Shown here: positions 1 to 64,000 of the stretch, piece after piece | Layout: the number at the start of each line of letters is the position of its first letter | Numbering within the stretch: the first letter of the stretch is position 1 | From: Bilabrum cf. latius | Lineage: Eukaryota | DNA length: 64,000 nucleotides | NCBI GenBank assembly: GCA_965178125.1 | Contig: OZ237747.1 | Span: forward strand, 186,001 to 250,000 | Direction of reading: 5' to 3' | The notes under the pieces: generated by a model | The model's input: the letters and a program-made list of their open reading frames with translations, nothing else | Database searches by the model: none | What the model was told of the DNA's origin: nothing | Translations under genes and position numbers: made by a program

Positions 1-210
1 GCCGAAATCCGACATGAAAACTCACTTATCCTTTAGAGAGCTGCTTTGGTCTCGGCACCAAAAGCCAGCAAGTGTGGCTGGTCGGGAATGGGGTGGTTCG
101 TTCAGCTCTTGGGTTCCTTCTAGGTTCGTTGGGTTCGCTCGCTTCTGTGCGACCGGTTGCGACCGCATGATAGAGGCGAGCACGATTCTAAGCCTGGCAT
201 ACTGAGCGCT

Positions 211-717
211 ATGGAGGAGGACAAAATGAAGGAGCACATAACAGGCTTAGAAGAAACTATCCAAAGCTTGCGTCTACGGCTTCGGCAAGCCCTTGGGCGA
301 GCATGCGAGGCGGAACGCAACGCTCGCCTTGCAGGCGCCGAGCTGACAGCAGTCTTGGCCTACTGCGGTCCAGATCATCCAATTCACCAGATTTTTTCGC
401 AGCCAATCGAAATAAAAGGGAACTTAGAAACGTAGATCCCGCGCAAGCTTACGTTTGACGAGGCTGTTGCAAGTTCAGGCCGGCAGCAGCTGCGTCCGAC
501 ATCCAAGAAGCTCGCCGCCCTTGCTCGTGAGGTAGCCGTATCGCCTCGCAAGGTCGCGGCAGCCAGGGCAATGAAACATCGCGAGGAAATATTCTCTCCA
601 AGCACGACCTCCGGATCTGGAGCTGGTGGCGGTTCGCCAGGGCTGGAGGCGAGCACCGCTGCATCGGTTGAGGTTACGGTGCACTCTGGAGTCGCAGAAA
701 GCGTTGTTCCTGTTTGA
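211..717 (+). CDS. Hypothetical protein with a short N-terminal coiled coil; upstream exons possible
   Basis: The frame of ORF 157..435 continues through TAG (433-435) to TGA at 715-717. It includes MEEDKMKEHITGLEETIQSLRLRLRQ, a heptad-like stretch. Confidence 0.5.
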
Positions 718-910
718 ATATGCAATATTGGTCGACTGTAGGGGCATCGATAGATTCAAGAGGTCTTTGCAGCGCCGAAGGACGTCTCGTTGGCTGTAGG
801 GAAGACTCGAGAGGACGAGCAACGATTGACACTGCGACTGAGACATCGTGGCTGAGTACTCTGCGTATTGATCATAGTGTGATATTAATGTCCTTTTATA
901 TGCAAACAGG

Positions 911-2074
911 TCATGAGCCCCCGGCACCCCCTTTAGCTGCGCCACTGCCAGCCGATCCGGATGCGCCTTTCCCCCCGCGGAAGACTCTGAGACTGAACAC
1001 GTCGAAGGCGTTCACTACTATATGCACGTCGCCAGCCGCGTCCTTATGGAATTGTACGCCAGTCAAAGGGTGGTCGGACACTTCGCATCGGAAGGCCACG
1101 CTCAGCTTGACGCTGCCATCCGCGGCGGGGTCCACCCTCCATACGAGCAGGACGGCGTCCTCTGAAGTGGTCGCAAAAAGGGGCTCGCTGGGGTGTGACG
1201 TCACCGCTGTCACACACCTGCAGTGTGCATCGGCCTTGGCCAGCAGCTTGCCCCGCTTTGCACATGCCACGCGCACCTGCCCCGCGACGTCGGCCACCAG
1301 CAGCGTGCTCCCTTGCAGCGCCACCCCGGCGGCAGGCGCCCCCGTCGGGCTCTTGATGGACGCCAGCACAGAAGGGTGTCCGGCATCTACCATATTCCAG
1401 ATCGCCAAGGTGCCATCCTCGTCGCAAGACGCCAGCAGCTGCTGCCCCGACCCGTCCGTACCAGCTGCAATGCCAACCACTGGAGCCTCGTGACCGCCAG
1501 CCAATACCCGCTGCTGCTTAATCACCGGGGCTTCCCCGTCGCCAAATGCAACGGAAAACTCGAATACGCTGCCTGTGGAAGAGCCAATGTAGATCAAGCC
1601 AGCAGAGGCGTTGTACGCGATGCCGGCGCAGAATGCCGCGCGCCGGCCGCTCGCACCAGTCAAGCTTGCAGGAATAACGAAGGAGTGCGCAAGTCTGCTA
1701 TTGAGCCAAAACTATGCACCCTGGGACATCGCAACGACAAGGATGTTCTTGCCCCCGATCGGACAGAAGCACGTTTGGGAGACACCGCCTCTGTGCGGAG
1801 ACGACGGCAGTTTCGTAGAAGAGGCTGTTCGGCTCTCGTCCCCGATGTGCTCGCTCGAAATTTTGTGAACCTAATTGTCATGCACGAATGCCTGCGGTCG
1901 GTGCCATTGAATCAACTCAGCGCAGATTGCCTGTATGCGGCAGCGTGACTACAGTTGCACAGGTGGATTGACCCGACTTACCAGCTCTGAGTCCGATATT
2001 GTCAAGTTAGTGGGCAGCATCGACGGCGTCGTATTTATTCTAATGCTCTGCACATTCTCCTTGCTGTACGACAT
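911..2074 (-). CDS. WDR54: WD40-repeat protein, WDR54-like; exons 2074-1982 and 1891-911
   Basis: The intron at 1892-1981 runs gtaagt...cgcag. Joined protein: MSYSKENVQSIRINTTPSMLPTNLTI..AFVHDN[TAG]V..VSQTCFCPIGGKNILVVAMSQGA[TAG]FW..AAFCAGIA..GGHEAPVVGIA..AHCRCVTAV..SEDAVLLVW. This matches the WDR54 motif order as I remember it (ITQVHWC..LVLTSHRGIQMY..VFARGIA). TGA stop. Confidence 0.8.
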
Positions 2075-2288
2075 CGGGACGGTATTATTTTGAGGCCCAA
2101 GGTCGGGGCCTTTGTGATTTGTACAGTGCAATTCTAGAGCTGCAGTGCAATGATAAGTAGTGATTGCACTCCTTGTTCTATATACCTCTCTCAAAATGGC
2201 TGTAGGGGTTCCGGAGTCCGATATACACCTGCGATTAGTATTGGTTAGTATATGAAGCGAATGGTCGGGCAATTTAATAGCAATTAAT

Positions 2289-4627
2289 ATGTTTTTTTGG
2301 GTTGATCTGGCCTATCATAATGTGATTGCATTGCTTGAATCTAATGCCAGCATTTCGTAGGGTAACGACATCTATCAAGGCGTCAGGAAATCCCGGGTCC
2401 TCATGGTGGGATCTGGTGGAATCGGTGAGGGCTTGATCAGATGCTACGGCTTTCAAATTCTCCGCTGCGCATTACGGTCACATTTGATGGGCCTGGCAAG
2501 ACTTGCGCAGGTTGCGAGCTCGCGAAGGACCTTGTTCAGACAGGATATCGCGATTTAGAGTTCATTGATCTTGATACAATCGATGTGTCCAATTTGAATC
2601 GGCAGTTTCTCTTCCGACCAGAGCACGTCGGCAAGGCGAAGGCGAGCGTCGCAGCCGAGACCGTGTAGCGCTTCGCACCGGCCGGCTCCAAGATATGTGC
2701 TCACCACTCGAACATCATGCTCCCAAAGTTTAGTCGCGACTACTTTGCTGGCTTCGATTTGGTGATCAACGGACTGGACAACGCCGCCGCCCGCCGGCAC
2801 GTCAACCGCATGGTCCTCGCGGCAAGGAGGCCCCTCGTGGAGGCTGGCTCCACGGGGTACAACGGGCAGGCGCAGGAGATCCGGCGAGGCATCACAGAGT
2901 GTTATGAATGCTTCCCCCCTCCCGCGCCGAAATCGTATCCGATCTGCACCATCCGACAGACCCCCGACAAGCCTGTGCACTGCATCGTGTGGGCGCAGGA
3001 GGCCTTCAAGCTCCTCTTCGGGGACAAAGACGCAAGCATGCTCGTTGAGCCGGAGGAAGGGTCCGTCTACATGGCCAACTGCAAGCCGCCCACTCTGCCG
3101 GCCGACTCCGGTGCAGGAAGCAGCGGAGATGCTGCATCAGCAGCAGCAGCCTAGGCGGACATGCCTGCAGCAGCAGCAGCTGCAGCTGCAGCACAGGGCG
3201 AGGGAAGCAGGCGGGAAGCTGCCGTGGCATGGGCCGCCGGTGTGTTCGAGGGCCTGTTCCACAACGAGCTGGCGCACAAGCTGAGGAACAACCCGGACGC
3301 GTTCAAGACGGCCAAACGAAAGCCAACCCCGTTAATGCTGCGGGTCCTCCTCGGTGTCGAGGCAGACGCAGCCGCGCCACAGTCACCCTCTTCCTCCTCT
3401 TCCTCCTCTTCTGCTGCTACTGTTGCTGCTGCTACGGGTTCATCATCGTCTGCCAGCACCGAGCCCCCGGCATTTGACGTGGCCACTGCCCGCCGCGCCG
3501 CTGCAGAAGCTTCCACAACGTCGTGGGCGGGGATCTGCCAGAGGGTCCCCAGCGCCCGCGAGTGCGCCTGCAAGTTCGTCGATGCCACCGCCCGCATGGC
3601 CTTGGATCGCCTCGACGCATTCGGGGGCCTCTCCTTTGACAAGGACGACGCCCTCGCCATGGAGTGGGTGACGGCCACCGCCAACCTGCGGGCACTCACC
3701 TTCGGGATCCCGCTGACCTCTCCTTGGGACTGCAAGAGCATCGCAGGGAACATCATACCCGCCATCGCAACTACGAACGCGATCGTGGCGGCGCTGGAGA
3801 CGGGCATCGCCCTGCGGATCACTGCGCGGGCCCTGGACGAGGGCAAGCAGCAGCAGCAGAGGGAGGGGGAGGGGGAGGCATTGGGCGGGGGGAAGAAAGG
3901 GGGGTCTAGCCACCCTTTGCTCTCGCAAGTGTCCCTGACTCCCCCCGACAAAGGGGTGCACGTGGCTGTCGCCAAGGCGCTCTCGTCCCTGGGCGCCTGC
4001 GTGCGGCCGGGCGCGTGCAGGGGCCCGAGGGCCTCGTGCTTCGTGTGCGGGTCCAACGAGGTGGAGCTGCGGATCGACACGGGGGTGAGGACCCTGCGGT
4101 TCCTGGTGCACGACGTGCTGATGCGTCGCATGGGCTTCGTGGCCCCCCTGCTGGACAACAACGTGGAGTTCTCGTTCATCGAGGAACGGGAGGACGACGA
4201 GGACGACGAGGAGTACGAGCAGAAGATGGGCTTCCTGGACGTGCCCTTGCAGGGCCTGGTGGGAGGGGGCATCCATGGGGGCACGGTGCTGTCTGTCACA
4301 GACATGAGGCAGGACCTGACGGTGCGGATCTTCGTGCGGCATGCCACTAGCGGGGACCTCAACCCGGCGGGGGCGGGGGCGGGGGCGGGGGCAAAGGAGG
4401 GGGGTGGGGAGTCGAAGGAAGAAGAAGGTGATGAGTAGGAGGAAGTTTTGTTTGAGATTTGCCCCCTGGGATCATCCTCTCCAGCGAAGGCAAGGGCTGG
4501 CGGCGACGCAGGGACGGGGCCAGAGGGCCCGCTGGCCGCTGCGACGGCCGGCCAGAAGCGAGCAGCAACCGAAGAAGCCAGCGGCGAGGACGGCGGGCAC
4601 GATGCGAAGCGGCCTCGTAGCGAATGA
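2289..4627 (+). CDS. UBA2: SUMO-activating enzyme subunit 2 (UBA2/SAE2); start uncertain
   Basis: [15 protein letters not shown] is joined across the intron at 2425-2510 (gtgagg...cgcag). Motifs: [24 protein letters not shown], catalytic [36 protein letters not shown]. In-frame TAG at 2666, 3152 and 4436, and at 2358 if the ATG at 2289 is the start. TGA at 4625-4627. Confidence 0.92.
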
Positions 4628-4768
4628 GGTGAAGGGCAGAGAGCCCGGTGCGACACGTCGGCCTGAGTTGTCGAATTTTTGTCTCCCACAAGCGTGCAAC
4701 GTAGCCATCCATTGCGTATTTCACTCGACTTGGTATCGCCTGGATTAATCTGCTTCCCAATCCCAAGG

Positions 4769-7534
4769 ATGATTGGTTTGTTGTCATTCTTAGGTGTTCT
4801 ATCGTCTCTTGCGAACGGGCAGTGCCCGAACTCGCTGCCGGGGGAGCACGACGGCCTGGACTTTCCGGACGTTGGGCCAGCATTTGCGCGACGCACGCAG
4901 GATCTACAAGGTCAGACAGTGTAGTTGGGGAACGATGAACCGCCAAAGAACGTCAGCTGTGCCATGCGCAAGCTCGCTGTGGACTTTTCTGAGTACATTC
5001 TGGGCAGCACCGCCGCAAGCGGAGCGATCGCGCACGCGCTGAACGTGACCGATGACTGCAGCGGCTACGTCGGCACAGAGAAGGATAAGTACACGCAAGG
5101 CAATGGCTAGGCGAGCTTTGCCCCAGGCGGCCGACGCACCGTGGACGGATCCTTCCTGCTGCGATCCGAGGCACCAGCTGGTGGCCTTCGCGGCGCGGTG
5201 AGCAAGTACATCGACGCATCCAAAGGCAACGACAACAATGATGGGTCCTAGGATCACCCATGGGCCACCATTGCCCGCGCCGTCGAGTGGCTGAAGGCGA
5301 CGCCGCCCTCGCAGCGGCCCGATGGTGCTAACATTTTGCTCGCCCCCGGAACCTACGTGCAGAGCGAGCCGCTCTCCATCCCAGAGCAGGCGGGCGGCTC
5401 CTCTGCTAGCGCCCCGGTCGTGTTCCAGGGCACGGGGGCGTCCCCTTCGGATGTAGTGATCACCGGGGCCATGCCTGCCGGAGGCCTCGCGTGGCAGCCC
5501 ATGCCCGACGGCACCTCGGGCGGCTACTGCGCCTCGCTCCCCGCTGCCGTGCTGGAGGCCATCAAGGCGACCAAGGAGCCCGTGCGGGCCCTGCACCTGA
5601 ACCAGTCCCGCTACTGGCCGGCTCGCTGGCCCAACGCGGACCCCAACAAGTACTGCAGCCCCTTCAACCAGCCCCCGGGGGGTTGCCCAGGCCTCCTCAA
5701 CGCCGACAAGAGCAGGTCCTCCCGTGGTGACTCCTCCCAGGCGACCGCGGTGCCGGCCACAGTGGCGCTGATCAACGACCGCACGGGGGCCACCATGGCC
5801 ACCGGCCCCTGGTCCTCGTCGCACTCGTCACACCGGGACGGGCTCCGGCCCATCAACGTGTCGGCCCCTTCGCCGGTGTGGGACGGGCCCAAGGGGACGT
5901 GCACAGGGAACACGGGATGGACGGGGCCCTCGGTGGCGCGCTTCCTGCCGGACCCTCCGACGTTCTGGAGGACAGCTGTTCCGTCCTACTTCCACTACTG
6001 CGCGGCGGGCTCGCAGGACTGTCCCTCCCGCGCGGGGCAGTGGAGCAACGTGCAGGACGTGCAGGTGCACATGTACCATCCCTCTGGATGGGGCGGGTGG
6101 GTCTACCGCATCGCGGAGGGCGGGCTGGACGTGTCCTCCCAGCTGGTCAACTTTTCCTCGGGAGGCTACTAGGAGGCGAGGGGCGGAGGGATCGGGAGCA
6201 ACGCGTACTACTTCGCCAACGTGCGAGAGGAGCTGGACGATGCCGGGGAGTTCTACGTGGACGGGAGCAAGGGGGAGCTGTGCGTCGTTGTTCCTCAGGG
6301 AACAAACATCAACGCCGCGGAGGTGAGCATTCCCCTGGCCAAGGAGCTGGTGGTGGTGCAGGCGGACAACGTGCGGATCCAGGGGATGTCGTTTACGGGC
6401 ACCGCCCCGGTGTACCTCTCTGGCCAGTACGTTGTGCCGTCCGGCGGGGACTACAGCATCGACAAGCGGGGGGCCGTGCACATCGACGGGGCCACGAACG
6501 TGCAGGTGTCTGGCAGCGTGTTCCACCTTCTGGAGGGGACCGGCCTGATGGTCACGGGGGGCACGAGGTTCAGCGGCGTGAGCAACTCGCAGTTCAGCTC
6601 GCTTGGTGAGAACGGGGTGGGAATCGTGGGGACCTGCGAGGGGCTGGATTGCACCAAGGGCACTCACCCCGTGGGCTTTAAGGTGGAGCAGTGCCTCATC
6701 TCGGACTGGGGCGTGTGGGGCAAGCAGACGTCTGCTGTGTTCCAGAGCGTGGCGCGTGCGAGCGTGATCGACCGAGTGGTCGCGTTCGGCGGGCCCCGCA
6801 ACGGCATCAACTTCAACGACGGGCTCGGTGGCGGCACGGTCCTCACTCGCACGCTGGGGTTCAACTCAGTGCTGGAGACCTCGGACAACGGGTGGCTCAA
6901 CACCTGGGACCGGCAGCCCTACGCCTTCACCGCCGATCCGGAGGCCAGAGCCACCGGAGGGGGAGCGGGCTCGGTGCTGACGTGCGTGCCCGACTTCTAC
7001 CAGGTATCCCGCAACTTTGTCTTCCGCGGCAACTACCAGGACTTTGGGATCTCCAACAACATCTACAACCTCGACAACGACGACGGTTCCTCGCGGTTCC
7101 AGCACAGCAACAACGTGCTGGTGGGTGGCCCCATCAAGTTCAGGGACGGGAAGGACAAGCACTCCCAGGGCAACCTGGTGGTGTACCCCGACTATGAGCA
7201 GCCCTACGCCCAGGCATTTCAGGTCAACGGCTTCGAGTCGGACTCCTTCACCAACAACACCCTGGTGAGCGCCACCGGGCAGCCATACGGCTTCTGCGCG
7301 GGGCTGAAGACCAAGAACGCAACCGCCACGGGGCCGCTTACCGCGAACAACACCTTTGTGACGCCGATGGATCCCAGCCTTCCCTTCAGCAACGGTGGCT
7401 GCGGCGGCGCGGACGTGAAGAGCCTCAAGGCCTGGCAGGCCTTGGGGTTCGACAAGGGCACCAGGCAGACGGATGAGTTCAGCATCGACTGGCTGGTGGC
7501 GCAGGCCAGGGCGAGGCTCTGGGCGGGGGAGTGA
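4769..7534 (+). CDS. Secreted right-handed parallel beta-helix (pectin-lyase-fold) protein, about 921 aa
   Basis: One frame runs across 4 TAGs (4922, 5108, 5249, 6170). It has the signal peptide MIGLLSFLGVLSSLANG and the motifs YIDASKGNDNNDGS[Q]DHPWATIARA, WPARWPN, GGY[Q]EARG, YFANVREELDDAGEFY, GPRNGINFNDGLGGG, NTWDRQPY and LDNDDGSS. Confidence 0.8.
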
Positions 7535-7704
7535 GGCGGGCGATCCGAATGGAGGGCGCTGATGCTCTGGCAGCGCGAACGGGTTCCGGGTGGATCTCAT
7601 CGTGAGAGCTCGCTGCGCGTCATACCGATCAGCGCGCCTTGCGTTTCTAGAAAAAGTTCACAGCTCAACAAATTCAATTAGACTCGCTTTTATCGTTCAT
7701 ATTT

Positions 7705-8778
7705 ATGATAGCTCGCAGCGCTAGCCACGCGCTGGTCCGGTAGATGTGTGTACAGTTGCGAAGTGCAACTGTTGGACGGGGAGCCTTCTTGCAGCCAGCT
7801 CCGCCTTTTAGGCACCTGTCCACAAGCGCCAATGATGCAGAATAGGCCCGATAGTAGTACGAGAAAGACGGGTACTGCATCCTCCGTGGTGTTCTGGACG
7901 AAGATACCATTCGAGAGGCGCAGCAGCACGTGAACTGGCTAAGGAAAAGATTTACGAACATACCGGGAGAGCATTTGCATCACCACATCATGCGAAACGA
8001 TCCTTTTTGGGTCAGGCTTGTAAGCGACCCTAGGCTCATTCGAACAGCAGCGGCAGTGATGCCGTGCTTCGAAGACGACGGCAACAACGGCGGAGGCGTA
8101 GCACTTTTCTCGAGCCACTATTTCTGTAAGGATCCTGGGTCAACGCAAGCTGTTCTTTGGCATTCGGATGGAAGCTATTGGCCCCAACTGGAGCCAATGG
8201 ACAAGGTGGCGACGCTCTGGCTCGCGATCGACTCCTCCGACCGCGAGAATGGCTGCCTCCGAGTGGTGCCCGGCTCGCACCACTGGCCATTGCGCAGCCT
8301 CACCGACGACACGACCGAAAGCAACGTACTTGGCTCTCGCACTCATGCGGACGACGAGATCGACGAGTCGGAAGTGGTGGACCTGGAGCTGGCCCCTGGC
8401 GACGTCAGCATGCACCACCCCAGCCTCATCCACGGGTCGCTGCCGAACCGCTCCACCCGCAGGCGGTGCGGACTCACGATCCGCTACATGACTGCAGACA
8501 CGCACTGCACCGATCAAGACCAACCCGTGATGATGATGCGAGGCTCCCCGCACCCTGGCACCCCAAATGCGTATCGGTCCTGGCCGGCATTCAGGGGACA
8601 GGAGGACCCCGAGGCGTACTACGCGTTCGAGGGGTGTGACGAGTGGAACGACGGGCGGCGGCGGGAGGGTGCCGCAGAGGAGGAGTACCTCTTGCGCGCG
8701 CCTGTCGATCAACTGCATCACGAGGTCAAGTCAGGCCTCGAGTCGTTCGTGCGAGGGCTGGGCGGGCACGTCGGCTGA
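7705..8778 (+). CDS. Phytanoyl-CoA dioxygenase (PhyH) family Fe(II)/2OG dioxygenase with a putative mitochondrial presequence, about 357 aa
   Basis: Motifs: WHSDGSYW (HxD), TLWLAIDSSDRENGCLRVVPGSH, LAPGDVSMHH and HGSLPNRSTRRRCGLTIRY. The N-terminal AE[TAG]AR[TAG][TAG]YEKDGYCILRGVL matches the family EQ..Q(F/Y)..DGY start. The Arg/Ser-rich leader ends in RHLST. Confidence 0.88.
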
Positions 8779-8906
8779 TGCGTGGATACATCGATGCGTG
8801 GATGCAGCGACACACCAGAGAGCCTTAATAGTGTTCAGACCTACTGCACAGTAATACTGACATGTAAATTCGCTATGGGCATGCATGCATGCTGGGGCTT
8901 GCATCA

Positions 8907-11900
8907 TCACCGCCATCTCCTCGTGCCCTGCCTGCTGGCCTGCCGCAGCTGCACCCCCACGTTCACACTGGACCTGTTCCCCGCCCGACTGCCTCCCCCC
9001 CCAAGACCCCCCAGGCTCTGCAGAGACCCAGACATAGATAGCGAACCGCTGGCAGTTGCGGGCCGGGAGCCCGCCATCGCTCCACCGTGACCGAGACCAT
9101 GACCCGCTCCAAGACCATGACCCGCTCCAAGACCATGACCCGCTGCCTCGAGCTCGGCGCGGAACATGCCCCGGCCTGACGCGGCAAGAAACGCGACCGA
9201 TGGATCCACAGCCGCAGACAGTGCCCCGGCTCCGGCTCCGGCTCCGGCCCTCATTCCTTGCGAGGTGCTGCCCCGCAGAGGGGACAGCTAGCCCCCAGAT
9301 GCACCCCCCACCACGCTTCCCGCACCCCAGGCAGCCACCGGCCCCGCCCCGGTTCGACCCTCACCGACCTGGCCGCCCTTCTCGCGCCCCCGCCTCCGCC
9401 CCCGACTCGCGCCGAGACCCGCGGCAGACTGGGACCGGTGCACGCTCCGGCCAGAGGCTATCGGTGGCATGCCGCGCCTGGGCTCAGGCTCCAGCTCGAG
9501 TCCAGGCGGGATCCTGGCCCCGGCTCGCATGTGGGCAGCACGCCGGCGCTGCGATGGGGTGCGAACCGGACTGCGAGCCAGAGCCGGCGTGCCGCCAGGC
9601 TTGCGGCCGGCCCGCCCGGCTCGCTGCGGCGAGGTGGGGGCGGAGAGGGATGAGGGAGAAGAGGGGGCAGATGCCGGATCGGGGTCCTCCCCTCCGTCTC
9701 GGCTCGAGCCCGTCTTGACGTCGCCCGATACAACGGCCCGCCGCACGGTGAGGCTGCTGACACCCCAGAGGTCCTGCTGCGTGGCACCGCTGCCAGTCCC
9801 CATGGCGGCGATCGCGGGGTGCGGCCCAGGCATGCCCAGCGTGCGCCGCATGCGCGCGCTCTCCCTCGCCTGCTCCTCCACCCGCAGCACGGCGCTGCCT
9901 GGACGCTTGCCCTCTCGCCCGTCCGATTGGCCCGCGCTGCCTCTGTCATTGGCGGCTGTCTGCTTTGCCTCGCCGGAGCCGGATGCTGCTGCGCGTGGCA
10001 TTGATGGGGCTGGGCCCGTCGCTCTGGCGAATGATCCCCGGACGCGGCCCGCTGATGCACTCAGCGGCCTGCCCCTGATGCGGCCCCGCAGCGGCGAGGA
10101 CTGCATCACAAACCGGTCAGGCTCCGCGTCCTGCCCCCTTGCACTGCCACTGCCACTGCCGCTGCCGCTACCGCTACCGCTGCTGCCGCCCCCTCGGCTC
10201 GCCCCCGAGATGCCACCCTCTGCGCCTGCGCCTGCCCGCTTGGCCCGCCTTGCGAGGGCAAGGTCCATCCGCTGCAGCGTGATGGCCAGCTACTGCTGAG
10301 ACCTCTCCACGAACTCGTGCAGCTCGCGCGAGTGTTCCCTGGCATCGGGCACCTCGGGGAGAGCCATGTCCAGCTCCTCGTGCATCGCACGGGAGGCCTC
10401 GGCAGCAGCTGCCAGCCCCGCCGGTGACATCGGCGAAGCAGCCCCCGAGCGGGTGCCGCGAGTTGGTGACCCCCCGCCCGTGTGCTTGGGACTAGGGAAA
10501 GGCTTCGTGAGCCGCGTCAGGTGCTCCAGCTCGGACCCCTCGGGGGCCAGAGGCGGCTGCGGCTCCTCTCGCGCGTCGACCAGTCGCCCCGCACCGGGGT
10601 GCCTGCTGGTGGGGGCCCCTGCCGCCGCGGGTGCATGCGCCGCGCCCAAGGTGGGGCTCGGGATGATTTCGCGCTCCAGCTCGAGCAGCCCGCGAGCCGA
10701 GAATCGACGCATGGCAGGGGCGGACCTCGGGCGCCGCGGCCGCGATTCGTCTGGAACGACAGCTCTGTGCTCATCGTCTAGAACGTCAGCTCTGTGCTTA
10801 TTGTCTGCGTGCAGCTCTGGGGACTGTTCCCACTGCTGCGAGCCCTACTACGCCTCTGGTGCTGGTGCTGGTGCTGGTGCTGGTGCTGGTGCTGGTGCTG
10901 GTGCTTGTCCCCCATCCATGCGAGGTGTGGCAGCCTGAACCAGCCCAGACGGCGATTCTTGCGCTTCTGCAACGCGAGCCATCAGACCCTCGGTGCCTGC
11001 GTCGCCACCCTGCGGTTCACGGTGCCTGCCCGCACCGAGCACGGACATTTCCAGGAAATCGCCGGGACCCATCCCCACCCTGTTGGTGCCTGTCCTGGCG
11101 CCATCACCGCCCCCACCCATGCTGCCGCCTGCGCCTCGCAGACCAGGAGTCTCCGCCAGCTGCCGCCTCGCAGACCCAAGCAGCCCGCTGCCCGCCGCCC
11201 CAGCCCCCGCCTCTGCAGCAGGCGCGGGCAGGAGACCCAGGGACACGGAGGGTGGCCAGGCCAGCCCACCGGCGTCCATCTCCCCCTCGTCGTCTCCCTG
11301 CCCCACGGATGTGGCGGGCCTCCGCCGGGATCCGCTCCTACGGCTGAAGATGGGGCGGTCGGGAGCGGCCGCCCCGCGGGGCAGGCCCATGTCCACCCGG
11401 GTGGAGCGCACTGCGGTGCCCAGCCGCCGCGCCTCGCGCCTGTCGTATGCCTCCTCCCGGCGCTTGGCTCGCAGCAGCGCGCGAATCCCCATGCCACCAG
11501 CGGTCACGGGGCGGCTGCTACCACCCCCACCCCCACCCCCACCCCCACCGCCGCTGCTGGTGCTGGAGGCTCCGCCAGGGCCACCATGCCTGGTCTGCCG
11601 CATCTGTCTGCGGATGAGCTCGACCTCGTCAGCGTCCGACGCGCCTGCGCCTCCCCCCGGTGCGGCCGCCCTGCTCGACTGCGCGGCCTGCCTCAGTCGC
11701 CTGGCCTCGGCCTCCTTCTTCTCCCGCGCCACCCGCTCCCGCAGCAGCTGCCTCCTGACGTGTGTGTCCATCGAGCGCAGGCCTCGCGTCCACCGGAAGC
11801 GCTTGCGCATGCGGAACGCACGCTGCACCAGCCTCACTGCCCGCAGCACGCTGGTGGGCTGCCGCAGAAGCAGGCCCACGTGCACGGATTTCTGCGCCAG

Positions 11901-13668
11901 CGCGCGCCACACGCTCGCGGGGACAGAAGCCTCCCAGTCAGCCGCCCGCGCCTGCGCCCCCAGCTCGTCTGCCAGCCGATGGGCCTCCCTGGCGGTGCCC
12001 TCCAGCGGCGGCAGTGGCTCGTTGGCGCGCTCCATGACAGCCTAAAAGCTCGAAGCGGCCTCAGGGTCCCGCTGTTCCCCACCACCCCCGACACTACTGC
12101 CCACCAGCGAGGCGTTCCGCAGAGGCGCCGCTACGTCCACGGGAGGCGCCGCGAGGTCGGTCAGCGGCAGCTGCGAGATGACGGCGCGCACGATGGACTC
12201 GGCCTCCTCGAAGTCGCGGCGCAGCTGAGCCTCCCGACGGGTGGCCGGCGTGACTGCGGGGGTCCCTGGAACAGAGCTGCCGCCCGTGTTGAGGGCAGCG
12301 GATGATGCTGCCCTCCTCATCGAAGCAACCCGGATCGTGCCCATGCCCTGCGATGCGATCCGCTTCAGCTGCTCCCTCCGCGCCTGCTTCTTCTTCTGCC
12401 TGACAGCCATCGCCACGCTGCGCCCGTGGCTGAGGCTGGCCCTGCGCATGACGGCTTTGCTGCCCTTGGACAAGGCACTTGCCTTGGAGAAACCGCTCTC
12501 CTTGGACAGCTGAGAGGACTTGGAGCTGCGGGATGACACGGAGGACTTGCTACCACGGCGGTGGTGGCGGCGCCGCATGCTCCTGCTCCTGCTCTTGCTG
12601 TGCCTCCTCCGAGCGCCCGGCGACCCCTTGCTGCCCGGCGACCCCTTGCTGCCCGGTGACCCCTTGCCGCTGCCACTACCCCCCTCCTCCTCCTCCTCCC
12701 ACTCGCTCGTATCGGAGCTCAGGCCGTCCATCCCCTGCGACAGTCCGCGGACGAACTCGGCCTCACGCACGCGCCGCCTGGCCCTCCGCATCCGCCGCCC
12801 GTAGTCCAGGTCCAGTCCCCTGGGCGCCCTCGCCTCCACCCGCCGCATCTCCTCCCTGATCTAGCCCGTCACGTGCTTCTCGATCACCGCGGCGCTCCTA
12901 GACCGCTGGAAGCCCAGCTGTGTCTCTGCGAGCGCGGCGGTGATCTGGTACGCCGTGTTGGGAGGCAGCAGGTTCGCCTTGAGAGCCTGGGTGACCTGGT
13001 GCCGGGAGAGGACGGGGAGCTCCGGGGGACGCTCGAAGAAGTGCCTGACCTCGGCCTGGTCCTGCTGCCGCCGCTGCTGACGGGCCAGGGCCTGGGCGCC
13101 CCGGAGGCGCCTGCGGGACGTCTTCACGGCAGAGCCGCCCCCGATGGCGGACAAAGGGTCCTTCATGGCGCGGGCCTTGGCCCGACTGTTGCGCACGATC
13201 TGCTCCTGCACGGCGGCAATGTGCCGATCCTCCTCCTGGTCGGACGGAGCAGACTGCCCCGGGCCCGCGCTGCCTTCGCCGGGCGCATTTTTGGCATGCT
13301 TACCCTCCTCCAAGTCGCTGCGGGGAGTCGCATCCGCGGTCGAGACGGCGACCGAGCCAGAGTCCAGCTCGACCCCTGACCCTCTCACTGCTCCGGCCCT
13401 CCCCAGGGACACCTGTGACCGCACCAGGGGCAGGAGACCGCCGCTCCTCCCCCCAGACTACTAGTCTCGCCCGGCCTACTACTAGTCTCGCCGAAGGCTC
13501 CACCGACCGCTGGATCGACTGCTGGACTTTCTAACAGCGGCCGAGAACGGGGGTGGCCTGTCCCTCGTGCTGCTGCTGCTGCTGCTGCTGGTCTCGACAG
13601 CCTCATCGATCTTGCCCCCGACATTGTGGCCTCCAGCTGACCGGCCCAGATCCACGCCGGGGGGCACT

Positions 13669-13699
<31 letters not shown>

Positions 13700-16600
13700 G
13701 CATGGCGGCAGAGGACGGAGCGAACCCCGTCCTGTGTTCCCCCGCACCGCTGCCGAGCCCCTACCCCCGCTGGCCGGGGCTGAAGAACCGCAGAGAACGC
13801 ATGGCCTAAGACACTGCCTTCGGGGAATCGCCGCGCTGCCCCCCGGCTCGGTGGATGGACCGGATGGCGTCCTCGGCGTGCTGCTGCGTGCGACCCACCG
13901 CGAACTTCTCCGCCAGCGCGGCCTGGCGCTTCTCTTCCTCCAGCTGCTGCAGCAAAGGGTCCCTCCTCTTGGAGGGCAGCTGCTTTGCCTCTTCTTCGCG
14001 GAGCGCCCACTCCGCCAGCTGCAGGTGCTTTGCATCCATCTCCCGAGCGTCCTGCCACTCGAGGAAGGATGACCCACCGGCGCCGTCACCTCCTCCGCCC
14101 CCCGCATTCGAGTCGAGCCCCAGTCGGCCCGAGGGCGACCCGCCGCCGAGCGCGCTCCCGCGCCCATGGCCGCTCGCAGACTGCATCGAGTCGGTCGCCT
14201 GGCCCCCGTTTCCTACGAGCTGCTTCTTCTTGGTGCGCATGACGCCCGCAAGTGACACGCGCTCTCGTCCCCCTTGCCTGCTCTTCTTCCGCCCGCCCCC
14301 TCCCGCCAGATCAGACACCAGCATGACCTGCCACATGCCCCGCAGACTGACGCGAGCCGGCGCAAAGTCCCCCTGCCGCCCCATGAGGCTCAGCTTCAGC
14401 GACCGCTCCCCCCGACCATGTCCCCCCGCATCGGTCTCCGCCGCCTCGTCCCCTTGTTCTTCCGCGACAGGGATTGGATCACGCGGCGAGCCGGCCTGCC
14501 CCGCCTCGTCCCCTTCCCCTGGGCCGCCGCCGCCCGACGACGAAGAGAAAGACCGCAGGGCGGGCGGCAGCAGCGGCTGCTCGCCAACGTCCCCGTCCTG
14601 CCCCCCGGCTCCCTCGGGCCCCTGCCCCTTGATCGCCTGCTCGTCGTGCGCAAGCAGGTAGCTGGCGGCCTTGGGACCCAGCGCCTTTGCGATGCGCTCG
14701 GCAAGAGGCTTCTTGTTGGCAGCCTGCACGGCTGCTGTGGTGTCCGGCAAGGCACCCAGGTCTGCCCCCGCGTCCACCGTGGCAGCCGCAATGGCCTCCG
14801 ACAAGAACGCAGGGGCGCGGTGCATGCTGCCCGCGCCCCCTCCCATCCCTCCCCCGCCCCCTCCTTGCTTATCCACCTGCGCGATCAGGTCCCGCACGGC
14901 AGACTCCCCAGGCTCCGGGGCCACCACAACGTCGGCATCCCCTAGTCCGTCCAGACCCTGGATGGGCGCGCGCCCGGGCGACGGGGCACCTCCGCCTCCC
15001 GAGCCCTGGCCTCGGCCCCGCGCCAGCGATCCTTCGGCCCCCGCGCCTCCTCCTGCATTCCCACGGAAAGAGTCGCTGGCGGCCCGCCCTCCCGCGCGCG
15101 AAGACGAAGACCCACTCGCAGCTCGCACCATGCTGCTTCCCAGCGAGCCTGCCCCGCTGGCCGCGCCAGAACCACGATTCGACTCCCCAATCTAGGCGTT
15201 GCCTCCTGCTCGTCTACCGCTCGGTTGCCCGCCCCCAAGGCCCAGGAGATGGCCCACGTCCTGGTGCAGGCTCACGAAGCTGCCGTGAGACACGCCTTCC
15301 TCCACCCTCCGGGCGTTCTGCTTGGCCTGCTAGGAGGAGGTACTACCGCCAACCTGCTTGCCACCCCGCCTCTGCCCCGCGGGTGACTCCCCCGACTCGG
15401 AGCCGACCCCTCCACCGCGAGGCACCTCCGTCTCGATGCCGCTGTGCCCACGGGCCGCCTGCAGGTCCTGCTCGCTGTGCCCCCGCACCCTCCACTGGAC
15501 CATCCAGCGGTCCCTGCCCTGCCCCTGCCCCACCGTCCGCAGGGGAACAGCGGTCGGCCTCCACATGTACCTGTTTCGCTCCCCCGCGCCCATCACGCCC
15601 GGCTCCGTCGTGCGCCGAGGCACTGGTTCCTGCGCGGCGGATCGACCGCCTAGTGAGGCCCCTCTCTTTGCTGACGTCGCCGCCGCCACCCGCATCTCGA
15701 CTGTGGATTCCTCCGCACCCCCAGCCCTGCTGGGCCCGCCACCCTCTCCACCCCCGGCCGATGAGGAGCCCCCCCGGGGGGCACTCCCCTTGTCCCCCTC
15801 TGTGGGGCCCGGGCCTTCCACCGCCGGGTCCTTGACATTGGCCCCTCGCCGGATGCGGTCCATCCCGGGCATGATCCGGTCGAAGGCAGGGTGCGACGGC
15901 TTGAGGAGGCTCACCTGAGAGCCCAGGAGCGCGCCCCCCTGGGCCTCTAGCATGACCAGGTCACCCTCCTTGACCCTGCCGCTGTTGCTCCCGTCCCGCG
16001 CGTTGAGCACCCGGAACACGGTCACGGCCACGGTGGGCTCGCCCGGCCTGGGCAGCAGCTTCTTAGTCTTGCGGGCGTCCCTGTGCACCCGGTGAGCGGA
16101 GTGCGACACCAGCGGCATGGCCTCTGCCCACCCCGATCCCGTGTTCCCACGCAGCACGTCGCTGCTCCTTGCCGCCTGCGCCGCGTCCTGCCCCTTGTTC
16201 CCTCCACGGCCCTTCTCGCCGCCCTTTGCCTTGGACCGCTGACTGGTCTCTTTTTCTTGTTCCTTGGACTGCCGCAGGGCCTCGGCCATCTCGGCCGCCT
16301 GCGGTGCCTCGGGCGCAGAGAAGGCGGCCAGCTGCAGGAAGCCACCGCTGGCCGCGTTCCTCAGAGCCACGAGGGAGCCGTACGTGATGCGCGTGCCAGG
16401 CAGGTGCATGGGCAGGCCGAGGTCATCCACATCCTCCTCCTCACCGCCCACCTCTTGGCCCCGAGCAGTCGGCCCCTGCCCCTGCCCCTGCCCCTGCCCC
16501 TGCCCCTGCCCCTGCCCCTGCTCGGGCCCCTGTCCGGGTCCGTCCTGTCCCAGCAAGCGAGCTTTCCTGAGAGCGAAGGAGGCGCTGCTCGCCAGCGCAC

Positions 16601-17397
16601 GACCACCATCGGGCTTGTCCCCGCCTGCAGTCGCATTCGCTGCACCCGCACCAACACCAACCAAACCCTCCTCCTTGCCCCCCGCCCCTGCCTCACCGCC
16701 GCCCCCGATCGCCGCCGCCCTCCTCCTCCTCGCCTCCATCTCTTTCTGCTCGGCATCCTGCTGGCGCAGCTCTCCGGCCCGCTACCGCTGCAGCTGCACC
16801 AGACGGTGAGCGGCCGCCTCCGTCTCAATCATCGCGCGGCGGGCCACAGCCGGGTCCGCGCTCCGCCTCGGGTACTGCCCCGAGTCCAGGAGCAGCTTTC
16901 CTTCCGTGTACCGGCGCGCCAGCCGAGCCGCATTCCCGCTCTCCAGTCTGTGCGCCAGCGACTTGTACAGCGAGGCACCCGCCTCCTCCTCCTCCGCCAT
17001 CCGCACCAGAGCCGCCGCCTCATTCGCCGCCCTCCTCGTGGCGTACTCGAGCACGCGGGGCTCCACCAGCTGCCCCCTCGCCGTCAGCGCCGCGCGGGTG
17101 GCTGCCACCGCCCTTGCCATGGCAGCCGCCTACATGGGCGTGGTCTGGGGGAGCAGAGTCTCGGCCGCGAGCGGGTCCAGCAAGGGCATGCCCAGAGCTT
17201 CCCGGTCTGAGATCGGAACAACAGCAGCAGCTGCAGAAGCAGTGCTGCCCCCTGGCCCTGAGTGCCCTGGCCCCCTCGCAGAGGCCCCCTTGGCCCTGCT
17301 TCCAGTGCTGGCGTCCATCAGGTCTAGCTGCTTCGACAGCGCACCCTCCGTGAGAGTCATGGCCTCCTCCTCCTCCTCATCGTCTTCTTCCTCGCCC

Positions 17398-17429
<32 letters not shown>

Positions 17430-18494
17430 GCCATCAACCCCCAGTTCGCTCTGGAACGGACGCCTGCCGCGGCCCGTGCTGCTAGCGGCGGACTGTCCCA
17501 TCGGCCGGGCCTGCTCCTCGTCCGGCCCGCTCCTCGCACTCGTCACACCCCCGGTGCTCGCACGGACCTGCCAGGCCCCCATGGCCTGCATGCTCCTGGC
17601 CAGCAGCCTCCGCTTGAGCCCCTCCGCAGACACCAGCGCATCGGGCCCGGCTGCGCGCACGCCCACCACTGATTTGTAGCCGAATCCGCCGCCCACGCCT
17701 GCCCTGCTGGCAGAGAGACTCGCGAAGCGGCCGCTTGCGCTGACTGGCGGGCGTCTGTGCGGGGCGGCTGTTGCTCCATCAGTGGATTTCGGCAGCCCGT
17801 TCGAGGCGTCAGTCGCAGAACCAGCTTCTTTAGACTGCTCCTACTGCTTCTGCTGCGCCCGCTTCTCGTCAATGTCCTTCTGCTCCTGCTGAGAGTATGC
17901 GCGACGTGGCTCAAGCCCCGCGCTGCTGTCACGAAATCCCAGGGCTGCCATCTCAAAGGCTGACAGCTTCTAATCCTTGCTTGCCTCATCCGATTCGTCG
18001 ACTGTCGCTGCTGCAGTTCGCATTGGAAGCACCTGCTTTGGTATATTGCGTAGGGTGCCGTCTGCCTCCCGAAGCGTGTCCATGATAGACCCAGGGGACT
18101 GTCCCAGCCGCAAGCGGGTAACCACAGCTCCGGCCTAGCGTGCCCTTCTCATCACATAGCTTGCGGTCTTGTCAGGGGAGCGCTTCCCTTTCGCTTTGGC
18201 AACCGATGGAGTGTCTGCACCAGCATGTGCTTGCACCACTTGCAGACTCAGGGGATTGGTCCCCGGCAGTTCTGTCTTCGGTCCACGAGAATCGCCAATA
18301 GATAGTGATGTTATGCGCCTTCTCGACATGCCCGTCCTCTACGTTCCGGCGGATCCCTGCGGATCTTCAGCATGATGCTGAGTGCCTGGCAAGGACGGCA
18401 GAGATATCGATCGGTCGTCAAGTCGTGACCTGAGCTTTGGCCGAAATGCGTGCCTCTACTAGTTGCGTTTACGAATCGGCGTTGAAACTCTCAT
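8907..18494 (-). CDS. Giant low-complexity protein (about 3,195 aa) with an IQ-like motif and a possible beta-trefoil/MIR-like region
   Basis: A dozen minus-strand ORFs share one frame and are separated only by TAG (about 22). I found no TAA or TGA between ATG 18494 and TGA 8907-8909. IQ-like AVRLVQRAFRMRKRFR lies near 11800-11845. RITYGSLVALRNAASGGFL..FRVLNARDGSNSGRVKEGDLVMLE lies near 15940-16390. Confidence 0.75.
10855..10903. repeat. (GCTGGT)n coding microsatellite
   Basis: About 8 tandem hexamers encode the APAPAP tract of the minus-strand giant protein. Confidence 0.9.
16473..16521. repeat. (CCCTGC)n coding microsatellite
   Basis: About 8 hexamers encode QGQGQG on the minus strand. 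Confidence 0.9.
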
Positions 18495-18649
18495 GACTTC
18501 ATTGGCAGTGCCTCACAGTCCGTTCCAACCCAGCGCTGGTCCGTTTGGCGAACCCGTCCTGCCGAACGTTCCGTAGATGACTGCAAATCCGGAACAAGCT
18601 CCCGAAAATCATTGTGACGCCGATACGAGACTATATTCCCGAACTTAGC

Positions 18650-19665
18650 ATGGCTGGTACTAGCGAAAGCACCAAGCTGCCCAAGATTACCTACTTTGCG
18701 ATCCGAGGGCGAGCAGAGTCAGTTCGCCTTGCGCTAAGGTGAGGCACAGCACAAGTCGAACTGCCCCGTGGCCCTTGCGCTGGAAGTACCACCGGCGAGT
18801 AGGCTGGGTTGCTGGCCGATATTGTATACATTCGCTATGAGGTTATGGATGGCTGCATATGTACGGCTCATTTTTCGAGCTGCTCATCGCGTGTTTGTCA
18901 TTCGGAGGCACGCGGCACAGGGCACCCAGTTGCCTTCAAGTTGCCACGTGTCAGATTGTTCAAGCACTGAGAAGCTGGCGGGAGCACCGTGGCATAACAT
19001 CTTAGTATTGACACCTTGCACTCATATGACTATCGCCATCCCGCAGCGACCTCGCCGGCGACGGGAAGTGGGAGAACGATGTGGTTGCGTTCGAGGACTG
19101 GCCCAAGCTCAAGACTGAGGGCATCAAGTCTGGTAGGTTCCCATTCGGGCAAATCCCCGGTTACGAGGACGACGAAGTGTCTGGCCTGGTCCAGATGAAC
19201 GCGATCCTGCGCCACATCGGTCGCAAGTTCGGTGCAGCCGGGGCGGGCGCAGCGGAGCAGGCCCGCGTGGACATGGTGATGGAGGCAGTGGAGGACGCGC
19301 GGAGGGCGTACCTGAAGCTGATCTACACGGAGAGGCTGGAGGCCGACAAGCTGGAGGAGTACGCCAAGATGCTGTCGGACACCACCGTGCGCGGGGGCGG
19401 CTTCCTGGCCCAGCTGGAGCGCGTGCTGGTGGAGCAGTCCGGCTCCGAGGGCAAGTTCCTGGCCACCGAGAAGGGCCCCTCAGTCGCTGACTACACGGCC
19501 ATGGACCTGGTGCAGTCCATCGTGCGCATCGTCCCCGAGGCCCTCAAGCCGCACGAGGCGCTGGCCAACTGGCTGTCCGGCATGGAGGCGCGCGAGGGGA
19601 TCAAAAAGTACATCGACAGCAAGCCCGCTTGCAGGGAGGTCGTGAACGGGAACAGGCTGGGATGA
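18650..19665 (+). CDS. Glutathione S-transferase (Tyr-type, sigma/pi-like); exons 18650-18738 and 19047-19665
   Basis: KITYFAIRGRAESVRLAL|SDLAG is joined across the intron at 18739-19046 (gtgagg...cgcag). Motifs: FPFGQIP, LVQMNAILRHIGRKFG and SVADY. No in-frame TAG. TGA stop. Confidence 0.9.
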
Positions 19666-20016
19666 AGCACGTTTCGGCCCGGGCGCATGATAATGCTGCC
19701 GGTTCAAGTGATGGTGCGCAGAGCAGTGGCAGTATGGTAGCCCGTGCAGCTTCAAGTTGATGCCACGCCGGCGGTGCTGACGGTGCCTCATCAGTGATGA
19801 TGACGAGCTCTTTGCTGCTTGCTTCGAACTGGTTAGGCGTGCACTTGTTGCTGTCTTCGTTGGCGATTGTCTGCACAGAATTGCACTAAACTATCGTTTG
19901 AAACAAGTTGGTGCTCTACACAGGCTAGCTACTGCTGCTACCTGACAGTCTAGTCCCAAGTTGACGGGTGACGTGAGCTGCTGCAATGCCCGGCAAGAAG
20001 GGCGGCGATCAGAGCG

Positions 20017-22327
20017 ATGGTGTGGCAGCTGAATCCAGTAGTAAGATATACACGTAGCATACTGGCGAGCGCAGCCGTCATGGCTTCGGCTAAATGTCCA
20101 TGTAGGGCCGTACCTATGCCACGTCTGCACAGCACTTTCTTTCATTCCGCAGAAGGCAGAACTCTGACAGGAGTGTCACCGCCACAGCTTCCTCCCGCCA
20201 TTCAAAGTCAGGCAGAACAAAGTGCCGGCTCAGTCATGGTTGATGGCGCTCCGATCGCGTCCAGCACGGAAGCTCGGGCAGCTGCTGGCGGAGCATCGTC
20301 AGCTTTGGCCGAGGACCCTGACTTCGTTCCTATGCAACCATTTGCCCGTGCCGTGCTTGGTGGCCCACTAGTTGTTGCTGTGATGCGTTTTCTTGAAGCT
20401 GAGGCCGCGGCAAGGTCGCAGCGAGTGTCGCGAGCATGGCGCGCTGCAGGGAGGGACGAATGGCTGTGGAGGCGCCTGGCTCGGCTGGCATGTCGCGTGA
20501 ACGACGATAAATCAGTTTGGAAAAGCGTAAGTGCGTGCATTCTTGCATTCACCGCGAGCGTGGACTGTCCGAGCAAGCATCCTGGCCAACCACCCGCCAT
20601 TGCTTTCCTCCCTCCTCACCCGATCTCAGGCCCTCGACTCTGCGAGAAAGCAGCGCAGCTGGCTCTCAGTGTATCCAACCTTGCCTCGGGTGCGTTCCAA
20701 CGGGTGCTACCGCCTGCGCGCCTCGTACATTCGCACTGCCTACCGCGACATGTGGCACAACCCGGGCCCCATGCTGCAGTGCGTCTTCCACAGGGTCTTC
20801 TAGTTCAGACCCGACGGCTCGCTGCTCTACACGCTCGTCCCCGGCGAGCTGGACCAAGTGCTGGGCCAGTTCTAGAGGAGCAAGCGATCGGACACGGTGT
20901 ATGGGGGGGCCTACAGGCTGGACGGTGACCTGGTGCGGGCACTAGTGCGCATGCGCAGAGGCCTGTGGGCCCGGTGGAGGCTCCGCATCCTGGACGGGAG
21001 CAGCTACCACACGACCACACCGTTCGCATTGACATCCTGCGATAAGTACACGGATGCCGAGGGCAGGTTCCAGCTGCCCCCCAACATGAGACTAGAGGTG
21101 CTGTCCCTGCAAGTGCTCTCCCCGCCCAAGGAGCTGGACCCGGTGCAGAGGCCCGAGCTGCTGGCGGCGGAGGCCGAAGAGGAGGGTAAGATCGAAGAGG
21201 CTGAGCCGCAGGTGGACGGCGGAGCACACCCTGCCGATTCTGGTGCCGGTGCTGGTGCTGGTGCTGGTGCTGGTGCTGGTGCTGGTGCTGGTGCTGGTGC
21301 TGGTGCTGGTGCTGATGCTGATGCTACGGCATCGGGCTCCGTCGCTTCGAGTGCGGCATCGGCTTTGGCAGCAGAGGAGCCCACTGGCAGCAGCGCGCCG
21401 CTTGGACAAGAGGGGCCTGGCACGAGCGGGACTGCAGCTCAAGATGGCCCCTCAAGCGGGGCAGGGGCGTCCATTGCACCCGCGGAGTCAATAGAACAGG
21501 GAGACAGCAGGAAACCGTTGGAAGTTCCGGTGAAGCAAGTAGGTGCTGGATCAGGCGAGGACGGACAGGTCAGCACCGCCGGTCGTTCTAGCCCTAGTTC
21601 TGAGACGCCCGGCGAGGCACCATCGACCCAGGGAACAAGTGCACCCACCCAGGGAACAAGTGCACCCACCCAGGGAACAAGTGCACCGCAGGGGCCCCAC
21701 CCTCACGGCTCCCCATCGCTACGATCCGCCGCCGAGGTACAGGCCACCATCGAGAGCCTGGACCTGGTGGGCCCCGTGGCCGCATCGGACGACTACGCCA
21801 CTGCCTCTGCCAAGATGGCGGCTGCTGCTGCGGTGGGTGGGGCGCACGCAGCCCGGGCGGACATGGTGCAGCGGCAGGCCCAGGATGACGCAGCCATCAT
21901 GCGGCGAGCGGCGCAGAAGAGAGAGGCCCCTTCTTCTCCTGCTTCTCCTTCTCCCGCTGGCATTGGGCAAGGGCAAGGGCGCGGTTCCACGTCTCGGGGG
22001 ACTGGGAGGGCGCGAGGCGGGGCGGCCTCATCCACGCTGGGAGCTAGCAAGAAGCTGAGCAAGGCGCAAAGGAGGTAGCAAGGCAAGAAGAAGCAGGTCA
22101 AGAAGCAGACGGCGGACGATGCGGCCTCATGGAGCTGGGAGCGCACGCGGGTTCGAGTCCCGGTGGATAGTCTGCTGTGGTGGCGAGGCGAGGACGATGT
22201 CATGCGAGCGCAAGTGCGGTCGTGCGGCTGGGACGTGGAAGATATTGAGGGCACTCGCGAGATAGAGAACGATGGTGAGATTTTCGATTTCGTGAACGAG
22301 GAGGGCAGGGTGCTCGGCTTGTTCTGA
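20017..22327 (+). CDS. F-box protein, FBXO9/Hrt3-like; start could be 20017, 20080 or 20236
   Basis: The F-box VVAVMRFLEAEAAARSQRVSRAWRAAGRDEWLWRRLA precedes the intron at 20527-20629 (gtaagt...ctcag). WLSVYPTLPRVRSNGCY..YIR..HRVF[TAG]FRPDG resembles FBXO9 RPRVRFDGVY..YIR..YRYLRFFPDG. TAG at 20801, 20873 and 22076. TGA at 22325-22327. Confidence 0.75.
21241..21325. repeat. (GGTGCT)n coding microsatellite
   Basis: About 12 hexamers encode GAGAGA in the F-box gene and decay into GATGCT. Confidence 0.9.
21626..21690 (+). repeat. 21-bp tandem repeat, 3 copies
   Basis: ACCCAGGGAACAAGTGCACCC x3 encodes TQGTSAP. Confidence 0.85.
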
Positions 22328-22626
22328 GCCTCTGAGCCCGATGCCAGCAGTGATCGTCACCCCCCGCGGGCTCGTGCGGATGGCCAAGTGATTCACGGAA
22401 TAATTGATCATTGATCTTCAGGACTCGATTCAGTAGGCCTAATTCACCGCGTTTCCTTGCACTGGTTTGCCCAATGGCCCTGCGGCCGACAGACCGTCAG
22501 GCGCCGCACGCGTCCCATTAAGTGGGGCTCGTGGATCGGACCCAACGCATCCCGGATGCCAAGCAACAGTTTTTCATCATTGCACGACAAAGACAGGCGG
22601 CAGAAGAGGGATAGCTATCGCTGCCC

Positions 22627-24743
22627 TTACAGCTGCTGGGTGCTCCCGTCCCTGCCCGGGGACAGAGAGAGCTGGCTTGGTGGGCGGGACGAGGCGGGCA
22701 TCGTGCCCACGGCTCCCTGCGAATGCAGGTGGCCGCCCGGCGGCGCTCCCGGAGCGCACGCCACGGAGAAGCCTGAGCCATCTGAGCCAGAGGGCCCGGG
22801 GACCAGCTGTGCCGCGGTCAGCCCTTCGGACCCCAGGTGCAGCCCCAGCCTGTGCCCGTACCCGCTGGCATGGTGTGCCCCCAGCCCCACCATGGACTGC
22901 ATCGGCGCGGGGAAGGTGAGCCCGTCCAACTGTGGCACCCCTGTCCCGCCCTAGCCGATTCCCCTGAACATGGCCGCGGCGGATGATGAAGACGAGTTCA
23001 TGGAGGCAGAGGACGGGGATACCCTGAGTCCATTGAGCCCAGGGGCACTGCCAACCACGGCAGGCTGCCCCGACCCTGCTACTGCCCCCCTTCGCATCGG
23101 GTGCGACGGGAGTCCTTCCGGGGGGATTGATCCGGGCGAGTGCATGCCTCCGTGCGCCTGTTTCTGCGGGAGCAGCTGGCCGGTGCGCTGTCCCCTGCCA
23201 CTGCTCATTGCAAATGACCCGACGCTCTCCAGGCTTGGGCTCTGGTGGCCGTCCCCCGTCCACTTGAAACCGGCAGTGTCCATCAGCCCTGGCTGCAGCT
23301 GCACGGGCTGGCCGGCTGCGATCTGGGGAGGTCGTCCGTGCAAGCCATGCGCGGGCATCCCTCCGTTCCCGGATGCACCAAACGACAGTACAGCCGAAGA
23401 GCCTTGCGGCGGAACAGGTCCTACCGGTGAGCTCCCTCGACCTGCGTCTGGTAGCCGCACGGTGTGGCCGGACCACGCCTGCTATCTCGGATGCTCCCTC
23501 GCCATGGCTTGTACCCCTATCATCGGAGACGAATTGATGGATCCCGATGAACCAGTCTGCACCGAAGAAGGAGCGCCAGCTGAGCCTTGAGCGGAAGATA
23601 TGCCGGTTCTGGCCCGTAGCTGCCAAGAAGAGCCATCCTTCGGCGATAGCCCAGCTTGAAGGCCCTCCTCTTGGGAGCTAAGGCCGAGCGATGCTTGACT
23701 GCCCCCAGATGATGCGCCTGCCCGACCGTGTGCTGGTGGTGGAGCGCTTGCCGAAGGCAGATACTGCCCGCCGGATGATTGAGCTAGACCTGCCGTGCCA
23801 GCCGTCCCACGGAAGATCGGCTCCTTCGCGGCTGATGTCGGTCCAGTCGTACCCGTTGCCGCCGTCATTGGATGCTTCTGCATGTTTCCAGCATACGAGT
23901 TTCCGTGGCCGCTTGAATTTGCCCTGACGGATCGCATGATGCGTGCTGCAGCGCTGGCAAGATTCAACGGCGCTCCTGCGATCGACCTGTGCTCGACCGT
24001 CGAAAGCGGGCCATATCCGGCTGCTTCCATTTCTTCCTCGTCTGCATCACCGTCATCATCGTATAGTGTCAAGCTGTTCGGCCGAAACGACGCATCTGGT
24101 TCGAACAGAAGCCCCCGGGCGCTCTCGACGGTTCGCTCCATCAGCTAAGCCCGCAGCAGTGCATGCGGACTCTTCCCACCCGGTGGAGGCGGCGGATGCG
24201 AAAGTTCCTCGGCATACCTTGGCAAAACCATCTGTCCTACCACCTCACCAAGACCTCTATGCGGATACATGCACGCCGAGTCCAAGGTTGCTCGCAAGGC
24301 GTCTCTCTCGGCGGTCAAGCTTGCAACGAGCCTCTCCAGTCCCTTTATATAGCCGCGTTGTCGGCTTCGATGCAACTAAGCTGACCGTCTGTTGCGCTAC
24401 CTGCGATATGGCAACGAATTACCGCGCAGTACATGCCGAGATCTCAGTCAGCGGTGCGAACAGTCGAATGGACACAGATTCGAGCGCAGCTGGTACGGCA
24501 GGGGCGTGGCGCGGGACGGGAATCACACGCACCTTTTCTTATCCTAAGTTGAGTCATCGTGGTCTGCGGAGGGGCAAACAAAATACGCAGCAGACAGAAC
24601 ATGGTGAAGCCGGTCTAGTTGCCCTTCTCAGGAACACTTGCACAGTCGGCATTGATTCCACTGCAATCTACCACATTTCGCGGACATGCACCCGTCAACG
24701 CAGGAGACGAGCACTTACCTCCCTTTCTCTTTCTGGGAAGCAT
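22627..24743 (-). CDS. bZIP transcription factor with a long disordered C-terminal region; exons 24743-24719, 24563-24533 and 24400-22627
   Basis: Introns at 24564-24718 (gtaagt...cgcag) and 24401-24532 (gtgcgt...cgcag) give MLPRKRKGDHDDST[Q]DKKR[Q]RNRRSA[Q]LHRSRQRGYIKGLERLVASLTAERDALRATL, a basic region plus leucine zipper. Six TAGs. Ends at TAA 22627-22629. Confidence 0.8.
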
Positions 24744-25136
24744 AGAAGTCGCGAAGGTGCGAATTGCCAGCAATGCGTCAATGCCTCGGGGAAACGTGTG
24801 GTGCCAACGGAGCCAGGTCGAGTGGCAGCGGCGCCGCGCAACTGGAGCGGTCGCAACTGATCCCCTTGGTCGCATGGCTCAGCAGGTGCCAATCATTGCG
24901 AGAAAGAGCGCTCGGGAGCGCTGAATCTATTGATGGATGCTAGGAAAACATCTGTGATGACTGTTAGTCGCTTCGATAGGCTAGAAAAGAGCAAGCAGCG
25001 TGGGGTACTTCGCGACCGCCAGACGGACGTGGCTACGTACGTAGCGGGTGACTTAGCTGCAGCTTGCGGTCAAACAGGATCGTATGTCACCAAGTAACGC
25101 TAGATTCATATCTGGACCACTCAGCGCTATGCTACT

Positions 25137-28100
25137 TCAACCTATTGCCCCTCCATCATCCAATCTATCTTGCTCCGGCTTGGGCCTCTCCATCTGCACC
25201 AGGTCTGCTCGGCCGGCCTGCGCTCTAGCCCGTATCTGGGCCGCAGCTGCCTTTTCTTTCTCAATGCGACGCTGCTCCCGCACTTTTTGCCGCCGTACGA
25301 ACCGCACATCGGCCTCAGCCAGCGACTGTTCCGCTGCCAAAGACAGCCCGCCCGCTCCCGCCCCTCCCTCCCCCGCATGCTCGCCCTGCTGGCTCCCAGC
25401 CCGCACTCCGAGGCTGCCCCCGGGTCCCGTTCCCGCGGCATACAGCGTCCCTGCAGCCCCAATTGGCGTGTATCTCTTCCCGTCCCCCCTCCCCCCCCCG
25501 ATCCTGGCCCGCGCCCCCTGGAGCCCCATCACGGAGCTGCGCCTCTGGTACGCCCGCCCCGAGGGATCTCCCCCACGCAGCGAACGGCCCTGGCGCAGAG
25601 CTGCGAGCCCAGGCCCCGCAAGTCCGCTCACCGTCCCCACGTGCACAGAGCCCAGCCGCCCCCTCTCCAGGCCCCACCGCGGGCCCAAACCAGGCCCAGG
25701 CCCAGGCCCAGAAGTGGGCCCGCTCACGCCGCGAGCACCACACGAGCCGGCCCGGGCGAGCGGCTGCATCCCGATCAATGCACCGCTCCCGCCCGAAGGC
25801 ACGATCCTGTTCGGCTCACGGGCCGTGCGGGCCGCCGCAGGGGACCCCACTGACCCGCGGCGGGGCCGCACAGTGCTGCTGGCAGGGAACACACCGCCCG
25901 AGGCAACACCCTGCAGCTCCCCGCCGCCTGCACGGTCCACGCCACCGGCAGCATCCCCAGGGTCCAGTCCCCCGGGCAGGTGCGGGGGAGGGATGCGGCG
26001 CCGAGCCGAGGGGGGGGGAGGAGCGTCTGAGGCGCGCCGCGGCAGCGAGCCCGCTGTTCCAGCAAACCCCCCCGCTGCTGTTCCCTGGCTGCCGCTCCCG
26101 GCACTGAGTGCGAGGCCGTGCGTCCCGCTGGCTGCATCGAAGGTTCCTTCCTACTCTCCCTGCCCCCACTCCGCCCGCGCCAGAGCCGCAGCGGAGCCAT
26201 GGTCGTAGTCATGCTCACGGTCGTGGTCGTGGTCGTCCGCGTGCAGCTCGATGTCGCGCTCGCTACCCGCCGGGACTGACGCAGAGCCCCCTGCACCCAG
26301 CCCCACCGCGGCAGACAGTGATCCGCCCCCCTCCCTCCCGGATCCCACCGTGTGCATGGCCCCGTCCTCGGACTGTTCCCCGGCCGGGAGCTGCCGCTCG
26401 CCCATGATCCGATCCGCCCGTGCACGCCCCAGGCTCGCCTCAGAGTGGCGGTCGCTCAGGGAGCGCTGCACCGACCCGGAGCCGGAGCCCAGGCCCTCCG
26501 ACCGCGGGCTTGCACCGTCGTGCGATGCACCGTCCTCGTGGTCCACCATGCTTCCCTCTCGATCCGCGGTGCCTGCCTCGTCCCCCTCCTCCTCCTCCTC
26601 GTCCTCCTCCTCGTCATCGGCCTCTTGCACCGCGGCGGGCAAGCCCTTCCCATTGCCTGTACCCTGCCCATTCCCGGGCACTGCACCATCGTGCGGTGCA
26701 CCCTCTTGGAAGGAGCGGCGAGCGGCCGCCATGGCTTCAGCCGTGATGTTGTGCTTCCCGGACTCGACCCTGCGCACCTGCCCCTCCGAGTCGCTCACGG
26801 TGCGGCTGGACCTGTGTGCCCGCGCGACTCCCAGACCAGCGATGCCGACTGTCCCGATGCCCGCGCCCCCCTCGGCCCCAATCGGCCCTGGGATCGAAAT
26901 GGGCCCAGGGAGCTCCCCCCCCCCTGCCCCAGTCTCGGCCCCGCCCCTGAGCCCAGCAGCACCTCCACGCTCCAGGCCGTCACCGGCCCGGCCGATCTCA
27001 CGTACTCCCTCGGCTGCGCTGGCCCCGCCTCCGTCGCCCTCCTGCACCCCCGTGGCTCCCACCAGGGCAGTATCTACCGCAGACACTCCTTGTTCCCTCA
27101 GCTTTGCAGCCGCCGCGGCCTCTGCAGCCGTGCCCTGCCTCACCATGGAGCTCTCCGTGGACACCACGCTGGGGGCCCGTCCCCTCCGCACCGACGGCAG
27201 CTCCGTGGAGTCTGGGGGCGCCTCCGCGCCGGCTAGCCCCGGCCCCGGCCCCGGCTCCGGCCCCTGTTCTGACTCTGCTCCTGCGCTAGACTGCCGTGAG
27301 ACTGCGGAGATATCGCGCGCCATGTCCCTGAGGCTGCTCACGGGTGTCATCATCGCAGCCCCCTGATGCCCGTCGCTGGTGCTGCCCGTGGTCTGCCTGC
27401 CACCGAGCCCGGGCCCGTCCTCGCCACGCCCCGTCTAGGGCGCCTCTCCCTCCCCAGTGACCTCCTCCCCATCCACCTCCTCCCCAGTGACCTCCTCGTA
27501 GAAATCTGGATCCGCGAGCGTGTCCTTGTCTGGCAGCGCGGTGCCATGTCCCCCGTGACCTCCGGTGGACAGCCCGCCCGTGTCCATGCCATCTCCCAGC
27601 AACCCGCCCGACACGAGGTCCGTACCCGTACCCGTGCCGCGCGCCAGGTCCAGGTCCAGGTCCAGGTCTTCGCTAAAGTCCGTCCCCGGCTCCTCCCCAT
27701 GCATGTGTCTCATCGCGTCCTCGCCCTCGCCCCCGCCATGCACCCCTGCTTCGTCCTCCTCTCCCCGCTCCCGCTCCCTCTCCTCCTCATCGTCGTGCAC
27801 TAGCAGCGCCCCCACCTGCAGGTCCAGCTCGTCAGCACTCAGGGCCCGCCTCTCCCTCCCAGGGGCACTCGTCACAGAGCCCACCCCAGCCTCCGCGTGC
27901 AGGTCACCAGCCCTCAGCCCCGTCTCGGCTCCTGCTCCTGCTCCTGCTCCAGCCACAGGCTCCGCACCCAGCCCAAGCAACCCCTCACCCACACCACCGC
28001 TAAACAGCGGCCCTGAGTGCCGCCCGTCGTCCGACCTTGTCTCCAGCTTGTCCAGCTCATCTGCCCCCGGGGCCGGGCCCAGCAGCATGTCGGCTGCTTC

Positions 28101-30619
28101 CTGCGCGTCGCCTGCCGCCACCAGAGCAGCTGCAGCCGAGGCCAGCTGCGCGTCGCCCATGGCCTGTCCCTCGGCGAGGGCGCTGGCAGCCGCCGCGGTG
28201 GCCGCCACCGAAGTGATGGACCTGCGGCGGCCGGCTTTCCCTAGGCTTGGTGAGTTGTTGGCGCTCGCTGCGGCATGGGCATGAGGAGTATGAGCGCTCG
28301 CTTGGCCGGCCGAGATGGCTCGCTGCCTGCCGTTCAGGCTCTCCTCTGCGTCCCCTTGTTCCCCAGGGAACACATCAGACTCGTTCGCTGATCCCATTCG
28401 CTGCAGATCATTTCCAGTCGCGTTCCCTGCCTCTTCTGCCCCGATCGAGGCCTTGTCGTTGATGGTGCCCCCACCCCCACGGTTGGCGGCCTGCGTTTGC
28501 CCCTCGCCCTCGGTACCCACCACCGCACCCTGATTCTCGTTGCGCGACGCCGTGGCCTCAGCAGCCGCGGCAGCCGCATTGCTGGCCGCCGTCGCCTCAG
28601 CCACCTCCGCCTCCAGTACCGCCACGGCCTCGGGCGAGTGGAAGCCCACGCCCCGCGCGGGGCAGAAGTTGAGCGCCCCCGGCTCCCCTTGCGGGGCAGA
28701 CTCTACCCCGGCGGCGTGCGCCACGCCCTCGGGGGCACCCAGCGCGCCCCGCTTGCCGGTCTGGTGCCCGAATCGGTTGAAGAGAACCACCGCGAACGTG
28801 ATGTTGTCCTTTGTAGCGTGCACTTGCAGCGTGGTGGTGATGAGACCCTCCACGCAATCGGCCACGCTCACTCGCCTGAGGAGCTGCTTCTTGACTTCGT
28901 TGATCAGGTTTTGCCGGCTCGGGAACTTGTCGAAGATTCCATCGCTGCCCATGATCAGGAACTCTACCTGGTCGTCGAGGTGCACGCAGCGCACGTGCGG
29001 GTCGGGGATGAGTCCCCCCTTGATGTCTTTCTTGATGAACCGACCCCCTATGTTGCGGCTGACTGCCAGGAGGCCGCCCACCCTAGGCGTGGGGTCTCCT
29101 TTCTTGCGGCGGACCGTCCCCCCCGCCGCGCGGATGCGCTTCATCTCCGAGGGGTCTTCCGCCTTGTGCTAGTAGGTCAGCTCCACGGCTTTGCCCCCCT
29201 TGCACAGCCAGGCCTCGCAGTCCCCCACATTAGCCACGAGGAGGCAGTCGCCGATCACCAGCGCGGTCACCACGCAGGACCCCGCGGCGTCTGGGATGTG
29301 CGCGGGCATGTTCAGCACTCGCTAGTCGATCGCATGGTACACGTCCCGCATGGCCGCAGGCAGGTTTCGGGGAACAACGCGAAGGTACCGCCGGTGGCCC
29401 TGGGGAAGCCCCGTCCTCGCCCTCGCCCTGCCCCTGCCGGCAGCTCCCCTCCTCCTCCTCTGCATCGACATCCCGCCCGCGCTCGAGCCCGCCCCGCTCA
29501 CATCCGCAGTCCCACCCCCCGCCCCCGCCCCCGCGTGGTGAGGATGATGATGGCGCCCGTCCTGCGCCATTGCAGCCCGTCGCATGGCAGCCATGGAGCC
29601 CGCGCTGGGCCCCCGCGATGCGCGCGAGAGCCCCCTGCCGGTGCGGCGGCCCAGCGCGAAGGAGCTGGCTCGGCCGGACCCAAGGCTCCGCATGGATCGC
29701 CTGCCCTCGGATCTGCCCCCGACGCTGCTCGCTTCCTCGTTCTGGGCGTTGCTCGGAACGGCTGCTGCATGGGGTCCTGTCACTGGGTTGCTCTGCGAAA
29801 CATCCGCCTTGAAGCTATTGTTTGTGTCTGCCTGCTGGGATGCTGCAGCAGTCGCCGCCAGAGCGAGCATCTTGGCACGTCGGAGGTTCGCCATCCAGTC
29901 CCTGCCCGCGGCTACCGAAGCGACGTGCTCTTCCTCAGACCGAATGACGGAAATCTAATCGAGAATGGCTTGGAGCATGCTGTCCTTCAGATACGTCGAT
30001 ACTTCGTCGCCGCCGTGGCCATCGTACACCGCAAACGCAGCGCACCTGTTGTCGTTGCCGAAAATGCTGCGAATATGCGCTTTGTCTTCGTCATACGAAG
30101 GAGCTCCGCGCTCAGCACGGCCATAAGCAATGATACCCAGCATGCGGTTGGCTTGGCCCCCATTCCCAGCTTCGATGCGGTCCGGTAACGCGTCGGTAAT
30201 TACTGGATATAGCAGCTCCTCTTGCTTGTCCCCGGTCATGCCTTGCGCTTGCTCCTCTACTTCCTAGAAAAGCTGGGCAGTTCGCACGCGAGCTGCTCTG
30301 GAGCGCCCGCCAGTTTTCCTTGACGCGACAACAGCTGCCCTGCGCACCGCCGCATCGGTGTCGGTCCGCGAATCAGACCCACCTACGAGGTGTGGGAGGC
30401 ACAGTGGGCAGAACAGGTAGTCTCATACAATAGGTAATAGAACAAAGCATACAATTTACAGGCCGCTTGGATTGAATCAGCGCGTTGGTGTGTAATCGGA
30501 ACAACCAGCGCGGCGTCCGCAGCGCCTCATCAGGGCATCAAGCATTGATTGAAACACATACCTGACTAGTCATGTCGATTTTCACTGGGTAGTGGCGATT
30601 TTGAGCTGCAGCAGCCCAT
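25137..30619 (-). CDS. PP2C/PPM protein phosphatase with an N-terminal acylation motif and long low-complexity insert and tail, about 1,767 aa; exons 30619-30562 and 30382-25137
   Basis: Motifs: YDEDK, FAVYDGHGG, AGSCVVTALV, VANVGDCEA, EMKRIRAAGG, RVGGLLAVSRNIG, FLIMGSDGIFD and KDNIT. Exon 1 MGCCSSKSPLPSENRHD[Q]S joins in phase via the intron at 30383-30561 (gtatgt...cgtag). Seven TAGs. TGA stop. Confidence 0.85.
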
Positions 30620-30871
30620 TTGGTGTTGCGCAAGTATTCTAATTTGGCAACCGGTGCATCTAGCAGCAGAATGTCTTCATCTTCACGCCATGCGACGAGG
30701 CTGGCATGAGGACGTAGATGTCGAACAGACGCGCCTAGGCTGACTGTGACGTGATGAATGTTGTATATCCAACCCGCAATGCAGCCCTGGAGCTCAAGTA
30801 TTGGCATTTGCGAGTGCCAGTGGGCCAAGTAATAAAGCGGTGGCCCCCCGCGCATAGATAGCCCGGGCGAC

Positions 30872-31442
30872 ATGCAGCTACCAGTGCCGTCGGTTCGTCG
30901 AGCGGGCAGGTGACTTTGCGGCACGCATCATGACCCCAGCACAGGCCCACGTGGGCGGAGCCTGCGATGACGCTAGCGTGTTGGACACATTGGCGTGCTT
31001 GCTGGCATGCAGACATGGACGGTCCCGATGGTTGAAAATGATCCAGTTGGTGGTGCACTTCGCCTGCAGGTCTTTCCTCGGGCAGAGCATCCTCGGGACT
31101 GGTCTGTCCGGAGCCGGCAGCTTCATGGCAATCGCGGCGGACGCCTTGACCCACCCCGGCTAGGCCATGGGGGACGAGCCCTGCGAGATCATGATGCAAC
31201 CGTTCAGACGGTGGACTGGGACGGCAAGCCAGGATACGGCCTGGAGGTCCCTCCCAAGGGAGCACGGGGCGCGCAAGTGGCTATATTGGCTGAGAGTGGC
31301 TGAGCACGGCTGTGCTGGAAAGGATGAGACTGGGGGGGGCATGCACCTGGAGGAGTGCAGGGATGATTTGGCGGGAGTGTTGGCTCCAGCCATCGGATCG
31401 TGCCACTCGTCAGGAAGCACTGGCCCAGTATCGTGCAGATGA
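30872..31442 (+). CDS. Candidate small hypothetical protein; exons 30872-30909 and 31070-31442
   Basis: A putative intron at 30910-31069 (gtgact...tgcag) joins MQLPVPSVRRAGR to a high-GC3 frame, SFLGQSILGTGLSGAGSFMAIAADALTHPG[TAG]AMGDEPCE..., ending in TGA. No recognisable family. Confidence 0.35.
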
Positions 31443-31804
31443 TTCAGCGCCCCAGGCTTGGGGGTTCTGGTAAGCAGTGGGGGGGTGGGGGGGGGCAGGG
31501 GTAAGTGGGGAATGGTGGATGCTTGGGATCCACATTGCCACAAGTACCTGATGTTGTATAATATACTACGCGCATGGTGCATGTGCTGGTGCACCAACCA
31601 ATGCAAAGCAAGCAGCAAGCTCTTGCCGTGCCGCGTCATCATCCGGAATCATCCGGGAGACACGGGCAAGGCCACGTCCCTACCAGCTCACACAATACTC
31701 GATCAAATATGCTCCGCAGAGTAGCGAAACCAATACATGCACTGCTTAAATCATCGTTTGCACGTGCATCGGGCCGATAGCAGCTTGGTTAGCTTCATAG
31801 GTCC

Positions 31805-32961
31805 ATGTCGGCAGATGTGCAGCTGACAGCTGGAGCCACGGTCGATGTAACTCCCAAGGGAAGAGATGGGTTCATGGGTGCCGTAGGAAATACTCCACTT
31901 ATTAAATTGTAGGCTATCAGTGAAGCTACTGGCTGCACTGTGCTCGGCAAAGCCGAGCTTTTGAACCCTGGCGGATCTGTAAAGGATCGAGCAGCTTTGG
32001 GACTAATTTTGGACGCTGAAGAGCGTGGTTAGCTAAAGCCAGGGGGAACCGTGGTTGAAGGTACTGCTGGTGAGATTCGGAGCAATTCTGCTCGCGTGTG
32101 CAGTCCTCAGTTGGCACTGAATCGATGTGAAAACAATGATGCCCAACACTCGATCTCGCAGGGAATACCGGGCTAGGACTTGTCCACATTTGCAACGCAC
32201 TTGGTTACAGGTGTGTTATTTACATGCCAAACACCCAAAGCAAGGAGAAAATCGAGCTGCTTCGCATGCTTGGTGCAGAGGTGCGCCCTGTTCCGGCGGT
32301 GCCATTCTCAGACCCCGAAAACTACAACCACCAGGCCCAGAGATTTGCCGAGGAAACCGAGAATGCCGTGTGGACCAACTAGTTTGATAACACAGCAAAC
32401 CGTAGGATCCATGAGGTCACCACTGGGCCCGAGATCTGGGAGCAGACCCAGGGCAAGATTGACGCGTTCACGTGCGCCACAGGCACGGGCGGAACCCTCG
32501 CAGGAACCGCCCGCTACCTCAAGTCCCAGAGCAAGGACGTGAAGATTTTCCTGGCAGACCCCCCGGGGAGCGTGCTTTACTCGTGGGTGCGCAGCGGGGG
32601 GGAGGAGATGGAGCGCGGAGGCTCCTCGGTGACCGAGGGCATCGGGCAGGGCAGGGTCACGGACAACCTGGCGGGCACCGAGCTGGACGGCGCGGTGCAG
32701 ATCCACGACGAGCGGAGCATTGCTATGGTGTACACGTTGCTAAAGAACGAGGGCCTCTTCCTCGGGAGCAGCAGCGCGCTCAACTGCGTAGCGGCGCACG
32801 ACGTGGCAAAGGAGCTGGGGCCGGGACACACGGTCGTCACCATCCTGTGCGACGGGGCCTCGAGATACCAGAGCAGGCTCTTCTCCAAGTCTTGGCTCGA
32901 GTCCAAGGGGCTCTACGAGGCCGTGCCCGAGGATTGCAGGCACCTAGTGTCGCTCGAGTGA
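31805..32961 (+). CDS. cysK: Cysteine synthase (O-acylserine sulfhydrylase, CysK family); exons 31805-32069 and 32162-32961
   Basis: Motifs: [25 protein letters not shown] (PLP Lys), VEGTA|GNTG across the intron at 32070-32161, WTN[TAG][31 protein letters not shown] and [15 protein letters not shown] at 31910, 32030 and 32380. Confidence 0.95.
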
Positions 32962-33343
32962 GTGAGAGCTGAGCGCATAATGGTAGACGGCGGCAGGCTG
33001 CCAGAATCGGCCGCTCGATGAACGGCTCTGCACCCAGTTTTTTTTTTTGGAAAAGGCGCCATACTACTCTTCGGTGTTGCGCGCGCATCACAAGATTAAA
33101 TGACTGGTTGCGCTGTGTGCTATGTTAGTCGGTTCTACGAGTGTTTTCCGCGCACCGGCTCAAGTCACCGGAGACGCCGCAGCAAAAAGAACGATGCCAA
33201 CATCCACCACATGGGTAGGTTGCTCCAATTTCCTTCACCCCGCGCGGCCACAATACACTCGCCGACAAGTCCTGCCCAAAATATTTCAACCAGCGCTCTG
33301 CCCAGCCCGTGCCAAGCCGACCGCAACAGCTCTGTCAGGCTGC

Positions 33344-34410
33344 TTACTGGGCCTTCTTGCCCTTCTTCTCGCGCAGCTTGCGCAGGTAGAACTCGAGCTC
33401 CTTACCCTCAAGGATGTAGCCATCAGCGCGGCCGCACTGCCCGGGGCGGCTGGTGATCTTGGCGAGGATGCGTCCCTTGACCAGCTGGTCCTCGATAGCC
33501 TCGTCGAGCTTGCCCTTGGACAGAGCCTCCTTCATGCGCTCGTTCACGTACGCCTCACGGAGCTTGCCATCCTTGATTGCTACCTCGGCCTCCGCCGTCA
33601 TCTCCTTACCAGCAGAGCCGGCCTTGACCTTGAAGTGCGACTCGTACCACTTGCGGAAGGGCACGGCATCGATCTCCACGATCTCACCCTTCACGAGAGT
33701 CTTCGTGCGCACAAGCTCGTTGTTCGACGAGTTGTATACCACATCGTTGATCTTAGCGGCACGAGTGATGGCTGCGACAAAGACACAACGGCAGCAGGGA
33801 AACAAGGCCAAGAGTGGGCTGGTGTATCTTGGGGAGAGCTCCATAAACCGTGCAAAAATACCTAATGAGCAGCAGCTACCAAGCATTAATGTGGCAATCT
33901 GAGATAGGCAGGCAGTGGTGGCAGGAAGTGCGATACTCTAAGCTCACTGAAACCACCCCAGCTGTAGTTGCCGGTCTCCAGGCGGAGGGCGCGGCGCTTG
34001 GTGTTGCCACCACGGCACCTGACCAGCGTGATCCTCTTGTCAGAAGCAATCCTAGTGTTGGCAGGCACGCGTCCAGTCTCGTACTTGCGCTTCTTGATGT
34101 GCTGCGCACGGCGACCACCAGTGTGGCGGCGCTTGTGCCGGCTGTCCCGGGTGATGGCTGCGAAAATGGTACAGAAACGGTATGACATGCCGCCAATATC
34201 GGTACAATGCATGTACGCTTTTTCAGGAGCGAAGGACATTCTCAGGGGTGCACAGCGACAAGCACAATCCCAGGCAAGCTAGTGCAATCACGAAATACTG
34301 GTGACAGATGCGAACCGAAGCAAGCCAGCGAGCCCTCCGGCTTTCCTATTCATCATAATCACTATAATAAACAAGTGATACAGGATAACAATCCTCTACG
34401 CCTCACCCAT
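33344..34410 (-). CDS. RPS8: 40S ribosomal protein S8 (eS8); exons 34410-34407, 34157-33948 and 33771-33344
   Basis: [88 protein letters not shown]. Introns at 34158-34406 and 33772-33947. No TAG. Ends at TAA. Confidence 0.96.
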
Positions 34411-34573
34411 GATACAAACCGACGATTCCTATAATGACTGGGTGTGGCGGATCGGATTAAAGTCAGACTTGACGGAACATGCACGCTACTGGTTGGCCGC
34501 ATAAATTCGAGAACCGCACCTTGCTTGCCGTAGCTTTAAATACCGTCGGCGTTAAATACTAGTAATTGTAGCA

Positions 34574-36290
34574 ATGGAAGGTGCCAAACGACTGAAGTAC
34601 AGGAAATTAGGAGGAAAGCTCAGACCTGCAGCTGCCTCAAGCACCGCAGAGCACGCAGATCCATGGGGTGTACCATCTTCGGCGCCAGTAACCGCGCACT
34701 CGCCCGCTAGTGTCGCAGTGGCATCCGGTACTGGAGCCCCAGATGCTGAAGTATCATCGCTTCGCGCTAGAGCAAGTGATGCGGAGGCAAAGGCGTCAGC
34801 TCTGCAGGGCCAAGTCGCGAAACTGCGTAGCGAAATCAAAGAGGCCAATGCCCAGGCTGAGCAGGCGAAGAGAGCAGCGTCGGAAGCATAGCATGCAAAG
34901 GCTGGTATTGTGGAGACAAAAGAGGACGATGTGGAGCTCAGGCGCTCCTAGGATGAAATACGAGCGTTGCAAGAACAGGTGGAGGCTGCAAAGGCGCTGG
35001 CAGGCGAAAGCCAGCAGCGGGCTGAGCGTGCCGAGCGAGATGCCGCCAGCCATAAAGCTGCAAAGGAGTAGGCTGATAGCGAGCTTGCAGTGATTGGAAA
35101 GCAGGCGGAAGAGATGGCAAAGCAAGGCACCCGAGCTACCGAAGTGAGGCGAGCACAGATGCCCGAAGTGGCCTGTTTGTAACGCGAGCACCTCAGCTTA
35201 GCCAATGAGCCTCACACATGATCACTACTTTTACTATTCGCAGGAGGTCAAGCAAGAAGTGGCTAGGCTCGAAGGCGCTTTGGCGGACGCACGAGCGGCT
35301 GCAGAGGCGGCTCAAGCAGATGCTCAGGCGCTTCGAGACGCTTCCCAGTCCAAGGATGAGCAGCTGAAAGAAGCGCAGGATGCGGCACAGAGTTTGTCAA
35401 AGTCTGTTCGCGCCGTTGAGCAGGCGAAAGCCAGGGCCGAGCAGGACTCGGAGGCGGCGCGCGCCTCGCAGGCAGCCGCCGAAGCCCAGGCCCAGAAACT
35501 CAGGGAACAGGGCGAGGGGGCCCAGGAGGAAATCCGCAAGGCTCAGGCCTCCGCCGCCGAGGCCAGGGCAGCCGCGGACACGGCCCGCTCCGCCGCTGAG
35601 GCCGCTGAGAAACGGGCCGCCAAGGCCGAGACGGACGCCAGGGAGGCCCGAAGGGGCCAGGATGACGCGGCCCGGGCGCGGGGGGACGCGAGCAAGGCGC
35701 TGCAGGCCGCTAAAGACGAGGCCGCCGCCCTGCGGACCGAGTTGAGCGAGTCCAGGGCCTCTCTCGCCCGGCTGGAGGGGCGTGCCTCCAAGGAGGGGGG
35801 CAAGGCCAAGGAGGCAGCGGAGGAGGCCGCGGGGGCCGTGGCGCAGGCCGCCAAGCTGAGGGACGAGGTTGCCACGCTGCGGGCGCGAGCGGAGCAGGCG
35901 GAGCGGGCCCGCGGTGACGCGGAGGAGAAGGAGGGGATGGCCAGGGACCTGCACCGCAAGGCGATGATCGAGGCGGATGAGCTCAGGGAACAATTGAGGG
36001 CCGCGCAGGAGGGCGGGGCGGGAGCGGGAGCGGGGCCTAGCCCGGGCCTCAAGCGGCGCCAGTCCCGCCGCGGCGGGGGCGCCATGCGGCAGGAGGCCCA
36101 GAAGCAGAAGCAGGAGAGCGAGGAGGAGGGGAGCAGGGAGGGAGCCCGGGCCAAGGAAGCCGCGGGCGAGGGGGCTAAGCAGAGGGGCGAGGGACAGGGC
36201 GGCTTCGGAGTGGCCACCTTGCTGATAGTGGCTTTGCTTGCGCTGCTTGCCGGCGCAGGTGGGGCGATCGCAACGGGGGCGGGGTGCTGA
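34574..36290 (+). CDS. Coiled-coil protein with a C-terminal transmembrane anchor; exons 34574-35143 and 35244-36290
   Basis: An Ala/Glu/Lys-rich heptad protein is read through 3 TAGs. The intron at 35144-35243 runs gtgagg...cgcag. The C-terminus is GFGVATLLIVALLALLAGAGGAIATGAGC followed by TGA. Confidence 0.7.
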
Positions 36291-36581
36291 TGGAGGGCTC
36301 GTCGACTGACGTGTGACATCAGTTTGTGGGGTTTTGCTGACAAGTGGCTGCTGGATCTCATGCTTGAGATTGGGCCATCAAGCTCCTGATACGTTGCCGC
36401 TACAGATTTTGTAAGAAAATAAGATCAGGCCTTGAGCTTGTCCCGGCGGCCCGGGGGCGCGACAGACAAATAGATTGTTCCGGTTAGTAGGATCGGGGTG
36501 ACGCCCCCTTTTTGCAGGACCCGTGGCACTCTGAAGTGCTTTGATTAACCGTCAAAACATTGCCACTGACCGCTAATTATT

Positions 36582-38345
36582 ATGTACGGGAAACTATCTG
36601 ATGTATCCTTGAGATCTATGCGTCGAGGAGCTGCGCTGCGATGGGCAATGCGCAAGAGCTGCGCGCACCATCTTGGTCACTACGCCAGCCGGTCAGCGTC
36701 AGGCTCTGCTGCCGCATCACAGCTCGGGCAAGAGCCTATGGCTCGCAGTATCCACGCAGAAGGTACTCAAACTAATTTAACATGGAAAGCTGGACGTGTT
36801 GCCTCTCCGATTGCGCTCTCAAAGAACCCGATAGGGTCGCGACAGCCAAGAAGCAACTTGAGCACCAGACGCAGCTCTTCTTCTGCCGTATCGTCAAAGT
36901 CCAAGCCTGTGGGAGCGTAGCGTAATGTACTACGAAGCGCGTATAACCGCAGTGAGCCCTACATTGTCCGTTCTAATCCCAGCTGGGAACCAGAAGGTGA
37001 GCCTGCCCACGAGGGCAGCGTGAGGCTCGATTCTGAGGCACGAGGGCGCCGGCGGTCCGGCTCTCGGGCGAGCGACGAGAAACGAAAAGCGATGTTGTCA
37101 CCTATCAGGACGCAGGCGCTGGCATCCGCCTCTCGGCCGCGGCGCAGCTCTCGCATGGAGCACGCCGCCTCGAGGCAGCAGCACGTTCTCGTGGCGGAAG
37201 ACTTCGACACGACATTCGGGGGCCGGCTCAAGGAGGTGCGCGCCAGCTGGGAGCAGTGGGGAGACCCCAGCCTGCCCCCCTCTCGCACCATCGTGGTGTT
37301 CCCGTCGTTCTCCCACGGGCCGCACATGGCGGCCAACCGGGACGACCCCAGCCCGGGGTGGTGGGACTCCATGGTGGGGCCGGGCCGGTACATCGACACC
37401 AATCGATTCCGGGTCATCTGCCCGAGCATACTGGGGTCACCCTACGGGTCCACCTCCCCGACGAGCATGGACCCGGAATCGGGCAAGCAGCTCCGCATGG
37501 ACTTCCCGTCCATCACCCCCGCAGACCAGGCGAGGGCTCACGCCCTGCTGCTGGACCAGCTGGGCCTGGATCGGGTGCACGCAGTGATCGGGGCCTCCCT
37601 CGGAGGCATGCAGGCCATGCAGTACGCATCGTTGTTCCCTGACCGGCTGGACCGGCTTGGCGTCCTCGTGTCCACCCCCAAGACCACCCCCGGGTCCGTG
37701 GCCCTCCGCCGCATCTAGCGGCAGGCCATCGTGTCTGACCCCGCCTGGAAGCGGGGCAACTACGCCGACGAGGCGGACAAGCAGGCAGCCCGAGGGCCGG
37801 TCAGCGGGCTGCGGATCGCAAGGGAACTGGGCATGGTGGCCTACCGCTCTAGGGAGGAGCTTGACGCGAGGTTCGACTGGCGCGCGAGCAGCGACCAGGT
37901 CCGACCCACCGACCTGACCTTCGACGTGGAGAGCTACCTGAACTACCAGGGGGCCAAGTTCGCGAACGGGTCGTTCGACGCGAACGCGTACCTCATCCTG
38001 AGCAAGTGCATGGACCTGATGGATCTGGCGAATCCCTACGTGCAGCCGGGGCGCACACTCGCCGATGCGGCCCGGTCCATCCGAGCCAAGAGCCTGTTCG
38101 TGGGAGTGAAGCAGGACACGCTCACCCCCGCCGCTGAGATGGAGGCACTGGCTGGCATGATGCGGGCGGACGGCAGGCCTCGGGGTGACGCCAGGTTCGT
38201 TGAGCTGGACTCGTGGTACGGCCACGACGCCTTCTTGAAGGAGTTCGACCGGATGGGGCCTCTGCTGCAGGAGCACCTTGAGCAGGGGGTGGAAGAGGCG
38301 CTGAGGAGGGAGGAGGTGCACACCACGGGGCTGAGTCTGCCGTGA
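36582..38345 (+). CDS. MetX/Cys2-family homoserine or serine O-acyltransferase (alpha/beta hydrolase) with a putative mitochondrial presequence
   Basis: Motifs: PGWWDSMVGPGRYIDTNRFRVIC, LGSPYGSTSP, FPSITPADQARA, nucleophile IGASLGGMQA, ALRRI[TAG]RQAIVSDPAWKRGNY, ARELGMVAYRS, VESYLNYQGAKF..FDANAY and YGHDAFL. TAG at 36918 and 37716. Confidence 0.9.
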
Positions 38346-38569
38346 GTAGATCTAGACTCTAGGGGATGGTCGCAGTGCAGTGCACACTGCCATCCTGATG
38401 ACTGCCTGACCTGACCATCCTTGCCTTCGGCCCTAGGAGTGCGGCTTACGTGCTTGCTTTTCAAAGTTATGCTTCTGCGCAATTCATATGGCATGCAGAT
38501 TATCTTCAACCACCCCAGTACGCAAGTCAATCGGGCCACACCCGTGTCGTGCCCTGCGCTGCTGGATGC

Positions 38570-38590
38570 TGCATGCATGCATGCATGCAT
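38570..38590. repeat. (ATGC)n self-complementary intergenic repeat
   Basis: tgcatgcatgcatgcatgcat lies between the MetX-family and UBR genes. A shorter copy is at 8879-8892. Confidence 0.85.
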
Positions 38591-38688
38591 CGCTCGTCAC
38601 ACTGGTTGAGCGCTTGGCGATCGTCCACGCGACCAAGAACATGTACTATTTCGGAGGGTGCTGATCAATTTGGTTCGCAAATCCTGGT

Positions 38689-41600
38689 ATGGATCAAAGA
38701 CAGGATCGTACGTCTACTGTGTAGGCAGCCTTAGATGCAGATTCCAGCGGAAAACTGCGTGCATAGCTCGACACATACGTGAGCGGATCGAGACGGCCAG
38801 AGCGCGTATACGCAGAGGCAGCCCAAAGCTCCGAAGCAGCCAAAAAGGTGTGCGGGTACGTGTTTAAGGACGGCGATTTCGCGTACTACTCGAAAGCGTA
38901 TGCGGCCGATGGAACTTGCATCATTTGCTAGAACTGCTTTGAACCAGAGTTGCACAAGGGCACGGAATACGTGCGGTACCGCACAGCAGCGGGTGGCGTG
39001 TGTGATATTGGTGATGCTGAAGCTATTGATCCTGTGTGCTGGCCTAAGCGATTCCGTGACGCCCTGGAAGGCAAATCCGTCGACCCAACCACGCTGCTGG
39101 ATGCTCCGTTGCGATCTCGAGCCAGCGAGGCGATCAATAAAGCCGTTGAGGGAATTTGCGCGGCCGCTTTGAGTTTACGGTCTTCATATTAGAATGCTGA
39201 TGACCTAGACTCCCTGCTGACCGAGGCACCTGGTCCTAGAGCTGCTGAGGAGCCTGGGGCGGCCAAGGGGTCCAAACCGAGCGCTTCGCCAGGAATGAGG
39301 CTCCGCAGCGGGCGACTGGTCAAGGCAGAGGTCGGTGCCGGTGTTGGCGCCAACTCCAGATCGAGCTCAGCCAGTCACGCCGCTGGTAGCTCCGGTCCGG
39401 CCCCTGCAGTGCCCGAGGGTGCCGCTGAATCGGACCAAAGCGATGTGGAGGAAGAGGAGGAGGAGGCAGAAGACGGCGATGGCTCCGCGGACTAGATGGC
39501 AGAGCACATGATGGCGATGCTGCAGGGGCAGGGAATGGACCCCGAACAGGCCGCTGCCCTGGTGCAGCAGCTGAACGCGGGAGCGGGAGGTGGCGGGCTG
39601 TTCGGGGCAGGGCTGCCTGGGCTCCTGGCGAGTAGTGATGGCGAAGAGGGCGGGGACGAGGAAGATGGAATTGACGTTGAAGACCATAACGACGAGGATG
39701 AAGACGAGGCGGACGACGACGAGGTAGTCGGCGCGGGGGCAACCCCGGGGCAGGGCGGTTTCGCTGGCACGCTCATGTCCTGGCTCGGCCAGGCGATCCC
39801 AGGCGCGGGGGCAGCCGGGGGAACCTCGGGCCGCGCATAGGCTGGCAGCGGTGCAGGCGCAGAGAGACGGAAGAAGAAGAAGATGTAGAAGAGGAAAGCT
39901 CCCATCGAGGAGACTGGGGACGGGTCGCTGCCGCAGTATTCAGTGGTGCTGCACGACGACGACTGGCACACGTACGACCAGGTGCAGGCCGCGTTCCGCA
40001 GGCTAGGCATACAAGATCTGGAGGCAGGCCGCCTGACCATGGCAGTGGACCAGGAAGGAGACGTCGAGGTGGTCAAAGGGGCCGCTGGATCCAAGGCGGT
40101 ACGGAGGGCTGTGAGGGTGCTGTCCACGGAGACTAGGCTCATCACCAGCGTGGAGTCGCAGGAGACTCGCGCGATGGTCCGCAGGGCAGGATGGCTCTGC
40201 GCCTGGGTGCACCAGATGGCACAGAGGGGGGAGGGGCTCCTGGAGCTCGTCGCCAGGGCGCTCGCCGCTCCAGTGAGCCCCGGCGCCATGGATGCCGCCG
40301 GCACCAGCCCCGCAGCTCTGCCTCTCGACTGCAGGGAGGCGTGTTCCAGGAGCGCCTTGGAGCTGCTGCTGGGCCTGGACCCGCTGCTGACGAGGGTCGT
40401 GCGGGACCAGCTGCACAAGGTGTACACGCTGGGGTTCAGGCGGGATTCCTTCCGAGAGGCATTCACGGCGGGGTATGCGCGCGCGTGTCCGAGCCTCTTG
40501 CAGCGGTGGTGCCTGGGCCTGGGCACCAAGAAGAGCACCGTGCTCGACCTCACCGTGCAGGTGCTCACCGCGCCCTCGCTAGTGGTGCGGCATGCCCTGA
40601 AGGCGGGCGGCGTGGGGCCAGGCAGAGTCGAGGCGGTGGGCGGTGCGGGCAGCGGGGCGGGCGCGGACGCAGGTGACGGGCCAGCAGATCAGCAGGCCGA
40701 GGACTCGGGGCTGATCGGGGCCCTGGCCCGAGCTGCAGGGGAGGGTGTGGTGGCTGCGGCCGTGCCCGTGGGTCACGAGCCGATCTATTTGCGCGACGGG
40801 AAGCGCAAGGCGGGTGGCCGAGGGGGGGGCGGCCACATCGAGGGACCCTCGGCGGCGGGAGTTCTCGTCGGCGAGCTGGACCTCATTCGGATGGGCGTGG
40901 GCACCAAGCGAGGCAGCCCAGGCAAGGCCCACCAAAGGGAGCTGGGCCCCAGGCCAGTGCCCCTGACAGAGGGAACCATGGGCGTGAGGCTGCCCCGCTG
41001 CGTGGGGATCGACATGAACCACGTGACCGTGGTGCACCAGCGGTTCATGCAGGTGATCAACCAGCTAGAGTACGTGGCCCGGGTGCCTGGCGCGGCCCTC
41101 CGAGTGCTGGGCACGCCCGCGGTGGCCGAGTCCATGCTGCGTGGGCTCTCCGTCACGCAGGGCATGGACCCGAAGACCAAGGTCAAGGGGGCCGCCATGG
41201 TGTTCCCTCCCGTCTCATGGGCGGTCGCACTGGACACGGCCCTGCGGACGTGCTCCCAGTGGGACCAGATCGTGGGGCTCGCTTGCCACGATGCAGACGA
41301 GTGCCTGCGGAGGGCCGGCGTCGGTCTCGCGAGCCACGGCGAGGGGGCGGGCGAGGAGGCCAAAGAGGGGTAGGCGGCCCAGGTGTTCCCCCCGTCGCCA
41401 TGGCCCCTGGTGCAGAGCGCTATCGCCACGTCGATGGGCGCGCTGAGGGAACGGTGCCTGCTCGCCGGGACGTACGGGGCGCTGCACCCGACGACTAGGG
41501 CGAGGGTGGCTGCCTCGAGGGAAGACAAGACCGCCGCGGGGGGACGCGAAGGGCACGCCGTCACTGGTGCTAGCACCTTCAAGGACATCGCCTGGGCCAC

Positions 41601-44600
41601 TGCCCCGGCCTTTCAGGACGAACTGCGGTCGAAGCCTTCGCCAGACTCGCCTGAAGCTGCGGTCCAGACTCTGGCGCTGGCTGCTTCGGATGACCTTGCG
41701 GCGCTGCGCATCGGATATCGCTCCGTGGGTAGCAGGGTCCCGGCGGTCTTTGCGCCGCGACCTGCTGGCTCAGAGGGCCGCCCAGCCTCCTCGGGCTCCT
41801 CGGGAGCCTGCTCCGTGCAGCTTCTGGCTGCCGCCCCCGTCAGCGAGGATCGGGCCGTCTCGATTCACTACCCGCTGCATCGCGCTGCTGCGGTGACCTT
41901 CTCCAGGATGTCGCAATCGGTGGGCGTCGCCGTGTCTCGGGCCGGAGAAGCCGCTGATGGAGTGTAGAGAGACTTGCTGACGGAGTGGCTGCTGGCTGCT
42001 TCGGGTGAGTCGAGCGGCTCCAGCGTCGCAGTGCCAGCCTTGCGGTGCGCCGCTGCGGGCGGAAGCGGCGGTGGCGCGACGTCTTTGGAGCAATCAGGCA
42101 AGCTTGTAGTTCCGCTGGATGCGGAGCATGCCTTGCAGTCCAGGGCGGGCACAGCCGCGGGGCTGGTGCAAGGCCCCTTAGAGGCGATCGTGTTCGCGTC
42201 GCGCGCCTCGAGGGGGCAGTGGGTGAGGAACGGGTCCCTGGACGGAGAGCTGCTGAACTACTTCACGAGGCCGGTGCGGGAGAGTTTCTTCGCCATGGAC
42301 GTGCGCTGCCTGCAAGTGGGCGCGCTGCTTGCGGGCGGAGACGCGCTGGTCGGCCACGTGCTGAACGCGTTCGGGGTGGCTGCATTCGCGCTCGACGAGC
42401 CTTCGAAGGAAGCCGATGCTGCCAGCAGGGAGAGGCACGACCGGGCACGTGACCGCACCGATGTGCCCCCGGCAGAGTGTGACGAGCTCGCCGAGGCCCT
42501 GCGGATCCTGTGCACAGCAGCGTCTCAGCTCCCCGTGGTGGGGCATCCCAGCGATGCCGCGGTGGCGGTTTCCGAGGAGCAGGCCGCTGCATCCGGTGCA
42601 AGCGCCGCAGCCACCGAAGGGGTCTCGTCTGCGCTGGCGCTGGCGTCTGCCGGCGCAGGCGCGGAAGAGAGCAAGATGGACGACGCGGGGGAGCAAGAGA
42701 GCAAGATGGCTGACGAAGTGCTTGGGGAAGGGGAAGATGCCCAGGGCGGGGAGCACCTCGGTGGCAGGACCAGGGTCCAGGAGCACTACCGCTCGGGGGC
42801 CCCTGATCTGGGAGTTGCTCTGCGCACCATGGGGCTGGCGGCAGATGCCGTGGGGTACGTGCGGGATAGCGACGGGCAGCAGTCGCTGGTGCCCCGTGCC
42901 GCTTCTTTGGAACACGACACAGATAGGTGGTGCGCTGCTACCGGCGCAGCGCCGCCCGCCGCCTCCGGCCCTGCGAGGTGGGACTAGCGGAGAGCCGGCA
43001 TCCTTGCCACCCTGCGGCAGGCCTTTATCCACCTCCTGTCACAGGGCCCCAAGCCCCGATCAGCCGTGGACAAAGTGGCAGCGAGGGTGTTCACGTCCAT
43101 GCGGCGCACCCCGGAGAGGGATGTTAACGTGTGCCTGAATGCAGTGGCCGTCTACCGACCTCCCACAGCCAAAGAGCCGGGGTAGTACTCTTTGCGACCC
43201 GAGTGCTGGCTGCTGTACGACCGCTGTTCCCTCACGCTGCAGCAAAGGTCGGATCGGAACGAGGCCGAGCACGCGTACGAGGAGCAGAGGGAGGCCATAC
43301 GGTCGAAGCTGCAGGTGTGGGGCACGGGCAAGGGAGACGGAGGCTAGAAGCAGAAGGCAAGCAAGCACGTTACAATAAGCCAGCTGCTGCGGTACAGCGT
43401 GCCGCCCGCCGCACCACTGCCCCCCACCACGCCCGGGTTCGCGCCGGTGCGGCAGCTGCTGCACTCGACTCTCTTCGCGCAGACGTGCCGTGGAGTGCTT
43501 GCGGACGCGGTGCAGGGCCTGGAGCACCGAGTTACGGCGGACGGGCTGCGTTGGGCCCTGCACGGTCTATGTCTCGCGGCGATGGCCTGGCCTGAGCAAC
43601 GGCGGCGGGAGGCCTGGGAGGAGGAGAACCAGAGGCAAGAGGAGGCACGCGAGGCGGCCGCGGTGGCAGCACCGGAGGAGAAGGCAAAGGAGGAGAAGAA
43701 GTCCAAGAAAGAGAAGAAAATCAAGAAAGACAAGAAGGAGAAGAAAGACAAGAAGGAGAAGAAGTCCAAGAAGGACAAAAAGAGCCGGAAGAAGGCCTCG
43801 GCAGGTGGCAGATCTCCGTCAGATATGCGGCGATTGCTGCCCGCCCCAGAGCCCGTCCAGCTATTTTACGGGCAAATCGACTCGAACGCGTCGATGGCCT
43901 AGTTAGATGCCTTCATTGCAGCCGTCTGCACCCGTCCGCAGGAAAGTGAGGGGACAAGCGACAGCGCCCGGCTCGACGCATCCATTCTGTCGCTGCTGGT
44001 CGACCTGGTCAAGGGAGAGGTCGTGCTGCCCGGCGGTGCCGGTGATGCAAAGGATGATGCAAAGGATGCTGGTGGTGGCAAGGGTGCTTCTGACGCGACT
44101 GCAATTGCCCTGGCAACGACTGAGACACGCGAGAGTGCTGGGTGGCTCCTTCGCGCCCTCCCGGCGCTGCACCCCCGCCTCAAACAGGCGGTAGATGCCG
44201 CGCTGCGGAAGGGGGGCGCCATGGATGCAGAGGCCGCCGAGCAGAGACGGCTGCAGGAGCGGCAGGCGGCAGATGCCCGCCGGCGCGCGGCACAGGAGAG
44301 GGCCATGCGGCAGTTCGCTGCCAGGCAGAGCGCCTTCCTTGGCCGCATGTCGACGACGGGCGCGGCCAGCGGGGCAGGGTCTTCCAGCAGCGATGCGGCG
44401 GTTGGTCTTGAGGGCCTCCCCAAGCTGGGGTCATCTGCCCGGCGGGCCAGCACCGATGCAGACCAAGCCGGGTACGAGGGCGGGATGGGCGTGGGCGGGC
44501 AACAGCCGCATGTTGCGAGGGGTGGCGTGTGGGCGGCTGCCGTTGCCCAAGGCGCTGCTCTGGTCCAACGCAGGGCCCAGGTGGAGCTGAACCACGCAGA

Positions 44601-47600
44601 GGAGCGACTGGAGCAGATCGATGGCTCCCTGGAGGCAGCTGGTATCCCCGTCAGTGGCGCTCTCCTCGCTGGTCTGCAGGGTCTCGGGCCCGGGTGCCTG
44701 CTTCACGAGCGCGGCCTGTGGCAAGCCGCCGCGGATGACTGCCACCGGCGCATCGAGCAGGCCAAGGAGGCCCAGCGCGGCTGCGCTGCCCTGCTGCCCC
44801 TGGACATGTCTGAGGGCATGGAGGACCAAGAGGACCAGGAGGCGCACCTGCTCAAGTGTGTGCTGACGCACGAGCGCAGGCCAGCCGACACTCTCTTCGT
44901 GCCCATGCTGCTCGCCTCTGCCTCTCACATGGCCCTCGTGGACGCATCGAGAGGGGCCTACCTGCCCTGCACCGCTCGAGAACTAGAGGGCGATGGCGGG
45001 CGCGGTCCCGGAGGCGCGCGATCGGCTGCCCTTGCAGCTCGCTGCTCGGATCCCCTGCTGGCCATGCTGCTCTGGAGCAAGGAAAGCAGCGAGATAGACG
45101 GTGAAATCGCGACTGGGTACAGAGCTGGCCGCCCGGGTGCTATGGGCTGGCTGCCACGGTGGGCAGATGCGCGGCTCCGTCAGGCCATTGTGCGCGAGAC
45201 TATTGCGCTGAGGGCTGTATCGGAGGACGCTGCCGACCGCGAGGACGCTGCTGCCTCTCCAGATACATTATGCCTTGCCACCCATGGGCCCGTTGTGCTG
45301 GACGCACTGGACTACGAGGCAGCGGTGAGCGCGTGCCAGGCCGCCGGTCTGCAGCCCGTGAGTTTCCTTGTGCTGACTGGGCTCGCTGTGGTCGCGCGGC
45401 AGGCCCGCACTGATGCCGAGGCAGGAAGCAAGGTGGGCGATGAGGCGTCAAGCGGGGAGGGGGCAGGCGCGATCCGTGAATCCAGCTCGCCAAGGGTAGC
45501 CGCTGGGGCTCGCGTCCGGGCCGCGGTGCTCGGAGCGGCACAGGACCTCGTGTCGGACGGCCAGGCGGCTCGGGGGGAGCTTCCCAAGCTCTGCGACATG
45601 CTGCTCGGAGACATCGGCAGTGGCTCTGCTCCAATGGAGAGCGCAGGCCCCGTTACCGGGGGTGCGAGCAGAAGTCGGACTGTTGCGCCGCCCCCGCTGC
45701 CGGGAACATCCGCAACAGCCCCTGTCTCAGCCGGAGACGCAGGCACCACCGCCTCATCGTATACCGGCCCGAAGCTGCAGCAGTCCACTCAGTCTTTAGG
45801 ACCTGGCTCATCCGCTGCCTCTAGAACCATGTAGCGGCTGCATGCGCACACTCAGAGACAGCCGTCCACGGCGCAGCCCTTTGCAGCAACTCGCGCGCAG
45901 CTCGAAACGCCAGGTGCCAAGGCAGGCAAGTCGGATGGTCTGCAGAGCACTTCAGAGCATGCCACAACCTCACAGTGGGGCATGCTGGCCCTGTGCGAGC
46001 AGCACCCCGTCTACTACCAGGAGCTCAAGAACTACCGGCAGCAGCTGCGGAAGGATAGCCGCGTGCGCAGAGAGAACCGGTCGCTGTTCGTGAGCGAGGG
46101 CGAGTTCGCCGCCCCTTTGTCCAAGGCGGTCTGCAACACTGCTATTCCCGAGGCGGGAGACGCCGTGCTCTTCGGATAGCCGTGGGCCATGGGGGCGGAA
46201 GCAGCGGCCAATGCAGCCCTGGCTCGATTGTCGGACCCCAGTCGCCCGGCAGCCACGGGATCAGTTGCTGCAGGCGCGGCTGCCTCGGGGGCTGACTCTG
46301 CAGGCTCCGTGGGCTCAGCAGCACCGAGCCGCGCGGAAGTAGGGACGGCAAAGCTTGGTGACACACCAGCTGCTGCCATCAGTGGGTCGGTGCATGCACT
46401 AGTCGCGGACGCTACACTGCGGGAGGACGCTGCTCGGTCGGGTACAGGGTGCGGCCACGACGAGAAGGCCTCGGGGTTCCCCGGCCGGGTGGACTCTCTG
46501 TGTCCGTCGGGGTTCCTCGGGGTCGCGCAGCCCTTTGTCCTGCCGGCCTCGGAGATCCTGGATCAAGCTACGTCCCGCGGGCTGCTTGCTGCCAGGGAGG
46601 ACGGCTCGTTGGGTGGCTTTCCGGGTGCGGCATCCAGAACGGTGGCAGGGCATGCCCTGCGGTCCGACGAGGTGTCCAGAGGCCTCGTGCGCATGCAAAG
46701 GGACTCCTCGAGACTGCAGGCGGCCGGGGATTACGCGCTTAGACTGCTTACAGAGGTGCTAGAGCGCCGCAAACAGCAGTTCTCAGATTCGCTCCAGACG
46801 TAGCTGGTGCAGGCTTTGGGGCCTGCGTTGCCCCAGAGTCTGCGAGACCAAGCAGGCCAGCTGGTGTGCAGCCCAACTCGTGGGCTGGTCGAGCTCGCCG
46901 GTACCCTGGGCGTGGAAGTGAGCAGGTCCGCAGAGGATGGCGGGATGACTGTCAGCGAGAGGGTGGGTGTCGCCGCTGGACTCGTGCGTCAGGTGATTGC
47001 GCGCGGGGGCGGGAGCTCGCTGCTGCATCGCATGCTACACATCGCTGCCATGACCGCGAGAACGGCGGGGAATGCTGCCGCGCACCACGAGGCTATCGTG
47101 TTTGATTTCGCCGGTGAGGACCTGGCAAGCTTCGAGAATAGCCGGGAGACTGCAGCCGGAGCTAGCGGGGGCGAACCTCCGTCCATGGCGCGCGGGGAAT
47201 CGTCCCAGCTGCTGGACGACCTTCTAGACGAAATGGAGGACGTGCGTGACGAGGAGGAGGGAGCCGGCGCGGCTGCCTCTGCTCTTGGCGCTTCCGCTGC
47301 CGCTGCGCCTGCCGTTGCTTCCGATGACCCAGCCCCAAGGCTGCAGCAGATGGGTGAAGTACTCGCTGTCGCAGCCCATGCCACCAAGGACCTGGGCATG
47401 GACACCCCCGAAGCCGCATTGGCTGCGGCTGAGGCCATGCCGCAGGGGACGACCATGCCGGGAACTCGAGAGGATTGGGTCAAGCCTGGCGGCGCGTTGC
47501 ACCCCCTTGTGCTGGCAGCGGGTGATCCGGCGCACAGCGGTATCAAGCAGGATCTCACAACGGCTGTGCAGGGCCTGGGCGTTGCATTGAGCACATCAAG

Positions 47601-50505
47601 TTCATCCGAGGCGACTATCACCATCAAGAGCCCGCAGCAGCTAGCCAGCATCATTGTCGAGACGTTCAGTGCCGTTTACCGCTATCAGCACGATGGCCAT
47701 GCTGTGCCTGATGCCATCAAGGGCGCCGTGCAGTAGATTGCGTCGCAATGCGTGAAGCAAGTGCGCGATGTTCTGCAGGACAAGATCACAACAGCGGTAC
47801 TGGCTCGCGATAGGGCGATTAAGGCCGCAAAGGAGAGGTGCAAAGAGGGACAGGGACAGGCTGCCGCCAAGGGTCAAGCTTCGAGTCTGGCTGACCGACT
47901 CCGAGGCACGCCCAGCAGTCTCATTCAAGAGGCGGTGGTGCACCTCGGCAAGGCGGATTTCCTTGTCGTCCGGCCGGAGGCCCGCCCGGTGGCGGCAGGG
48001 CGCGAAATGGACAAAGTGGGCAGCGGGCTCGCCCTGTGTGCGTATGCGCGCAACGGACGGCCAAGCGAAACGGCCGCCAGCATGGCAGACACGGTGGCCA
48101 AACATGCCAAGTACCAGCCGCCGGCGGCCAGCGGCTTGCCGGTGCGGTGCAGGCGTCGGTTCGAGGGCCCGAACGGCGAGCTAGGCTTCGCGCCGGTGAT
48201 AGCGGAGGGCAGAGGGCCGATGGATCAGGATGCTGCCAACAGCAGCGCAGGACTACGGATGGTGTGCTTTGGCCTGTGCAGTGTGCAAAGCTCCCTGTTC
48301 GCGGCTATGCTCGCGATGGATGGAGTGGAGCAAGGTGATCGCCGGCCGACGTTCGATGACTCGGCCCCGACGATGGGAGAGGAGCTAGCGGCTGCCCGTG
48401 GCGAAATTACGGTGGAGCGTGTTGTGCGTGGCGTTGGCAAGACTAGCAACGATGAAACCCCCTTGGCCGTGCGTCTGGCTAGACAGCCGGACGCGCCTCG
48501 CAGCGCGGGGTCTGCCGGCAGAACAACAGCCACCGGGAGCGGCGGGGGGCTGGACAGCGACTCCTCGGACAGCGAAGACGAGGACGAGGACGCCTCAGAG
48601 ACGGGTGCGGCGACGGGCTCCGCGGCTCCCAGCAGCAGCGCGGGGCAGTCATCCAGCGCGGCCGCAAGCAGCAACTTCGTCCTGTCCGGGGCCTCCTCTG
48701 GGCGGCCCCAGTCCACGGTAGGCGGCGGAGACAGATCTGCGACCGATGGTCGGAGCGTTGCCTCTCGCTCCCGCGCGGGCTCATCCGTCGGCACTGCGGG
48801 GTACAGCGAGAGCGCGGTGCCTCTGGGGTACGAGAAGCCGGACGCATCGGGGCCGAGCAGTGACGGCTCCGAGGACCCGCCGGGGGCTCTTCGCGTGGAT
48901 GCCAATGGGGCATCCGTGCAGAGGGCAAGGGCATTGCGCGGCAAGGCGCCTCGCAGCGCGGCCCAGCTGCGGGAGTCCGTGTCAACCGTTCGCAAGCTGA
49001 CCCGGGGAGTTCTGCCTGTTCTTACCTCTCTGCAAGCCGCCATGGCACGAGTGCTGGAGCGGGCAACTGGTGCGCACGACGAGACTTTCCTAGTGCACGC
49101 AAGCGTGCTGCTCGGGGCAATGCGCCTAGCGAGTGGCCGCAGCGTGCCTGTGCGCCCTGTGACAGCCTATAAGACGAGCGGTCTGGACGCACACGCCCGC
49201 ACTGAGCTGCAGTGTGGTGCGATCCCGTCCGAGATGGTCGACTACCTCCGCTGGGGCAAGGCGCTCGAGCCGGCGGCTTCGCGTGGTGCCGCAGAAGGCG
49301 AAGGTGCTGGTGCTTGGGGTGCTCGCACACTGCACGTGTCAGACTGCGACTCGATGCGAGTAGCACTGCTGCTCGCGGTGCTGTGTGGAAGCCCGTCTGA
49401 TCTGCTGCAGGGGCTGCTCCTGCTTGTGGTCAGTGCGAGGGGCTGTAGGGGTGCTCCAAGCATGGAGAGTCCGAGCGAAGATGGCCCCGCGAATCTCGGG
49501 ATCCAGCAGGCTGCCGCCGCCGGATGGACGAGATCCACCCTGGTGCGGTTCTGCTCGGTCCTGCTGAGCGCAGTGGGTCCTGCCCCCGATGGTGGCAATA
49601 GCTCAGCAGAGGCAGACGCCAGTGTGGCTGGCTGCGCCACAGCCATGATGGCTCGCGTGGCTGGGCTACTCACCGGTGACAACGACGCCAGGCCGCTCCC
49701 GGCGCTGGATTCGGCCTGGCTGCAGCACGCGTGCGTGCGAGCGATCGGCCACTCGAAGCAGCTGTTCTCTGGTGATGAGGGCAAGGTGTTGGTGCGTGAA
49801 GCTCGCGGGGAGACGCTGCGGGCGGCCGCGAGCGTGCTGTCGCTGCCGGGACCCCTGCGGTCTCGGTTGCTGTCATTGACCAGTGGAGACGAAGGCCGGC
49901 AAACTCTGCTGCGGGTCCCCGCTGCACTGCTTGCATGTGCCATGGCCACCCAGCCGGGCCGGCTCGGGGTCGATGGAGCTGGTGGGTCCGCCTGGCAGGC
50001 TGGTCAGGTGGCTAGCTTGTGTTCCTTGCCGAGGGCGTGCATTCCGCGCCCACTGCGGCTGGGTCTGGTGTCCCTTCCGCGCACCTACGACACTTTGTAC
50101 GCCGCGGTGCAGGAAAGGGCAGACACAGCGGGCCTGTCGCTGCCCGCGCTGTGCCTCATCACCGGTCGGGTGGTGCTGGCGGGGCGGACGGGCGGGCGGG
50201 GCAACACGTCCAGCGGGCCGTGCACGCGCTTCTCCGAGTCCAACACGAGCGGGGTGGGGATCTGGTTGGTGATCCCCAGCTCGCAGGTAGTGCTCATGCA
50301 CGGCCGTCTGGCGTGCTACTACCCGTCCGTGTACCTTGACAAGCACGGGGAGGAGGACGTGGACCTGAAGCGGGGACAGCCCCTGCACCTGAGCGAGGAC
50401 CGGCTGGCGGGGCTGGAGCGGCTGTGGATCTCGGGGGAGGTAAGGAGAGAGGTGATGAGGAGGAGGGACGCGGCCTCGCGGATCATTCTGGAGGGGTGGT
50501 ACTGA
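38689..50505 (+). CDS. UBR1/PRT6-like N-recognin E3 ligase, about 3,938 aa, apparently intronless
   Basis: One frame runs from ATG 38689 to TGA 50503-50505, interrupted only by about 17 TAGs. It contains a UBR-box (VCGYVFKDGD..DGTCIIC[Q]NCF..GGVCDIGDAEA), a ClpS-like domain (YSVVLHDDDWHTYDQV), GQWVRNG, a winged-helix-like region (LRQAFIHLLSQGP..G[Q]YSLRPECW), a RING remnant (GEFAAPLSKAVCNTAIP) and the C-terminal YPSVYLDKHGEEDVDLKRGQPLHL. Confidence 0.88.
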
Positions 50506-50947
50506 GCGCGGGCGCACCACTCGGTTTGGAAGCTGTTGCATTGTCGATAGGGGTCAAGCTACAATGGCATTGAATGCTGAACTGCATCCACAGCAATGTC
50601 CGGTGTGCCCAGGCCGTAGGCCTAGCTCCCGGAATCCGAATACCCGCGGATCGGACGAACCTAACCCGGAACTGCAGCCCCTAGATCTACAATTTCGAAG
50701 CAATCATCACACGCACCGTGACAGGTGGCAATTTCACAATTGCAGTTTGCGCGCAGTATTCTCATCACTCTTAGAAATAAAAGGATCATTTAGCGATGGC
50801 AAAAAAGCACCATGGTAATGTCCGTAAGTTCTGTGGTACGTGGTTGTATCATTCATGCAACTTTTTCTTGCTTGTGCCACGGTACTACTCGACTAGCTGC
50901 TTACTGGCACGTATCCAAGAACGCCGCCCCCTGCAGTGTCCGGGCCA

Positions 50948-53900
50948 ATGGAGTACACCAACAAGGAGCAAGGGTGGGCATACTACATGAGACCCATCTA
51001 CAAGGTTTTCAAGAAGTACACCCCGCGGAAGGGGAAGAAAGCTAAAGTCCATCGAATCACGGCAGTGGCCAAAACGGCATTCTACCGCATCAAGGAGGAT
51101 GGTACTGAGGACTTGATCCGCTGCGAACCCCATGCCAACTGTGAGATGCTTAAACGAAAGGGATACCACGAATTCGACGATGCGGTGCCTCACGACAAAC
51201 GAGCACAAGAGCCGCGTGGATGGCAAATGGGAGCTACCGAAGCGAGCCTGGCGACGGACCGAGAGAACCCTGCTGCAGAGAGGTTCTGTAGAGCATTACC
51301 CCCATCCCCTGATGATGAACAAGCTGCAGATTCACAGGGTCTGGACGTCTACGTGTGCAGGTAGGGAGCGGCTTCGCGTACAGCTGCGGCACGTGGCCCC
51401 CGAACGATCAGACGGGCGCATCAGGCCAACGCGGTTCCTCAGGCGAAGCTGGTGATGTTACCAGCTCCTTGATTTTTCGTGGTGGTATTGGCGTCGAGTC
51501 TAGCTACGGTGGATACGTAGCTGCTGGTGCCGCAGGTGGCAATTCGTCGGCAGGTGGCAATTCGTCGCTTCTCGCCGATCGAGCCCCCAGCCTAGCCCAA
51601 CAAGTGGCCGAGCTCAAGTACCAGAAGATTTACGTACCACGCAAGGGGGTGCCCTCGCTGCTGGCTCTCTCCTAGATGACTAAGCTACTCGAGAACGCGC
51701 CCAAAAACTTGGACGGCCAAGATGTTCAGAGTGATGCACGCACCGCCCTGAGGCTGTTGAAAAACCATGCGTGCTGCTGGTGGGTAATAGTTGGACCTCA
51801 TCAGAGCACTGATGAGAGACGGACCACGCCACGGCTGCATGCTGATCTAGAGATCATCTGGAACCACGGCATCAAGAGCCTCAAGAGCACAGCTCACGTC
51901 AACCTGCGCAAATGGAAAGGGCCAGTTGCCGGTGCCGCTCGTTCTGGCTTCAGCACGGCCAACTGCATCCGTATCGACGGCTAGCTGTACTTTTTGGGCA
52001 GCATTGATTTCTTCCGCACGGGCCACAAGGAAGGCACGAGAAGCGAGCCGGTTCGCGGCAAGCAGGCCTACACAGATGTGGCCAAGGAGCTCAACAGAGG
52101 AGGCATGGGCAAAGGAAAGCGGCGGAGGGCTGCGTCACGGTCGCGCGCTCTCGATCATAACGCGTGGCAGACGGTGATGGAGTAGGGACGCAAGAACAGC
52201 GAGGGACAACGGCGTGCTCGCGTACCCTCGTCTGTGCCGGATCGCCATCGCCACGACCCTGCAGAGCACCTGCGCAACCGCTGGATTGACCCGTTTATGG
52301 CGCACTCGAGGATCGAAACAATGATCAGCAGCCGGAACGTAGCCCACCGCCGCCGAGATGCGTACTACATGCACGCTGCGGTAGGCAATTGGAACCCCAG
52401 CGCAAAAAAGTTCAGGGCGCCGGAACGCGCTACGGCCGAATAGATGCTGCGATGGGCCCATGGTATGAACCTCCCTGCAGTGGCTTGCTTCAAGGCCATG
52501 GCGAGCGGAACAGAAGAGGGTCGGGCAGTCAGACCTCCCTTCTTTGTGCTGGAGCTACGTCCACCTGCCGGTGTTTTCATTCGTGACAAGAACCTCCGGC
52601 ACTGCTAGATCGTTGACGGACAGAAGGTTCAGTTCAAGCTGCAGCCGTATAAGCACCAGGAGTCATACGTGTACGAGCGGCGCGAGTCTCCTTGCGGCCG
52701 TCGGCTCTTGAGGACCAAGGTTGTTCGCAAGCATTACTGGCAAGAGGTTGCCGTCGCTCTCTCGCACGCGGTGCGGGTCCGTCTCAAGACACCGATGCCA
52801 CACGCTTTCGAAGGATTGGCAAGAGCCCTCCTGCAGCCAGAGCGCAAGCATAAGGACCGCCTCAAGCCAAAACAGAAAGCAACACCGGCCCTTGGTATAG
52901 ACTTTGTAGACGAGCGGCAGCAAAAGGCGGCCGTCTCGCTGCGGTCTGGCGCTGTGGCAAGGCAGCCTGACAGAAGTCACTAGAAACCAGGCAGTGCAGC
53001 CCAGCCAGACCGGCGGGTCGGTCCGAAGGATGTGATTGGCGTACACATCGATAACGAGGCAACCGCACTGATCGTATGCCGCACGCGTGGTGCCGTGCTC
53101 CGCGTCATGCGATACTTGCAGTGCCACTTCGACATCCCCTCCCGCGCTCGGGGGGCGCACTACCTCGTGGACACGTTCAACCCGAGCATTCGGTACGACG
53201 ACGATGGTGCGGTCGCAGTAGGTGGCGACGATGAGAAGATCATGCACTTCAGAGGCACTGACGGGGCCGACTACGCTGTGCGGTGGGAGGCCGTGACTCG
53301 TGGGGTGACGAACGCAGGTCCTCGCGTGTACCACCGTCCACCCACCGGCGAGCAAGTCATGGACGTGACGCAAGACGACTGGGATCGATTCCATGAGTGC
53401 GCGGACGAGGCAGAGGAAGCAGACGCGCCTACTAGGGTGGAAGTCGCAGGCTATGAGCAGCACGGTGCGGGTAGTCTAACGACTGGTGCATCAGCGGCTG
53501 CTGCTGTTGGGGGCAGCACGACAGCCGCCAGTAGCTCTGCTGGCGATGAAGCCGAAGGAACGAGTACCGGACCCTGCAGCGGCGCCGCAGTCCTGAAGGA
53601 GGTGCGCCGGCAAGACGACGACGAAAGCTTCTTTGCTCGGTTGGCTGTTAAGCCCCGTCCACCGCCTGCCTCTGGAGCTGGTGAGACAAGATCAGGGGCC
53701 TCAGATCCTGGTTCGGCAGACCCTGAAGCGACCTCGCTTGAGGCGGGGTCATCCGGCCGTGTGCATTCGCCTGTGGCCGGCGCAGCTGCGCTCAGCTTGT
53801 TGTGGCCAGAAGCCGAGGAGGGGCCACACAATGGCACCACAAAGAGGAAGAGGAGCAAGAAGAAGAAGAAGACCAAGGAAGACTCTGAATTTGCTCGAAT

Positions 53901-53964
53901 GCTCCTCCTTAATGTGCCGCTGAAGGACACCAGAAGGGGCGGGGCGTCTAAGCCGGATGTCTGA
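50948..53964 (+). CDS. Orphan basic protein of about 970 aa; putative exons 50948-51360 and 51465-53964
   Basis: ORFs at 51355, 51676, 51994, 52234, 52669 and 53032 share one frame and are separated only by 6 TAGs. The upstream ORF at 50948 joins in phase through a putative intron at 51361-51464 (gtaggg...accag). The C-terminal KRKRSKKKKKTK is NLS-like. Confidence 0.6.
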
Positions 53965-54153
53965 GGCTGAATGCGTGCGTGCAGGGCGGGAACAACTCGA
54001 ACTATTTTGCGCAACATGCACCTGTTCACGCGCACGATTGTCATCCAGGGGGTCTCACCGGCGTATTTAGATGCACTCTGTGTACTTGGCGCTACTAGTA
54101 ATTGTATGCGACATTCTCGATGCATAACTTAAGCCACACCCTAAAGTCCGAAG

Positions 54154-57100
54154 TCACGAGACCTACATCAAAGCGTCCGCGAGTACCTGCCGCCGCACAG
54201 GCTTGGGAAGGACCCTCTCCGCCCCACATTTCACAAAGTGCCGCTGATCTTCCAGCAGCACGTTCCCCGTCACGCCGATGATGCGCACTCCATCCAGGGC
54301 CGCGTCCCGTCTGATGGCCCGAGCGCACTCGGCCCCGCCCACCCTCGGCATGCTGAAGTCCATAAGAATCACATCACCGGGTCCAAGCGCGCGCGCCGTG
54401 GGGCTGCCCTGACCTGCGGCCTAGCCCTCGTGGCTAGTGGCGAGCAGGCCGGGTTTGCCGCGCATGCTGGTGCTGCTGCTGGCGCTGTCGGCTCGCATCT
54501 CGAGGCTCAGTTGCTGTCGGCTCCTCGACGCCCCTCTCGACGCGCCAGTGTACACCTCTCGTGATTCATCGTCCAGACCTGCAGTGGCCTGCTGCTCCAT
54601 GACTGCCACTTCGTCTCTGCTGGGCAAGTCATCCTAGCACAGCGCTGCGGCAATGAGTGGGCCAGGCACCCCCAGCAGCTCGAGAGCGCGAGCACCATCT
54701 GCTGCCTCCAACACGTGCGTCACTCCGATGCGACGCACTGCGCTAGCAATGTACTTCCTGTTGGACCGCTCGTCGTCCACGCACAAGACCCGACTGGGCA
54801 GTCTCGGAATCCCCGACCGAGAGCCGCCCGCACCTGCACTGTCCCTCGTGCTAGCATCTCGCCGCTGATTCTAGTGGCCCTTACGGCTAGCATCCCGTCT
54901 GCGCGGTCTCCTGGGCTTGCGCATGATGGCTGTGCCGCTGGACCCGACCAGAAAACTTGACTTCTTGGGTCGCTGGCTTCTCGATGGCAGTACCAGTGAT
55001 CCACTCAGTTGAGGCTGGGCGAGGAGCTCCGACCCCCGCCGAGCCATGACCAGCGGACACGGCACCCACGCCCAGAATATGCTGCCCGTGCCCTCCTCTG
55101 AGATGCAGCCGCATGCGCCACCATGCAGCTTTACGATGTTCTCTGTGATTGCAAGCCCCAAGCCGCTGCCCTTGCCCCCCTGCTGCAGATTCGCGTTGAT
55201 CTGTGAGAATTGACGGAATAGCTGACGCCGGTTGTGGTCCGCAATCCCGACACCACGATCCCACACCCAGAAGCTGAGCATCGCAACAGGGAAATCAAGA
55301 GGTAGGCCATCCCCAGTTTGCCCGCGCTCGCTGGCCAGATCGAAAAAGCGGGTGTCGTCGAAAACCTTTGCGGTTGCGGACCTGCCATTCCCTTCCGGTG
55401 CAATGCCGCCCTCCTCGTCCTCCGCGGACAGACCTCGTCCCCTGGATCGAAGCGATGACTGCGAATCTAGAAATTTTCCGTCAAAGCTTCCCTAGCCCAG
55501 CCGCATGACCCTGTTGCTCCGCAGCGACGATCCAACAAAGCTGCGGCCAGACGCCTGGGACCTGATCGTGCCCCGGCTCCCGCTTCGATCGGAGCCCTGA
55601 AGGCCCATCCAGATGTCCACCAGCTCGCGCACGTGCCCACGAGTCTGAGGCGATGCGCTCTCTTCGAGGTCACGCCGCACTTTCTGCAGTATCGCCTCTC
55701 TGGGCACGTGCCACGACGCAGTACGTCTGCGGTTCTCGCTGTAGGTGGAGGACAGCGACCGAGCAGGTAGCTCCGGCGAGTACACCGCTCGAGGCAGGAT
55801 GCTGCTGATGGATCCCGCAGCCCGCGTATTCGTGCGCTGCACGAACCCAATCTAGCTACCAGAGATCAAGTCGCTGTGAGCAAAAGGGGCAGACCCAAGC
55901 GCAAACATCATGCTCTTTAACTCAGCAGCTCTGCGCCGCGACAGCACACCAGTCTCTCTCGCGACATCGGCATCCCACATCACAGGGGGCGTATCCGATG
56001 TTCCGATCACAATCTAGCACTCTGGGATTGCTGAAGGATCCGAAGGTGATCTGGTTGCAGTTACTGCGTCACTTGCGCAGCTCGCTGCCGACACCGCGCG
56101 CAAGCGGCCCGATTCGGCCGCACGCAGCATCGGCTGGCAATCGTCCCCGCTAGCTTCACTGCCCTGCGATCCCTAGGCTCTAAGGGAAAACTTGACCGCG
56201 TTGGAGATAAAGTTTGCGGTGCACTGCTGCAGCCGCGGCAGGTCGCACAGGTACTTTGGACGATGTGGCGATCCGAAACGACCATCGTCCGAGTGACCAG
56301 CCAACGAGTTTTCGATCGCTGCAGCACCTCTGCTCTAGTCGGACTCCCATGGTGCTTGCTTCTGTGCGGATCGGACCGGCGTTGAGTATTCCTGCTCATT
56401 CCTGGGCATAGTTGTGTCCGCTGGCTGTGTCTTGCTCGGGCTTGCAAGCGCCCGCTGGCTTGCAGCACCGTGTCGCTGCATAGGACCAGAGGACTCTCGC
56501 CGGTGCAGCTCGCTGGACTGCGTGTCCTGGTCTGTCCATCCCTCCAGGGACACTCGGTTGACCCCTGCCACGGTTCGAAACGACCCCACGGCTGTCGTCA
56601 AAAGCATGCGAGACGCGTCGCAGGGCCGGTGCCGCAGCTTCACGGCGTCCCCGCTTGACTCTTCCAGAGACACAGTATCTCGGAGCACGGCCACAATCGA
56701 CTCGGCGGACTGCATCATCGTGGGGGCGAGCTCGTCTTTGAGCGAGTGGATGTGGGATCGAAGCTCCCGGGGCAAGGCCAAAGCAGATTTGGCGTGGGCT
56801 GAAGCTGCTGCTGACCGTGTGGCTGAGTTTGCACGGGCTCGCAGCACATCGCGCGCCGCGTCTTCGGCCGCCTCAATGCTCATGGAGGCTGCATTCAAAG
56901 GCGATAGCGTGTCGTGCAGCATGAGTCTAAGCACGTTCGACAGGTCCCTCCGCTTCGCCTCAGCCCCGTCGACTCCCAACCGCAGATGGGCAACCCGGAC
57001 CGCGAACGAGAGCACCACGGTCAGTGTGATCAGCTGAACGAGGCAGGCTGCACACTCCAACACAGCAAGAATGCCTATTTTTTGCTCGACGTTTCTTGTT

Positions 57101-59203
57101 TCTCGATCCATGATGCTTCCATTGGAGGCCTCATTATCCACAGCAAGAGACCACAGGAGCACAGCGAGCTGCACGAACCCCCGCGCTGTGAGCGCTTGTC
57201 TTTCAAAGGTGAGGGCACCCTCATCTCCGGTGACCGCCTGCACGTCCAAACTCCACATCTAGAGCATCGTCTCGTTCTGGAGGCTTGCCACCAGGCCTTC
57301 GATCTCCGCCGGGGTGGCTCGATCTAACACACGACCGGCCACCACGGCGGACAGCATGGCATTCCTCGCGTGCTCTGGGCAGGAGATGTGCATCGGGCCG
57401 ATGGAGAAGTAGTATGTGCTTTCAATGATAGCCCACGCGAGGAGCAGCACCTTCAGTCCTATGAATGTCCGTACCTTTGCCTCGACGATCTGCTTCACCG
57501 CAATCACTTGCGGCGAGTGAGGAAGCGCCGAGCCTGCATGCTTGGTCTATCCAGCCTACTCCGAGCTGGCGATCCACGGATCAGCCTGGCCCATCGAGTC
57601 CCATTTGCTAGGTTTTTGGCTCATAGCTACTGATTCCTGCTGCCTGGGCTCATCGTAGCCTGATGAAGCGTCACTGGCGGATTCAGTAAGGGAGGAGCCA
57701 ATGCTCCCTGCGCTCACCAAATTCATCCTGCTGAGGTGCATGTCGGAGCCACGAGCCCCCACCCTCATCCGGCGAAGAATACCAACGACTGCACCTTTTG
57801 GCTACGATGCGGCATTGCTAGCTTCGCCGGATCCAGAAGAGCAGCAGCCCTTCGCCAAGTATTGCCACCCAAAGAGGCAACCATCCCGGTAGCACTGCCT
57901 GACTAAAGACGCATGGCAGCGCTCATCAATGCATGATCGATCCTCTCCGGTGTAAACATGCCTGTCACCAACCCTTGCTATCAAGAAGAGCATGGTTACG
58001 CCAGCAAGGACGTACGTTGCGAGCGTCGATGCGAGCGCCGCCGGGAATTTGTATTCATCCTCGGCCTGCTAAATTGCTCGAACATCATGTACCTGCCAGC
58101 CTGCATAGTGTCTCAGGGGCTCAATGCCGTGTGGTAGTTGACTGCGCCAAAGATTAACATCTTGCCGGTCCATGAATTCGGATGCCAGAGGCAGAATGCA
58201 TGCAGCGGAGGGTACAGCACTCTTATGCAACAGCTCCTACAGACCAAGGAGCTTTGAAACTATAATTGAGGCCCTAGTTTGCTCTATGGATGTGAATACC
58301 TGCGTAAACATGATCGCCGATACTGCTGCAAACTGGATGGTGGGCAACACTACGCTGGTCTCCCCGGCAAGGGCCCAAACCAGCATGGATATCGAAAATC
58401 TCCTGCGGAGGAAAATATGCACCAAGAACCTCGTTCGACGCTGCAGGCGGGGTGTTCATGCTATTACGGCAAGATGGCAGCACTTCCTCTCACGTTGAGA
58501 CACCCTCCAATATCTGTCGATATGGAACGTAGAACTACACATCCTTTGATTGCCAAGAAGGATCATCAAAAACAAACACTGATGTGCGGAACGCATCTAA
58601 AGGAGCGATAAACTAGCCGTCACCGCCCGAAATAGAAAGCACTCGAAGGACGACACCGGCTACAACCACGATCATCACGTGTGAAGCAATCCTCTGCACT
58701 TGCGCAGATCTTGAAGCAACAGTCGAAAACACCATGGAGCACGGACCAAGCGCGCCGACTATTCCTAAGAGCCCCGAACCGAGCCAAATAGACACTGCCG
58801 AGACGCTGTAGCCCGCGTATTCCGCGGCTGCAGGCTGTATCTCTAGGGGAGCCTTGACGATTGAACTCGTTGTCGGTACAGCATATGATAAATCCTGATG
58901 CACATTAATCCTACTATCGATTTCACGGATGTACGCTGTCGAGTTGCACCGGCCGTCCAGCGCGTCGATCACAGTGCACCATTTCGCGGAATCTGTCGAC
59001 TGCCTGTCCCCACTCCTGCTGAGATGGACACCAGAGGGCCCTAAACGCATGAAACCAATGCATAATTGCACGAAGAATGCTAGCAATAGCACCACGATGG
59101 AGTATATTCTCAGCAAGGTCCATTGCGCGTGCTTGCCTGTATTGCAGCGGCAGCTCCAGGCAGCGGCAAGCGCAGACATGACGATATAGATATCAAGAAT
59201 CAA
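54154..59203 (-). CDS. Membrane-bound hybrid histidine kinase (TM region, HisKA, HATPase_c, receiver); 5' end unresolved
   Basis: H-box LRLMLHDTLSPLNAA, N-box DLPRLQQCTANFISNAVKFS, G1 WVWDRGVGI, G2 GSGLGLAITENIVKLHGG, and receiver LCVDDERSNR..ILMDFSMPRVGGAE..IIGVTGN..LPKP. Intron at 58403-58493 (gtgaga...cgcag). About 17 TAGs. TGA at 54154-54156. Confidence 0.88.
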
Positions 59204-59682
59204 TAATATTGGATCCGAGTGGCTACACGTACAAGAAGCGGCTCCATACAGTACGGATCACCCCAACTTGAGGGCTGAAGCTTTGCTCATCAATCAAATG
59301 GACCCGCCGTAGTATCTGCGTTGATAATAAAGCGAAGTAAATGGACCATGAAAATAATTGGATGATTCTTCACCTTATCTATACAAGATATGATTTCTAG
59401 GGACAACGTAGCGCTGCACAAAGCAACCGACACCTCAATAAAGTATGAGATGAGACGAACCATTCATGTCCATGTCTATCCGTGCCTACCTCACGAAGCC
59501 CTCGGGAGTACTGCAGCGTTAATTGGACGCTAAAATTCTCGACAGGTGCTCACGTACGACGCCAGATGGTCGAACAATGCGTGCAATACGTGCCTACGAA
59601 GGATTCACCCACATCATGATCCCAATCGTTCTTATCTTCATTTTCACAATTTGTAGATCTTTCTAGACTACACAAGCACGCA

Positions 59683-62661
59683 ATGACACATATTCGTCTG
59701 GGTCTTCAAGTTCTGTCGATATGTATTTTATCTGTTATTGTCTGTTCCTCTGAAATTGGATGTCGACACGCGTAGATTATTTTGAACGAATCCACGAATG
59801 GGGCAACCTACCGCCTAACATCACAAGGACTCGTCTGGTTGGATTCAACACGGTCTGGAATCCAAGCATATGTATATGGAAAATGGAGATCGTCTGCTGC
59901 CGGAAGCATGAACCCTGCTAGGCAACCAGCATGGACGAATGGCTCTGACGCAAACGGACATTATGTGCAACGCACGTTTTATTGGGGCGTACAGAACAGT
60001 AGTACAACCCTAGAGTTATCGTTTAGGGCATATGAGTGGCCTTTATGCGCCTTATTGCTCTCACAGTCGTGGAAAACCCCCCAAGTTGGTGTCGTGAACG
60101 GGACAAACAGCTTGCCGCCATGCACGAAGCCAGGAGCGAGCTGTCCAGCTGAGCCTAGCGTCGAGTTCCCTTCTTTCTCCGTACATAGTAGCTCATCCGT
60201 GACGCAGCAACTTGGATACCTCACCTGGTACGGGAATTAGATCACACAACACGCAGCCGGCCGCGGCCTCTCGCAGATCCCCGTCGCCACGCAGAGCGAG
60301 TCGGCAGGGTACGAGACAGGCCCGGTCGTGCTGCACGATGGATCCGGGATAGGGGCATCCATCGTGGTGGGCCCACTGACCCACCCTCTGGTGGCGGTGC
60401 AGTCGATTGGTCCGAGCCAGGCTACCGGCGCGAGCAAGAGCAAGAGCTACTACTAGACGGATGAGACTGCCGGTGAGTCTAGCCTGTGGCGGCACGGCAT
60501 CTCGGGGGAAGTACCGCGCCTGTTCGCCACCCCGTCCAGCGACAATGTGGCAGGCAAGCACCAGAAAGGTCAATTCTTCCACGCCACCGCCATCGTGCCA
60601 TCCCTGGACGGCGTCAGGGCAGCCACGAGAGCCTACGGACAGATGCTCCTGCGAGCCGCCGGCGCAGGGAACAAGGGGCCCGACCCTGCGGCGCAGTACC
60701 TGAGCGCGTGGACGGACCATGGGTCTAGCTACTACTTCTTCTAGTGGGAGAACCCGCTGTCGGATGGGCCGCCGGCAGATGTCGTCCTGGACTGGTGGCA
60801 GGAGCTGGGCGAAGGGGGAGCGGCTGCCATCAGCAAGAGACGGACGGCTGCCGCTGCACTGGCTGATGCACCAAATTACTCCTCCTCCTCCTCCCCCCCC
60901 TCCTCCTTTTCCTCCTCCTCGCCATCGTCAGAGTCAGCGACGCAGACGAGTGGGAGCACAACCCTTCGTGGACCTCGTTCCCCTTTCCGGTACATGCAAC
61001 TGGATGCGTGGTGGTACGCGACGGACGGCTTCAACGCTTGCATCCAGGATTTCTCTGGGCACCCCAAGTACTTTCCCGACGGGGGTGTGGGGGCGTTCTC
61101 CAAGCGACTGCAGGCGTGGGGGCTCTTCGAGAACCGATCCGTTCACCTGTACCACAACTACTTCTGCCCGAACAACAGCTACACGAGCAAGTACGGCTTC
61201 TTCGAATCTGACGACCCGCAGAAGGAGTACCTGCTGGTTCGAGGGAACGAGTCGAGAGCATTCTACGATGCTCTGTGGGCGCAGGGCATCGAGCAGGGCA
61301 TGCTCGGCACGGAGATCGACTACCTCTCAACCAGCTACCAGCTGCAGCCGGCGCTGCGAGAGAGCCTGACCAACGCACAGGACTGGCTCCAGGGGATGGC
61401 TGATGCGGCCCTGCATGCGGGCGTGCCCCTGCAGACCTGCATGATGCTGCCGAGGTATCTGCTGGCTACCGCTCACTTCCCCGCGGTGGCTGACGCCCGA
61501 GGCTCGCAGGACTTCTGGCAGGACCCGGTGCAGTACGAGTACAGATCGACCGGGAACCTGGTGCCCATCGGGTACTCGGCTCTGCTCTTGGATGCGCTGG
61601 GCCTGCGCGTGAGCAAAGACACGCTGTGGACCTCGTGGCCGCAGCCCATGCTCGGAGGCATGAACCAGACGCACCCGAACCCCCACATCCACGTGCCGGT
61701 GGCGGTGCTGTCTAGGGGGCCGGTGGGCGTCTCGGACGTCAAGGGGCACACCGACTTTGGCCTGCTGCTGGGCTGCTGTGCCGACGACGGCCGCATTCTC
61801 CAGCCCACCAGGGCGATTGCCTCGTCGCCCCGCACATTCGCGCAGCCCAAGTTCCCGGCCACAGACCCGCTCGCCGGCGTGGCTGGCTCGCTCGTGTGGT
61901 CCTCTAGCGCAGACGTACCGCCCCAAAGCAGGCATGGATCTAACGATTCCTCGAAATTAAAGAAGGAGCCGGCGTTTGATGAAGCCGCCGATGCAGCTGC
62001 TACTGGGGTGCTCCGCAGCCACCAGGTGCTTGGGTTCAACGTGACCAGCGGCCCATGGGAGCTGGACGGGACCCGCAATCCGGACGGATGGCCCTTGTCT
62101 CGGCACGACCTCTTCCCCGTGCCTGATGTGTCTGTGCCTCTCGTATGGAGGGCGTGGTAGCCGCAGGGACAGGCACGCGGCGCCGCACTGCCCGCTGCGA
62201 GCAGCACTGCGGCGTGCGTCGAGGGCGCGGTAATTGCCATCACGCATGGTGGTCGTGCTGGCGGGGAATCGTGTGCGTTTCTGTGGCCGGCAGGAGTGGA
62301 CACAGGGCCGACCATCTCGACCGGGACGGCCAACCGCACCACCGGCCGCATGGACGACGTGCTGGTGCACGTGCACGAGGCCACGGAGGGCTGGGTGCTG
62401 CTGGGCGAGCTGGACAAGTTTGTCCCCGCATCTCCTGATCGGGTCACTGGGTATTCCATCACAGCGTCAGGGTGTGGTACTACCACCGGTGCTTCCTTGC
62501 GCGCAGGAGCGGACAAGGTGCTGCGCGTGACGGTGCTAGGTTCGGAAGGAGAGGTTGTGAGGATGGTGGCGGCGGCGGCAGGTTCAGATGGGGCGTGGAC
62601 GGTGCGGGTGCGGCAAGTGACCTTGCCTGGCTCGGGCACTGCTGAGATTTGCTTTGAGTGA
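59683..62661 (+). CDS. Secreted glycoside-hydrolase-like (TIM-barrel) protein, about 992 aa
   Basis: One frame runs across 5 TAGs (59773, 60238, 60454, 60742, 62158). It has the signal peptide MTHIRLGLQVLSICILSVIVCSS and the motifs YLSAWTDHGSSYY, PFRYMQLDAWWY, WLQGMADAA..PLQTCM, ARGSQDF, AVLSRGPVGVSD, CCADDGRILQP and WVLLGELDKFVPASPDR. The last motifs recall the GH36/raffinose-synthase-like clan D fold. Confidence 0.7.
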
Positions 62662-63047
62662 CTCTGAAACCACCACGGTTGAGACAAACTGATGTGTCCA
62701 GCAAGATTTTTGGATCACTGAACGTACGCCACCGTGGACGGCAGGACGTTGCCATCCGGATGGAGGCGTTGCTTGCATTGCAATGAGCTCGCCTCTGATG
62801 CGGGCATCTCCACGCCTCTTCCGCCCTACATTGCTTCATGCCACCAGTGTAGCCCCGATCCTCTTGGCATCACTAGGGCCTACAGAGCGCAATACGCTCA
62901 GTGAGGCCGAGGATACCGGGGGGTATACCATACCGGGCACCTGACTCACCATCCACCATGCTTGCTCCCACCCACTGCCTTGCTGCCCCACCCCCTCGTC
63001 CCGTGACCCACTCACTCGGCCTGTCCCTCTCTTACTCGCGAACCCGT

Positions 63048-64000
63048 TCACTCGGGATCGGTCGGAATCCGCTTCCTGCGACGAACGCTCCCCGCCCGGC
63101 TGCCTGACTTCCGGCTGCTGCTGGCCCCGGGACCGTCGTTCGTCTGTCGCGGTGGGTCCTCGTCCTCCGTAGAGTCCTCAACCTTCGATGCATGGCCTAC
63201 GTTGGCGTCAGCCTTCTCCCCCTTCTTGCCGCCGAACGGAGGTGGAAGGAACCTCGCCACGATCTTGTCGTACGCGATGGCCCCGAACACGAGCACCACG
63301 CTAGCCCACTGGCTGCTCTTGAGGCCGTGCTTGAACTTGAGGTCCGAGACCACGATCGTCATGAATTTGCGGACCGTGGTGACCGTGGTGAGCAGGAGAG
63401 AGTCGAAGTAGTAGAGCATCGCGAACACGAAGAGCTGTCCGATGGCAGACGCGGCGCTGAAGATCAGCACTGCCTGCAGGACCTGCGGGTGATCCAGCAG
63501 GTACTTGGGGCCCTCGATCAGCTCTCCCTTGACTGCAAGCATCGCGATTGCCGCCAGGGCGCCGAACAAGTTCTGCACGGCCATCAGCTGGCGGTTGCTG
63601 CCAGCGTACTCCTTCAGCACTCGGTCCTGGTTGGGGCCCGTGTACATGTCGCACAGCAGAGAGCCAGCAAGCAAGGACATGCCAATGGCCTCCTGAAGAA
63701 CCGGGCTCATTCCATCCTCGCCTTCTTCTGGGTTTCCAGAGCCTGCCGCCTTCTTCTTCATGCGCAGGAGGTTGAAGGCGGCCACCCCAGCGGCCATCAG
63801 CACGACGCAGACGTACTTGTACGCTGGGTGCGTGCGTCCGTCAAATACTACCTGCCCAATCATGACTGGAATCATCTTGCAGCTCTTTCCTAGAGTTTGC
63901 ACGGGATAGCTCACATACTTGATGGCCTCGTTGGAGCACCACATTGCGAGCATGTACACGGCAGAAATCGGCGCGATCTCTGCGTAAGTGCGAGAATCGA
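63048..64000 (-). CDS. UAA-family nucleotide-sugar/ATP transporter (SLC35B1/HUT1-like), 5'-truncated by the window edge
   Basis: Motifs: CSNEAIKYVSYPVQTLGKSCKMIPVM, SLLCDMYTGPNQD, SAIGQLFVF and LLTTVTTVRKFMTIVVS. TGA at 63048-63050. Confidence 0.9.
   Translation of the reverse strand, partial: DSRTYAEIAPISAVYMLAMWCSNEAIKYVSYPVQTLGKSCKMIPVMIGQVVFDGRTHPAYKYVCVVLMAAGVAAFNLLRMKKKAAGSGNPEEGEDGMSPVLQEAIGMSLLAGSLLCDMYTGPNQDRVLKEYAGSNRQLMAVQNLFGALAAIAMLAVKGELIEGPKYLLDHPQVLQAVLIFSAASAIGQLFVFAMLYYFDSLLLTTVTTVRKFMTIVVSDLKFKHGLKSSQWASVVLVFGAIAYDKIVARFLPPPFGGKKGEKADANVGHASKVEDSTEDEDPPRQTNDGPGASSSRKSGSRAGSVRRRKRIPTDPE

Follow-up and report, generated by a model that had tools for sequence, protein, structure and literature searches.

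The window analysed here, a 64,000-nucleotide stretch of a genome with a GC content of ~63% (judged from the window), carries the genes and open reading frames listed in Table 1. It comes from the nucleus of a GC-rich protist with few introns, and contains both spliceosomal introns and ribosomal-protein genes. When homologues of UBA2 were searched for, the closest named organisms were stramenopiles, and no ciliate affinity was found among the window's homologue matches.

Table 1. Genes and open reading frames of the window and their in-frame TAG codons
Feature	Position	Strand	In-frame TAGs	Domains and other characters
5'-truncated ORF	1..717	+	2 after first ATG	No Pfam match
WDR54-like WD40 gene	911..2314	-	3 (first bases 1951, 1873, 1714)	Pfam WDR54 2.7e-11
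UBA2 / SUMO-activating enzyme subunit 2	2429..4627	+	2666, 3152, 4436	TGA end; Pfam ThiF 1.4e-41 and UAE_UbL; PDB SAE2 1e-84
Beta-helix (DUF1565-like) secreted-type protein	4667..7534	+	4922, 5108, 5249, 6170	Pfam DUF1565 6.2e-05
Phytanoyl-CoA dioxygenase (PhyH) family	7606..8778	+	7741, 7843, 7852, 7855	Pfam PhyH 2.1e-33
Low-complexity ORF, 3201 codons	8907..18512	-	23, with one TAG-TAG-TAG run (13476-13484) and three TAG-TAG pairs	Interrupted unless TAG is freed; GC per codon position 0.72/0.61/0.77; no Pfam match
F-box protein	19972..22327	+	20801, 20873, 22076 (FBO_C part)	Two frames: F-box-like ORF 19972-20928 (Pfam 3.3e-06), FBO_C ORF 20531-22327 (1.9e-12)
bZIP transcription factor ORF	22627..24447	-	5, two of them (24399, 24378) in the basic region	Pfam bZIP_1 1.4e-06; TAA end
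PP2C phosphatase, long C-terminal extension	25137..30422	-	29957, 29324, 29171, 27437, 26153	Pfam PP2C 3.4e-40
Cysteine synthase, two exons	31562..32961	+	31778, 31790, 31910, 32030, 32380	Exons to 32068 and from 32161; GT..AG intron 32069-32160; Pfam PALP split over two frames
Ribosomal protein S8e (RPS8), part seen	33125..34158	-	None	Intron 33772-33947; TAA 33344-33346; Pfam Ribosomal_S8e 2.5e-21; 4 CAG
Coiled-coil protein gene, two exons	34574..36290	+	34889, 34949, 35069 (exon 1)	GT..AG intron 35144-35243
Homoserine O-acetyltransferase (MetX family)	36570..38345	+	36918, 37716	PDB homoserine O-acetyltransferase 3.5e-65
UBR1/PRT6-like N-recognin E3 ligase, 3946 codons	38665..50505	+	17	Pfam zf-UBR, ClpS, UBR1-like_wing and PRT6_C across the full ORF; UBR box residues 62-122, PRT6_C 3789-3923
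881-codon ORF	51319..53964	+	5 after first ATG	No Pfam match; no known family
Hybrid histidine kinase	54154..58455	-	15	HATPase_c 2.7e-15 and Response_reg (receiver) 2.2e-14
Near-orphan ORF, 1013 codons	59620..62661	+	5	Single database homologue, 35% identity over 28% of query

Sixteen of 19 genes, on both strands, contain at least one in-frame TAG. The three TAG-free genes are a GST gene (19030-19665), a partial UAA transporter and RPS8, which alone among the genes seen is very highly expressed. We counted 104 in-frame TAGs past the presumed starts in 17,619 codons (101 before exon 1 of the coiled-coil gene was added), in agreement with the first-pass annotation, which had put about 100 TAGs in 16 of 19 well-supported genes. 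The five TAG codons that it cited (32380, 37716, 24376-24378, 1712-1714 and 6170) are all in place. Counted as a glutamine codon, TAG would be a minor one, with 104 of the window's 829 (12.5%); CAG and CAA are used 582:133.

Under the standard code, the longest ORF of the window has 923 aa. Freeing TAG alone gave ORFs of 3947, 3202, 1762, 1434 and 1014 aa. With TAA freed the top ORF stayed at 923, and with TGA freed it reached 1388, despite TGA being the commoner trinucleotide (1424 occurrences in the window vs 815 for TAG). Pfam domains run on across the TAGs. Together with the ORF control, this agrees with the earlier statement that the same frame and protein family continue on either side of these codons. 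The in-frame TAGs are confirmed as real and far above chance.

We compared the window with contig assemblies, not raw reads, of four runs, among them X5, X6 and X7, which come from two studies other than the probable source; X5 carries the label 'RNA? (probably DNA)'. The contigs of these runs lack the introns of the cysteine synthase, RPS8 and coiled-coil genes and are therefore transcripts. Of the 27 TAGs between 31500 and 50600, X5 covers 24 (8 on spliced contigs), X6 covers 8 (all on spliced contigs) and X7 covers 4. For cysteine synthase, the spliced X5 and X6 contigs omit 92 bases, retain all five TAGs and show no differences. Likewise, no differences were found in the X5 contig over the MetX-family gene (36556-38479) or in the X5 contigs over 14 of the 17 TAGs of the UBR1/PRT6-like ligase, and no differing letter is listed at any place for the three runs. 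Spliced contigs were also obtained for RPS8 in X6 and X7 (summed depth in X5 up to 6716) and for the coiled-coil gene in all three runs. TAG demonstrably sits inside expressed, spliced and conserved genes.

A 7.8-kb metagenome contig, L001, has the same gene neighbourhood at ~70% amino-acid identity. Its four orthologues contain 3, 2, 3 and 12 in-frame TAGs (20 in total, out of 85 glutamine codons), and all four end in TGA. At 26 aligned positions TAG in one species faces a sense codon in the other: the partner is Q at 14, S at 3, G at 2, and Y, H, K, C, N, E and W at one each, with no Leu, although TAG facing CAG is also a single C-to-T mutation, so that the tally shows what TAG replaces and not directly what is inserted. 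TAG 2666 of UBA2 and TAG 1714 of the WDR54-like gene are both CAG in L001, and TAG 6170 of the beta-helix gene is CAA. Conversely, 8 of the 12 TAGs of the L001 beta-helix orthologue face window Gln codons, and 2 of the 3 in its PhyH orthologue face window CAA. One further position, WDR54 TAG 1873, is TAG in both species. The Gln partners comprise 11 CAG and 3 CAA, near the overall usage.

Ordinary Gln is conserved between the two species at 0.53, which equals the pairing of TAG with Gln (14/26). The log-likelihoods for the residue behind TAG were -54.9 for Q, -84.5 for K, -90.6 for H, -94.3 for E and -137.8 for L, which places Gln ahead of every other residue by ~30 units. In this alignment TAG was shown to swap with CAG and CAA at the rate expected of a glutamine codon. 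Over the 30 residues past a TAG, identity was 0.66-0.84, equal to the overall 0.67-0.77. Among the aligned codons, 638 are identical, 802 differ synonymously and 625 differ in amino acid. The coding sequence past the TAGs is evidently under purifying selection in both species.

The interpretation of UAG as Gln is well supported by these sequence comparisons. Very probably, the nuclear code reads UAG as glutamine and keeps UGA as the usual stop and UAA as a rarer stop; since TGA and TAA terminate genes and TAG would be Gln, this code, a rare variant, equals NCBI table 15. The first-pass annotation had proposed this decoding genome-wide. It is supported for the window, and 'genome-wide' is an extrapolation from 64 kb and the 7.8-kb contig of the relative.

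Of the 17 genes tallied that have a 3' end, 16 terminate with TGA, which also makes up 16 of the 18 stops seen; TAA terminates bZIP and RPS8. It is conceivable, but unlikely, that UAG is ambiguous, meaning Gln within genes and terminating some of them, depending on context or on how close the 3' end lies. Context-dependent stop/sense codons are known, for other codons, in Condylostoma and Blastocrithidia, and with about 19 genes seen, a smaller group of genes ending in TAG could have escaped notice. The last TAG of the histidine kinase, 3 codons upstream of TGA, fits both readings. However, none of the 17 tallied genes requires TAG as terminator. Furthermore, UBA2 of L001 has a TAG 13 codons upstream of its TGA, and the DAKRPRSE end after it is shared with the window. 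The residues past this TAG are conserved, and it is therefore read through near the 3' end.

We consider it very unlikely that UAG encodes a residue other than Gln, such as Glu, Lys, His or Leu, although some homologue columns point that way. In a test with distant homologues, 5 TAG columns were usable, from UBA2 (118 matches) and PP2C (146 representatives). E scored best (-12.3) and A, D, K, L and S also ranked above Q, which came seventh (-17.2). The PP2C [TAG]HK column has Asp in 124 of 146 sequences, and UBA2 column 2666 has Leu in 42 and Met in 34 of 118. In printed PDB alignments several TAGs face L, S/N/H, L/K, E, S or D, with L at two columns. In PP2C fragments of close relatives, TAG 29957 corresponds to H and TAG 29324 to E, and one of the fragments stops immediately ahead of 29171; P0122, a database fragment identical to the window's PP2C, ends exactly at TAG 29957. 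However, each of the five columns from distant homologues is either variable or specific to a subfamily, and the residues span only ~5 units there. In contrast, Gln in the close relative leads E, K and H (one partner each) and exceeds Leu by ~83 log-likelihood units. In P0002, a fragment with 91% identity, UBA2 TAG 4436 corresponds to Q. At cysteine synthase TAG 32380, all four printed PDB alignments have Q; a glutamine that is invariant in cysteine synthase and CBS is, by alignment, encoded by TAG in the window. The earlier claim that TAGs fall where the family has Gln thus stands for cysteine synthase, and for WDR54 and the beta-helix protein, which have Q in L001, whereas the MetX column at 37716 is mixed (Q, Q, G and M).

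It is highly improbable that UAA and UAG both encode Gln (NCBI table 6, the commonest variant), with TAA merely rare through high GC. TAA is indeed scarce in the window (311 trinucleotides on both strands), and when the TAA of bZIP is freed as well, its frame continues for another 61 codons. However, freeing TAA besides TAG left 13 of 15 genes unchanged. The TAA of RPS8 stands at the family's normal C-terminus, and a 94% identical relative stops at the same residue. No internal TAA was found in 17,619 codons, whereas ~24 would be expected from the CAA:CAG usage if TAA meant Gln (Poisson P(0) = 5e-11). L001 also has no internal TAA against its 20 TAGs, although 19 of its 65 standard Gln codons are CAA. 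The earlier view that the change is confined to UAG agrees with these data.

The idea that the TAGs are untranslated (pseudogenes, assembly or sequencing errors, UAG-to-CAG editing or small introns) has nothing specific in its favour, deserves next to no credence and was rejected, as the spliced contigs of two further studies keep the TAGs unchanged, the same TAGs occur in contigs from three studies, a second species, recovered from an unrelated metagenome, also carries in-frame TAGs of its own and shares one TAG position with the window, purifying selection continues past them in both species, and, as first argued from the TAG in UBA2, decay is incompatible with 104 sites spread over 16 genes, among them UBA2 and the 3946-codon E3 ligase.

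If UAG is Gln, cytoplasmic ribosomes would read it as glutamine by means of a tRNA-Gln with anticodon CUA, which would pair with UAG and not with UAA, following the logic set out for Iotanema (Panek et al. 2017, PMC5304391). Such a tRNA would probably have arisen from a duplicated tRNA-Gln(CUG), and eRF1 would have lost or weakened its recognition of UAG while keeping that of UAA and UGA. Neither the window nor L001 (7.8 kb) yielded a tRNA gene.

UAG alone as Gln is already documented in other eukaryotes, namely Iotanema and two ciliates. In Iotanema spirale (Metamonada: Fornicata), as described by Panek et al. (2017, PMC5304391), UAG is Gln, UAA and UGA stay stops, and the predicted mechanism is the same, tRNA-Gln(CUA) together with an eRF1 that recognises UAG less well. 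In that account, however, UAA is the primary terminator, whereas TGA is in the window. Iotanema is a metamonad, while the nearest named homologues of the window, from a ~63% GC genome, are from stramenopiles and not metamonads; the origin here would therefore be independent. In the phyllopharyngean ciliates Hartmannula sinica and Trochilia petrani, UAG is putatively Gln and UAA a stop, according to McGowan et al. (2024, PMC11687900); the window differs in having no ciliate affinity in its homologue matches and TGA as the dominant stop. In the literature searched, we found no report of UAG alone as Gln in stramenopiles. The window apparently has a known code variant in a lineage without an earlier report.

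NCBI table 15 ('Blepharisma nuclear code') is identical in its codon table (TAG = Q, TAA/TGA = stop). It also serves TAG-recoded phages, for example the crAss-like phages described in PMC9523058, but these are viral genomes in bacterial hosts, unlike the eukaryotic nuclear DNA analysed here. Codes with UAR as Gln, listed in PMC5304391 for many ciliates, hexamitin diplomonads, some ulvophyte green algae and Amoeboaphelidium, likewise turn a stop into glutamine, presumably via mutated tRNA-Gln genes. They reassign UAA with UAG, whereas TAA is a working terminator in the window. UAG is Leu in the rhizarian exLh (as given in PMC5304391) and in three uncultivated phyllopharyngean ciliates (as given in PMC11687900). 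In these codes UAG is split from UAA and is sense, as in the window, but the residue differs: Leu faced none of the 26 TAGs here, and its log-likelihood was -137.8 compared with -54.9 for Gln.

The window has a GC content of 54-70% per 4-kb bin (~63% overall), and its gene set, as seen from Pfam domain matches, is typical of a eukaryotic nucleus. It encodes UBA2/SAE2, a UBR1/PRT6-like E3 ligase, WDR54, a bZIP factor, PP2C, an F-box/FBO_C protein, a hybrid histidine kinase, PhyH, cysteine synthase, a MetX-type homoserine O-acetyltransferase, a DUF1565 beta-helix protein, a UAA-family transporter, a GST and ribosomal protein S8e (RPS8). Introns are few and short. Three of them, all GT..AG, are visible as joints of transcript contigs.

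Positions of the genes, introns and TAG codons discussed in the text (window coordinates)
Feature	Position	Strand	Remarks
WDR54 TAG	1712		cited in the first-pass annotation
UBA2 TAG	4436		
Beta-helix TAG	6170		cited in the first-pass annotation
Tandem TAG-TAG	7852-7857		
Giant ORF	8907-18512	-	intron-less, 3201 codons, low-complexity, without Pfam match
Tandem TAG-TAG	10845-10850		
Tandem TAGs in the 3201-codon ORF	13458-13484	-	TAG-TAG-TAG, then TAG-TAG four codons on
Tandem TAG-TAG	18456-18461		
F-box/FBO_C region	19972-22327	+	F-box-like domain in ORF 19972-20928, FBO_C in ORF 20531-22327
bZIP TAG	24376		cited in the first-pass annotation
PP2C TAG	29171		
PP2C TAG	29957		
Cysteine synthase	31562-32961	+	
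Intron in cysteine synthase	32069-32160		GT..AG, 92 bases
Cysteine synthase TAG	32380		cited in the first-pass annotation
RPS8	33125-34158	-	no TAG, four CAG, TAA stop at 33344-33346
Intron	33772-33947	-	CT..AC as read on the forward strand, 176 bases
Intron	35144-35243		GT..AG, 100 bases
MetX TAG	37716		cited in the first-pass annotation
UBR1/PRT6-like ligase	38665-50505	+	giant intron-less ORF, 3946 codons

In the UBR1/PRT6-like ligase, recognisable domains are confined to residues 62-122, 423-471, 1450-1547 and 3789-3923; the sequence between them consists of long Ala/Gly/Ser/Glu-rich inserts. The F-box-like domain and FBO_C lie in different, overlapping frames and probably belong to a single gene, with either an intron that was not recognised or a frameshift. 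The closest chains to the cysteine synthase are 5jis, 5i7w and 5jjc, named just 'cysteine synthase' (E ~1e-74 to 1e-76); plant and other cysteine synthases and CBS are much further away (E ~1e-30 to 1e-41). Its N-terminal extension of ~100 residues, which has two further TAGs inside, is possibly a targeting sequence.

Under the standard code, the longest ORF of the window has 923 codons. When TAG was treated as a sense codon ("freed"), the longest ORFs were 3947, 3202, 1762, 1434 and 1014 codons, and Pfam domains ran end to end through the TAG-merged frames. Freeing TAA left the top ORF lengths unchanged. Freeing TGA, the commonest stop trinucleotide (1424 occurrences vs 815 for TAG), gave a maximum of 1388 codons and no comparable merging of coding ORFs. 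Counted downstream of the presumed starts, 104 in-frame TAGs are present in 17,619 codons. The first-pass annotation had reported TAG within 16 of 19 genes, on both strands, and our own tally returned the identical figure; the five codons that it cited are all in place. As a Gln codon TAG is a minor one, with 12.5% of the Gln codons in the window and 24% in L001, a less GC-rich metagenome contig from a relative.

Neighbouring residues were uninformative as a test of the residue encoded: the flanks of TAG are 3.8% Gln against a background of 4.1%, and the profile favours no single residue. The sole enrichment was of TAG beside TAG, which is ~10 times commoner than TAG beside other residues (5.8% vs ~0.5%). 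The tandem TAGs listed in the table look like repeat slippage of a Gln codon.

Seven sequencing runs contain 50% or more of the words sampled from 31500-38400, and four of them (X4-X7) were compared with 31500-50600 at the level of contigs. X4, from the study of the probable source, has a single contig across the whole of 31500-50600 with 0 differences. X5, X6 and X7 belong to two further studies and carry two further organism codes. None of these three is recorded as RNA, and X5 was automatically guessed to be 'probably DNA'. However, their contigs skip all three introns, from which we infer that they are transcripts. The table of differing letters between run contigs and 31500-50600 was empty. 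Among the pieces listed, X5 contigs cover at least 24 of the 27 TAGs in this region, 8 of them on demonstrably spliced contigs; those at 41371, 41965 and 43900 have no cover among these pieces. X6 spans 8 of the 27, all on spliced contigs, and X7 spans 4.

The first-pass annotation had raised two other origins for such codons, namely TAGs that are spliced out or edited in the mRNA and errors of assembly. The spliced contigs carry every covered TAG unchanged, so the TAGs are neither removed by splicing nor edited. Contigs from three studies also agree on the TAGs, at contig level. UAG is thus found in frame within conserved, expressed genes, with domains on both sides and with the codon retained after splicing.

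Joints at 40313>47981, 39709>48573 and 48592>36112 and in the 43722-43764 region were rejected as splicing, having extra letters between the sides or short sides. They lie in GA/GAC-rich low-complexity coding sequence and were treated as assembly chimeras. A single X7 contig (depth 2.1) inserts a T after position 33037, within the cysteine-synthase 3' untranslated region; this is probably a low-coverage error. The transcripts of this organism in X5-X7 have 0 or 1 differing letters per contig piece among those listed. The organism seems to be an inhabitant or contaminant of cultures or samples that bear another label.

Two close relatives, both fragments, came up in a search with UBA2: P0002, at 86% by BLASTP and 91% when aligned, and P0003, at 56% and 62% respectively. 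A metagenome scan with the three-sequence alignment found no locus; a scan with P0003 found its own contig, L001 (7.8 kb, 55.5% GC). The neighbourhood on L001 is that of the window, with in-frame TAGs in WDR54 (3), UBA2 (2), PhyH (3) and the beta-helix gene (12). Amino-acid identity between the two is 0.67-0.77, and over the 30 residues after each TAG it is 0.66-0.84. Aligned codons comprise 638 that are identical, 802 with synonymous differences and 625 with amino-acid differences. Since identity after the TAGs equals the overall identity and most codons are identical or synonymous, the genes are functional past their TAGs in both species. At least one relative, at ~70% amino-acid identity, uses the same code as the window. 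Gene order is rearranged between L001 1-7839 and window 911-8778: the window places the beta-helix gene on the + strand, flanked by UBA2 and PhyH, and on L001 PhyH directly follows UBA2, with the beta-helix gene beyond PhyH on the other strand.

The database matches to PP2C include fragments that terminate at a TAG or begin after one. P0122, which is identical to the window, ends at TAG 29957, and P0163 ends just before TAG 29171. P0002, P0003, P0123 and P0163 are all partial proteins. The ends of the PP2C fragments are an effect of standard-code gene calling on such genes.

The tally includes 17 genes with a 3' end. TGA terminates 16 of these and TAA one, bZIP; RPS8, checked separately, also ends in TAA. 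UGA thus acts as a terminator in 16 gene frames of the window, and it ends all four L001 orthologues. UAG could in addition be an occasional terminator, an ambiguity of the Condylostoma/Blastocrithidia type in which the terminating codons typically lie near the mRNA 3' end. A sample of ~19 genes is small enough to miss rare TAG terminators, but none of the 17 3' ends requires TAG as a stop. Moreover, a TAG 13 codons before the stop of L001 UBA2 is read through, as the C-terminus beyond it is conserved, and proximity to the 3' end thus does not turn TAG into a stop. On a sample of this size, we consider such dual use of UAG improbable.

A second alternative is NCBI table 6, in which both UAA and UAG are Gln. 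The TAA of RPS8 is at most a few residues away from the usual C-terminus of the family, and the last residue is shared with P0280, a 94%-identical relative. Because the gene models had been bounded by TAA and TGA, TAA was freed on top of TAG: 13 of 15 genes were unchanged, FBO_C gained 10 codons on its 5' side and bZIP gained 61 codons. If TAA were Gln at the observed CAA:CAG ratio, ~24 internal TAAs would be expected, and 0 were seen (Poisson P(0) = 5e-11). L001 likewise has 20 TAGs and no internal TAA, though CAA makes up 19 of its 65 standard Gln codons. Table 6 is rejected on these grounds. UAA is thus a terminator, as seen in one clear gene, RPS8, plus bZIP. Since TAA ends RPS8 and the expected internal TAAs are absent, the reassignment is confined to UAG, and the code corresponds to NCBI table 15 (TAG as Gln, TAA and TGA as stops). 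RPS8 is also the most highly expressed gene of the stretch, with a summed contig depth of up to 6716 in X5 vs 5-30 in most neighbouring bins. TAG may be avoided in highly expressed genes, a pattern seen in this one gene.

To keep the alignments unbiased, TAG was translated as X. In the four alignments of window and L001, 26 positions have TAG in one species and a sense codon in the other; one additional position is TAG in both. The partner residues at the 26 are Q (14), S (3), G (2) and one each of Y, H, K, C, N, E and W. Log-likelihoods, with substitution frequencies taken from the same alignments, were -54.9 for Q, -84.5 for K, -90.6 for H and -94.3 for E, so Q is best by ~30 log units. The 54% share of Q is close to the conservation of ordinary Gln (0.53). 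The Gln codons among the partners comprise 11 CAG and 3 CAA, and overall usage of CAG and CAA is 582:133. Because the partner codons follow overall usage, the signal is not merely that of one-step mutation from CAG to TAG. A code with UAG as Leu is rejected, with Leu as partner at 0 of 26 positions and a log-likelihood of -137.8.

The first-pass annotation had also stated that several TAGs fall where homologues have Gln, and this held in part. P0002 has Q at TAG 4436, and all four printed alignments at the cysteine-synthase TAG 32380, to three cysteine synthases and one CBS, show Q; we take Gln at this site to be conserved across the wider family. The MetX column reads Q, Q, G and M. E and H stand opposite window TAGs in two PP2C fragments of relatives, and other PDB columns at TAGs read L, S/N/H, L/K, E, S and D. 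In deep alignments, the five usable columns of distant homologues (Codetta-style) gave E as best residue (-12.3) with Q seventh (-17.2), and Q was not favoured. One of the PP2C columns, at [TAG]HK, has Asp in 124 of 146 sequences; the closest full-length homologues have Pro, and a 75% relative has a stop-like codon there. Leu is frequent at just two variable columns of distant homologues. As a further source of columns, the 1013-codon ORF gave one homologue only, with 35% identity over 28% of the query. We read the five distant columns as variable or subfamily-specific and not as support for Gln. They are low in power, because residues spread over ~5 units vs ~30 in the close comparison. UAG positions thus correspond to glutamine in close relatives and at one invariant site only. 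Overall, the presence of in-frame TAGs is confirmed, and we are highly confident in the reading of UAG as Gln.

According to Panek et al. 2017 (PMC5304391), reading UAG without also reading UAA takes a tRNA whose anticodon is CUA. We propose that a tRNA-Gln(CUA), one mutation from tRNA-Gln(CUG) in its anticodon, would decode UAG here, that glutaminyl-tRNA synthetase would accept this tRNA, and that the N-domain of eRF1 would no longer recognise UAG. tRNA scans found no tRNA gene in the 64-kb window or the 7.8-kb L001, which is too little sequence to bear on the genome. Genes for tRNA-Gln(CUA), glutaminyl-tRNA synthetase and eRF1 do not lie within the window or L001.

Among the best 120 matches to UBA2, every one with a legible organism name is a stramenopile; these named matches are oomycetes, Hondaea, Mucochytrium, a pelagophyte and Tribonema, at 33-39% identity. 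An outgroup-free UBA2 tree unites the window and L001 with support 1.0, and this clade joins four full-length proteins (0.999) apart from oomycetes, ochrophytes and labyrinthulomycetes. RPS8 gave no resolution as a taxonomic marker, its named matches being arthropods, plants, molluscs and others at 52-60%. From the UBA2 sequences, a stramenopile affinity of the organism is a moderate inference drawn from one gene. The four nearest UBA2 neighbours (P0004, P0005, P0006 and P0013) are predicted full-length under the standard code, so the switch may be a recent one, with living relatives of either code to bracket it. If this is true, the order of the tRNA and eRF1 changes would be directly testable.

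Nuclear genetic-code changes are rare, and in the usual picture AT pressure drives the capture of stop codons and UAA is the stop that survives. A genome of 55-63% GC (L001 and window) with UGA as main stop sits poorly with this picture. The legend to Fig. 4 of Panek et al. 2017 (PMC5304391) counts just a handful of eukaryotic lineages with code changes. A split meaning of UAG and UAA is rarer still, with Iotanema, the rhizarian exLh and a few ciliates as examples. A code with UAG alone as Gln and UAA kept as a stop is documented in Iotanema spirale (PMC5304391) and reported in the ciliates Hartmannula sinica and Trochilia petrani (PMC11687900); TAG-recoded phages have the same codon table (PMC9523058). 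In the three eukaryotes UAA is the main stop, whereas in the window it is UGA. The full-text literature, in which most subscription journals fall outside the scope, yielded no report of any nuclear code change in stramenopiles, nor of UAG-only Gln in stramenopiles or in eukaryotes besides ciliates and fornicates. The code variant is thus already known, and its lineage and probable independent origin appear to be new. An independent origin of this code in a deep heterotrophic lineage allied to stramenopiles is, in our judgement, an evenly balanced proposition. As an apparently independent case in a GC-rich genome with UGA as main stop, it adds a data point on how easily UAG is separated from UAA.

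The phenomenon is real and rare, with immediate consequences for annotation, and is not a new kind of code. Standard-code gene prediction breaks the proteins of this organism into fragments, some of which are already in the databases. Annotation, phylogenomics and proteomics of the organism, including cultures under another organism's label, should use table 15. Two proteins labelled Symbiodinium sp. KB8 sit among environmental sequences: P0276, which belongs to the same cluster as P0126 (a PP2C homologue with 38% identity to the window), and P0370, an RPS8 at 60%. Another eukaryote within the Symbiodinium sp. KB8 assembly may be the source of both.

Follow-up and report, generated by a model that had tools for sequence, protein, structure and literature searches.

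The stretch of DNA analysed here, called the window throughout, spans 64,000 bases with a G+C content of 63.6% and has the gene content of a eukaryotic nuclear genome. It encodes ribosomal protein eS8 (RPS8), with GT..AG introns, together with the SUMO-activating enzyme UBA2, a UBR1/PRT6-like ligase, a PP2C phosphatase, a hybrid histidine kinase, a bZIP protein, cysteine synthase and homoserine O-acetyltransferase (MetX) (Table 1). The 3,202-codon and 3,947-codon frames (8907-18512, minus strand, and 38665-50505, plus strand) abound in low-complexity runs of Ala, Gly and Ser and are uninterrupted, whereas RPS8 and cysteine synthase carry introns. A second source of comparison was L001, a metagenome contig of 4,191 bases and 56% G+C that holds RPS8, cysteine synthase and PP2C; order and orientations of the three genes are conserved between positions 25137-34410 of the window and 1-4191 of L001, and the two RPS8 proteins are 94% identical. 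No tRNA gene was found in the 64-kb window or in the 4,191 bases of L001, and an Rfam scan of the window at the gathering score returned no RNA family; the window does not contain an eRF1 gene either.

Table 1. Reading frames, stop-like triplets and RPS8 gene parts of the window (positions count from its first base).
Feature	Position	Strand	Details
UBA2 (SUMO-activating enzyme subunit 2)	2429-4627	+	3 TAG, 0 TAA, TGA end
3,202-codon frame, no Pfam family	8907-18512	-	23 TAG, 0 TAA, TGA end
Intronic TAA of FBO_C-domain gene	20528-20530	+	Intron 20527-20629, joint 20526>20630, GT..AG, X5
TAA probably ending the bZIP-domain gene	22627-22629	-	Codon score drop; bZIP_1 match
PP2C phosphatase frame, 1,762 codons	25137-30422	-	6 TAG, 0 TAA, TGA end; ortholog partly on L001
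In-frame TAG at an invariant Gln of cysteine synthase	32380-32382	+	Q in 120/120 homologs; TAG in L001 too
Cysteine synthase stop, TGA	32959-32961	+	Orthologous L001 stop is TAA; homolog ends
RPS8 3' untranslated region, ~220 bases	33125-33343	-	X6 contig reaches 33125, 0 other letters
GCA GCC TGA, two non-conserved codons and in-frame TGA (possible back-up stop), 3' UTR	33335-33343	-	L001 has ATT TGC TGA
TAA ending the RPS8 (eS8) frame	33344-33346	-	Kept in L001; homolog ends
RPS8 exon 3, stop included	33344-33771	-	Joint 33771>33948 (CT..AC on +), X6 contig depth 714
RPS8 exon 2	33948-34157	-	X6 contig covers 33948-34158; splice sites in sequence
RPS8 exon 1 (ATG G), inferred	34407-34410	-	ATGG then GTGAGG; no contig piece among those listed
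Intronic TAA of coiled-coil gene	35180-35182	+	Intron 35144-35243, joint 35143>35244, GT..AG, X5 and X6
UBR1/PRT6-like E3 ligase frame, 3,947 codons	38665-50505	+	17 TAG, 0 TAA, TGA end; Pfam matches
882-codon frame, no Pfam family	51319-53964	+	Good codon score, in-frame TAG
Hybrid histidine kinase frame, 1,434 codons	54154-58455	-	15 TAG, 0 TAA, TGA end
1,014-codon frame, no Pfam family	59620-62661	+	Good codon score, in-frame TAG

TAG is a frequent sense codon in the window. When all three standard stops are counted, the longest frame has 923 codons; when TAG is read through, frames of 3,947, 3,202, 1,762, 1,434 and 1,014 codons appear, and their lengths are unchanged if TGA is the sole stop counted. 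Several of these long TAG-containing frames harbor Pfam domains, and in-frame TAG lies inside such domains. Seven frames bounded by TGA contain 73 in-frame TAG per 13,041 codons, and the corresponding number for 21 coding segments is 104 per 18,340 codons, distributed across nearly all genes of the window. None of the 19 gene ends considered below requires TAG. The fate of the codon after splicing was followed in contigs of two sequencing runs, X5 and X6, which are labelled 'RNA?' (X5 also 'probably DNA'); none of the runs listed for the window is recorded as RNA. Both were treated here as transcript-derived because GT..AG introns are cleanly removed from their contigs and the depth is very uneven. 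Four introns (20527-20629, 32069-32160, 33772-33947 and 35144-35243) are cleanly absent. Of the 27 in-frame TAG between positions 20001 and 40000, 22 fall within the contig pieces listed for X5 and X6, with no other letters, and the TAG at 32380-32382 in cysteine synthase likewise falls within spliced contigs of both runs with no other letters. Since TAG is retained unchanged in spliced contigs, it is neither intronic nor edited away. The summed depth over RPS8 (33341-34007) is 6,508 in X5 and 617 in X6 and exceeds that of neighboring genes by factors of tens to hundreds, in keeping with strong expression of a ribosomal protein gene and with transcript-derived runs.

TAA behaves differently from TAG. 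An earlier note on this DNA had reported that coding sequence is free of in-frame TAA, and both of our counts, over 13,041 and over 18,340 codons, returned zero. The count over the seven frames is the non-circular one, as its bounds are set by TGA alone. It yielded 73 TAG and 0 TAA, and the remaining five frames over this DNA contain 103 TAA per 65,212 codon positions; from this rate 20.6 TAA are expected in the seven frames if TAA is unconstrained. If TAA:TAG follows CAA:CAG (90:445), the expectation is 14.8. Internal TGA could not show in these frame counts because the frames were defined by TGA. The 21 coding segments (55,021 bases) contain 104 TAG, 0 TAA, 603 CAG and 148 CAA, against an expectation of 25.5 TAA (Poisson P(0) ~8e-12); this count is partly circular because a TAA, or an intron containing one, delimits four of the 21 segments, and a rare sense TAA is compatible with 18,340 codons. 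In a flank test, stop triplets with 50 codons of flank on either side were scored for coding-like sequence. Coding-like sequence was present on both flanks of 18 out of 809 TAG, of 0 out of 308 TAA and of 0 out of 1,416 TGA. TAA is not rare everywhere: counting both strands, 125 occur in the 8,979 bases that the 21 segments leave uncovered. The earlier note had also named internal TAA at conserved Gln columns elsewhere in the genome, or a tRNA with anticodon UUA, as observations that would make this the ordinary table-6 code; within the window, the coding frames counted contain no TAA. Four further TAA triplets were considered as gene ends and rejected: TAA 35180 and TAA 20528 are intronic in spliced contigs, and TAA 25095 (plus strand) and 60878 (minus strand) have weak scores and belong to no gene.

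TGA is the usual stop in the window. Our check of 19 genes, five of which are modelled solely from an open frame and codon score, gave 17 ends at TGA, 2 at TAA and 0 at TAG, reproducing the tally reported before, with UGA as the main terminator (17/19) and UAA as a minor one (2/19). The TGA end of UBA2 matches the C-terminus of P0241, a close relative's protein, and the TGA end of cysteine synthase matches the ends of its homologs. Cysteine synthase terminates with ...HLVSLE-TGA in the window at the very column at which L001 has ...HLVSLE-TAA, and 119 of 120 homologs end at this stop column; in L001, the next in-frame TGA follows 13 codons further. Such an exchange of TGA and TAA at a conserved orthologous stop is as expected of two synonymous stop codons. 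For the bZIP gene, the previously proposed end at TAA 22627-22629 held up in part: the TAA is present and the codon score, positive before it, falls to -15 in the following 60 codons, with the next TGA 60 codons on, but no homolog fixes the C-terminus. At the end of the histidine-kinase frame (54154-54168, minus strand), the sequence reads ...LM-TAG-VS-TGA, with TAG three codons ahead of TGA.

The second TAA end is that of RPS8. On the minus strand, positions 33346 to 33335 read TAA GCA GCC TGA immediately after ...EKKGKKAQ, in agreement with the ...KKGKKAQ-TAA end described earlier, and the last exon was placed at 33344-33771 because an X6 contig joins 33771 to 33948. Homologs recorded under the Pfam family PF01201 were compared using a query of 142 residues, of which the first is wrong (the start lies one base inside the intron) while the frame is right. 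Of 120 homologs, 110 end at the Q or up to 4 residues before it, 9 end 1-3 residues later and 1 ends 16 later; 3 are long enough for the read-through tail. Such lengths agree with termination at TAA without settling it. The RPS8 of the aphelid Paraphelidium (P0136) and P0126 end with ...AAQ at the same column. Comparison with L001 is decisive: the last exon matches at 376 of 426 bases (88%) with no gap and with TAA kept, beyond which the alignment collapses to 48 matches per 100 bases with gaps and then to 43 per 100. Between this TAA and the following TGA, the window reads GCA GCC and L001 reads ATT TGC. The caveat attached to the original claim, namely that a TGA after two further codons leaves RPS8 alone unable to prove a TAA stop, is resolved because L001 keeps the TAA, conservation ends there and the intervening codons differ. 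Judged by these alignments, both the window and the related species have TAA where conserved proteins end. The in-frame TGA that follows the RPS8 TAA two codons later is itself common to the window (33335-33337, minus strand) and L001 (737-739); it may represent a conserved back-up stop or be a matter of chance.

The amino acid encoded by TAG was addressed by comparison with homologs and with orthologous codons. Both the window and L001 use in-frame TAG, and one site common to both is the invariant Gln of cysteine synthase. At orthologous codons of window and L001, TAG stands opposite TAG twice, and the pairs CAG/TAG and CAA/TAG are also found; the L001 TAG opposite a window CAG falls in EGIGQGRV. 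At one of the TAG sites of UBA2, the protein of the close relative P0241 carries Q, and the best solved homolog of MetX has Q at the position of the MetX TAG. Other sites give a mixed picture. Of 120 homologs, 42 have L, 34 have M and 3 have Q at one UBA2 TAG column, and 54 have D and 16 have E at a second one. The PP2C TAG at 29169-29171 (minus strand), in ...TY-TAG-HKA, aligns with the Asp of the DHKP motif in all three alignments listed with solved homologs and is found in both species (near 4186 in L001); the motif would read QHKA if TAG is Gln. Further window TAG codons face CAC, GAG, GCC, GGG, TCT and GCA in L001. The UBA2 and PP2C sites leave the amino acid unsettled because their columns vary or hold D. 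As far as the alignments tell, the non-Gln matches of TAG sit in variable columns, one invariant column fits Gln alone, and TAG stands for Gln.

Two other accounts of the in-frame TAG were weighed against this reading. The codon might not be reassigned at all, with its occurrences stemming from pseudogenes, unspliced introns, RNA editing or assembly errors. We found no support for such an artefact and consider its probability negligible, given 104 in-frame TAG over nearly all genes, their retention in spliced transcript contigs with no differences and the conservation of two of them as TAG in a second species; the spliced contigs and the L001 conservation rule it out within the window. Alternatively, UAG could encode an amino acid other than glutamine, such as Leu, Glu or Asp. 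The Asp of solved homologs at one PP2C site, the Leu or Met of 76 out of 120 homologs at one UBA2 site and the GAG or CAC that L001 places opposite two window TAG codons point in this direction. However, at the sole invariant column, that of cysteine synthase, all 120 homologs have Gln, the sense codons facing TAG at well-conserved orthologous sites are CAG and CAA, P0241 has Q, and the remaining sites are variable columns, which makes a meaning other than glutamine highly improbable.

The stop function of UAA can be questioned in two ways as well. Under the ordinary UAR=Gln code (NCBI table 6), TAA would also be glutamine and merely rare from GC-richness. The genome is indeed GC-rich with A-ending codons in the minority (CAA 148 versus CAG 603), and a TGA follows the RPS8 TAA two codons on. 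Yet even with the codon bias taken into account, the 104 TAR codons should include 25.5 TAA, and none is seen (P ~1e-10 to 1e-11). Moreover, TAA is placed exactly at the conserved C-termini of RPS8 and of L001 cysteine synthase, and it swaps with TGA at an orthologous stop. No in-frame UAA was found in the coding sequence of the window; table 6 is disfavored, and we regard it as very unlikely. It is also conceivable that UAA is unassigned or has two meanings, being avoided in coding sequence and terminating poorly or only in context, while a nearby TGA does the work. The use of TAA at just 2 of 19 gene ends and the downstream RPS8 TGA shared by window and L001 would fit such a scenario. Against it, the first in-frame TGA beyond the TAA of L001 cysteine synthase lies 13 codons on, and the RPS8 codons between TAA and TGA are not conserved; we consider an ambiguous UAA unlikely.

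Several relatives of the source organism are present in public data. The UBA2 of P0241 is 91% identical to that of the window over the aligned part (86% in the alignment given by the search), and the runs X8 (labelled algae metagenome) and X10 contain contigs diverged by ~5-10% from the window across positions 20001-40000. One X8 contig has an aligned piece that stops three bases past the TGA (22330) of the FBO_C gene. A UBA2 search of genome contigs and viral contigs revealed no further relative. All UBA2 matches with a readable organism name are stramenopile, with an identity of just 33-39%; they comprise ~30 oomycete entries, Pelagophyceae sp., Hondaea, Tribonema and Mucochytrium. Matches of cysteine synthase are a mixture of oomycetes and fungi, and those of RPS8, the 94% identical relative aside, are uninformative on placement. 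Going by the names of the best matches, the organism is probably a stramenopile. Amoeboaphelidium was considered as the source and rejected, as the G+C content of 63.6% compares with ~40% in Amoeboaphelidium genomes according to Table 1 of PMC10608142, and as close named matches are lacking.

Taken together, the window very likely represents nuclear DNA of a GC-rich eukaryote, probably a stramenopile, whose cytoplasmic ribosomes read UAG as Gln and terminate at UAA and UGA. The zero in-frame TAA and the TAA at the ends of RPS8 and of L001 cysteine synthase sustain the central proposal of the earlier note, that UAA stays a stop and is uncoupled from UAG. We take this code (UAG=Gln; UAA and UGA stop) to be NCBI table 15. 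By analogy with such codes elsewhere, UAG would be read by a tRNA-Gln with the anticodon CUA, whose C34 would pair solely with G, so that UAA would not be read, and eRF1 would have lost recognition of UAG while retaining UAA and UGA. The argument for a CUA tRNA-Gln that reads UAG alone is made in the discussion of PMC11687900, and an eRF1 no longer recognizing UAG forms part of the background given in the accessible sections of PMC5304391.

As far as the accessible parts of PMC5304391 and PMC11687900 go, UAG and UAA usually move together and splits between them are limited to a handful of lineages, consistent with what had been claimed before. UAR=Gln codes occur in many ciliates, hexamitin diplomonads, some ulvophytes, Streblomastix and Amoeboaphelidium protococcarum (PMC5304391, PMC11687900, same parts); these lineages share UAG=Gln with the window but also use UAA for Gln, whereas the window has no in-frame TAA. 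The closest likeness is to the fornicate Iotanema spirale, in the nuclear code of which UAG is Gln and UAA and UGA are stops, with no in-frame UAA and with both UAA and UGA at gene ends (PMC5304391, portion consulted). In Iotanema, however, UAA is the predominant terminator, as opposed to 17 UGA and 2 UAA among the 19 gene ends of the window, and the window further differs in that its best named matches are stramenopiles and the genome is GC-rich. The ciliates Hartmannula sinica, Trochilia petrani and Protocruzia tuzeti likewise decode UAG alone as Gln and retain UAA as a stop (PMC11687900, accessible text). According to the same text, UAA ends 86.9-98.3% of the genes in phyllopharyngean ciliates with UAG=Gln only, which is argued to lock UAA as a stop. 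This argument is inapplicable to the window, where UAA is a minor stop. By best matches, the organism is not a ciliate. Other exceptions named in the parts of PMC5304391 and PMC11687900 at hand are the rhizarian exLh with UAG=Leu and, from PMC11687900, Scotinosphaera with UAG=Ser, Protocruzia and several phyllopharyngean ciliates. exLh and Scotinosphaera resemble the window in that UAG is uncoupled and UAA and UGA stay stops; they differ in the amino acid, since the invariant column of the window is Gln. Code 15 of crAss-like and Lak phages has the same assignments as the window (TAG=Gln, TAA and TGA stops) and involves a phage-encoded suppressor tRNA, but it is a system of bacterial viruses, and the window belongs to a eukaryotic nuclear genome with spliceosomal introns.

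The code as such is already known from other lineages, and what is apparently new is the lineage, along with an unusual balance of stop codons. Our literature search, which covered main texts and a minor share of subscription journals, found no report of a variant nuclear code, UAG-only or any other, in a stramenopile. We tentatively propose, at slightly less than even chances, that this is the first departure from the standard nuclear code in a stramenopile-affiliated lineage, that UAG=Gln arose in a GC-rich, UGA-dominated genome and that at least three related taxa (L001, P0241 and X8/X10) are publicly available. Nuclear code changes are rare and splits of UAG and UAA rarer, and each of them tests the tie between the two codons via tRNA wobble and eRF1. 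The UAA-lock explanation is not sufficient here, because UAA ends ~1 gene in 10 and yet stays a stop. If this proposal holds, the uncoupling of UAG and UAA would not require UAA to be fixed as the dominant stop, and the lineage could represent an early or intermediate stage of stop-codon capture. The choice of code also matters for annotation. Table 6 would extend genes of the RPS8 type beyond their ends, and standard-code annotation of this genome and its relatives truncates proteins at every TAG; the P0241 protein begins in the middle of UBA2.
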